A stretch of 34,253 bases of DNA, from assembly GCA_001825335.1 (NCBI GenBank), contig MHWA01000006.1, positions 4,368-38,620 of the forward strand, written 5' to 3'. Below are positions 1 to 34,253 of the stretch, piece by piece. The position numbers were made by a program, and so were the translations under genes. The notes beneath the pieces are model-generated. The model saw nothing but the letters and a program-made list of their open reading frames with translations. It had not been told where the DNA came from and made no database searches. Positions within the stretch are counted from its first letter, which is position 1. The number at the start of each line of letters is the position of its first letter. The DNA is from Candidatus Zambryskibacteria bacterium RIFCSPLOWO2_01_FULL_35_19 (lineage in GTDB: Bacteria; Patescibacteriota; Minisyncoccia; Phycocordibacterales; WO2-35-19).

Positions 1-1
1 C

Positions 2-400
2 CCCCCAGCAATTTTAGGGGTAAAACTTTTACCTCTTTTGCAAAATGTTAAGGAAGCGTATTTGTTATGGTATGGATATTATCAGATTTTACCCAAGACA
101 CACCGTCATTCGTTGGGGGTAAGAACTGATTCGCTATTTATGGAAATAATGGGAGCGGTAGCCATCGCCGGATTTTTATCAAGAGAAGAAAAACAGCCTT
201 GGGTGAGATTGGCGATACGAAAGACAGACACGTTGAAAGTTTTACTGATGGTTTTATGGGAGACAAAATCATTAGACGACAAAAAATATATTACCCTTTC
301 ATTAAAAATTGAAGAATTCGGCAGAATGCTCGGAGGATGGAACGGGCAAATTGCAAAGTATTTGGAAGAGAAGAAAAATAAACAAAACCCCGTGAGATAA
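2..400 (+). CDS. avd: Avd-like four-helix-bundle protein (DGR accessory variability determinant), 5'-partial
   Basis: Helical ~130-aa ORF with PK..RHSLG and C-terminal GRMLGGW motifs typical of Avd/four-helix-bundle proteins. The frame is open back to the window edge (PPAILGVKLLPLLQNVKEAY...), so the true start is probably outside. Adjacent to a DGR TR. Confidence 0.8.
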   Translation, partial: PPAILGVKLLPLLQNVKEAYLLWYGYYQILPKTHRHSLGVRTDSLFMEIMGAVAIAGFLSREEKQPWVRLAIRKTDTLKVLLMVLWETKSLDDKKYITLSLKIEEFGRMLGGWNGQIAKYLEEKKNKQNPVR

Positions 401-417
401 TTTTGTATCTCACGGGG
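381..417 (-). terminator. Hairpin 3' of TR (intrinsic terminator or DGR RNA 3' structure)
   Basis: Perfect 12-bp stem CCCCGTGAGATA (388-399)/TATCTCACGGGG (406-417), 6-nt loop, followed on the minus strand by TTTTGTTT. It overlaps the avd stop codon. Confidence 0.7.
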
Positions 418-429
418 AAATGAAGAGAG

Positions 430-555
430 TTGCGAAGCAGAGAGCCGGATTGTTGTCGTTCCAATCATTGTCAAGCCAGTTCCAGTTCAGCACAACCTTG
501 TCACCGTTCTCGTAGAGGTACGGAACGTTCAGGTTGCCGTTGCGGTTCCGGACGA
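430..555 (-). repeat. DGR template repeat (TR)
   Basis: 126 bp, ungapped match to 969-1094 with 9 mismatches, all at TR adenines on the minus strand (450, 456, 459, 460, 480, 507, 508, 513, 535). Rich in AAC codons (reads VRNRNGNLNVPYLYENGDKVVLNWNWLDNDWNDNNPALCFA). Confidence 0.97.
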
Positions 556-841
556 ATATGCAAAGCGCCTTCCAGACCACCACTCCTTGAGTACCGTCTA
601 AGGTGTAAACCTATATCTGGTTTGCCTCTCAGAGTTGTATCGTATCCGGCATCTAAAATGCCATAGCGTCTTGCACCAAGTATCTTCATTTTTTGTGAAG
701 TTTCTACATACACCACTCTATCTCAAACCTTAGTCGGGGATATTCTCAATGTATGGATACTGGATTCGGTGGCAAGAATCCCGCTAGAGCGGGACGCTTG
801 CTAATATTCACCTAATACCATTTTTATAATATCAAATTTTG

Positions 842-885
842 AAAAGGAAAACCCCACACTCGCTTGATTTGGCGAGTATGGGGTT
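842..885 (-). terminator. Intrinsic terminator of the DGR target gene
   Basis: Minus strand AACCCCATACTCGC-CAAATCAA-GCGAGTGTGGGGTT (14-bp stem with one G.U) followed by TTCCTTTT. Confidence 0.75.
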
Positions 886-914
886 GGAGTTGAGCGCATA
901 TCTCCAGAGCGTTA

Positions 915-957
915 GGACTAAGTTCAAAGGATTTGAAAGTCCAGAGTAACTTAGTCC
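915..957. promoter_or_regulatory. Inverted repeat just downstream of VR (candidate DGR homing hairpin/cruciform)
   Basis: GGACTAAGTT (915-924)/AACTTAGTCC (948-957), perfect 10-bp IR with 23-nt loop, starting 7 nt after the target stop codon. The position matches the hairpin found downstream of VR in characterised DGRs. Confidence 0.6.
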
Positions 958-963
958 AGAGTA

Positions 964-1569
964 CTAACTTGCGAAGCAGAGAGCCGGACTGTTGCCGCCC
1001 CAATCATTGTCAAGCCAGATCCAGTTCAGCACAACCTTGTCACCGCGCTCGCAGAGGTACGGAACGTTCAGGTAGCCGTTGCGGTTCCGGACGACAGACT
1101 TCCAAGCAAAGACGGCTTTGCCAGCGAGGTAGCGGCGGAAGAAATCAATGCCTTTCGCCTGGATTGCAATTAGGTCGCTGAGACCGAGACAATTCTCGAG
1201 CATCTTTTTTTCTTTCAGATACTCGTAGATCACTTGGCCTTTGATCCACTTGAGGCCTTTCTGGTCATCGTGAAGCCAGAGTTCCAGTTTGGCCGCATCA
1301 AACTCCGACGGGCCGACGTTCTCCAAATCCGGGTGCATAACAATTCTCACCCAATCGGGATATGTCGGCCGCACCGAGCGGTCGACGCAAATCATAGAGT
1401 CAAGCTGAAGAGTGGCGTTACCGCGAATCAGGTCAAGCACTTGGCGAATTTTGCTTTCGTCATGCGCAAGCATTGCCCAATCCTCGGAGGTGAAGCCTGC
1501 TTTGCGGCCAGTTACCACCACTTCATGCATCAGTCCCAAATCTTTTCCAAATTCAGACGCACTGTTCAT
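964..1569 (-). CDS. DGR target (variable) protein, ~201 aa
   Basis: C-terminus is encoded by VR. Likely start is the ATG at 1569 (MNSASEFGKD) behind an AGAAAGGTG SD-like sequence, rather than 1662. No obvious signal peptide or TM segment. Confidence 0.9.
   Translation of the reverse strand: MNSASEFGKDLGLMHEVVVTGRKAGFTSEDWAMLAHDESKIRQVLDLIRGNATLQLDSMICVDRSVRPTYPDWVRIVMHPDLENVGPSEFDAAKLELWLHDDQKGLKWIKGQVIYEYLKEKKMLENCLGLSDLIAIQAKGIDFFRRYLAGKAVFAWKSVVRNRNGYLNVPYLCERGDKVVLNWIWLDNDWGGNSPALCFAS
969..1094 (-). repeat. DGR variable repeat (VR)
   Basis: 3' end of the target CDS. Seven codons differ from TR: AAC>TAC, TAC>TGC, AAC>CGC, AAC>ATC, AAC>GGC, GAC>GGC, AAT>AGT. Confidence 0.97.
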
Positions 1570-1709
1570 GGAACAACACACCTTTCTTTTGCTGTTTAGT
1601 TTTAGCTTTCGCCACAGCAGAAAAAGTTTTATTTTAAGGCCCTTTCTGCCATAGCGAAGCAAGTTAGTATTTTAAAGAACTACTTCAGTATAGTATCATA
1701 TCAAACTAT

Positions 1710-4190
1710 CTATGTCAAGCCGTGACAACGCTTGAATTTTTTGCCACTACCACAAGGACAAGGGTCATTTCTACCCACATCTTTATATTCTGATTTATTT
1801 TTTGAAGCAATATCTTGATCGTCAGTAACACCAGTTATTTTCAAGGCCTCTTTTTCCACTTCTCTTTGTGCTGTCAAATTAATAGCCGACTCATCCACCC
1901 TAGTTATAGTACCTAAAATCGCATTTTCAATAGACTCCTCCATTTCTTTAAAAAGTTTTAAGCCCTCTTTTTTGTATTCCACCAAAGGGTCTCTTTGACC
2001 ATAGGCGCGCAAATTGACGCTCCCTCTCAAATAATCCATAACCTCCAAATGCTCCACCCAAAACATATCAAAAGTCTGAAGACTAAGTTCTCTAAAAGCT
2101 TTTATAAAATTCTCTTCTCCCAAATCCAATCTTTTTTTAGAAATTAACTCTTTTATTTCTGGCAAAGCGTTAAGAGATATTTTATCTAGATATTTTAAAG
2201 TTATTTCCCTGTCTCCCATCAAGATATCTCTCCTTCTTTCATAAAAAGTTTTTCTTTGAAAATTTAAAACATCATCATATTCAAGAATATGCTTACGAGC
2301 ATCAAAATTAAGCCCTTCTATTTTTTCTTGGGCGCTCTCCAAAGATCTAGTGATCAATCTATTTTCAATAGGTTCATCTTCTGGGATGCCAAGTCTGCCC
2401 ATCATTTTTTTGACAGTATCAGCAGCAAAAACCCTCATAATATGGTCTTCCATAGAAACAAAAAATTGAGTCTCACCGGGGTCTCCCTGCCTACCCGCTC
2501 TTCCACGAAGTTGATTGTCTATCCTCCTCGCATCATGTCTTTCGGTACCTAAAACAAAAAGCCCGCCCAGATTTTTTACTTTTTCATAAGCCTCTTTTTC
2601 TAGAGGTGCTCCCCCAAGTTTAATGTCAATACCACGACCAGCCATATTGGTCGCTATAGTAACATTGCCCACTCTGCCGGCTTGAGCTAAAATTTCCGCT
2701 TCTCTTTCATGATTTTTAGCATTCAACATTTCAAATCTAACACCTTCCCTTTTCAGATATTCTCCCAATAATTCATTTTTTTCAATAGAAATAGTGCCGA
2801 CCAAAACTGGCTGACCTTTATTTTGGAGCTCTTTAACCTTTCTGGCAATAGCCAAAAGTTTGCCGTTTTCTGTTTGAAAAATAAAATCATTAACATCTTT
2901 TCTCTGCATTTCTTTATTGGTTGGTATGGCTACTGTATTTAATCCATAAACTTTATAAAATTCTTCGCTAGAAGTAGTAGCCGTGCCTGTCATACCAGAG
3001 AGTTTATGATACATCCTAAAATAATTTTGATAAGTGACAGAAGCAAAGGTCCTGCTCTCTTTTTGAATACTAACTCCTTCCTTAGCCTCTATCGCTTGAT
3101 GTAGACCTTCTGACCAACGTCTCCCTGGTTGAAGTCTACCTGTATAAGGGTCAACGATGATTACTTCATCATCTTTAACAACATAATCCTTATCTTTAAG
3201 ATAAAGAGCTTTTGCTTTAACTGCAGTTTCTAAATGATGAACCAACTTTATACCGCCTTCGGCATATATATTTTGCAACCCTAAGATTTTTTCGGCTTTA
3301 CTTATACCTTCATCTGTCAAAAGCACAGAATGCATCTTTTCTTCCAAGGTATAATCTTCGTTTTCTTTAAGTTGACCTGCCACCTTACTAAACTTTTTAT
3401 AAAAATCATCAGAGTCCGAAGCTGGTGCTGAAATAATAAGTGGAGTCCTTGCTTCGTCTATCAGGATAGAATCTATTTCGTCTACAACTGCAAAATAATG
3501 TCTTTTTTGTCTTACTTTTTCGCTTTGATATTCAAGATTATCTCGCAAATAATCAAAACCAAATTCACTATTGGTGCCATAAGTGATATCAGCTTCATAG
3601 GCCTCTATCCGAGTGCAAGGTTTTAAAAATTCATGAACTATGTGAAAAGATCCTTTTTTATCTCTTTCTTCATCTTTATCACTATCACCATTTTCTGGAT
3701 TATAAATAAAAGAAGAATCGTGAGCGATTACTCCCACTTTCAACCCTAGAGAATCATAAATTTGTCCCATCCAAGCGGTATCGCGACGAGAAAGATAATC
3801 ATTGACAGTAACTACGTGAACTCCTTTACCAGCTAAAGCATTTAGATAAACTGGCAGTGTCGCTACCAAAGTTTTTCCTTCACCAGTACGCATTTCAGCG
3901 ATACCTCCTTGATGCATCACAATACCTCCTAAAAGTTGCACATCAAAATGTCTTTCTCCCAAAGTTCTTTTAGCCACTTCTCTAACAACAGCAAAAGCTT
4001 CTGGTAAAATATCATCTAGCGTCTCTCCCTTTTTAAGTCTTTCTCTAAATTCAAAAGTTTTAGATTTTAATTCTTCTAGATTCAATTTAGAAACGGCTTC
4101 TTCAAAGCTGTTTATTTTAGAAACAATGGGTGATATTTCTTTTATATACCGAGAACTTGCGTCTCCAAATATTTTACTCAAAAATGACAT
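1710..4190 (-). CDS. secA: Preprotein translocase subunit SecA
   Basis: EMRTGEGKT, VDEIDSILIDEARTPLIIS, IATNMAGRG and QLRGRAGRQGDPG motifs; C-terminal SEC-C GRNDPCPCGSGKKFKRCH. Confidence 0.99.
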   Translation of the reverse strand: MSFLSKIFGDASSRYIKEISPIVSKINSFEEAVSKLNLEELKSKTFEFRERLKKGETLDDILPEAFAVVREVAKRTLGERHFDVQLLGGIVMHQGGIAEMRTGEGKTLVATLPVYLNALAGKGVHVVTVNDYLSRRDTAWMGQIYDSLGLKVGVIAHDSSFIYNPENGDSDKDEERDKKGSFHIVHEFLKPCTRIEAYEADITYGTNSEFGFDYLRDNLEYQSEKVRQKRHYFAVVDEIDSILIDEARTPLIISAPASDSDDFYKKFSKVAGQLKENEDYTLEEKMHSVLLTDEGISKAEKILGLQNIYAEGGIKLVHHLETAVKAKALYLKDKDYVVKDDEVIIVDPYTGRLQPGRRWSEGLHQAIEAKEGVSIQKESRTFASVTYQNYFRMYHKLSGMTGTATTSSEEFYKVYGLNTVAIPTNKEMQRKDVNDFIFQTENGKLLAIARKVKELQNKGQPVLVGTISIEKNELLGEYLKREGVRFEMLNAKNHEREAEILAQAGRVGNVTIATNMAGRGIDIKLGGAPLEKEAYEKVKNLGGLFVLGTERHDARRIDNQLRGRAGRQGDPGETQFFVSMEDHIMRVFAADTVKKMMGRLGIPEDEPIENRLITRSLESAQEKIEGLNFDARKHILEYDDVLNFQRKTFYERRRDILMGDREITLKYLDKISLNALPEIKELISKKRLDLGEENFIKAFRELSLQTFDMFWVEHLEVMDYLRGSVNLRAYGQRDPLVEYKKEGLKLFKEMEESIENAILGTITRVDESAINLTAQREVEKEALKITGVTDDQDIASKNKSEYKDVGRNDPCPCGSGKKFKRCHGLT

Positions 4191-4230
4191 AATAAAGCTA
4201 TATTAACACAAAAAACCTCAAATATGGAGT

Positions 4231-4263
4231 AAACAAAAACTCCATATAATGGAGTTTTTGTTT
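4231..4263. terminator. Bidirectional-type terminator after the small basic ORF
   Basis: Perfect 15-bp IR AAACAAAAACTCCAT-ata-ATGGAGTTTTTGTTT. Confidence 0.75.
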
Positions 4264-4277
4264 AAGCGGGAGAAGGA

Positions 4278-4382
4278 TTATTTTCTCCTTTTTTTAGCTA
4301 CTTTCTTTTTCTTTGCAACTTTCTTAACTGCTTTTCTTTTTGCAGGTTTCTTTTTAGCTGCTTTTTTTCTTTTTGCTGCCAT
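4278..4382 (-). CDS. Small Lys/Arg/Ala-rich histone-H1-like protein, 34 aa
   Basis: Translated by hand: MAAKRKKAAKKKPAKRKAVKKVAKKKKVAKKRRK*. 21/34 residues are K or R. Followed by a terminator; below the ORF-track size cut-off. Confidence 0.8.
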   Translation of the reverse strand: MAAKRKKAAKKKPAKRKAVKKVAKKKKVAKKRRK

Positions 4383-4551
4383 TTTATTTATGTCCCGCAG
4401 AGCGGGATTGAATTATTTTTTTAAGCGCGCGCTTTTTAAAATTTTATAAAAAATTTTAGAGCGTTATTTAATTTTTAAAAAATTAAATATAATCGACCTG
4501 TTTTAATTATCGCTCTAAAAAATTTTTTAGTAAATGTTTTTTTGTAAAAAA

Positions 4552-4560
4552 TGTGGATAA
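4552..4560 (-). promoter_or_regulatory. Single consensus DnaA box
   Basis: TGTGGATAA = reverse complement of TTATCCACA, within a very AT-rich intergenic stretch. Confidence 0.4.
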
Positions 4561-4668
4561 CTAAAAAAAATTTACTAAATTTTTTTTAGAATTTTCAGTA
4601 AATGTTTCAATTTTAAAATTTCTAAATTAATTTATTAGAAATTGTTTGTAAATTTTAAATTAAAAATT

Positions 4669-4778
4669 AAAAAATTCCTACTTGTCGGAATTTTTATATG
4701 TCGTCGCGTGGATGACGGAAGCTATCTCCAAAACAAATGTCTATGTGAGTGCGAACCGTCACCCGCGCCACAACACAC
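4669..4778 (-). ncRNA. Putative structured small RNA B (long stem, ~37-nt loop, own terminator)
   Basis: Promoter TTGAAA(4811-4806)-16nt-TATTAT(4789-4784). 5' GUGUGUUGU pairs with ACGACAUAU using G.U pairs that work only on the minus strand. Inner helices CGCG/CGCG and UGACGG/CCGUCA. Terminator-like IR 4670-4678/4687-4695. Confidence 0.55.
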
Positions 4779-4817
4779 TTTTAATAATACACCCTCTTTT
4801 CTTAATTTCAAATTTTT

Positions 4818-4894
4818 TAAAAAACAAAATAGTATTGTTTCGAGAGCATTATCCTCTGTGACCTAACGCAGAAACAATACTATTTTGTTTTTTA
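4818..4894. repeat. Long hairpin element with conserved 29-nt loop, copy A
   Basis: Perfect 24-bp IR (4818-4841/4871-4894) around GAGAGCATTATCCTCTGTGACCTAACGCA. Confidence 0.9.
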
Positions 4895-4900
4895 GATACG

Positions 4901-4979
4901 AAAATGCCACCCGAGGGTGGCGCTTTCGCAGACATTCATTTGTATGAAGAAAACTTAAATTGCTTCCTCACACTCACAT
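4901..4979 (-). ncRNA. Putative small RNA A (~79 nt)
   Basis: Near-consensus promoter TTGCGT(5013-5008)-17nt-TATACT(4990-4985) with extended TG. No ORF (ATG-TGA). Ends in GCCACC-CTCG-GGTGGC followed by ATTTT. Confidence 0.6.
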
Positions 4980-5021
4980 ATATAAGTATAGCATATTTGA
5001 CTTATTTACGCAAGTCTAGTT

Positions 5022-5102
5022 GGGGAAAAGCTCAAAAACATTGTTTCAAGAGCCTTATCCTTTGTAACCTAACGCAGAAATAATGTTTTTGAGCTTTTCC
5101 CC
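5022..5102. repeat. Long hairpin element with conserved 29-nt loop, copy B
   Basis: 26-bp IR with one G-T (5022-5047/5077-5102) around AAGAGCCTTATCCTTTGTAACCTAACGCA. Confidence 0.9.
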
Positions 5103-5107
5103 CCTTT

Positions 5108-7300
5108 TTACGGATTCCTCCCGGCTTTTATTTCATTTATATAGTATTCTCCCTGTTCCTTAAAAGTAGGATCTAAAATAATGATTTCTTCCAAAGTCTG
5201 AATAGCTTCTGTCCTTCTGTTTGCTTGCAAATAAACGGCAGTGAGAGTTATTCTGTGTTGTAAATTACTTGGGTCAAGCTCTATTCTTTTATTGACTATA
5301 TTTATTATTTCTTGATATTGACTCAATGATAGCAATATAGTCAAATACCTATCATCAAAAACCAATTTTGATTCTGGTATTTCACCTAAAATTTGCGATC
5401 CTGTGACCGTATCTCCAGAAGCAAGCAATGTCAGACCGTATATAAATTTAGCTTCTTCAAATGAAGTATCAAGTTCATAAGCAATCTTGGCCGACCCTAG
5501 AGCTTCGTTTGTTTTCCCATTAAGAAGATAGTTGCTTGTTAACTCAAAAAACATTTGTTGTTTATTTGGAGAAAGTTTTTGAGCTTCTTTCACTTGTTCT
5601 ATAGCTTTTTCATACAAACCAAATCTTGAAAGAAAAATCCCATAAAAAAGTCTGTAACGAGCGTCATCTGGAACTTTATCTAAATTCTTATTAAAAGATT
5701 TGTCTACCGCGTCAAACAATTCTTGCTTAAATTCAGTTGAAATATTTTGATTGGTCGCCATAGCAATGGCTGTTTGAGATATGTGTTCTAAACTTTCAGA
5801 AAAACCCATACCACTAGAAAGGGGCTTGGTATAAATTTTAATGTCTGCCACTTTTCCTTGATTGTTTGTTTTCAAAACTTCTAGCAAATCTTTATTTTGT
5901 TGCCAAGGCAAATAAATAACAAAATATAAAACTCCTATAATTAAAACTAATATTAAGGCCTCTATTATAGGTCTTCCTTTTTCGTTATCAAACATTTTTG
6001 TCATCTTGGCTGAAATATTATCCCACAAGGAAAGATTCATTTCTGAAGCATGCGAATGGACATAAGCCAAAATAGTAAAGAAGAGTATATAACTACTTAT
6101 CTGATCAAAAACGAAAAGATTATTAAAAAGGTAAGCAGAGACAAGCCCAAGCATTATAGCTTTTTCATTTTTAGACAAGTTTTCATTTTTAGATTTAAAG
6201 ATATAAAAAAGCAAAGCCAAAAGAATAGAAGTGTAAGAAAGAAAGCCCAAAAGTCCCCCTGCTACCAACCAATCAAGTGGGGTGCTATGAGCTCTATCAA
6301 ACCACGGCTCCTGATTATACATACGCGAATCATAATATTTATTGAAAACAAAATTAAAACCTTCTTGTCCCCAACCCAAAATTGGTTTTTCTACAAATCC
6401 TTTTATAGCCATTGGCCAAACAAAATATCTGCCTTGAGTTTTAACTTCAGAAAAAGAAAGAGAAGAGAAACGTCTTAAGACAGGACTCTCTTTAACAAAA
6501 GTGGTGTTTTTAAAAGCCAAAAATAATCCCACAAAAGCAATGAGTCCAATAAAGCCACCAAGAGCTACTTTTCTTATGCTGTCATTTTTTTCTGATTTAA
6601 ATAAAAGATATACAAAAGTGATAAAAGCACCCCCAAGAATACCCAAGATGGCTCCCCTAGTAGCGGTGAAATAAAGCACGACCAAATCCATCAAAGCAAT
6701 TATTGCCAATAAGATTTTTTGCCATTTTTGTTTAAACCTGACAAAAAGAAGAGCTGCAAAAAATATATGAAAAACCATATAAATACCAAGATAGCCCGCA
6801 TTACCTAAAGTGCCATCTACTCGAACTCCCCCCTGATTTATGGTAATCTTACCAGCCAACTGCAAGAAAGAATAAATAGCCATAATGGCAGAAGCGACTA
6901 AACTAGTCGCAAGGAGTTTATTCCACAACTCTTGAGTTTTTAAAACTGAACCCATCACTACAAAATAAGCGCCAAGATGGAGGAGAGTGATATAACCTTC
7001 CATTCTTTCATAATTACTCCAAAAAGCTTTGAAAGGGTTTTGAGCAAAAATATCAGCAAGTCCCATCACTATTAAAAATGTTAGTATTGCTCCCAATATC
7101 CAAGAAAATTTAGGCCGATAAGATTCGTCTCTTATAGCCAAAACAAGCCAAGTAGCAAAAACAATCTCAACTAAAAATCGGAAAACAAAAGCTTTGCCGG
7201 TAATAAATGGAAAAAAGAGTGATGAACTAACAATAAGTGGCACAAACGGCATCGCAAAAAGCCCAGCTAATATAATGTATTTGAGTTGACTGTTGGTCAT
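5108..7300 (-). CDS. O-antigen ligase (Wzy_C/WaaL/O-OTase) family membrane protein with C-terminal TPR-like repeats
   Basis: Many TM segments; R..GTLGN..Y, T.TRGA, P.LGWG and RAH..LD motifs; helical TPR-like C-terminal ~200 aa. Confidence 0.85.
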   Translation of the reverse strand: MTNSQLKYIILAGLFAMPFVPLIVSSSLFFPFITGKAFVFRFLVEIVFATWLVLAIRDESYRPKFSWILGAILTFLIVMGLADIFAQNPFKAFWSNYERMEGYITLLHLGAYFVVMGSVLKTQELWNKLLATSLVASAIMAIYSFLQLAGKITINQGGVRVDGTLGNAGYLGIYMVFHIFFAALLFVRFKQKWQKILLAIIALMDLVVLYFTATRGAILGILGGAFITFVYLLFKSEKNDSIRKVALGGFIGLIAFVGLFLAFKNTTFVKESPVLRRFSSLSFSEVKTQGRYFVWPMAIKGFVEKPILGWGQEGFNFVFNKYYDSRMYNQEPWFDRAHSTPLDWLVAGGLLGFLSYTSILLALLFYIFKSKNENLSKNEKAIMLGLVSAYLFNNLFVFDQISSYILFFTILAYVHSHASEMNLSLWDNISAKMTKMFDNEKGRPIIEALILVLIIGVLYFVIYLPWQQNKDLLEVLKTNNQGKVADIKIYTKPLSSGMGFSESLEHISQTAIAMATNQNISTEFKQELFDAVDKSFNKNLDKVPDDARYRLFYGIFLSRFGLYEKAIEQVKEAQKLSPNKQQMFFELTSNYLLNGKTNEALGSAKIAYELDTSFEEAKFIYGLTLLASGDTVTGSQILGEIPESKLVFDDRYLTILLSLSQYQEIINIVNKRIELDPSNLQHRITLTAVYLQANRRTEAIQTLEEIIILDPTFKEQGEYYINEIKAGRNP

Positions 7301-7385
7301 AGAGAGAAGTATATCAAATATAATAATTAAATGAATAGGTAGAAAAAATCTGTTATTTCTGGTATTGTTTTGGAATTAAAGACTT

Positions 7386-8645
7386 ATGGTAGAAAAACTA
7401 AAAAATAAAATTATCTTCCTCCTCCACTGGAGTGAGAGGTACACCAAGACCGATATGGTCTATTTATTTAAAGGTGGCTTTTGGCTTACTTTGGGACAAA
7501 TCTTTTCATCTATAGCAGCTTTTGCAGTATCAGTAGCATTTGCAAACTTTTTTCCAAAAGAAATCTTTGGAGTATATAAATATATTTTATCTATCTTTGG
7601 TATATTAGCTATTTTTAGTTTACCTGGACTATCATCAGCTCTTACAAAAGCTTTTTCTAAAGGTTTCTCTGGATCATATTTGGAAGTCTTCTATTACCGT
7701 ATTCGTTGGGCTTTATTGGGAAGTTTAGTAGCAATCATTACTTCTGGATATTACTTCTTACAAGGAAACACTGTGCTCGGTTTTTCATTCATTATAGTAG
7801 CTGCAGCTCTACCTTTTTTTGATTCTCTATCAATATATAATTCATACTTACACAGTAAAAAAAGATTTAAAGAATTTTCCTATATCAACGCAATAAATCA
7901 AATTATTCCAGCTATTGGTCTTATTATTACAATAATATTTTTCAAAAATGTTTGGTTAATATTGGGAGTATATTTTTCTTTTCATATCATCTTAAGATTT
8001 ATTTTCTTTAAAAAATTTAACAAAGAAACAACTATCAAAGAAAAAACTCCAAAAGAAGTTTTTTCTTATGGAAAACATTTAAGTCTTATGGGTGTTTTAG
8101 GTACATTATCAGCCCATATAGACAAAGTATTAGTTTTCCAACTTTTAGGAGGAACGGAGTTAGCTTTATATACTATTGCTATTGCCCCAATAGATCAAAT
8201 AAAAGGTTTTTTTAAAAATATTAGTTTTTTAGCATGGCCAAAATTTGCAGAACAATCTTTTGAAAATATCAGGGAAGTTTTGTTTGGAAAATTAAAAAAA
8301 TTTTTTGTATTTTTAACTGTAGTAATAACTATATATATTCTACTAGCACCATTTTTCTTTAATTTATTTTTTCCTACTTATACTCAATCAATAATTTACT
8401 CTCAAGTTCTTGCTATATCAGTTATATTCGCAATATTAGGAACTATACCTTACGCTTTTCTTGAATCTCATGGATCCAAAAAATCTCTTTACACATACAA
8501 CATAATTGGAAATATATTTAGTATTGCTACACTTTTAATATTAATACCTTTTTATGGCTTATGGGGAGCTATAATAGCTAGATTTACAACTAGAATTGTA
8601 AGTTATCTTCTATTAATTCTATTAATAAAAAAAGAATCTAGATAA
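7386..8645 (+). CDS. wzx: Polysaccharide flippase (Wzx/MOP family)
   Basis: 419-aa polytopic membrane protein with FG.Y, IDK.L...LG...ALY and PFYGLWGAIIA patterns; sits in a glycan locus. Confidence 0.85.
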   Translation: MVEKLKNKIIFLLHWSERYTKTDMVYLFKGGFWLTLGQIFSSIAAFAVSVAFANFFPKEIFGVYKYILSIFGILAIFSLPGLSSALTKAFSKGFSGSYLEVFYYRIRWALLGSLVAIITSGYYFLQGNTVLGFSFIIVAAALPFFDSLSIYNSYLHSKKRFKEFSYINAINQIIPAIGLIITIIFFKNVWLILGVYFSFHIILRFIFFKKFNKETTIKEKTPKEVFSYGKHLSLMGVLGTLSAHIDKVLVFQLLGGTELALYTIAIAPIDQIKGFFKNISFLAWPKFAEQSFENIREVLFGKLKKFFVFLTVVITIYILLAPFFFNLFFPTYTQSIIYSQVLAISVIFAILGTIPYAFLESHGSKKSLYTYNIIGNIFSIATLLILIPFYGLWGAIIARFTTRIVSYLLLILLIKKESR

Positions 8646-9768
8646 TCTTATTTTTAATTTCTTTAACTATATTCTGAACTCTTATTTCCCAAGAAAATTT
8701 TTGGACATATTCAAAAGCTTTTTCTATAGTTTTTAAGGAAAACTCTTTATCAGACAAAACTTTCTTTATTACTTCTACAAAAGATTCTGGATTATCAGCC
8801 TCTGCAAAAAAACAAACATCTTTATTTACAGCTTCTCTTATAGAAGGCAAATTTGATGCAACTATTGGTCTCTTTGAAGCCATATATTCAAAAAGTTTCA
8901 GAGGAGAAGTATAACTAGCTCCAATTTTTTCTTTGCCTGAATTAGGCACCACCAAAACATCCGCTGATTTAAGGTAAATTGGGACAATTTCTCTTTTTTG
9001 AAAAGGTCTTATTATTATATTTTTACTACTATATTTTTCTTTAAACTGATCAAACTCTGGTCTTACTCCACCAATAAATACAAAAGCTACTTCTGGTAAA
9101 AGTTTTGCTGCCTCTGCTAAAGTATCAGCCCCTTTCCAAGAATAGAGCTGACCACTATATAAAACTATTTCTTTCTCTAAAGGCAAACCAAGTTTTTCTC
9201 TTGCCTCATCTTTGCTTAAATCAATATCAAACTTTTTAATATCAACACCGCTAGGAGAAATAAAAATCTTTTCTGAAGAAACACCTCTATTAATCAACTC
9301 TTTCTTTAAATTGTTATTAAGAACAAAAAACAATCTTGGTTTTTTAATAACCCTTTTAAAAAGAAAGTCTGCTACTGGTATATTATGCACTTCAAAAATT
9401 ATAAAATTTTTTTTGGAGAAAAAAAGTAAAGTTAAATAATCTCTAGTATATAAAATATCATTTTTATTAATTTTTATTTTAAATTTTGATGCTACCAAAA
9501 AAGACAAAATATCTATCCAATAAAAAACTCTACCAAACTTTAATGTTTTACCTAAAAAATCAAAACTTGGTATTTTTTTAATATTAAAATTATTTTCTAT
9601 TTTATAAAAATCAAAAGGATTGTTGTCCTTTTCCATATTTTTACGATCTGGCACAAAAAGTTCTACTTTAAACCCAAGTTTAGAAAACTCGCTACACATC
9701 TTCATAATGGCATAACCCTGTGCCCTAGGGGTAGGTATACGCACATTTGTAATATATTTTATATGCAT
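8638..9768 (-). CDS. Glycosyltransferase family 4 (GT-B)
   Basis: SGVD, KGAD.L and SPLKLFEYMAS.RPIVAS motifs. Confidence 0.92.
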   Translation of the reverse strand: MHIKYITNVRIPTPRAQGYAIMKMCSEFSKLGFKVELFVPDRKNMEKDNNPFDFYKIENNFNIKKIPSFDFLGKTLKFGRVFYWIDILSFLVASKFKIKINKNDILYTRDYLTLLFFSKKNFIIFEVHNIPVADFLFKRVIKKPRLFFVLNNNLKKELINRGVSSEKIFISPSGVDIKKFDIDLSKDEAREKLGLPLEKEIVLYSGQLYSWKGADTLAEAAKLLPEVAFVFIGGVRPEFDQFKEKYSSKNIIIRPFQKREIVPIYLKSADVLVVPNSGKEKIGASYTSPLKLFEYMASKRPIVASNLPSIREAVNKDVCFFAEADNPESFVEVIKKVLSDKEFSLKTIEKAFEYVQKFSWEIRVQNIVKEIKNKII

Positions 9769-11195
9769 TATCTTTTGAATAATTTATTTTCTAGAATTTT
9801 TAATTTATTTTTGAAGTGTTCTCTATAATTTGACCATATAAAAAAAACTGATGAAAAAGCACTTATGAGCAAAAGAGGCTCTATCGGTATACGATAACGA
9901 GCATGAGCAATTGGTCCAGTAACAAGAGCAAAATACATTATAATTGCCCAAAACATTCTTATTAATCTTTTATTTTTAGAAAACCACATACCCAAAAAAG
10001 CAAAGACAGTTATAATTAACCAAAAGAAATTTTCAACTAAAGTCCAGCCGTGATTTTTAATAACTGTAATCAAAACAGGTAATGAAAATGGGTGCAATGC
10101 TTGGATAAGTGAAGGTTCCGGTTCTGGATTAAAATCTGGTTGCAAATCATTAATCAGTCTATCGTATTCATTAATTCCACTTGATGTAAAAAATGGGATA
10201 AAGGAAGTTGCGTGAAAAATAGCGTATCTAAATGGATGAGAAGTTATTACTTCAATAGCAGTCTCTTGCATTGCTTTTGAATATTTAAGATCTTGAGGTA
10301 TTGGGTATTCAGGAATACCAGCTTTTTCCAACATATCCCTTCTAGCTTGAAAAATATCTATGTTGTTTAAAGCGGCATAAAATTGAGTGGCATTTTGACG
10401 AAATAAAACATAAGGACCAGTAGAAGCAAAAGCCCAAACGTCCATCTTTATTTTATTTCTTATATACCAAGGACTTAAAGTTGCGAAAAAAACTATTATC
10501 AAAAAAATAGTAGCAAAGATATGTTGACGAGTTGTCTCCTCCTTTTTTAAATAAAAAATAAAATAAGCTGGTATAAAAAATAAAAGTATATATTGAGAAG
10601 CTGGCCTTATGTAAATAGTCAAAGCAAGGAGTAACCCCGTGAGAGCCCATTTTAAATACATATTTTTAACTTCTGAAAATAAAAATAGATACAAAGCAGA
10701 CATAGAAATAAAAACAAATAGAGTTTCATTAAAAAGAGCAGAAGCTGCAAGGAGAGTGCCTGGTAAAATGATATATAAGATAGAAGCAATCAGCGCTAAT
10801 TTATGATTTGTTAATTTATCTACTATTTTAAATATAAATAAAGAAGTTAAGAAAACTAAAAAAATATGGGCTATTAATACTGGATAAAGACTCCCAAACA
10901 AATAGTAAAAAATAGCTACGAAAAATGGATACCCGGGTGTACGCCAAGTATCAGGTTCAAATGGTGCATTTTCACTTCTTGAAAATACTTTGTTTTCAAC
11001 TAGGTTCTTAGCTAAAAATCCATTATCATAAGTAACGCCAGCAACTCCAATATTTAAAGCTGGGTATTCTTTAGCTTCTTTGGCTTCAGAATTTTTAGCA
11101 GTTAAAGATATAAAAAGGATGCTACTTCCTATCACAACAACCGATACAATAAAAATCAATATGTAAGTCCGATATTTATTACTTATATTTAGCAT
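9768..11195 (-). CDS. GT-C fold membrane glycosyltransferase (ArnT/PMT-like)
   Basis: RTPGYPFF, NETLF, IRP, PWYIRN and RYRIP motifs with multiple TM helices. Confidence 0.8.
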   Translation of the reverse strand: MLNISNKYRTYILIFIVSVVVIGSSILFISLTAKNSEAKEAKEYPALNIGVAGVTYDNGFLAKNLVENKVFSRSENAPFEPDTWRTPGYPFFVAIFYYLFGSLYPVLIAHIFLVFLTSLFIFKIVDKLTNHKLALIASILYIILPGTLLAASALFNETLFVFISMSALYLFLFSEVKNMYLKWALTGLLLALTIYIRPASQYILLFFIPAYFIFYLKKEETTRQHIFATIFLIIVFFATLSPWYIRNKIKMDVWAFASTGPYVLFRQNATQFYAALNNIDIFQARRDMLEKAGIPEYPIPQDLKYSKAMQETAIEVITSHPFRYAIFHATSFIPFFTSSGINEYDRLINDLQPDFNPEPEPSLIQALHPFSLPVLITVIKNHGWTLVENFFWLIITVFAFLGMWFSKNKRLIRMFWAIIMYFALVTGPIAHARYRIPIEPLLLISAFSSVFFIWSNYREHFKNKLKILENKLFKR

Positions 11196-11258
11196 ACACT
11201 TTTATTTATAATTCAGTTTGACGTAGTGATTATAATTCTCTAGAATAACTATCACAGT

Positions 11259-11969
11259 ATGACCAATTTTACTTATGAAATCAAGGATTTAGAAGCTATG
11301 TCAAAAGCTAATAATTACCACAACTGGGTCTTTGACGAGCTCAAGAATTTTTTGGGTGAAAAGGTAGCTGAAATAGGAGCTGGTAATGGTAATTTTTCAG
11401 CATTTCTTCTACAAAGTCCCAATATTAAAAAGCTTATTTCTGTTGAACCTGACAAAGATATCTGCATTCTCTACCAACAAAACATTTCTGACTCTAGAGC
11501 CGAAATAGTAAACGGCTTTCTAGGTGATATAAAAGATAATTATTCAAATAGTTTTAATTCCATCACTTACGTAAACGTCTTAGAACACGTAGCAGATGAT
11601 AAAAAAGAGCTTTCATATGTTTATGATTGCCTCAAAGATGAGGGGCGAATTTGTATTTTTGTACCAGCTCTACCTTTCCTTTATAGTGAACATGATAAAT
11701 CAATTGGTCATTTTAGACGCTATACCAAAAAACGACTTAGAAAACTATTGGAAGAAAGTGGTTTTGTGGTAGAAAAAATAAAATATTTTGATATTGTCGG
11801 TATTTTCACTTGGTTTATGGTATACAAAATTTTGAAAATGAAACCCAAGCCCGGAAATGTCTCTTTTTACGACAAATTAATCATCCCTATTCTTCGCACT
11901 ATAGAACAATTTATACCTCTTCCTGTAGGCAAAAGTCTTATCGCTATAGGCAAAAAGTTCAATAAATAA
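11259..11969 (+). CDS. Class I SAM-dependent methyltransferase
   Basis: EIGAGNG, NVLEHV.DD and VPA...LYS.HD...GHFRRY motifs. Confidence 0.9.
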   Translation: MTNFTYEIKDLEAMSKANNYHNWVFDELKNFLGEKVAEIGAGNGNFSAFLLQSPNIKKLISVEPDKDICILYQQNISDSRAEIVNGFLGDIKDNYSNSFNSITYVNVLEHVADDKKELSYVYDCLKDEGRICIFVPALPFLYSEHDKSIGHFRRYTKKRLRKLLEESGFVVEKIKYFDIVGIFTWFMVYKILKMKPKPGNVSFYDKLIIPILRTIEQFIPLPVGKSLIAIGKKFNK

Positions 11970-12013
11970 CCATATATTGTTTTTTTGTCAAAATACTTTA
12001 TACTACTAAAACA

Positions 12014-12511
12014 ATGATCCACAAAAAAATAAAATCCCTAGATGAACTTGCTCATATATGCGAAAAGTTACGGGCAAAAAATAAAATTATAATCCATTGT
12101 CACGGGACATTTGACCTACTTCACCCAGGACATATAAATTTATTCGAGCAAGCTCGTTCTTTGGGAGACATTGTTATTGTAACCGTCACTCCCGATATAC
12201 ATGTCCGTAAAGGACCTGGTCGTCCAGTTTACAAGGAGGAAATCAGGGTAAAATCGATTGCAGCACTTATCTATGTTGATTTTGTATCTCTTGATCGCAA
12301 CCCAGAAGCACACGAGATAATACGATTATTAAAACCTCATATATATGTAAAAAGTGAGGAATTTGCTGGTAAAGAAAAAGATCCGTCTCTTCCAATGGGA
12401 CGCGAAAAAAAGACCTTAGACGAAGTAGGAGCACGTCTTCATTTTGCAAAAGAAATACTACCTTTTCATTCTAGTCACATTATTAAAAATTATTTTACTA
12501 ATAATAATTAG
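12014..12511 (+). CDS. Nucleotidyltransferase, RfaE domain II / cytidylyltransferase family
   Basis: HGTFDLLHPGH (HxGH) and KGPGRP motifs; C-terminal HSS.II. Confidence 0.9.
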   Translation: MIHKKIKSLDELAHICEKLRAKNKIIIHCHGTFDLLHPGHINLFEQARSLGDIVIVTVTPDIHVRKGPGRPVYKEEIRVKSIAALIYVDFVSLDRNPEAHEIIRLLKPHIYVKSEEFAGKEKDPSLPMGREKKTLDEVGARLHFAKEILPFHSSHIIKNYFTNNN

Positions 12512-12523
12512 AGGGCATATTTT

Positions 12524-13258
12524 ATGAAGCCATCACTTTCGGTAGTCATACCAGTATTAAATGAAGCGGAAAATATAGGGAAAGCAGTAGAAGCTGTTTT
12601 ACGTGCTATTAATGATAGCAACATAAATCAATACGAAATTATTATTTCAGATAATGGTTCTACCGATGGAACGCGCGATGTTATTGAAGAGATGGAGAGT
12701 CATAATCCACACATAAAGCATGTTTATCCCACAGAAAACTTGGGTAGCGGTCAAGCGGTACGTGATGGTCTAAAAGTTGCCACCAGTGAATATTCTGCTT
12801 ATGTAGTCGGTGATAACGAAATGACCGAAGAAGCTCTTCACAACCTTTTTGGAGCACTTGGTAAAGCAGACATAATAAATACCTATATATCAAACCCAGA
12901 AGTACGTGCCCTCCCTCGACAAATACTTTCAGCTAACTTCGGCCGACTAATGCGATTGTTTTTTGGCGTCAAACTAAAATATTTTACTGGACCTGCCATC
13001 ATACGCACAGATTTATTCCGTGCCGCTCGTCGAAGCACTTATGGATTTGCCTTCATGGCAGAGATTCTTGTTCAAATAATAAAAGCAGGTTATTCATACT
13101 ATCAAGTACCAATGCCTCTTCAACCACGAACTTATGGCGAACCAGGAGTATATAGATTAAAAGATATGTGGCGCGTATTTAAAGCAGTCTTTTCTATGTT
13201 CTTTAACGTCCACTTTTCCGGTGCAGTTTCTAATCTACGGAATCTAAAGAAAAAATAA
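12524..13258 (+). CDS. Glycosyltransferase family 2 (polyprenol-P sugar synthase-like)
   Basis: SVVIPVLNE and DNGSTDGT motifs; the DxD position reads VGD. Confidence 0.88.
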   Translation: MKPSLSVVIPVLNEAENIGKAVEAVLRAINDSNINQYEIIISDNGSTDGTRDVIEEMESHNPHIKHVYPTENLGSGQAVRDGLKVATSEYSAYVVGDNEMTEEALHNLFGALGKADIINTYISNPEVRALPRQILSANFGRLMRLFFGVKLKYFTGPAIIRTDLFRAARRSTYGFAFMAEILVQIIKAGYSYYQVPMPLQPRTYGEPGVYRLKDMWRVFKAVFSMFFNVHFSGAVSNLRNLKKK

Positions 13259-13266
13259 GTTACAAT

Positions 13267-15081
13267 TTACTTATCACAATATTTTTGCATTACTTTGTAA
13301 TTTGATATCAAAGCAAAAGCAAATCTGGGGTATTTTTTTAATATAATTGAGGCATTACTCTTTTTTATAACATTATCTAATCCAGCGTCTACTATACCTA
13401 ACTCTTCTTTTTTTTCATTATGAAAATTTATTGCTTCAATTAAATCACTCAAAACCACACCACTAAATTTATTTATATTGATACCAAAACCAGTTTTACC
13501 TCTGTAAATTAATTCTTTGGGCAAATACCTTTCCATCGCTTTCTTCATTATTTTTTTATTAGTAAAATCTTTTGATAGTCTCAATTTTGGATGAATTTTA
13601 GATAAACTTTTAAACAACTGATTATCGAGGAAAGGTACTCTACTTTCTATACCATAAGCCATTGAAGACATATCACCTTTATACATCAAGCTAAAGGGTA
13701 AATACATAAACAAGTCAAAAAACAAATTCGGTTGGATTGTCTTTTTATAAGGATGATTATTATAAAATGTTTTCAAAAAATCTAGAGTCTCTTTTTGTTT
13801 TATCCCAATATCTATTTGCCTCGAACTATACAAATACAAACTCCCCAAACTTTCAAAAGAAGAGGTTATCTTTCTTAATCTTCCAACTATTGGAGCTAAA
13901 ACTGATAATGATATTTTAGAGAGCCATGATAAATCTGGGAAAAAAATTTTGAAATGCATCTCTTTTAAATTAGCAAATTCTTTATGTCTCAAATACCCGC
14001 CAAAAAGTTCATCGCCCCCTTCTCCGGATAAAACAACTTTCATCTTATTTTTTATAACAGCATAAACTAAAGAAGTCGGGATAAAAGAAACGTCTGAAGT
14101 CGGCTGGTCTATAATATCCCAAACTTTTTTATATTGATTTTCAAACTCTTCTTTTTTTATAACTACCCTCTCAAAAGGTAATTCCAAATGTTTTGCTACT
14201 TTTTCAGCATAATCATTGTCTAAACTTCCTTCTATAGAAACATTAAAACAAGTTGGGTTTTTACCTATTTTCTTAGAGACAGCAGCGATAAAAGAAGAGT
14301 CGTTACCACCCGAAAGAAGCACTCCAACAGGTACATCTGAAACAAAGTGTTTTTGTATTGCTTCTTCCATTCCTTTTTGTATCAATTCAATAGTTTTATT
14401 TTCGTCTTCTATAATATTTTCTTCTTTTGGTAAATCTACAAATTTTTGAGTAAATGAGTTTTTAGTAATATCAAAAGTAATCACCTCTCCTGGCAAAACT
14501 TTTTTTATCTCTTTAAAAGAAGTCAACTCTGCTGGGAAATATCCTAAATTATAAAAAAGAAAATAGTTTGAAGTGTTGGGAGAAAGTTTTGGCAAATAAG
14601 GTACCATCGCCTTTATTTCCGAAGAAAAGACTATTTTATCCCCTACTTTTGAATAAAAAAGAGGTTTTATACCAAATTTATCCCTGGAAAGAGTCAATAT
14701 TTTTTTGTCTGCATTATATATTGCTAAAGCCCACATACCTCTAAGTTTTGAAAAAAATAAATCCTCATACTTTTCAAAACCTTTAAGTATTACTTCTGTA
14801 TCACTTTCGCTATTAAAACTTATACCTTCTGATTCTAAATCTTTTTTTAATTCTTTATAATTATAAATCTCACCATTAAAGGTAATACTCAAATTTTTAG
14901 TATCATTAAACATAGGCTGATGTCCACCACTTGAGAGGTCAATTATAGAAAGTCTAGTCTGACAAAGCAATATTTCATTATTTTTCCACTCTCCTTTATC
15001 ATCTGGACCACGATGTAAAAGCCCAGCAAAAGCTTCTTTTGAATTCACATTTTTTATTGTTGTCCCAAATATCCCACACAT
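13267..15081 (-). CDS. asnB: Asparagine synthase (glutamine-hydrolysing) family amidotransferase, probably glycan amidation
   Basis: N-terminal MCGI, HRGPD, RLSIIDL, FNGEIYN, LSGG.DSS, SGEGGDELFGGY and E.RVPFLD motifs. Confidence 0.95.
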   Translation of the reverse strand: MCGIFGTTIKNVNSKEAFAGLLHRGPDDKGEWKNNEILLCQTRLSIIDLSSGGHQPMFNDTKNLSITFNGEIYNYKELKKDLESEGISFNSESDTEVILKGFEKYEDLFFSKLRGMWALAIYNADKKILTLSRDKFGIKPLFYSKVGDKIVFSSEIKAMVPYLPKLSPNTSNYFLFYNLGYFPAELTSFKEIKKVLPGEVITFDITKNSFTQKFVDLPKEENIIEDENKTIELIQKGMEEAIQKHFVSDVPVGVLLSGGNDSSFIAAVSKKIGKNPTCFNVSIEGSLDNDYAEKVAKHLELPFERVVIKKEEFENQYKKVWDIIDQPTSDVSFIPTSLVYAVIKNKMKVVLSGEGGDELFGGYLRHKEFANLKEMHFKIFFPDLSWLSKISLSVLAPIVGRLRKITSSFESLGSLYLYSSRQIDIGIKQKETLDFLKTFYNNHPYKKTIQPNLFFDLFMYLPFSLMYKGDMSSMAYGIESRVPFLDNQLFKSLSKIHPKLRLSKDFTNKKIMKKAMERYLPKELIYRGKTGFGININKFSGVVLSDLIEAINFHNEKKEELGIVDAGLDNVIKKSNASIILKKYPRFAFALISNYKVMQKYCDK

Positions 15082-15082
15082 T

Positions 15083-15904
15083 TTATTTTTTTTGACCGAT
15101 AAAAAGAAGGTAGGGGCTAGTGTTGTTATTTTTCATCATATTATCTCTAAATACTAATCTCAACACAAAATCAAAAGGCCTCTGGATTAAAAGTAACAAT
15201 CGATACAAATAATATTTCCATTTTTTGTTTGTGTTAAAAAGTCCGAAACTAAAAACTCCTACATAATCACCATACAACTTCTCTACTTTATTCTCAGAAA
15301 ATAGATCAATAAATTTTTCTTTGTTCATTATAGAAGTATTGTGAAGCAAAAAAGAATCTATGTTTAATATTTTAGACAAAGTTTTGTTTATACCCGAAAG
15401 ATTTGGAATAGATATAATTATATATCCCCCACTTTTTATTAAGTTCAAATGGTTATTAACAACATCTTTAACATTATCAAAATGCTCAATGAATCCTCTA
15501 GAAAAGACAATATCATATTTTTCTTTATTATTTGCCTGAAATTCATTATCAAAAAAATCAGCTTTTATTATATTTTCAGGATTTAATTTTTCTTTTAAGA
15601 AATTTTTTCTAGTAGTTTCAACTCCTTTTTCTGAATATTCCACCCCATAAGACTCAAACCCAAATTGTCTATTAAAATTGATCAAATATTTACCAGGAGC
15701 ACAACCAATTTCAATTATTTTTAAATTACTATTTTCAGGTAAATACTTAGGTAGTAGTACTTCCCACATCAAAAAATTACTATAATCTCTGGTATGTTTC
15801 TTAAGCCAATTTCTAAAAGACAAAAAATAGGAGTGTTTTTTATTGCGATTTCCCATATCTTTATAAATAGAATCCCAGTATTCTTTTTTAGCTAATTTTT
15901 TCAT
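15083..15904 (-). CDS. Class I SAM-dependent methyltransferase
   Basis: EIGCAPG and YDIVFS.GFIEHF motifs. Confidence 0.88.
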   Translation of the reverse strand: MKKLAKKEYWDSIYKDMGNRNKKHSYFLSFRNWLKKHTRDYSNFLMWEVLLPKYLPENSNLKIIEIGCAPGKYLINFNRQFGFESYGVEYSEKGVETTRKNFLKEKLNPENIIKADFFDNEFQANNKEKYDIVFSRGFIEHFDNVKDVVNNHLNLIKSGGYIIISIPNLSGINKTLSKILNIDSFLLHNTSIMNKEKFIDLFSENKVEKLYGDYVGVFSFGLFNTNKKWKYYLYRLLLLIQRPFDFVLRLVFRDNMMKNNNTSPYLLFIGQKK

Positions 15905-16989
15905 CCTAATATTGATTGTAATTTTTCTATATGTTTTTTATTAGAAAACATATTTTGAGCTCTTTTCCTCGCATTTTGACCAAAAATAGTAAATTTATTC
16001 TTATTTTCTAACATATATACAATAGCGTCTGCCAATTTATCACTACTACCTATAGAAACTAGTTTACCAGATAAACCATCTCCTATTATACTCTTAGCCC
16101 CACTAACTTTAGTAGAAACACAGGCAAGTCCATGAGCCATAGCTTCAAGTAACACATTGGGACAACCTTCCCAAAGAGAACTCAAGACAAAAAGATCTGA
16201 ATCAATATAATATTTAGACAATTCTTCAGAAGAAACAGGCTCTATAATAGAGACTTTATCTACTAAATTTAACTCAGAGATCTTTTGGATAATATTTTCT
16301 TTCTCTACTCCACTACCTACAATAGTAGCTTTAAAAGAGTTTGGATATTTTTTATTCACCATAAATAAGGCTTCTACTAAAAGCTTATGGCCTTTTTGAG
16401 GAGTTAAGCTACCCACACTTAATATTTTTATAGGTATTTCTATATTTCCAGCATATATTTTATGAACTTCTGGAACATTTACTCCATTTACCAAAACTTC
16501 TATTTTCTTTTTATAAAAAGGTTGATATTTGTATAGTGATTCTTTCACCTCTTCTGAAACACAAACAATTTTTTCTACAAAAATATTTAAAACAATATCC
16601 AAAAATTTAAACTTTAAGGGTTTTTGATTTGCTACATTTGCTTCTCTTATAAAAACCTTTATTTTAAAATTAAAAATTTTTAAAAACCTAGAGAAAATAT
16701 TTGCCTCATTTAAAGTTGAATAAACAACATAAATATTTTTATTTTTTATAAAATTAGACAATCTCTTTAAAGCCCCAAAGTCATAAATTTTATTTGCTCT
16801 ACAAAAAAATATATTTTCCTTTTTTATTTTCAAATTAGAAATTAGTTTTTGGTCTTTATCTTCTCCAAACAATATAGCAAAAAAAACTTCATTTCCTTTT
16901 TCCATTAAGATATTTGCATCTTTTATAAAAACCTTTTCTGCTCCACCTATTCCAAGGTCATTTATCAAAAATAATATTTTTTTATTCAT
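15901..16989 (-). CDS. Glycosyltransferase family 4
   Basis: GGAE, NGV, QKG and EGCPNVLLEAMA (EX7E) motifs. Confidence 0.93.
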   Translation of the reverse strand: MNKKILFLINDLGIGGAEKVFIKDANILMEKGNEVFFAILFGEDKDQKLISNLKIKKENIFFCRANKIYDFGALKRLSNFIKNKNIYVVYSTLNEANIFSRFLKIFNFKIKVFIREANVANQKPLKFKFLDIVLNIFVEKIVCVSEEVKESLYKYQPFYKKKIEVLVNGVNVPEVHKIYAGNIEIPIKILSVGSLTPQKGHKLLVEALFMVNKKYPNSFKATIVGSGVEKENIIQKISELNLVDKVSIIEPVSSEELSKYYIDSDLFVLSSLWEGCPNVLLEAMAHGLACVSTKVSGAKSIIGDGLSGKLVSIGSSDKLADAIVYMLENKNKFTIFGQNARKRAQNMFSNKKHIEKLQSILG

Positions 16990-17045
16990 AGTATATGGGA
17001 ATATAGAGGAATATTTTCCATTTTATGATACTATACCATAATATT

Positions 17046-17726
17046 ATGGAAAAATTATCAATAATAATACCAGCTTATAATGAAGAAAAAACTCTAGCTG
17101 AAATAGTAAAAAAAGTTAAAGAGGTAGATTTATCACCATTAAAGAAAGAGATCATTATTGTTGATAATAATTCTACAGATAATACTCTAAAAATCGCCAA
17201 ATCTATACCGGAAGTAAGGGTTTTTGTTGAAAAAGAAAAAGGCAAAGGAGCAGCAGTTAAAAGGGGCCTTAACGTAGCCACTGGAGATTTTATGTTAATT
17301 CAAGATGCTGATTTAGAATACAATCCCAGAGACATTCCAAAATTATTAAAAAAAGTCACTTCAGAAAAGACAGCAGTCTATGGATCACGCAATCTAGGGC
17401 CGGAAAGAAAAGGAGGTTTACTAGCAAGACTAGGAGTATGGTTTTTAACTAAAGAATTTAATTTATTATTTAATACAGATATTACGGACTTGTGGACATG
17501 TTATAAACTATTTCCTAAAGAAGCCATTATCCATTTTCCAAATGGTGGTTTTGAATCAGAAATATCCTTTTCATCTTTACTTATAAAAAACGGTTTTGAT
17601 ATATCCGAAGTACCAATTTCTTACAACAGTCCTCGCACAAAAAAAGAAGGTAAAAAAATAAGATACCGCCATGGTATTCAAAGTATTTTTCTATTACTTA
17701 AAGAGAAATTTAAAAAGGTAAATTGA
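17046..17726 (+). CDS. Glycosyltransferase family 2 (DPM-synthase-like)
   Basis: SIIIPAYNEE, DNNSTD, GKGAA and IQDADLEY motifs; start moved to ATG 17046. Confidence 0.92.
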   Translation: MEKLSIIIPAYNEEKTLAEIVKKVKEVDLSPLKKEIIIVDNNSTDNTLKIAKSIPEVRVFVEKEKGKGAAVKRGLNVATGDFMLIQDADLEYNPRDIPKLLKKVTSEKTAVYGSRNLGPERKGGLLARLGVWFLTKEFNLLFNTDITDLWTCYKLFPKEAIIHFPNGGFESEISFSSLLIKNGFDISEVPISYNSPRTKKEGKKIRYRHGIQSIFLLLKEKFKKVN

Positions 17727-18840
17727 CAAAATCTAATATATAAGCGTCCATCAAGTAGCTTAAGACTGCATATATAATAAGGATTGGAGTAACAACCAAA
17801 AAAGGCCTTTTTATTTTTTTAATAAACAAACTACTAATAATAATTACTACTGGCATAGTGATAAACAAAACCCTTGTCACTACCGGCCAAAGCAAAACAG
17901 AAAAAGAAGATAATATTATAAGAGCTATAAACAAAATATCTTTATCTATATTTCTATTTAAAAACATTTCTTTTAAACGTTTAAGTAGTATATAAAATCC
18001 TCCTAGAAACAAAAACCATCCTATATTAAAAATTGACCCAAATGATTTTATAAACTCTACAGGTCTATTTTGATAGGTGTAAGTATTTTGATTATGTAAA
18101 AACCAATCAAGATAAGTATACTGGTCAAATTTAATAAAAGTATAAATGTTCATTAAAAGAAAAGGAGTAAAAGCAAGTAAGCATGTAACCACAACCTTCC
18201 AAAATATCTTTGACCAGTCTTTCCAATTCCTGAAAAGAATTAATCCAAAAATAATAACATAAGCAACAAAAGCATATTCTTTATACAACCCTCCTATTCC
18301 CACAACAGCAGATGAAATATAAAGCCATTTGTTACCTTCATCACCTTCACTTTCTAAATAACGATAAGAAAAATAAAGAGAGGCTATATAAAAAGCCCAA
18401 CCCCCTATATCCATCATATAAGCCATACCAAAAGCTACCGAAGCATAGTTTGTAGCTAAAAATAGCGTTCCTAAAAAAGCCACCTGATTATTTTTCACTA
18501 TTCTCTTAAGAAGAGCATGGAAAAATAACCCCATAGTGACATACATTATGCTATTTAAAATAAGCCAAGAAATAGCAATATCATTAGTAAAAAAATTAAA
18601 AAGCATTATTAATTTCAATCCTAAATAAGTACTCAAAATCATCATTGGAATAAAATCTATAAACTGCACGCCAGTTTTTAATACCTCTATGCTATTAACA
18701 TAAAGCAAACTATCCCCTTCTATTTTATGATTAAGGACGTAAGCGGAGAAAAATGCTAAAAATACAAGCACAAAAAACAAAACAACCCTATGTCTATCTC
18801 TTCCAAAAGAAGATATTGATTTATGTAAATATTCTATCAT
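17710..18840 (-). CDS. Polytopic membrane protein, probable GT-C glycosyltransferase
   Basis: About 10 TM helices, acidic GD..Y loop after TM1, KE motif; located in the glycan locus. Confidence 0.6.
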   Translation of the reverse strand: MIEYLHKSISSFGRDRHRVVLFFVLVFLAFFSAYVLNHKIEGDSLLYVNSIEVLKTGVQFIDFIPMMILSTYLGLKLIMLFNFFTNDIAISWLILNSIMYVTMGLFFHALLKRIVKNNQVAFLGTLFLATNYASVAFGMAYMMDIGGWAFYIASLYFSYRYLESEGDEGNKWLYISSAVVGIGGLYKEYAFVAYVIIFGLILFRNWKDWSKIFWKVVVTCLLAFTPFLLMNIYTFIKFDQYTYLDWFLHNQNTYTYQNRPVEFIKSFGSIFNIGWFLFLGGFYILLKRLKEMFLNRNIDKDILFIALIILSSFSVLLWPVVTRVLFITMPVVIIISSLFIKKIKRPFLVVTPILIIYAVLSYLMDAYILDFVNLPF

Positions 18841-19736
18841 TTCTTTTTACCTAAAATATAAAGATGAGCTGAAACTGCTTCTGCTCCAGGCATTTTCATA
18901 AATAAATAATCTAAGTACTTTAATGGTCCTAAAACTAACATAAAAATATGAGCCACAAATGGAGCTGCTTTTTTTGAACCAAAAGCAAAAATGATACCCA
19001 ACCAATAAGCCAAGAACATAAGAAAAGCACTCCACGGTCCAGAACGAATACCAGATTCTATAATATCAAGTTCTGGAAACATATGTTTGAGTCCTGAAAT
19101 TGTCCAACGATTAAAATCATCAGGTGATGCATGGTAAGGATGCACAAAAGGGGCGCTAACATAGATATAGCCACCAGGTTTTACTACCCGCACCATTTCA
19201 CGAGCAACTTTATCTGCATCGGGCACATGTTCAAAAACAGATTCAGACACTGCGGCATCAATTGAATTATCACGGAAAGGTAATATTTCTGCGTCAGCTA
19301 CAATATCTACTTCAGAAAATGGGAAAATATCTACATTTATAAATTCTCTACCAAGTCTCTCTGGTCCAGAACCAATATCAATAGTGATACCATCTTTTTT
19401 TATCCGACCTAAGACCATTCGTGGACCATTTACAAGCATCATCACCGGACAAACAATATGCCATACAAGATAATAAAGTTTTGGAAATTGTTTAAGAAAT
19501 GACTTCAACCAATTAATACCGGATTCATGTTCAGTAGTGTTTTTTTTGAGAACTTTTTTTTCAATCAAAAGTGGTCTGTTTGAACTGTCTATATCAAATA
19601 GACCGTGCATTTTACATAAATAATTTTTATCTGTTTTTTGAAGGTCAGCTTTACAAAAGGGACAACAAATAAGAGAAGAGTGATCACCCGTAATATAAAC
19701 CTTTGTTTTCCTCAATTTTAAAAGCTTATCTTTCAT
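18837..19736 (-). CDS. SAM-dependent methyltransferase (type 11) with N-terminal Zn-ribbon-like motif
   Basis: CPFC...C..H, DIGSG, LPF.DNS.D, VFEHV and VKPGG motifs. Confidence 0.88.
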   Translation of the reverse strand: MKDKLLKLRKTKVYITGDHSSLICCPFCKADLQKTDKNYLCKMHGLFDIDSSNRPLLIEKKVLKKNTTEHESGINWLKSFLKQFPKLYYLVWHIVCPVMMLVNGPRMVLGRIKKDGITIDIGSGPERLGREFINVDIFPFSEVDIVADAEILPFRDNSIDAAVSESVFEHVPDADKVAREMVRVVKPGGYIYVSAPFVHPYHASPDDFNRWTISGLKHMFPELDIIESGIRSGPWSAFLMFLAYWLGIIFAFGSKKAAPFVAHIFMLVLGPLKYLDYLFMKMPGAEAVSAHLYILGKKK

Positions 19737-21435
19737 TTGTTATATCTGGAGCGTTGCTACAATCATATATATTGGCGGAAATTTTTCCAGATGTTTCTTC
19801 ATAGATAGACTGACAAGAATTTAAATATTTAGCATAAACACTTTCTGGATCAATCTTAGGAATATTAACAACTAAATAATGCTCTTTATATTTATTAAGA
19901 CCCTCAATTTTTTCATTAATATCAAACTTAGGGTCAATATAAAGTCGTTTTCTATACTTACCTAGATTCACAATTTCTCCACCACCGTTATCATTATAAA
20001 CAATCACTTTTTTAATATCTGGATTTTGTTCAATAAACTCCACGGCATTACTAATGAGAGAAGAAGTATTGCCATTTATCTTGCCAAATAGATATTCTTC
20101 AGCAAAAACTACATTATATAGAAGTCCAAAAATAAAAACCCCAATCAAAATATTTTTCCTTAATTCTATTTTTTTCAAAGCAATAATAACAAACATTAAA
20201 CAAACAATCCAAACCAAAGCTATAAATCCTAAAGAAATATAAAACGGTGTAGGGCCAGATCCTCCCATAAAAGGAAAAAGTGTACTCCATCCTAGATAAA
20301 ATACTCTTCTTATCCATTCTGTTTTTGGATAAAGAGGCAGAGCAAGATGATTTAAAAACTGAAATATAAAAATCAAAACAGCAATAATAATGAACGGCAT
20401 CCATTCTCCACTTTTTATTTTCTCTTCTTTATCTATTATTTTACTAAATATAGCGCCAGATATAATAGCAAGTGGGATAACCAAAAACTGCAGGTATCTA
20501 TCCAAAGCTCCGATAGAGAAATCAAAAAGTAATAGATAAAAAACAAGTCCTACAAAAATAAGTAGAGAAAACAATCTGGTTTTTTTAAAAATTTCTTTAT
20601 CAATAAATACTAACGGTGCCAAAAGAAGTGGAGAAGAATATAGTAATGCTTTTATAAACTGAATAGTCGTTTGAAACCATCCTCTACCACTAAAGCTAAC
20701 AAAATGTTCCCAATATTTGAGAGAAGATTCTAATCTGAAAGAAGGAAAAATAAATCTTGAAACAAACAATATCAATATCAATAAGACAGCAATTCCTGTT
20801 ATCCATCCTAAAAATCTAAATACTCGTTTTTTATCTGATAATATTTTTTTTTCTATAACAAAATCTAAAACAAAAGCACCTATAAAAACAACAAAACTAA
20901 CTTTTATTAAAAATCCTAAAATTCCAGCTAAAACAAAAACAATCAACCATTTGGTAGTTTGAAAATTAGAAATTTTAAATTGGAAATTTGTTTTTCTTAA
21001 TTTCATATATGAAATTGCCATAATTAAGAAAAACATTGGCATAATAGCCCCATCAGTATCTACCATTAAGGAAGCTAGAACAGAATAAAAAGAAATACTG
21101 AAAAACAATGTAATCCATAAAGCAACTTTGCGACCAAAAAGAATCATTGCTAAATAGAAAAGTAAAAACAAATTCACAAAAGAGAACACAAGTGGTACTA
21201 ATCTCAAATTATCATTACCTAAAATATTATTAGCACTTCTATAAATAAACTCACCGACAGGTGGATGAGGTATTCGTCCCACTTCTGAACTTATATTAGT
21301 ATTTACTATATAAGCCCATTTATACTCATCTTGATGATATGAATTATGAACCGCCGGTAAACGTAAAGCCACAAAGATAATAGCTATAAATATGAACCAA
21401 ACAAAATCTTTTTTACGAAAAAATTCTAAATTCAT
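19726..21435 (-). CDS. GT-C fold membrane glycosyltransferase (GT39/ArnT-like)
   Basis: DE acidic motif after TM1, PHPP, LR and DRY motifs, many TMs, soluble C-terminal domain. Confidence 0.78.
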   Translation of the reverse strand: MNLEFFRKKDFVWFIFIAIIFVALRLPAVHNSYHQDEYKWAYIVNTNISSEVGRIPHPPVGEFIYRSANNILGNDNLRLVPLVFSFVNLFLLFYLAMILFGRKVALWITLFFSISFYSVLASLMVDTDGAIMPMFFLIMAISYMKLRKTNFQFKISNFQTTKWLIVFVLAGILGFLIKVSFVVFIGAFVLDFVIEKKILSDKKRVFRFLGWITGIAVLLILILFVSRFIFPSFRLESSLKYWEHFVSFSGRGWFQTTIQFIKALLYSSPLLLAPLVFIDKEIFKKTRLFSLLIFVGLVFYLLLFDFSIGALDRYLQFLVIPLAIISGAIFSKIIDKEEKIKSGEWMPFIIIAVLIFIFQFLNHLALPLYPKTEWIRRVFYLGWSTLFPFMGGSGPTPFYISLGFIALVWIVCLMFVIIALKKIELRKNILIGVFIFGLLYNVVFAEEYLFGKINGNTSSLISNAVEFIEQNPDIKKVIVYNDNGGGEIVNLGKYRKRLYIDPKFDINEKIEGLNKYKEHYLVVNIPKIDPESVYAKYLNSCQSIYEETSGKISANIYDCSNAPDITNER

Positions 21436-21507
21436 AAGAAGATACTACCACAAAAATTTATTTAATGAATAATTGACATAATTAAAGTATCATTGTAACA
21501 TGGCTTC

Positions 21508-24354
21508 ATGAATGAAAAAAACAAGGTGCTCAAAAAAAAGATATTTGGTTGGTCAAATACCAATTCTTCATACTCAATAACTGTTCTACCTAAGACGACA
21601 AAAACAGTCTCTTCTATCATTAAAGCGTTAAAAAACAACAATAACACAATCCTAGGACGTGGGGCGGGACAAAGTTATGGTGATCAATCTTTAAATAATG
21701 ACCAGATAATAATAGAAACAAACAGGTTAAATAAAATAATAGAATGGAATAAAAAAACTGGTGTTTTAAAAGTACAATCCGGTGTTACCCTTGATCAAAT
21801 ACTTAACCATTGTTTAAAAGATAATTGGACATTAGCCACTATACCCGGTACTCGTTATGTCACAGTAGGTGGAGCTCTTTCAAATAATGTTCATGGTAAA
21901 AATAGCTACAGAAAAGGAAATTTTGGAGAATGGGTCAAAGAATTCAAAATTATTATCGCTTCTGGAGAAAGTCTTCACTGTTCAAAAGAAATAAATAATG
22001 ACTTATTTTTTGCTGTCATTGGTGGAGCAGGACTGTTTGGTATTGTAACGGAGATAACTTTACAGCTTATTCCTATTCCCTCTCCATATTTATCTGTCAA
22101 AAAAAGCACCGCCTCATCACTTAACGAATTAATGAATGATTTAGATAAAGAGACAGAAAAAAACGATTTTGCTATTGCTCAAGTAGACTGCTTTCCTAAA
22201 ACATCAGAATTAGGTAGAGGCACAATCCATGCGGGTAATTTTACTCAAAACAATTCAAAAACAAAGGACATAGAGTCAATGAGGAAAATATCCCAAAATA
22301 TTTTCGGTATATTTCCTAAAAAATTAATACCTCTAATTGGGAAATATTTTTTAAATGATTACACAATGAAATTGGTCTCTGGATTTAAATATCATCTTGA
22401 TAAAAAAACAAGCTCTGAAAAATATCATCTCCAAGATATATATCAATTCACCTTTCTACTTGATAATGTTCCAAACTGGAAACAAGTATTCCGTCATGGT
22501 TTCTTTGAATACGAACCACTTATTCCAAAAGAAAAAGCGCGAGAAATTATTCCCTTACTTATTGCCCTTACTCACCAATACCAAATGCCTGCTTACCTTT
22601 CTGCTATAAAGGTGCACAGAAAAGACAACTTTCTTTTATCTTATTCTATGGATGGTTACTCTTTTGCCATGGATATCCCACGATGCCCGAAAGAAAAAGA
22701 AAAGCAAGATGAATTATTCCAAAAAATGAATAAAATTGTAATTGATGCTGGGGGTATCGTATATTTGGCTAAAGATGCAAACTTAACAGCAAATGAATTT
22801 CGGAAAATGTATAAAAATGTAGATCAATTTTTAGCATTAAAGAAAAAGTATGATCCAGAAGAGATCTTCCAATCAGATATGTATAGAAGGATTTTTAAAA
22901 ATAATAAAGAGGAAATGACAAATAAAATAAAAGATAGAGAAAACAATGAAAATAAATTATTAAATCTTGATCAAGCTCTAGATTTAGATCAGGAGTATGC
23001 AAATAAGTTATACAAAAAAAATGTAAACGCAGGTCTTTTAGGTATTTATGAAATCTTGGGATTAGATGATTTAGATGCTATATCAGCCGAAGGTATGGAG
23101 ATTAAGCTAAAAGACGGTAGAAAGATATTAGATTTTACATCAGCTTTAGGTATTGTAGCGTTAGGACATAACCACCCAAGAATACTTAAAGCTGAAGAGA
23201 GATGCCGTATAGATAAAATTTTAAATGCAATCAAGTTAGGTCCAAGCAAACTACAATCTGCACTAGCACATAATTTATCAATGCTACTCCCAGATCCTCT
23301 TTCTGTATCATTCTTTACTGTCTCCGGAGCAGAAGCGGTAGAGGCAGCTATGAAGCTTTGTGAAAAAGCACAAGGAACTGTTAGAAATAAATTTATTACC
23401 ACCAAAAACGCCTACCACGGCAAAACTCATACCACTCTGTCTGTGTCGCGTTCTGGCAATTTTAGAGATGGATTCATTCACAGTATTCCAGATGAAAATA
23501 TGATTGAAATACCCTATAACAATATAGATGCTCTAAAAAAAGTATTGAAAGAAAATGGTGACAAGATTGTAGCTATCATAATTGAACCAATTCAAGGGCA
23601 AGGTATAGAAATACCAAAAGAAGGCTACTTAAAATATGTAGTTGATATATGTCATAAAAATAATGTCCTCGTTATATTTGATGAAGTAAAAGTTGGAATG
23701 TCTAGAAGTGGCACCTTTTGTGCATTTCAAAGTGAAGATGTAGTACCAGATGTAGTGACTATATCAAAAGCACTTGGTGGTGGGTCTAGAGCAATAGGAG
23801 CAATGGTTACAAGTGAAAAATTATTTAAAAAAGCATATGGCAAAAGAGAAACTTGTGGACTCCATACTACAACCTTTGGAGGACTCGGAGTATCATGCGC
23901 TGTTGCTATTGAAGCTTTAAATATATTTGGTGACCTTGATTTCCAGAAAAGTGTTAGGGAAAAAGGAGAATACCTTAAAGAAAAATTAGACAACCTTAAA
24001 GCGAAATACCCTAACCAGATCAAAAACATAAAAGGCAGGGGCTTGCTTCAGGGTATCCAGTTTAATTTTAGAAATATATTTAATGGTAAGTTTGAGATCC
24101 CTGCTCTACCACTGATAGACACTTTTGATAAAGTTATGATGGCTAGCTTAGTGCGGACTTTATATAAAAAATATAACATATTGGCACATTTCACTGATTC
24201 AAATATAGACATACTACACATAATGCCTCCTCTGATCGTAGAGAAAGAGCATTTGGATAAGTTCGTAGAAGCACTTGATGAAATTTTAGACAAAGGTTTC
24301 GTCCCTATGGCTTGGAGCTTCACCACCTCAGTCATCAAAGACAAACTACCCTAG
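21508..24354 (+). CDS. Fusion: DprE1-like FAD-linked oxidoreductase (aa ~1-465) + class III PLP aminotransferase (aa ~480-948)
   Basis: N-half GRGAGQSYGD, PGT..VTVGGA..N.HGKN, YLAKD, DP...F.SD..RR. C-half LGHNHP, SGAEAVEAAMK, YHGKT, EPIQG, FDEV..G..RSG, PDVVTISKALGGG, TTFGG. Confidence 0.88.
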   Translation: MNEKNKVLKKKIFGWSNTNSSYSITVLPKTTKTVSSIIKALKNNNNTILGRGAGQSYGDQSLNNDQIIIETNRLNKIIEWNKKTGVLKVQSGVTLDQILNHCLKDNWTLATIPGTRYVTVGGALSNNVHGKNSYRKGNFGEWVKEFKIIIASGESLHCSKEINNDLFFAVIGGAGLFGIVTEITLQLIPIPSPYLSVKKSTASSLNELMNDLDKETEKNDFAIAQVDCFPKTSELGRGTIHAGNFTQNNSKTKDIESMRKISQNIFGIFPKKLIPLIGKYFLNDYTMKLVSGFKYHLDKKTSSEKYHLQDIYQFTFLLDNVPNWKQVFRHGFFEYEPLIPKEKAREIIPLLIALTHQYQMPAYLSAIKVHRKDNFLLSYSMDGYSFAMDIPRCPKEKEKQDELFQKMNKIVIDAGGIVYLAKDANLTANEFRKMYKNVDQFLALKKKYDPEEIFQSDMYRRIFKNNKEEMTNKIKDRENNENKLLNLDQALDLDQEYANKLYKKNVNAGLLGIYEILGLDDLDAISAEGMEIKLKDGRKILDFTSALGIVALGHNHPRILKAEERCRIDKILNAIKLGPSKLQSALAHNLSMLLPDPLSVSFFTVSGAEAVEAAMKLCEKAQGTVRNKFITTKNAYHGKTHTTLSVSRSGNFRDGFIHSIPDENMIEIPYNNIDALKKVLKENGDKIVAIIIEPIQGQGIEIPKEGYLKYVVDICHKNNVLVIFDEVKVGMSRSGTFCAFQSEDVVPDVVTISKALGGGSRAIGAMVTSEKLFKKAYGKRETCGLHTTTFGGLGVSCAVAIEALNIFGDLDFQKSVREKGEYLKEKLDNLKAKYPNQIKNIKGRGLLQGIQFNFRNIFNGKFEIPALPLIDTFDKVMMASLVRTLYKKYNILAHFTDSNIDILHIMPPLIVEKEHLDKFVEALDEILDKGFVPMAWSFTTSVIKDKLP

Positions 24355-24357
24355 CCC

Positions 24358-24407
24358 TTGCATTTTAAACCCTTTTGTGATATAGTTAAAAGTAGAAAGA
24401 AAGGAGG
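24358..24407 (+). promoter_or_regulatory. Sigma70-type promoter and SD sequence
   Basis: TTGCAT(24358-63)-17nt-TATAGT(24381-86) with extended TG; AGGAGG at 24402-24407 before GTG 24414. Confidence 0.7.
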
Positions 24408-24413
24408 TGCTAA

Positions 24414-25079
24414 GTGACCTTAGCTGAACGTATCGCCCGTATTTACGCAGGCAAGTGGTCCACGGCAAGCGAGAAATTCCCTTTGCCATACCACACACTA
24501 GAAGGCCATAATGTCTCCGTGATGTTAGATGTCATAATGAAAGTTACTCACGGAGCAACACGAAATCGATTGGCAAATGGGTCGGTAGCAACAATGAAGT
24601 GTGTTGCCAATCTTCAGGAGAGCTATCCAAATGCAAAGTTGTTCTTCAGCACTTACTCAAGAAACCCAGAAGGAGCAAACGAAAAAAACTGGGTTGAGAA
24701 GATGTTGCCCAGCGCAACTCATGTGGGATCAATCCCTACTACAAGCGCCGAAGCAAAAGCTCTCAGAGCCTTCTATGACGAAATTGACTGGTATCCTTGG
24801 ACCATGCTTATTGTCACCGACGAGTTCAACTCCCGGAGAACCCGGGACATTTATCGGTTGTATTTCCCAGAGACAAATATTTTCATCTTGGCGATTCCCA
24901 TCGCCAAGACTCATGATCCGGAATCACCTATCCTGAACTTCCGGAACATGAACAGAGCAATTTTGTGGGAAACTCTGATCCCCTTGATCCCCTTCTGGGT
25001 TCTAACCCATAGCGGAGACCTGGGAAAGCGAATTCTGGAGTGGCTGTCTTACAGAGTAGCCCAAGCTTCTGCATCCTGA
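24414..25079 (+). CDS. Hypothetical protein, YdcF/DUF218-like
   Basis: TT..EA and LIVTDEFNSRR resemble the DUF218 motifs; own promoter and SD; hairpin CAGCCCG...CGGGCTG at ~25100-25130. Confidence 0.55.
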   Translation: MTLAERIARIYAGKWSTASEKFPLPYHTLEGHNVSVMLDVIMKVTHGATRNRLANGSVATMKCVANLQESYPNAKLFFSTYSRNPEGANEKNWVEKMLPSATHVGSIPTTSAEAKALRAFYDEIDWYPWTMLIVTDEFNSRRTRDIYRLYFPETNIFILAIPIAKTHDPESPILNFRNMNRAILWETLIPLIPFWVLTHSGDLGKRILEWLSYRVAQASAS

Positions 25080-25186
25080 TCAGTTCACTGGTTTCCACCC
25101 AGCCCGGACGCGCCAGACGCGGACGGGCTGATTTGTTTTAACATATCTCACCTCTCCTGCACTTAAGATAGAGGGCGGGGGTGAGG

Positions 25187-25849
25187 TTATACTTTTTCAC
25201 TTATCATTAACATCTGGCCAGCCAATGGTTTTATTGGGGAGTGGATGTAGAGACGGACAAGAAGAGGCAGGATAAAATTAGGGATCAAAGAGGAGCTGTC
25301 TTTCATTTCTTGAGGTAGGAAACGCGGTTTTTTCAAAATTATTTTAAAGCCATGCGATATAAGAAAGCTCTCCAGCGAAACATCATTAAAAATCTTTTTA
25401 TGAGTATGGTCGTCAAAATATCTTGCTGGCTGGAGAGAAAAATTCGGCTGCATCAAAATCAATTTGCCACCCATCTTTAACACCCGTTTTACTTCGCCCA
25501 TCACTTTTCCTAATTCCTGATCGTCAAAATGCTCAAATAAGTTGCTAGTGTGAACAATATCGATGGAATTATCTGGGATTTGGGAGAGGTCAGAAGCCGG
25601 GCTATTGATTTTAGTAACACTCGGATTGGCAAAGTTTGAAAGTTCGGGAGAGGGATCAACCGCATATTTTTTTGCCGCTTTGACTTGATTTATAAAATCG
25701 CAATACCCCGCTCCCAAATCAACAACCGCCCCATCTTCTGGTATATATTCACTCTCAAATTTTATGATTTCCTTCCAAACCAAAATTCTCCTCCTATCAG
25801 GATCATATTGTCCAGATTTGTAATATTGATCTTGTGTTTCATTATTCAT
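25187..25849 (-). CDS. Class I SAM-dependent methyltransferase
   Basis: DLGAGY, SNLFEH and RVLK.GG motifs. Confidence 0.88.
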   Translation of the reverse strand: MNNETQDQYYKSGQYDPDRRRILVWKEIIKFESEYIPEDGAVVDLGAGYCDFINQVKAAKKYAVDPSPELSNFANPSVTKINSPASDLSQIPDNSIDIVHTSNLFEHFDDQELGKVMGEVKRVLKMGGKLILMQPNFSLQPARYFDDHTHKKIFNDVSLESFLISHGFKIILKKPRFLPQEMKDSSSLIPNFILPLLVRLYIHSPIKPLAGQMLMISEKV

Positions 25850-26562
25850 ATTTTCTTAAAAACATACTTAAATATGACAGGTATCATTTTAAAACCTAAT
25901 TTAGTAGCCCGCCAGATACTGCCTGTATACATCGATTTCCCTACTCTTTCTTTATATATCACAGGTATTTCTATGACTTTTAGATTTTGGCGCAAAATCC
26001 AAATCATTAGCTCCGGATTAAAAGTGCCATCACCTTTAGAAAGAGAGAAAAGTTCTACTATTTTATTTAATGTTTTGCGATTAATAAGTTTATAGGTGCA
26101 ACCAACATCAGTCAAAACTGGTCCATTAAATAAAACTTCCACACATTTAGCCCACAACCAATTTCCAAAACGCACTGGATACGGCATAAAAGCTCCTTCC
26201 CACATAACCTCTCTTGATGTACGAGTACCAAAAACCACGTCAAAATCTTGACTATAAGAAAGAAGTTTTTCTATATCTACTGGTCTAAAAGTGCCATCTG
26301 CTTCGGTCACCACAATCAAATCTCCTTCAGCTTCTTTCAATCCCCTCATAATAGCGTGGCCATAACCTTGATTTTCTTTTTCTTCAATATGTCGAGCCTT
26401 GGTTTTTTTTATTTCCTCTGCTGTATTACCAAGAGCATTATTATCCACTGCCACCACTTCATCGACAAAACCGGTTTCAAAAAAACCTTCTATCACACCC
26501 CTAATACTCTGGGCTTCATTATAAGTAGGAATAACTACACTTACTTTTTTATTTCTATACAT
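25846..26562 (-). CDS. Glycosyltransferase family 2 (DPM-synthase-like)
   Basis: SVVIPTYNE, VDNN, GYG.A, EADGT and LTDVGCTY motifs. Confidence 0.92.
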   Translation of the reverse strand: MYRNKKVSVVIPTYNEAQSIRGVIEGFFETGFVDEVVAVDNNALGNTAEEIKKTKARHIEEKENQGYGHAIMRGLKEAEGDLIVVTEADGTFRPVDIEKLLSYSQDFDVVFGTRTSREVMWEGAFMPYPVRFGNWLWAKCVEVLFNGPVLTDVGCTYKLINRKTLNKIVELFSLSKGDGTFNPELMIWILRQNLKVIEIPVIYKERVGKSMYTGSIWRATKLGFKMIPVIFKYVFKKI

Positions 26563-27587
26563 AACTTCTCTATTAAAGCATCCAAACTGTGATTTTCCAA
26601 GACATATTTTTGGAGTTTTTCTGAAGTATTTTTTCTCTCTTCTTCATTAATATTCATCAAAAATTCAATTCTTTCTGTTATATCTTCTGGAGTTTCTCTT
26701 TCTATTATCATTTTTTCATCAATCTCTCCCAATAATGACCTGTTAGCAACCACGAGCAAACAACCACAGGCAGCAGCCTCTAAAATAGTTTTATCAAAAC
26801 TACCACTAGGAGTTAGGTTTACAAAAATATTATGCTCATTATAAATTTTAGGAGTTTTATAATTTGGCACACCTTTATAAAGGTTAACCTTTTCACTCAA
26901 TCCAAATTCTTTGATTTTAGTTTTTATAGAATCGTAATAATCTCCAGTGTTTGGTGTCGGGTCTCCATAAAAATCACAAACGAAATCAACACCTTTTTTA
27001 TTTAAAATATCCAGTGCCTCAATTAATAGATCTGGTTTTTTTATAGAATCCATCCTCCCTAGAAATAATATTTTATTTTTTAGTATTTCGTGACTCATAT
27101 TTCGTGACTCGGTATTGAAAACACCAGTATCTATCCCTACCGGCATTAAAGTTGTTTTTTTAAATTTTGCTGTAAAAGATGTTTTTGAAGTGCAAAAAAC
27201 TTTATTAGAAAGCCAAATAGCGATACAAGTAAGTAAACCTCCTTCTGGGTGATTCCTCCAAAAATAAATCCTTTTACTCATAATCCTCCAAAAAAATCCT
27301 CCCAACAAAATATACCCTTGATTCATATGAACAAAAACTGATTGGTATTCCCTATTTAAACCAAGTATAAGATTAAAGAAATTTTTAACATATTTTATTC
27401 TGCTTCTTCCTGATTCTTTACCCAAAGAAAAAACCTTCACATTCTCTGGTAAATCATACTCACCTTTTTCTAAACAAATAACCGAAATTTTTTCAAATTT
27501 TTTTGAAAGCTCTATTACCCAATTATGAAAAAAACCAAGTGTAGGGTCTTCCTTGTCCATTTTTTGAGTTAGTATTAAAAGCTTCAT
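26541..27587 (-). CDS. Glycosyltransferase family 4
   Basis: GIDT, LGR...K and GSFDKTILEAAACG motifs. Confidence 0.9.
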   Translation of the reverse strand: MKLLILTQKMDKEDPTLGFFHNWVIELSKKFEKISVICLEKGEYDLPENVKVFSLGKESGRSRIKYVKNFFNLILGLNREYQSVFVHMNQGYILLGGFFWRIMSKRIYFWRNHPEGGLLTCIAIWLSNKVFCTSKTSFTAKFKKTTLMPVGIDTGVFNTESRNMSHEILKNKILFLGRMDSIKKPDLLIEALDILNKKGVDFVCDFYGDPTPNTGDYYDSIKTKIKEFGLSEKVNLYKGVPNYKTPKIYNEHNIFVNLTPSGSFDKTILEAAACGCLLVVANRSLLGEIDEKMIIERETPEDITERIEFLMNINEEERKNTSEKLQKYVLENHSLDALIEKLCIEIKK

Positions 27588-27591
27588 AATA

Positions 27592-29151
27592 TTATTTATT
27601 AAAAATAAAAAATTTATAAAGCAGGAAATTTTGGATCATCACAAAAAATCCAGCAATAATTTGAGCTAAAATATACCATATACCAAACACATCAACACAA
27701 ACAAACATTATAACGGTATTGGTAATAATTCCTAAAACAGCTACTATAAAAAACTTTGAAAACTGGTAATGCACACCACTGGTTTTCATATCTTTAAAAA
27801 CTACAAATTTCTGTAATGAAAAACTTACAATTAAAGAAATAACAAAAGATAGGATAGAAGAATACAAATACCAAATACCGACAATATCGGTAAATATGTA
27901 AAGCAACCCTATGTTGGTAGTTGCTGCTGTAATACCACATATAAAATAACGCACAAAAATTATTGACCGCCAAATAGTCAATTTAAAATTAATAATTCTG
28001 GAAATAAAATTTCTTTGTTTTAAATTTTCAGAAGTTTTTAAAATAGAGTCGGCATATTTTTTAAAATAATCATCTAATGTTGCCAAATGCTTTTGAGCTA
28101 CCTCTTTAGCCACTTCTCCCATTTTTTCTCTCAAGCCCTGATCTTCATAAATTTTCAAAATACTTTGAGTAAAACATTTTTCATCTTTGGCATCACAAAT
28201 AAAAGCGCTCCTTTGATCTTTTCCGCCAGAGGCGGATCCGCCTACGGCGGAAAAAACTTCTCCAGCCACACCAGTATCAGACAATATTAAAGGTAAACCA
28301 CAAGAAGCCGCCTCTATAGTTGAAACACCATAACCCTCATAAAAAGAAGTAGAAACAAAAGCATCTGCCATTTGATAATAAGGGGTCAAATTATTTTGCC
28401 AACCAGCAAAATATATTTGTTCAAAAATACCCATATTTTGAGCCATTTTTTCAAGACGATTTCTTTCCGAACCATCTCCCACCAAACAAAGTCCCATATC
28501 TTTATTATTTAAATTTTTAAGCACTTTTAAAACCATCTCTATATTTTTTTCTTTTTCCAATCGACAAACCATAATCAGCATAAAAGGAAAAAGCTTTTTT
28601 ATTTCCAAGGACTGTCCTTGGAAAATTTCCATTTTTATAGGCAAAACATCAATATTTTTAGAGTAAGATTCTATTGATTTTTTTATTCTTTCTGAAACCA
28701 CTCTTACCCTATCAGAATATTTCAAAACAAATTCAGCCATCAAAAACCTAATTTTGTTTAGCATTGACGATTCTCTAAAATACTTGTGAGCAAAATCCGT
28801 ATGCACTTGAATATGTAGTGGCAAATTATAAAAAAGTTTTATCAAAGCGCCCACGATACCCGTCTCAAACGGGTCTTGGCATGTTATAACAACATTATTT
28901 TTACCTATTTTCTTTAATATTTTTGCAATTATTTTTATAAAATCAAAAACGTAAAATGCTCTTATTTTTGATTTACTTGGATACAAAAATACGTTGCGCG
29001 AAAGAGTTTGATTTTCAAATTTTGAATCATTTGGAGTAAAAACAACCAGATGCAATTGGTCAAACATTTTTCCATATTCAATCATCCTCTGTCTGACAGC
29101 TGAGTTTTCTTCAAATATTTTTTGACCCATTCCTATAGATATGACTTTCAT
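27592..29151 (-). CDS. GT4 glycosyltransferase fused to a C-terminal GtrA-like domain
   Basis: RLEKEK and EGYG...IEAA..G motifs, then a ~125-aa four-TM domain (RYFICG...K..VF...NFLLYKFFIF). Confidence 0.85.
   Translation of the reverse strand: MKVISIGMGQKIFEENSAVRQRMIEYGKMFDQLHLVVFTPNDSKFENQTLSRNVFLYPSKSKIRAFYVFDFIKIIAKILKKIGKNNVVITCQDPFETGIVGALIKLFYNLPLHIQVHTDFAHKYFRESSMLNKIRFLMAEFVLKYSDRVRVVSERIKKSIESYSKNIDVLPIKMEIFQGQSLEIKKLFPFMLIMVCRLEKEKNIEMVLKVLKNLNNKDMGLCLVGDGSERNRLEKMAQNMGIFEQIYFAGWQNNLTPYYQMADAFVSTSFYEGYGVSTIEAASCGLPLILSDTGVAGEVFSAVGGSASGGKDQRSAFICDAKDEKCFTQSILKIYEDQGLREKMGEVAKEVAQKHLATLDDYFKKYADSILKTSENLKQRNFISRIINFKLTIWRSIIFVRYFICGITAATTNIGLLYIFTDIVGIWYLYSSILSFVISLIVSFSLQKFVVFKDMKTSGVHYQFSKFFIVAVLGIITNTVIMFVCVDVFGIWYILAQIIAGFFVMIQNFLLYKFFIFNK
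28222..28251. repeat. Tandem GC-rich palindrome inserted in frame
   Basis: TCCGCC-AGA-GGCGGA + TCCGCC-TAC-GGCGGA; encodes SAVGGSASGG inside the GT4 domain. Confidence 0.8.
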
Positions 29152-29229
29152 CCCGTTAGAAATTTAACTTTTAAAAATTTGTTATTTAATTTTAAGTATA
29201 GTGAGTATATCATGATATTTCTAACGGGA
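29151..29229. mobile_element. MITE-like element, 79 bp
   Basis: 13-bp perfect terminal IR TCCCGTTAGAAAT/ATTTCTAACGGGA flanked by TTCA direct repeats (29147-50, 29230-33). Confidence 0.6.
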
Positions 29230-30234
29230 TTCAATATTTTTATAGACTTCTATAAACTCTCCTGCTATTTCATCCCAAGTGTGAACAAAATTAAAATTTT
29301 TGACTTTTTCTTTAGCTTTTTTATAACCTTCTTCTGTTAATAATGTTAAAATAGCATCTTCTATCTCTTTTTCTTTTAGCGGATCAACAAAAGTACCAGC
29401 ATCCTTAATCTTATCGTATATTCCTACCTCTTTGGTACAAATAAAGGGTCTATTTAATCTTATGGCATCTAGTATCATATTAGGACTTATGTCCCCCAAA
29501 GAGACCAAAATTACCGCGAAACAGCCTTTCATTTTTTCCATAAATTGCATATAGGACAAATTATCTTTAAACAAAGCCACTTCTGGACTTTTTAGTTTAA
29601 TCTTATTAAAAACTGCCTCCAAAATATCAAAATTTTTCCACACCAAATTACGAGCTGAAGCCACAAATTCTTTAGATTCATAATTTTCGTTTGATTCTTT
29701 GGGTCCATAAAAATTTTCCACTATACTGGTTTTTTCTTTATTTAAAACATATGCTCTGACAAAAATATTTCTTTGCCACTCCGTAGAAAATATAATATGA
29801 GACACATTTTTTAATGTCCATTTGGTTACTAAAAATATTATTTTTTCTTTTAACGAAAAACTTTGCTTTTCTGTATTATAAAAATTTTTAAACAAAACTT
29901 TTTTATTATGCCTTTCACAATACTGTTCCCAAAGAAAATCTCCCCCGGTCCTAATAATATTTTTTTTAAAAAACAATCTAGAGGCAAAAGCCGTAGGAAA
30001 TCCAACCCCATAAGTATCTAGTGCAATCACAACATCTGCTCTAATTAATTTAGGTATTATTTTTAAAAAAAAGAAAATATGTCTTATCCCTGTTGGGATT
30101 CTGTTCTCAATAGTAAATGTTTTTACTGAAACAGAATTACCCATTTTCTCAAATGCTTCCTTCAAATTTTTAGCGTATTGAGCTGGGCCGCCAATTTTAG
30201 GTGGATATATTCCTGTAGTGATTAAAATTTTCAT
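29221..30234 (-). CDS. Glycosyltransferase family 4
   Basis: YPP.IGGPA N-terminus; DISPNMILDA variant of EX7E. Confidence 0.85.
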   Translation of the reverse strand: MKILITTGIYPPKIGGPAQYAKNLKEAFEKMGNSVSVKTFTIENRIPTGIRHIFFFLKIIPKLIRADVVIALDTYGVGFPTAFASRLFFKKNIIRTGGDFLWEQYCERHNKKVLFKNFYNTEKQSFSLKEKIIFLVTKWTLKNVSHIIFSTEWQRNIFVRAYVLNKEKTSIVENFYGPKESNENYESKEFVASARNLVWKNFDILEAVFNKIKLKSPEVALFKDNLSYMQFMEKMKGCFAVILVSLGDISPNMILDAIRLNRPFICTKEVGIYDKIKDAGTFVDPLKEKEIEDAILTLLTEEGYKKAKEKVKNFNFVHTWDEIAGEFIEVYKNIESR

Positions 30235-31460
30235 TTTATTTGATTTAGCGAAATCATGTCGTGCGATACGTCCTTTGGAGCACGATTTATATCAAATACT
30301 TCATTCATCTCTCTTGCTATCAAATCCCAATCATATTTTTCTTTTACCATATTATATGCATTTTCTACAACAGAATTTTTCTGTAAATCACCCATCACTC
30401 TTTTTACGGCTTCAGCAATACTTTCTGGATTTTCGGGCTGACAAAAATATCCAGTTTGATTATCTGTGTCATCCTCAAAAAACGGGTCATGTAAAAAATC
30501 AACAATACCCCCAACCGGTGTAGCAATAACGGGCAATTTACAAGCCATAGCTTCAAGAAAAGATATACCTTGTCCTTCTGACCGCGAGGTTCTAATAAAA
30601 ATATCTGATGCTTTTAAATATTTGTTCAACACCGGGTGTTCAACAAAACCTTTAAAAATAATTCTGTTTGAAACATTTAATTTTATAGCCAATTCTTTTA
30701 ACTCTTTTTCCAAATAACCTTCTCCCAAAATAACAAACTTAATATTTTTTGGTAATTTTGGTAAAGCTTTAATAACATCCCCCACTCCGTTTTTTAAAAC
30801 CAGCCGAGAAGTAGTGATCAATCCAATATCTTTTTCTTCTAATCCAATTTCTTTTCTAATCTTCTGCCTCTCCTCTTTTGAAAATTGAGAATTAAAAATT
30901 GAAAATTTTTCAATATCTACCCCATTTGGAATTATTTTTATATCCCCTTTATATCCAAATTTTTTTGCCCTTTCGGCCAAATAAGAACTGATTGCTACTA
31001 CCAAACTTGACCTCTTCAGAGCAAGTTTCCAAGAGAGGTTTATCAAACCAAACCACCTATTTTGAAAATGCTCTTCCGAATCGCCTTCCTGTAAATTTAA
31101 AATTATTGGAACTTTTTTGCTACTTATAATATTGGAGATATAAGCTGCCCCACTGGCAAAAGTAACCATCACGCAAAAATAATATTTGTAATTATTTTTA
31201 TTATTAAGAGAAATAGTTTTGATAGCACCCCAAAAAGGTAGTAGCAATTTATCTAAAGTTTTAAAACCAAAACCAACACGATAAACATTTACATTTCCAA
31301 TTTTTTCATTTTTAGGCAATTTAAAGTCAAATCTGCTAGTTATGATGTCAAAATCTACTCCAGAAATTCTATCCGTAATTTCTTTGATAGCCACCTCTGC
31401 CCCACCTACAAAAGGCAAATAAGAGGTAGAGAATATGAGTATTTTATTGGAATTTTCCAC
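30231..31460 (-). CDS. Glycosyltransferase family 4
   Basis: YLP.VGGAE, IPNGVD, SRLV.KNG and SEGQGISFLEAMA motifs. Confidence 0.93.
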   Translation of the reverse strand: MENSNKILIFSTSYLPFVGGAEVAIKEITDRISGVDFDIITSRFDFKLPKNEKIGNVNVYRVGFGFKTLDKLLLPFWGAIKTISLNNKNNYKYYFCVMVTFASGAAYISNIISSKKVPIILNLQEGDSEEHFQNRWFGLINLSWKLALKRSSLVVAISSYLAERAKKFGYKGDIKIIPNGVDIEKFSIFNSQFSKEERQKIRKEIGLEEKDIGLITTSRLVLKNGVGDVIKALPKLPKNIKFVILGEGYLEKELKELAIKLNVSNRIIFKGFVEHPVLNKYLKASDIFIRTSRSEGQGISFLEAMACKLPVIATPVGGIVDFLHDPFFEDDTDNQTGYFCQPENPESIAEAVKRVMGDLQKNSVVENAYNMVKEKYDWDLIAREMNEVFDINRAPKDVSHDMISLNQIK

Positions 31461-31505
31461 CTCTTTATAGTATCAAAAATCCTTATTTTTAACCACATTG
31501 TTGAA

Positions 31506-31757
31506 CTATTTTTTATAATGATTTGTTATTTGAAAGACTTCAATTATTTCTCCCTTAGCAACAAAACACAGAGCACGATACTTTTTATCAATACGAAAAG
31601 AAAAAATCCCTCTCCATTTGGGTTGTAATAATTCAAACTTGATAGATGGGTGCCTATGATCTTGAACAAATAAAGTTGATACCTTGACCCATTTGCGTAT
31701 TAAATTACGTTTCTTAAGATATAAAAGAAGGTCAGCTCTCAATGGTTTGAGCAACAT
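31506..31757 (-). CDS. RelE/ParE/HigB-like toxin
   Basis: 83 aa, basic, HPS..F..L...G.FSFRI..KYR and C-terminal NHY pattern of RelE-superfamily toxins. Confidence 0.7.
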   Translation of the reverse strand: MLLKPLRADLLLYLKKRNLIRKWVKVSTLFVQDHRHPSIKFELLQPKWRGIFSFRIDKKYRALCFVAKGEIIEVFQITNHYKK

Positions 31758-31759
31758 GA

Positions 31760-31969
31760 TTATTTACCATAAGAAGATTTTCGTAAACCATTTTCTAAAT
31801 CAGATAAAAAATTCTTTGTATACAAACCAGTTTTTTTAAAATCAATTATTACATCTTCTATTGAATCCTTTACAATAGCAGCAAAAAGTCTGCCAGCTAT
31901 TTTTTTATAAGCTTGCGATTGTTTTTTTAGTTGACTATATTCTTTTTTAGGAATTGTTATTTGACTCAT
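31760..31969 (-). CDS. Putative antitoxin
   Basis: 69-aa ORF (ITIPKKEY..L) ending 2 nt before the toxin, with its own -10 element. Confidence 0.55.
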   Translation of the reverse strand: MSQITIPKKEYSQLKKQSQAYKKIAGRLFAAIVKDSIEDVIIDFKKTGLYTKNFLSDLENGLRKSSYGK

Positions 31970-31990
31970 ATTTTATATCATATCATAAAA

Positions 31991-33835
31991 TTACTCTCCT
32001 TTCAATATCTTTCGGAGAACATCTTCTGGCACTTCGTTAGGAAGCTTAGAGGTTGGAGGTTGGAGGTTGGAGGATTTAGTTTTTTCTTTTGTTTTAGGTT
32101 CAATATCTCGTTTTTGAATATCTTCTTCTTTACTCTTCCTTACTACTGGCTGCTGACTACTTACTACTTGCTGGCTTTTAGCTTTTTGAATTGCCTCTTT
32201 TAAGGCGCTTATATTTTGAGGAGAAGGAGTTTTATTCCTATCTTTCTCTTTACGTCTTAATTCATCAAGCGAAATTGGTTTTACTTCTGATTTAATATTA
32301 TTAAAATTTACAGTTTTTATTATTTCTTTTTTTGGTTCCTGTTTTTTCCATAATTCTTTTTTTTCTTTTACTGCCTCCCCTATTGCTTTAGCTAAATTAT
32401 TTTCCTCTTTTTTTGTTTCTTCTTTTTTAAATTGAGACTCTTTTTTAATTTCTATTTGCTCAAATCTTGGCTTTTGTTTAGGTTGTTCAATTTTTGTTTT
32501 CACTTTTGGTTCTATATATTTGGGACTACTAGCTACTATTTTTTGTTCAGGCATATGCCATTCTTTCACTTCTTTTTCTACTTCTTCTTTAGAACGAGTA
32601 TAATTTTTCCTAGACATTTTTAAAGCTTCATTTCTAAAAGAAATTTCAGGTTTTGGAAACGGTGGCAAAGTGGTGGCCGAAAACGGCTGACTAGCTACTC
32701 CGTCTATCATCAATTTCAAATAAATTTGAACAAATCCCAAATTAACAATATCTTCCATAGTAAACACTGGAGCAAATTCCTTTTCTAAAATTTCAGCATC
32801 AAATGAGCCAACTCGAAAAGAAATCATAGTGCCGACGTTCCCAAAAACTGCCGCCCTTACCTCTTCGGCCATTTGTTCTATATATTGATGAGTTATATTT
32901 AAACTTAATTTATATTTTCTAGCTTCAGACAAAATATCGGCAAAACTTTTGTTAGCAAAAGATTGAAACTCATCTACGTAAAGATAAAAGTTAGGAAGTT
33001 TTTTGAGCTCTTTTGGATCAGCGTCCGCTCGTGACATAGCCGCAAGATATATTTTAGTTACAATCATTGAACCCAAAAGATTGGCGTTATTCTCTCCCAC
33101 CAAACCTTTTGATAAATTCACAATAAAAATCTTTTTTTTATCCATTATTTCTCTAATATCAAAGGTAGATTTAGATTGACCAACAATATTTCTTATGAGC
33201 GGATTAGAGACAAATTGTCCAACCTTGTTTTGAATGGCCGGCGTGGCTTCAGCTGCATATTTATCAGTATATTTGGCAAATTCATCAGTCCAAAAAGCTT
33301 TTGTTGTGGGGTCTTTAACATTGTCTACTACTTTATTACGATAAAGTTTATCGGTAAGCATTCTGTTTATACTAAGCATTGTTGCTCCCGGATATTCAAG
33401 TAGAGCTGCCAAAGTATTTTGTAAAATGTAAGCCATCCTAGAAGACCATTGGTCCTCCCATATTTTTTCAAACGCACTCATAAGCCCCGATACTACCAAG
33501 TGCCTTCTCTCTGGCCCAACATCTTCCATAACATTAAAAGAGATTGGATATTCTGTATCAAAAGGAGCAAAATAGATAACGTCTTTGAGGCGATGCTCTG
33601 GTATATAGTCGAGCAATAAATCAGCCGTCTTACCATGCGGATCAAGAAAGGCCATTCCTTCTCCATTTTGGATATCTTGAATGGCCATATTTTCTAACAT
33701 AGTTGATTTACCCATACCAGTCTTACCGATAGAATAAATATGACGGAGCCGATCTTCGGCTTTAATACCAAACTTTACCCTTTTGTTTCTAGCATCTGTT
33801 TCTGCGAAATATGTAATAGAGTTATTATCCATCAT
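31991..33835 (-). CDS. TraG/VirD4/HerA-like P-loop ATPase with low-complexity C-terminal tail
   Basis: Walker A GKTGMGKS, DPHG, Walker B LYVDEFQ, LSEARKY and HQY..Q motifs; K/E/Q/P-rich last ~190 aa. Start is probably ATG 33835 or 33832. Confidence 0.88.
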   Translation of the reverse strand: MMDNNSITYFAETDARNKRVKFGIKAEDRLRHIYSIGKTGMGKSTMLENMAIQDIQNGEGMAFLDPHGKTADLLLDYIPEHRLKDVIYFAPFDTEYPISFNVMEDVGPERRHLVVSGLMSAFEKIWEDQWSSRMAYILQNTLAALLEYPGATMLSINRMLTDKLYRNKVVDNVKDPTTKAFWTDEFAKYTDKYAAEATPAIQNKVGQFVSNPLIRNIVGQSKSTFDIREIMDKKKIFIVNLSKGLVGENNANLLGSMIVTKIYLAAMSRADADPKELKKLPNFYLYVDEFQSFANKSFADILSEARKYKLSLNITHQYIEQMAEEVRAAVFGNVGTMISFRVGSFDAEILEKEFAPVFTMEDIVNLGFVQIYLKLMIDGVASQPFSATTLPPFPKPEISFRNEALKMSRKNYTRSKEEVEKEVKEWHMPEQKIVASSPKYIEPKVKTKIEQPKQKPRFEQIEIKKESQFKKEETKKEENNLAKAIGEAVKEKKELWKKQEPKKEIIKTVNFNNIKSEVKPISLDELRRKEKDRNKTPSPQNISALKEAIQKAKSQQVVSSQQPVVRKSKEEDIQKRDIEPKTKEKTKSSNLQPPTSKLPNEVPEDVLRKILKGE

Positions 33836-33854
33836 CAAATATTATAACATTCTT

Positions 33855-33941
33855 GCAAATAAAAATCAGAAAACAACTTTGCCAAGAGCCCAAACCTTTA
33901 TGACCTAACGCAGGCAAAGTTCGTTTTTGATTTTTATTTGC
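33855..33941. repeat. Long hairpin element with conserved 29-nt loop, copy C
   Basis: 29-nt arms (33855-33883/33913-33941; 28 bp plus one bulged base per arm) around AAGAGCCCAAACCTTTATGACCTAACGCA. Confidence 0.9.
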
Positions 33942-33945
33942 TACA

Positions 33946-34251
33946 TTATTTTGGTAGCAACGCTTCCCGAGTATATGTATTAGCTGGGTCCCAAAGCATC
34001 CAGCTAGTCAACCCCGTATCATAAGTAGCTTGTATTTGGGCACGAACCATTTCTTTAGTGTAATGGACAGGATAATCAAAATCTTGAAGCCACGGCCGTA
34101 ACTGTTTTGGACCTAACCTATTTAATAAAGATGAATCTGGTGTTGAACTTGCCATTTCTTCTTTCAAAAAATTGACTCTGGCTACCGCACTATCCATACT
34201 AAATTTTATAATTTCGTAAGGCACTTTGTTTGGGTCAGGCCAACCATTAAA
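33946..34251 (-). CDS. Putative glycoside hydrolase (DUF4015-like), C-terminal part; 5'-partial
   Basis: LRPWLQDF...Y....VRAQIQA..D.G...WMLWDP.N.Y pattern; the frame stays open to the window edge (FNGWPDPNKVPYE...). Confidence 0.75.
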   Translation of the reverse strand, partial: FNGWPDPNKVPYEIIKFSMDSAVARVNFLKEEMASSTPDSSLLNRLGPKQLRPWLQDFDYPVHYTKEMVRAQIQATYDTGLTSWMLWDPANTYTREALLPK

Positions 34252-34253
34252 GG

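Follow-up and report, generated by a model that had tools for sequence, protein, structure and literature searches.

The intergenic region described here carries two small RNA genes. The product of the first, RNA A, is probably a trans-encoded antisense-type small RNA, whose sole conserved sequence pairs with the apical loop of the product of the second, the long hairpin RNA B; judged from sequence comparison, we put the probability of this reading at about 0.72. The comparative sequence data establish two genes, their structures and a trans pairing that co-evolves between them. In related bacteria, RNA B forms the leader of murB, and for this reason the pair is probably an RNA regulator that has gone undescribed. 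This points to an RNA-based control of a gene for peptidoglycan, in organisms whose known regulators are very few. The original prediction had proposed an undescribed RNA-RNA module which possibly controls the downstream H1-like gene; separate, undescribed small RNA genes pairing in trans were indeed found, but the control of the H1-like gene was not supported.

The source genome (510 kb in 20 contigs, about 35% G+C, 91% complete), presumably that of a Parcubacteria-type bacterium of the candidate phyla radiation, was analysed in a window of 34,253 nucleotides (contig C6, positions 4368-38620), which is the whole stretch of DNA studied and to which the positions given below refer. The locus is a 725-nt gap between two minus-strand genes, a Wzy_C/TPR membrane protein gene and a short H1-like frame. 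The remainder of the window is taken up by a cluster of surface-polysaccharide genes. Read along the minus strand, the gap contains a hairpin (5102-5022), an extended -10 promoter, RNA A (4979-4898), a further hairpin (4894-4818), a promoter-like site, RNA B (4779-4694), an AT-rich terminator reaching to 4669 and an AT-rich spacer of 290 nt. The two long hairpins at 5102-5022 and 4894-4818 are related to each other. DNA nearly identical to the locus was found only in groundwater and soil metagenome runs, and 20 of the 20 runs listed are DNA metagenomes. A perfect TTATCCACA box in the AT-rich spacer (4560-4552), together with similar boxes before the RNA A promoter in relatives, suggested an origin of replication. 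This was ruled out by a GC skew that is negative throughout the window without a switch, by the distance of dnaA from B in complete relatives (147 kb in G128, about 250 kb in G121) and by the occurrence of the TTATCCACA box at many promoters.

RNA A has all the sequence features of an independent transcription unit, namely a conserved promoter, an intrinsic terminator and no coding frame. Its promoter was missed by the consensus scan because the -35 box matches at just three of six positions; the architecture recurs in relatives as TTGCAT or TTGCAA, a spacer of about 17 nt and TGCTATACT. RNA A is always terminator-ended among the relatives compared, and the inner stem of the terminator covaries, with column pair 81/97 being G-C eight times, C-G seven times, U.G twice and U-A once. 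The predicted fold of -33.7 kcal/mol (z -5.5) was equalled by none of 200 shuffles, and the locus reached 78.3 bits with R2, the covariance model of RNA A. In an alignment of 18 copies, seven of the 18 predicted pairs, which make up the 5' hairpin and the terminator, revealed compensatory changes. The 5' strand of hairpin 1 overlaps segment I, and its 3' strand is segment III.

RNA B is a single hairpin of 88 nt, and R1, its covariance model, gave 105.8 bits on the minus strand versus 29.9 on the other. The long stem with a 37-nt loop that had been proposed for it was recovered by minimum free energy (MFE) folding, the fold of -49.8 kcal/mol (z -7.6) again being equalled by none of 200 shuffles. 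Compensatory changes were seen at 15 of 28 stem pairs in an alignment of 18 copies. Relatives display a -10-like box about 7 nt ahead of B. The terminator of the stand-alone B escaped the consensus scan because it has only two G-C pairs; at its position, family relatives carry differing hairpins followed by a U-run. A small peptide encoded in B was considered and rejected: the RNA strand offers a single frame, of 18 codons starting with GTG, which lacks a ribosome-binding site, and the covariation of the stem is that of an RNA. In RNA A, the one AUG located at the 5' end runs straight into UGA. The promoter-like and terminator-like signals originally noted for both RNAs are seen in the sequence and in relatives alike, and neither RNA holds a credible open reading frame. 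As regards a riboswitch pocket, nearly all conserved loop bases of this hairpin lie in helices with RNA A, and B persists without murB.

Table 1. Features of the RNA A/RNA B locus and its neighbourhood (positions of the window).
Feature	Position	Strand	Basis or remark
Wzy_C/TPR membrane protein gene	5108-7300	minus	upstream edge of gap
RNA A promoter: -35 TTGCGT (5013-5008), 17-nt spacer, extended -10 TGcTATACT (4993-4985)	5013-4985	minus	read from sequence
RNA A, predicted ~80 nt: seed I at the 5' end, hairpin 1, seed II (single-stranded), intrinsic terminator	4979-4898	minus	
Segment I of A, GUGAGUGUG	4969-4977	minus	pairs with B segment I' (4753-4745)
A hairpin 1	4942-4973	minus	MFE and covarying pairs
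Segment III of A, UUUUCUUCA	4945-4953	minus	pairs with B segment III' (4730-4722)
Segment II of A, AAAUGAAUGUCU, single-stranded linker	4930-4941	minus	pairs with B segment II' (4742-4731)
A intrinsic terminator: GCGAAAG, GC hairpin, UUUUCGU	4898-4929	minus	consensus scan flags 4921-4906
RNA B promoter: TTGAAA, 16 nt, TATTAT	4811-4784	minus	consensus scan, 10/12 matches
RNA B gene	4779-4669	minus	own promoter and terminator
RNA B hairpin: stem of ~24 bp, 37-nt loop 4755-4719	4694-4779	minus	model R1
B segment I', CGCACUCAC	4745-4753	minus	trans-pairing analysis
B segment II', AGACAUUUGUUU, terminal part of loop	4731-4742	minus	trans-pairing analysis and opening energies
B segment III', UGGAGAUAG (GGAG, variable triplet, GC)	4722-4730	minus	cognate-versus-swapped test
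Terminator of stand-alone B, AAAAAUUCC...GGAAUUUUUU	4669-4695	minus	MFE
Separate promoter-like site ahead of H1-like and secA genes	4534-4506		consensus scan
Lys/Ala-rich 34-aa frame, H1-like	4278-4382	minus	downstream edge of gap
secA	1710-4190	minus	after the 34-aa frame

As had been expected, no known family explains either RNA: a search of the whole window against Rfam 15 gave no match at the gathering score. In E-value mode, the region 4200-5300 revealed only sub-threshold microRNA-type matches, located on the neighbouring hairpin repeats; the best of them, mir-266, reached 29.8 bits, the cut-off being 80, and does not lie on A or B. ARAGORN found neither a tRNA nor a tmRNA in the window, in accordance with the original view, in which A and B were recognised as neither of these. 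The tmRNA (C4:44386-44801), RNase P RNA (C14:25633-26058) and 5S rRNA (C17:422-528) of the source genome are located elsewhere.

BLAST comparison with 60 relatives detected both A and B parts across the family, the B core (4758-4716) showing up to 100% identity in the same-genus genome G007 and 97% in G034, which belongs to another genus. From the order, with its more than 118 families, 151 evenly sampled genomes were searched. B was found in 109 of them, as a single match in 107, and A in 81; both RNAs occur in 76 genomes, B only in 33, A only in five and neither in 37. Four of the five A-only matches are weak, and the A model is the weaker of the two. The odds ratio of co-occurrence is 17, kin not being independent. 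In a phylum-wide sample of 151 genomes, B was detected in three, that is, in the source genome, in one genome of the same order and in one of the five from other orders of the class; the 144 genomes of other classes gave no match. A is typically found on the strand of B, 30-300 nt upstream of it. Among 29 order-level loci, taken from other families and from two other genera of the source genome's family, it is situated within 1.5 kb of B in 27. Some loci depart from the usual arrangement, with A on the strand opposite to B (L008, L017, L035, L047), at a distance of 0.5-1.1 kb (L016, L037, L043, L045) or, in the genomes G007 and G032, on a separate contig. All this comparative evidence describes A and B as two separate genes, not one. 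They would be two RNA families new to Rfam 15 that are spread over more than 100 families within a single order, and the covariation support is strong enough for curated models.

The complementarity originally noticed between the two RNAs is present in the sequence. In the 14-bp duplex 4980-4967/4742-4755, the only non-Watson-Crick pairs are G.U (U4970-G4752 and G4967-U4755), and the 7-bp duplex 4936-4930/4736-4742 extends to 12 bp (4941-4930/4731-4742) via two more G.U pairs. The 7 bp of the alternative register (4943-4937/4733-4739) and the 6-bp duplex 4967-4962/4717-4722 can be read from the sequence as well, and the segments are indeed not collinear. When compared with 1000 dinucleotide shuffles, nucleotides 15-58 of A against the B loop gave -26.4 kcal/mol (shuffles -12.8 +/- 3.0), a value reached by none of them. 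For the first 14 nt of A, -19.6 kcal/mol was obtained (-12.4 +/- 2.2; reached by 5 of 1000), and for the whole of A, -30.5 kcal/mol (-20.3 +/- 3.6; reached by 10 of 1000). A motif scan identified B as the sole site in the source genome with segments I' and II' side by side.

The energies of the complex were computed as duplex energies plus opening energies; RNAcofold is unfit for this purpose because A on the stem-closed loop of B is a pseudoknot, which cofolding cannot represent. Segment II is predicted to be open in both RNAs, at an opening cost of 0.2 kcal/mol in A and 3.0 kcal/mol in B, giving helix II a net energy of -6.7 kcal/mol. Helix I alone would yield -0.3 and helix III alone +11.6 kcal/mol, and all three together a modest net energy of about -7.3 kcal/mol. 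In the free RNAs, the strands of helices I and III are locked in hairpin 1 of A and in a small apical helix of B (GC/GC, CUC/GAG).

Whether the pairing is preserved in homologues, which had been named among the points on which the prediction would stand or fall, was addressed with 44 genomes holding both A and B. In helix I, the 5' end of A (GUGAGUGYG) faces CGCACUCAC of B; in helix II, the single-stranded AA(A/C)(U/C)GAAUGUCU of A faces AGACAUUUGUUU; and in helix III, absent from the original prediction, the 3' strand of A hairpin 1 faces UGGAG-NNN-GC of B. Compensatory double changes were found at seven trans pairs. Two of them are in helix I, with three genome cells: G-C to A-U in L018 and L033, and U-A to C-G in L037. 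Position 1 of this helix is G-C in 41 genomes, A-U in two and G.U in one, and position 6 is U-A in 41, C-G in one and C.A in two. The other five, of the 12 pairs of helix II, account for 11 genome cells, including G-C to A-U in L020, L032, L052 and L059 (at least three families), U-A to A-U in L034 and L047 (two families), U-A to C-G in L054 and C-G to U-A in L008. The change in L020 fits both a trans and an internal model, because AGAC/GUUU of B can also pair within B. A shorter B loop in L008 and L017 is accompanied by a shorter segment II of A. In helix III, the triplet of segment III' varies across genomes in step with the 3' strand of the A hairpin, most clearly in L044, where GCUGGCU of A faces AGCCAGC of B.

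Contradicting cells occur as well (U.C at A7-B3 in three, C.A at A6-B4 in two and G.A at A5-B8 in five of the 44 genomes), and as most trans pairs are invariant, the covariation evidence comes from few events, namely 3 + 11 double-change cells in the 44 genomes. A comparison of cognate with swapped partners nevertheless pointed the same way for each helix. The cognate mean was -15.5 versus a swapped mean of -14.9 kcal/mol for helix I, -12.4 versus -10.8 kcal/mol for helix II and -9.82 versus -7.88 kcal/mol for helix III. None of 5000 permutations reached the cognate value for any of the three helices, and as kin are non-independent, this test and the Fisher test overstate significance. Both the double changes and the cognate-versus-swapped comparison show the complementarity to be kept in homologues, and the alignments support its maintenance by co-evolution of the two partners.

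A clue to the function comes from the neighbourhood of B. In 21 of the 29 order-level loci, murB directly follows B on the same strand. Between the B hairpin and the first start codon in frame there are 0-19 nt in 17 of these 21 loci and 68-170 nt in the other four, and a Shine-Dalgarno-like motif was recognised, with a crude pattern, in one of the 21. With the murB start positioned next to the hairpin, the murB mRNA in most of the order begins with B. A Wzy_C/TPR gene is located upstream in 16 of the 29 loci by Pfam. In the remaining eight loci (L032, L033, L042, L045, L048, L051, L054, L058), B is followed by a terminator-like hairpin, as here; in L045, murB lies between A and B. Such free-standing copies of B occur in at least four families, f1, f10 (L042, L058), f42 (L045) and f106 (L054).

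In the source genome and its family, B is uncoupled from murB and, to judge from its sequence context, a free small RNA. MurB_C was not found in the source genome (91% complete). Only 10 of 24 family genomes revealed murB, in each case at a great distance from A/B or on a different contig, and G007 and G017, both rated 100% complete and both carrying A and B, gave no murB match. Beside the relocated murB, none of five family loci shows a B-like hairpin (best 14.4 bits, versus 52.1 for a control locus from another family), and nothing convincing was seen as an A-binding site ahead of it, with start-codon calls being rough. Within the family, the B core is invariant, the stem covaries and the terminators differ in sequence between genomes. 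Since B is maintained without murB, the pair must act beyond a cis effect on murB, and a simple picture in which a small RNA represses the murB leader is incomplete. B may even be released from murB transcripts in all lineages.

As for other targets, a motif scan for a second target of A in the source genome gave no convincing candidate. Its 563 start regions, scanned for duplexes with A, yielded only loose, long-looped ones without a clear outlier; duplexfold is prone to unrealistic long-looped duplexes on long inputs. No link between A/B and the H1-like gene was found: the B terminator, the 290-nt spacer and the promoter-like site at 4534-4506 all intervene, and the conserved downstream neighbour of B in relatives is murB.

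How the two RNAs would meet can be outlined from these structures; the order of the pairing steps, a role of RNase III and an effect on murB or other targets are what we infer. First contact would be made between the single-stranded segment II of A and the terminal part of the B loop. Pairing would then spread by strand exchange, in which hairpin 1 of A and the small apical helix of B open and re-pair as helices I and III, so that nearly the whole 37-nt loop of B would end as duplex. Segment I of A resembles segment III' of B, and segment I' of B resembles segment III of A, which means that both hairpins, once opened, can re-pair between the molecules. The 5' strands would pair together and the 3' strands would pair together, in a pseudoknot-like form and not as a planar four-way junction. 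A point against this scheme is that helices I and II+III would not be nested and that the loop of B is predicted to be closed by a stable 24-bp stem, so that coexistence of all three helices in a 1:1 complex is only a possibility. In murB-linked lineages, B would be the first 88 nt of the murB mRNA, with the start codon right after the stem, and the pairing would presumably decide the fate of that mRNA, most simply because RNase III would cut the ~20-bp duplex, or else by way of processing. The source genome has RNase III; Hfq was not found there. In the source genome and its family, A and B would act as a two-RNA module, with B having its own terminator.

Several other explanations have to be weighed against this. 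That the complementarity is due to chance, or is a non-functional trace of an old inverted duplication, has practically no probability left: the segments are short and partly AU-rich, but the shuffle controls, the compensatory changes and the cognate-versus-swapped test all oppose chance, and the non-collinear order rules out a simple inverted duplication. It is also barely conceivable that A or B is a divergent SRP RNA or 6S RNA missed by the Rfam models, even though neither RNA was found anywhere in the source genome and B is single-copy, highly conserved and near secA. The SRP RNA models RF00169 and RF01854 gave no match in that genome at E-values up to 10, and RF00169 none in 41 relatives. 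None of 41 relatives and none of 151 genomes of the phylum revealed the Ffh M domain (PF02978), the SRP GTPase domain (PF00448) gave no match in the source genome, and the open frames of at least 60 aa in that genome contain no DTAGR motif. B is moreover confined to one order plus one of five other genomes of the class, and it lacks the GNRA tetraloop and the helix-8 loops which we take to be features of SRP RNA. A 6S RNA has about 180 nt and a central bubble; with an 88-nt hairpin B is far too short, A has only about 80 nt, and RF00013 is unmatched in the source genome. The loss of ffh and ffs in Parcubacteria has been published (PMC4508563), and the source genome likewise lacks the SRP system. 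The original view, in which neither RNA was recognised as an SRP or 6S RNA, is backed by the missing model matches, the missing Ffh and the small size. B could, in addition, be merely a cis leader of murB, the A and B of the family being decaying, functionless leftovers. The frequency of murB after B suits this, as does the fact that neither murB nor another target was found in the source genome. We nevertheless hold it to be very improbable: the B core is identical within the family while the stem changes by compensatory pairs, free-standing B has gained terminators of divergent sequence, A keeps its promoter, seeds and terminator, and with free-standing B recurring in at least four families, leftovers would not stay so intact.

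A two-piece structured RNA, in which A and B together form a ribonucleoprotein scaffold or a ribozyme, would account for the non-collinear, pseudoknot-like order of the segments, for the tight linkage and for two single-copy, widely conserved partners. It is an improbable reading all the same, as almost all conserved bases lie in predicted helices and leave no conserved unpaired core, A looks like an ordinary terminated small RNA, B occurs without a detected A in the 33 genomes mentioned above (the A model being weaker), and the 29 order-level loci show no conserved gene for a protein partner near A/B. All conserved bases of A and nearly all of those in the B loop are part of a trans helix, which is more in keeping with an antisense regulator than with a catalytic or scaffold RNA in two pieces. 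Rather unlikely, too, is that B, as a free RNA or as the murB leader, serves as a decoy, or sponge, which determines how much A is free, the real targets of A being other mRNAs, such as those of envelope genes. In more than 100 families, the seeds of A and the B loop hardly vary, which would seem to go beyond what mutual pairing needs and to resemble a small RNA with several targets, and both RNAs persist where murB was not found. Against the decoy stands that B is the only site of the source genome with I' and II' side by side, that the scan of its start regions lacked an outlier and that no second conserved target was identified. A tentative and still unlikely further reading is that A and B form an autonomous two-RNA switch, whose hairpins exchange strands into a bimolecular pseudoknot-like complex that is itself the regulator, for instance of envelope synthesis beyond murB, or a scaffold for some protein. 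If this were true, the murB leader would be only one deployment of B, in bacteria without Hfq and SRP. We regard A as an antisense-type RNA acting on the loop of B as the best explanation.

Systems in which a small RNA of the antisense type acts on a leader hairpin are already known. In CopA/CopT of plasmid R1 and RNA I/RNA II of ColE1, pairing is thought to be initiated by loops and to spread as hairpins open, and RNase III can cut the product. As in these pairs, a small terminated RNA would recognise the loop of a leader hairpin here. Unlike CopA/CopT, A is encoded beside B, mostly on the same strand and not opposite its target, and is not fully collinear with it; as the complementarity consists of three segments, one of them transposed, a planar four-way junction of the CopA/CopT type is not possible. 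In contrast to the plasmid pairs, A and B are chromosomal and order-wide, and B also exists as a free RNA. With RybB and OmrA/B of enterobacteria, A has in common a promoter of its own, a conserved seed right at the 5' end, a further seed that is single-stranded and a Rho-independent terminator. It differs from them in that no Hfq was found in the source genome, in complementarity of about 30 nt in three blocks and in its only identified partner, a structured hairpin loop instead of a ribosome-binding site. RNAIII of Staphylococcus aureus pairs without Hfq in two parts with 5' hairpins of the coa, spa and rot mRNAs through loop-loop contacts, followed by RNase III cleavage. The pairing proposed for A and B would similarly proceed without Hfq by loop contact with a hairpin at an mRNA 5' end; RNAIII is, however, large and has many targets, whereas A has about 80 nt and a single known partner.

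Known sponges such as those in GcvB/SroC and RybB/3'ETS-leuZ are mostly by-products of mRNA or tRNA processing. Like these pairs, A and B are two non-coding RNAs whose main known interaction is mutual, but B in the source genome is, by its signals, a dedicated gene that has a promoter and a terminator of its own and is conserved at least as well as A. GlmY and GlmZ are homologues; they do not pair with one another and are competitors for a protein. They recall A and B as two small RNAs tied to a cell-wall precursor gene, glmS in their case, but A and B have no sequence or structural likeness to them. For the candidate phyla radiation (Parcubacteria/Patescibacteria), no description of a base-pairing small RNA was found in the searchable full text, which leaves aside subscription journals and bioRxiv supplements. 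Set beside the known systems, what is new is both RNA families, the three-block, out-of-order pairing between two hairpins, which is an unusual pairing design, and the free-standing form of B.

Both sides of RNA A, the predicted ~80-nt sRNA gene, are occupied by copies (n = 2) of a long-hairpin family, which has at least nine members in the source genome and is present in relatives from the same genus and family as well. Every member is built on a perfect basal stem of 20-25 bp whose sequence is unique to the copy, while the cap is a common conserved apical element of ~39 nt, GUUUCUGCGUUAGGUCAyAaGGAUAAkGCUCUUGAAAC. With an A-run at the 5' side and a U-run at the 3' side, the stems resemble a two-way terminator; no Rfam family matching the long hairpins was found.

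Between the long hairpin RNA B and secA, an AT-rich spacer, rich in long imperfect repeats, is followed by a short 'H1-like' frame. The spacer contains the motif GAGNGATAATTA...GGTCGATTA, common to the equivalent spacer at three A/B loci of other genomes (L032, L042, and L058), and is probably the secA promoter region. The frame encodes almost exclusively Lys, Ala, and Arg, its DNA consists of short direct repeats (families D4, D6, and D10), and it is without a Pfam match. A DnaA-box-like motif, TTATCCACA, was identified at the secA/H1 promoter in the window, at the RNA A promoter in relatives, and at other loci of the source genome, where 47 loose matches were counted. At several promoters it lies ~8 nt upstream of a TTGCAT-type -35 element or ~40-50 nt upstream of the -10 element, and it may represent a promoter-proximal factor site. 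A replication origin at the site was ruled out, as the GC skew shows no switch and dnaA is distant.

Coordinates of the features (G, genome, G000 being the source; C, contig; L, A/B locus in another genome of the order)
Feature	Location	Strand	Remarks
Hairpin copy	window 5022-5102	-	brackets RNA A
Hairpin copy	window 4818-4894	-	brackets RNA A
Hairpin copies	G000 C7 ~21735-21816, ~21045-21130
Hairpin copy	G000 C15 ~21383-21469
Hairpin copies	G000 C4 ~12570-12640, ~88970-89050, ~100095-100170
Hairpin copy	G000 C9 ~108-189
AT-rich spacer, 290 nt	window 4383-4668		several inverted (I3, I4) and direct (D2, D3, D5) repeats
Spacer repeats I3, I4	window 4445-4587		inverted
'H1-like' gene, 34 codons	window 4278-4382	-	immediately upstream of secA
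DnaA-box-like motif	window 4552-4560	-	perfect; secA/H1 promoter
DnaA-box-like motif	L012, L013, L015, and others		upstream of RNA A promoter
DnaA-box-like motif	G000 C20:24407
Contig pairs ending in RNA B core	G011 C9/C18; G012 C13/C21; G016 C1/C25
Fusion protein, 948 aa	window 21508-24354	+	FAD_binding_4/ALO oxidase and class-III aminotransferase parts

In three relatives, pairs of contigs end within the RNA B core and overlap there by ~35-43 nt. The core is likely identical in co-occurring strains and thereby breaks metagenome assemblies, so that the RNA B count in fragmented genomes may be too low.

murB, searched for by its MurB_C domain, was not detected in the source genome, nor in 14 of the 24 genomes of the family, two of these 14 being rated 100% complete. 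As a separate observation, the oxidase-aminotransferase fusion, an unusual combination, sits within a polysaccharide gene cluster.

Neither Ffh, FtsY, nor SRP RNA was found in the source genome, and the Ffh M domain was found in none of the 151 genomes of the phylum sample. Loss of SRP in Parcubacteria is described in a published account (PMC4508563); the absence observed here, in the source genome and across the phylum sample, agrees with that account and is thus already known.

Follow-up and report, generated by a model that had tools for sequence, protein, structure and literature searches.

Three hairpins of about 80 nt in a small bacterial genome raise the question of what kind of sequence would preserve its central loop while its arms diverge. 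They lie in a window of 34,253 nucleotides, the whole stretch of DNA analyzed here (contig MHWA01000006.1, positions 4,368 to 38,620), from the 510-kb genome of Candidatus Zambryskibacteria bacterium RIFCSPLOWO2_01_FULL_35_19 (hereafter G000), and share a conserved 29-nt loop (AGAGC..ACCTAACGCA) closed by long A/T-rich stems that differ in sequence. Copy A (4818–4894, plus strand) has a 5′ arm at 4818–4841, a loop at 4842–4870 (GAGAGC..ACCTAACGCA) and a 3′ arm at 4871–4894, and its stem is perfect and bulge-free. Copy B (5022–5102, plus strand) has arms at 5022–5047 and 5077–5102 around a loop at 5048–5076, with 26 stem pairs including one G·T, and copy C (33855–33941, plus strand) has arms at 33855–33883 and 33913–33941 around a loop at 33884–33912, with a single bulged base in the 3′ arm past a 9-bp inner stem. 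An initial annotation had placed the three copies at these same positions, and our recount bears out its loop figures: each loop spans 29 nt inside a closing C-G pair, and 21 of the 29 positions are the same in all three. Used as a search pattern, AGAGC-N10-16-ACCTAACGCA hits the window three times, always on the plus strand, and none of 100 shuffles. Folded as RNA or DNA on either strand, the three copies have z-scores between −6.2 and −9.3 (e.g. −8.4 as RNA and −9.3 as DNA for copy A, and −9.3 as RNA for copy B) and are equaled by none of 200 shuffles; a covariance model scores copies A, B and C at 91.4, 92.3 and 87.1 bits, respectively. We note that sequencing reads contain a 1-nt length variant of the copy B loop at 5063/5064, which may be due to cross-mapping from other copies.

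Within the window each copy is placed near the end of a minus-strand gene or sRNA and next to the following promoter, as the initial annotation described. A gap of 5 nt separates copy B from the stop codon of the minus-strand ORF at 5108–7300, and one of 4 nt separates copy C from that of the minus-strand ORF at 33946–34251; copy C is flanked on its other side by the start of the minus-strand ORF at 31991–33838. Two features outside the element provide the context of copy A: a G+C-rich terminator-like hairpin with a T-tail (4906–4921, minus strand), 11 nt before it in the minus direction, and a promoter-like site, TTGAAA-16-TATTAT (4784–4811, minus strand; a consensus match only, at 10 of 12 positions), directly after it in that direction. 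Because the separate hairpin at 4906–4921 already precedes it, copy A is not needed to end that transcript. A consensus scan found no promoter inside the copies. The view that these are not plain terminators is borne out, as judged from sequence: a terminator scan reported no intrinsic terminator at copies A, B and C, the loops are 28–29 nt long, and other copies lie inside operons, leaders and ORFs.

The same anatomy recurs in other genomes, where further copies and covarying stems are clearly present. The element is about 75–90 bp long, and among 102 loops measured the length is 28 nt in 80, 29 nt in 20 and 26 nt in two, so that the fixed 29-nt loop initially described holds for copies A, B and C but not for the family, in which 28 nt is commonest. 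Paired cells make up 96.6% of the stems compared to 65.4% in shuffles, and 21 of 22 stem pairs are altered on both sides, bearing out a dispersed family with a conserved loop and strongly covarying stems. The outer arms vary from copy to copy, and template switching in palindromes could yield compensatory arm changes of this kind. A 1-nt bulge at position 10 of the 3′ arm, i.e. 9 bp from the loop, is present in 34 of 59 copies, and the 5′ arm never carries one. The loop is unpaired in the RNAalifold consensus, the pairings within it in single-sequence folds are weak and inconsistent, and its variation is too low for a covariation test. It is nearly invariant across genera, although retrieval demanded much of the loop sequence. 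We also note that a loop conserved across genera with diverging arms could come from host selection on a functional loop and not only from a mobile element.

Copies are present at 16 places in G000 and at about 12 in a second genome, G013, and are dispersed, not arrayed; their spacing is irregular, with six copies within 17 kb of contig C4 and none in the adjoining 70 kb. Seven of the 17 genomes of the genus contain matches and ten are without the element, and with stricter filters none of 150 further genomes drawn from the order was positive. Among named Patescibacteria there are 32 stretches in 16 assemblies with the element, and metagenomes contain 71; viral contigs yielded no pattern matches. 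Comparison with Rfam gives no family, in keeping with the initial statement that no described family matches: there are no matches in the window at gathering thresholds, and in E-value mode the segment at 4150–5150 has only generic miRNA-type hairpin matches, all far under threshold (the best at 29.8 bits compared to 80). Among the papers listed by a literature search there was no description of such an element, and none of those listed on REPINs and REP-associated tyrosine transposases (RAYTs) contains the word Patescibacteria. The hairpins belong to a previously undescribed family of ~80-base palindromic repeats in some tiny groundwater bacterial genomes.

The placement of the copies relative to genes bears directly on whether the family is an RNA element selected by the host, i.e. 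a hairpin in mRNA 3′ ends, leaders and spacers with a protein-bound loop, acting in termination, double-strand RNase processing or stabilization, and spreading only secondarily. Across the family the stem is separated from the stop codon of a neighboring gene by a median of 3 nt, and most copies occupy the interval from a stop codon to the next promoter, which favors such an element; however, the stop codon abuts the copy in motif orientation in 28 cases and in the opposite orientation in 48, whereas a sequence-specific RNA loop would be expected to keep a strict orientation. The uniform orientation relative to the neighboring gene that the initial annotation reported stands for the window, but is only a bias in the family. 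A prevails in the 5′ arm and T in the 3′ arm, as in a bidirectional terminator, and G·U-type pairs exceed A·C pairs in motif orientation (70 vs 46); however, the strand favored by the G·U and G·A counts is usually antisense to the genes. Other copies lie between coupled genes, between rplJ and rplL, downstream of a promoter in a dnaK leader, and within ORFs, all positions in which an efficient terminator would be harmful. The near-invariance of the loop would also suit a bound RNA, but ten of the 17 genomes of the genus do without the hairpin, Rfam contains no match, and copy A already has a separate terminator-like hairpin ahead of it. Taken together, an RNA element under host selection seems unlikely, and the suggestion of a new 3′-end RNA motif is disfavored by the 28 vs 48 orientation split and by the copies between coupled genes, in leaders, and in frame within genes.

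The copies within genes are informative in another respect. Long ORFs hold six of 104 copies, all on one strand and in one frame, encoding the peptide ..SALGHKDKALE.., and their hosts are TatD, PolA, an RNase R-like gene and an RseP-like gene; a contig-end copy in G000 (C9:100), beyond these six, lies within RseP. At the insertion spot the TatD orthologues have from 14 to 55 residues. This family thus shares with the Rickettsia palindromic elements (RPEs) the in-frame insertion of one conserved peptide into unrelated protein-coding genes. The genes flanking the family's copies are unrelated housekeeping genes, among which there is neither a recurrent neighbor nor a transposase.

Comparison of orthologous sites reveals differences in occupancy, part of which may stem from assembly, all of the genomes being metagenome bins. 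The copy C site is filled in G000, decayed in G009, and empty in G005, G007 and G015; in G014 it contains a copy with a different stem, nested within another palindrome, and in seven other genomes it is occupied by unrelated palindromes. On contig C4 one copy sits precisely at the junction of two genes, which overlap (TGATG) in G014 and abut (TAAATG) in G013, and a second copy is absent from G014, G013 and G005. A subfamily copy with 96% identity precedes the HIT gene (upstream) in G000 and G014 but follows it (downstream) in G013, with the site empty in G005. The closest relative, G009, is too fragmented to provide filled and empty pairs at the six C4 copies. Further families of palindromes are found in the relatives of G000.

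Several observations speak against mobility. No target-site duplication of 3 nt or more stands out clearly: direct repeats of 3 nt at the ends are found in 27 of 103 copies compared to a control mean of 17.3 and a maximum of 29, those of 4 nt in five compared to 6.0, and those of 2 nt in 77 compared to 46.9, a figure biased by how the stem ends were defined. There are no half-sites, no split copies around a gene and no autonomous parent in G000. No clean excision joint at copy A or B is seen among the joints listed from reads of four DNA runs, although many of these joints come from other organisms. Nonetheless, the family is multi-copy and patchily spread, is present or absent at orthologous sites, nests within another palindrome, has near-identical subfamily copies at different positions, and has inserted between coupled genes as well as, without a frameshift, into housekeeping genes, all of which support mobility. 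The explanation that we favor, and hold to be probable, is that the copies are an RPE-like, non-autonomous selfish palindromic DNA element spreading both inside a genome and from one genome to another among some Patescibacteria (Paceibacteria-type CPR).

The family also has a pronounced strand bias. In all 16 copies in G000, and in 66 of 86 overall, the motif lies on the C-rich strand, and its orientation follows the regional skew in 55 of 68 copies where |skew| is at least 0.05, although GC skew is confounded with gene strand. Two G000 copies are oriented against the local gene and with the strand asymmetry of the region. Such a strand bias is known for single-strand transposons. It also favors a host-owned single-stranded DNA or cruciform site used in a chromosomal process (priming, recombination, DNA uptake or nucleoid organization), as do the two copies that side with the region against the local gene. 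However, the element is missing from ten of 17 congeners and from all 150 of the sampled genomes of the order, and so cannot serve a core function; moreover, copies decay, their spacing along contig C4 is irregular, and some are inside genes. We regard a host chromosomal site as very improbable.

Candidate mobilizing enzymes were sought in these genomes. G000 has three Y1_Tnp genes over the Pfam cut-off, whose best NCBIfam match is the model for REP-associated tyrosine transposases, although at 54, 51 and 29 bits they are below its 80-bit cut-off; one to ten such Y1/RAYT-like genes are present in each of the 17 genomes of the genus. As a special case of the favored explanation, the copies could constitute a REPIN/REP-like population mobilized in trans by a RAYT-like HUH tyrosine transposase of G000, and the hairpin, the extrahelical base, the lack of a clear target duplication and the strand bias are all traits of HUH single-strand substrates. 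However, each of the G000 RAYT-like genes is flanked by its own, different short palindrome with a G+C core, and a covariance model finds no copies of the hairpin in 71 loci around the Y1/RAYT-like genes of the genus. No Y1 clade tracks the seven positive genomes in a tree of 67 of the 71 proteins, four short ones being left out (25 label changes compared to a mean of 22.7 in shuffles), and G013, for all its copies, has only two Y1 genes, both with orthologues in negative genomes. Mobilization by these RAYT-like proteins is accordingly rather doubtful. Two further candidates were rejected: RVT_1 reverse transcriptases are present in 13 of the 17 genomes and absent from the positive genomes G014 and G005, and no TnpB is encoded in G000 (a genome 91% complete). 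A recombinase, HUH nuclease or primase, as proposed in the initial annotation, could thus not be tied to the element, the RAYT-like HUH genes having other cognate palindromes. The proposal that the stem serves to display a single-stranded motif for a nucleic-acid enzyme remains the most economical reading of the anatomy, but no enzyme was linked to it. No transposase linked to the element was found, which counts against a mobile element.

How does the family relate to known systems? The ends of IS200/IS605-type elements and integron attC sites are recognized as folded single strands with extrahelical bases, with a strand bias relative to replication, and the bulge and strand bias described here are reminiscent of these general traits. 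Unlike IS200/IS605 elements, however, the family consists of a single hairpin and not of two different ends, and has no adjacent TnpA or TnpB; in attC sites the ends are conserved and the center varies, which is reversed here, and the copies are dispersed and not in cassette arrays. With REPs and REPINs the family shares extragenic palindromes, long hairpins, arms that covary to keep pairing, terminal A/T runs, a non-autonomous nature, and RAYT-like genes in the same genomes. In REPINs, however, as outlined in PMC3337134, it is the REP arms that are conserved and the spacer that varies, the reverse of the variable arms and conserved center seen here, which also argues against RAYT mobilization; and a RAYT gene is there flanked by its own REPs, whereas here the element flanks none of the Y1 genes. 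MITEs such as Correia, and SPRITE of pneumococcus, are described in a review as able to nest and to resemble rho-independent terminators (PMC10969869); our family is likewise small, multi-copy, mostly intergenic, predicted to form hairpins in transcripts, and nested in G014, but differs in having no conserved terminal inverted repeats, clear target-site duplication, parent insertion sequence or half-sites.

The closest resemblance is to RPEs, which the same review describes as short palindromes of ~150 bp in reduced genomes, located between genes and in frame in unrelated housekeeping genes, to which they add a conserved peptide, without a known transposase, with nearly half of those described being in genes (PMC10969869). 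Our family matches that description as a short palindromic repeat of a reduced genome with both intergenic and in-frame genic copies, a conserved peptide, and no known transposase; the likeness is one of descriptions, and the family differs in size (~80 bp compared to ~150 bp), in phylum, and in the genic proportion (~6%, 6 of 104, compared to nearly half). The conserved part here, the loop together with a fixed bulge, may set the family further apart. RPEs and MITE/REP-type repeats therefore appear to be the nearest analogues.

On the favored explanation, the element would move as a folded single strand, most likely of DNA, with the 9-bp inner stem, the 1-nt bulge and the conserved 28–29-nt loop acting as the cis signal for a putative structure-specific enzyme supplied in trans. 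A signal of this kind would account for a loop that is conserved beside arms that need only pair. Given their location past a stop codon and ahead of the following promoter, some intergenic copies probably have a secondary role as transcript-end or insulating hairpins. We speculate, more tentatively, that this could be a mobile element of a new, structure-defined class, in which the loop and the fixed bulge are the sole cis requirements and movement is as single-stranded nucleic acid; the mover would be a protein not yet recognized as a transposase, perhaps a diverged member of the HUH group that works in trans.

The genomes of CPR/Patescibacteria rank with the smallest known, and the usual view is that they have been stripped of mobile DNA. 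Against this view, G000, at 510 kb, carries 16 copies of the hairpin as well as REP-like palindromes at three RAYT-like genes. The inverted layout, with a conserved loop, free arms and a fixed bulge, suggests that what is recognized is a single strand held out by the stem, and the element provides a defined ~80-nt substrate for finding the enzyme responsible. Such repeats can also break assemblies and mislead gene calling and the prediction of terminators and sRNAs in CPR bins. The entry into TatD, RseP, PolA and an RNase R-like gene with the reading frame unbroken would represent an independent, non-rickettsial case of selfish DNA in coding genes, and, if the more tentative reading of a new class is true, a structure-defined element would be able to colonize even CPR genomes of ~0.5 Mb and to remodel essential proteins in frame.

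The three hairpins placed by the initial annotation at 4818–4894 (copy A), 5022–5102 (copy B) and 33855–33941 (copy C), all on the plus strand of the window, were borne out on re-inspection. Their arms are 24, 26 and 29 nt long, respectively, each encloses a 29-nt loop with a C-G closing pair, and the three loops are identical at 21 of 29 positions. The pattern AGAGC-N10–16-ACCTAACGCA, whose reading strand in the loop is taken as the motif orientation, matches the window three times, on the plus strand each time, and was not found in any of 100 shuffles; folding z-scores of the copies range from −6.2 to −9.3 against shuffles, for RNA and DNA and on both strands. Rfam contains no family matching the element.

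Several small units lie close to these copies. Copy A is preceded by a separate terminator-like hairpin and followed by a promoter-like site. Between copies B and A, on the minus strand at 4900–5010, a promoter-like TTGCGT-17-TATACT seen by eye is followed by about 80 nt with a terminator-like hairpin at their end (4921–4906; fold z −4.3); this unit, which has no Rfam match, may represent either an sRNA or an ORF of 15 codons. A second minus-strand unit, at 4655–4811, has a promoter-like site (4811 to 4784, 10 of 12 matches), then a long, imperfect hairpin (about 85 nt) and another that resembles a terminator, with a minimum free energy of −49.8 kcal/mol (z −6.8) and no Rfam match at E values up to 10, and is a candidate unknown small RNA. 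The minus strand also has an ORF of 34 codons at 4278–4382; its product is a peptide very rich in lysine (MAAKRKKAAKKKPAKRK...), perhaps a small, basic protein that binds nucleic acids, and a T-tailed hairpin follows the ORF. Next to copy C, at 33838–33855, and at loci L027 and L057–L071, many genes have by eye an extended −10 box (TGNTATAAT) 5–8 nt 5′ of the ATG and lack a Shine-Dalgarno-like sequence, which suggests frequent use of leaderless mRNAs by this lineage.

The source assembly (510 kb in 20 contigs, ~35% G+C, 91% complete) contains eight matches to the exact pattern and none to a reversed control pattern, and a covariance model trained on 32 copies places the hairpin at 16 positions. 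Within the genus, hairpin matches are present in seven of 17 genomes; the exact pattern is absent from all 24 of the nearest relatives outside the genus, and the model with stricter filters matches none of 150 genomes sampled from the rest of the order. A stricter pattern recovered 32 stretches across 16 named assemblies, labelled Candidatus Nomurabacteria, Zambryskibacteria, Paceibacteria/Paceibacterota or 'Patescibacteria group' (and Saccharibacteria in third-party annotations), together with 71 stretches from metagenomes and none from viral contigs. Covariance-model matches were pooled into 104 different 100-nt copies, in which conservation of the loop is partly by construction because retrieval by pattern demanded much of it.

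Of the 102 copies measured, 80 have a 28-nt loop, 20 a 29-nt loop and two a 26-nt loop; the loop includes a variable patch of 3–5 nt. The 5′ arm is rich in A and the 3′ arm in T. Across 63 distinct rows of an alignment that had been fitted to the covariance model, 96.6% of cells are paired compared to 65.4% when shuffled, both-side changes occur in 21 of the 22 stem pairs, and slid controls pair only 45–62%; an independent MAFFT/RNAalifold run gave compensatory changes in 19 of 22 pairs. A single-base bulge at position 10 of the 3′ arm, beyond a 9-bp inner stem, is present in 34 of 59 copies (G in 21, T in nine, C in four); it never occurs in the 5′ arm and is common to subfamilies with unrelated stem sequences. 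Read in motif orientation, G.T-type mismatches outnumber A.C (70 to 46) and G.A outnumber C.T (35 to 12), a pattern mildly favoring the motif strand as the one that folds; one subfamily retains a tandem G.A/A.G in its outer stem.

The genes adjoining the copies are ordinary housekeeping genes. Within 60 nt of the stem (median 3 nt), 48 of the 104 copies have the stop codon of an opposite-strand gene and 28 that of a same-strand gene, and nine are flanked by convergent pairs; a gene start within 60 nt is on the opposite strand in 45 cases, against 18 on the same strand. The fixed orientation to transcription proposed from the window copies thus holds as a bias and not as a rule. The motif is on the C-rich strand in all 16 copies of the source genome, in 66 of the 86 copies that have 2.5 kb or more of surrounding sequence, and in 55 of 68 where the absolute skew is at least 0.05, although skew and gene strand are confounded in these counts and near-duplicate loci are among them; regional strand asymmetry predicts motif orientation somewhat better than transcription does. 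In three genomes a copy lies upstream of dnaK, 3′ of a good promoter, and others lie between rplJ and rplL and between infB and rbfA, where they cannot serve as transcript ends. The data therefore fit poorly with a new 3′-end RNA motif, the other possibility raised initially, which is disfavored both by these locations and by the mixed orientation.

Comparison of orthologous sites reveals variable occupancy, which is evidence that the element is mobile. The copy C site is filled in the source genome (G000), has a decayed copy (54.9 bits) in G009 and, in G014, a copy whose stem differs and that lies within another palindrome, and is empty in G005, G007 and G015; seven other genomes have unrelated palindromes there. 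We note that orthologues of this site (L059–L071) include other palindromic families, such as AACTCATCC...GGATGAGTT units around a pair of short hairpins, and also units rich in G+C, and that some of these families are read in frame within the TatD genes of G007, G011 and G009. On contig C4 of G000, one copy sits exactly between genes that in relatives overlap (TGATG) or abut (TAAATG), and a second is absent in three relatives. A subfamily copy (96% identity over 73 nt) is upstream of a HIT-family gene in G000 and G014 and downstream of it in G013; in G005 this site is empty. Three genomes (G000, G012 and G009) have a copy after TatD, with differing stems and with the opposite orientation in G009, and we read this as a favored site used repeatedly, not inherited.

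Six of the 104 copies are within long open frames, always read antisense to the motif and in a single frame, which yields the peptide ..SALGHKDKALE..; the host genes encode TatD, DNA polymerase I (in two genomes), an RNase R-like protein and an RseP-like protease. G000 itself has two in-gene copies, in TatD (C7:21050–21125) and in the RseP-like gene (C9:100–179), whose frame carries on into contig C5. The latter gene exits the start of C9 (C9:3–413) and resumes at the end of C5 (C5:14989–15789), so the two contigs abut. TatD orthologues have 14 to 55 residues at the position of the copy, part of them from other palindrome families. This in-gene, in-frame behavior is like that of the Rickettsia palindromic elements, whose insertion within genes is described in PMC10969869.

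Candidate mobilizing enzymes are present, and no link between them and the hairpin was found. G000 has three Y1_Tnp genes (C1:21155–21421, C14:6511–6750 and C7:35337–35528; loci L187–L189) whose top NCBIfam model is the REP-associated tyrosine transposase (RAYT), with scores of 54, 51 and 29 bits, below the cut-off of 80. A short palindrome with a G+C core, different for each gene, flanks all three, the same layout as in classic REP/RAYT units, and one of these palindromes, CCAAGG-N5-CCTTGG, recurs at window 28605–28621 and on three further contigs. Every one of the 17 genomes in the genus encodes Y1_Tnp proteins (1–10 genes each, in shared orthologous groups); the hairpin model has no match across 71 Y1 loci, and in a tree of 67 of the proteins (four short ones dropped) no clade follows the seven hairpin-positive genomes. 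Of the 17 genomes, 13 have reverse transcriptase genes, which are absent from two hairpin-positive ones; the two RVT_1 genes of G000, one just ahead of the window start (C6:3492–4106) and one at C4:58543–59142, score 90 and 93 bits in ORFs of 333 and 360 aa. There is no TnpB in G000, no half-sites of the hairpin were found, the copies have no clear target duplication, and mapped DNA contigs contain no clean excision joint at copy A or B.

The hairpin family is real and, in the literature searched, undescribed. Its loop, inner stem and fixed bulge agree with the initial general idea of a stem that presents a motif to a protein, and the conserved loop, 9-bp inner stem and bulge together look like the substrate of a structure-specific enzyme. 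Some of the copies may have been co-opted as host terminators. The family behaves as selfish, non-autonomous palindromic DNA.
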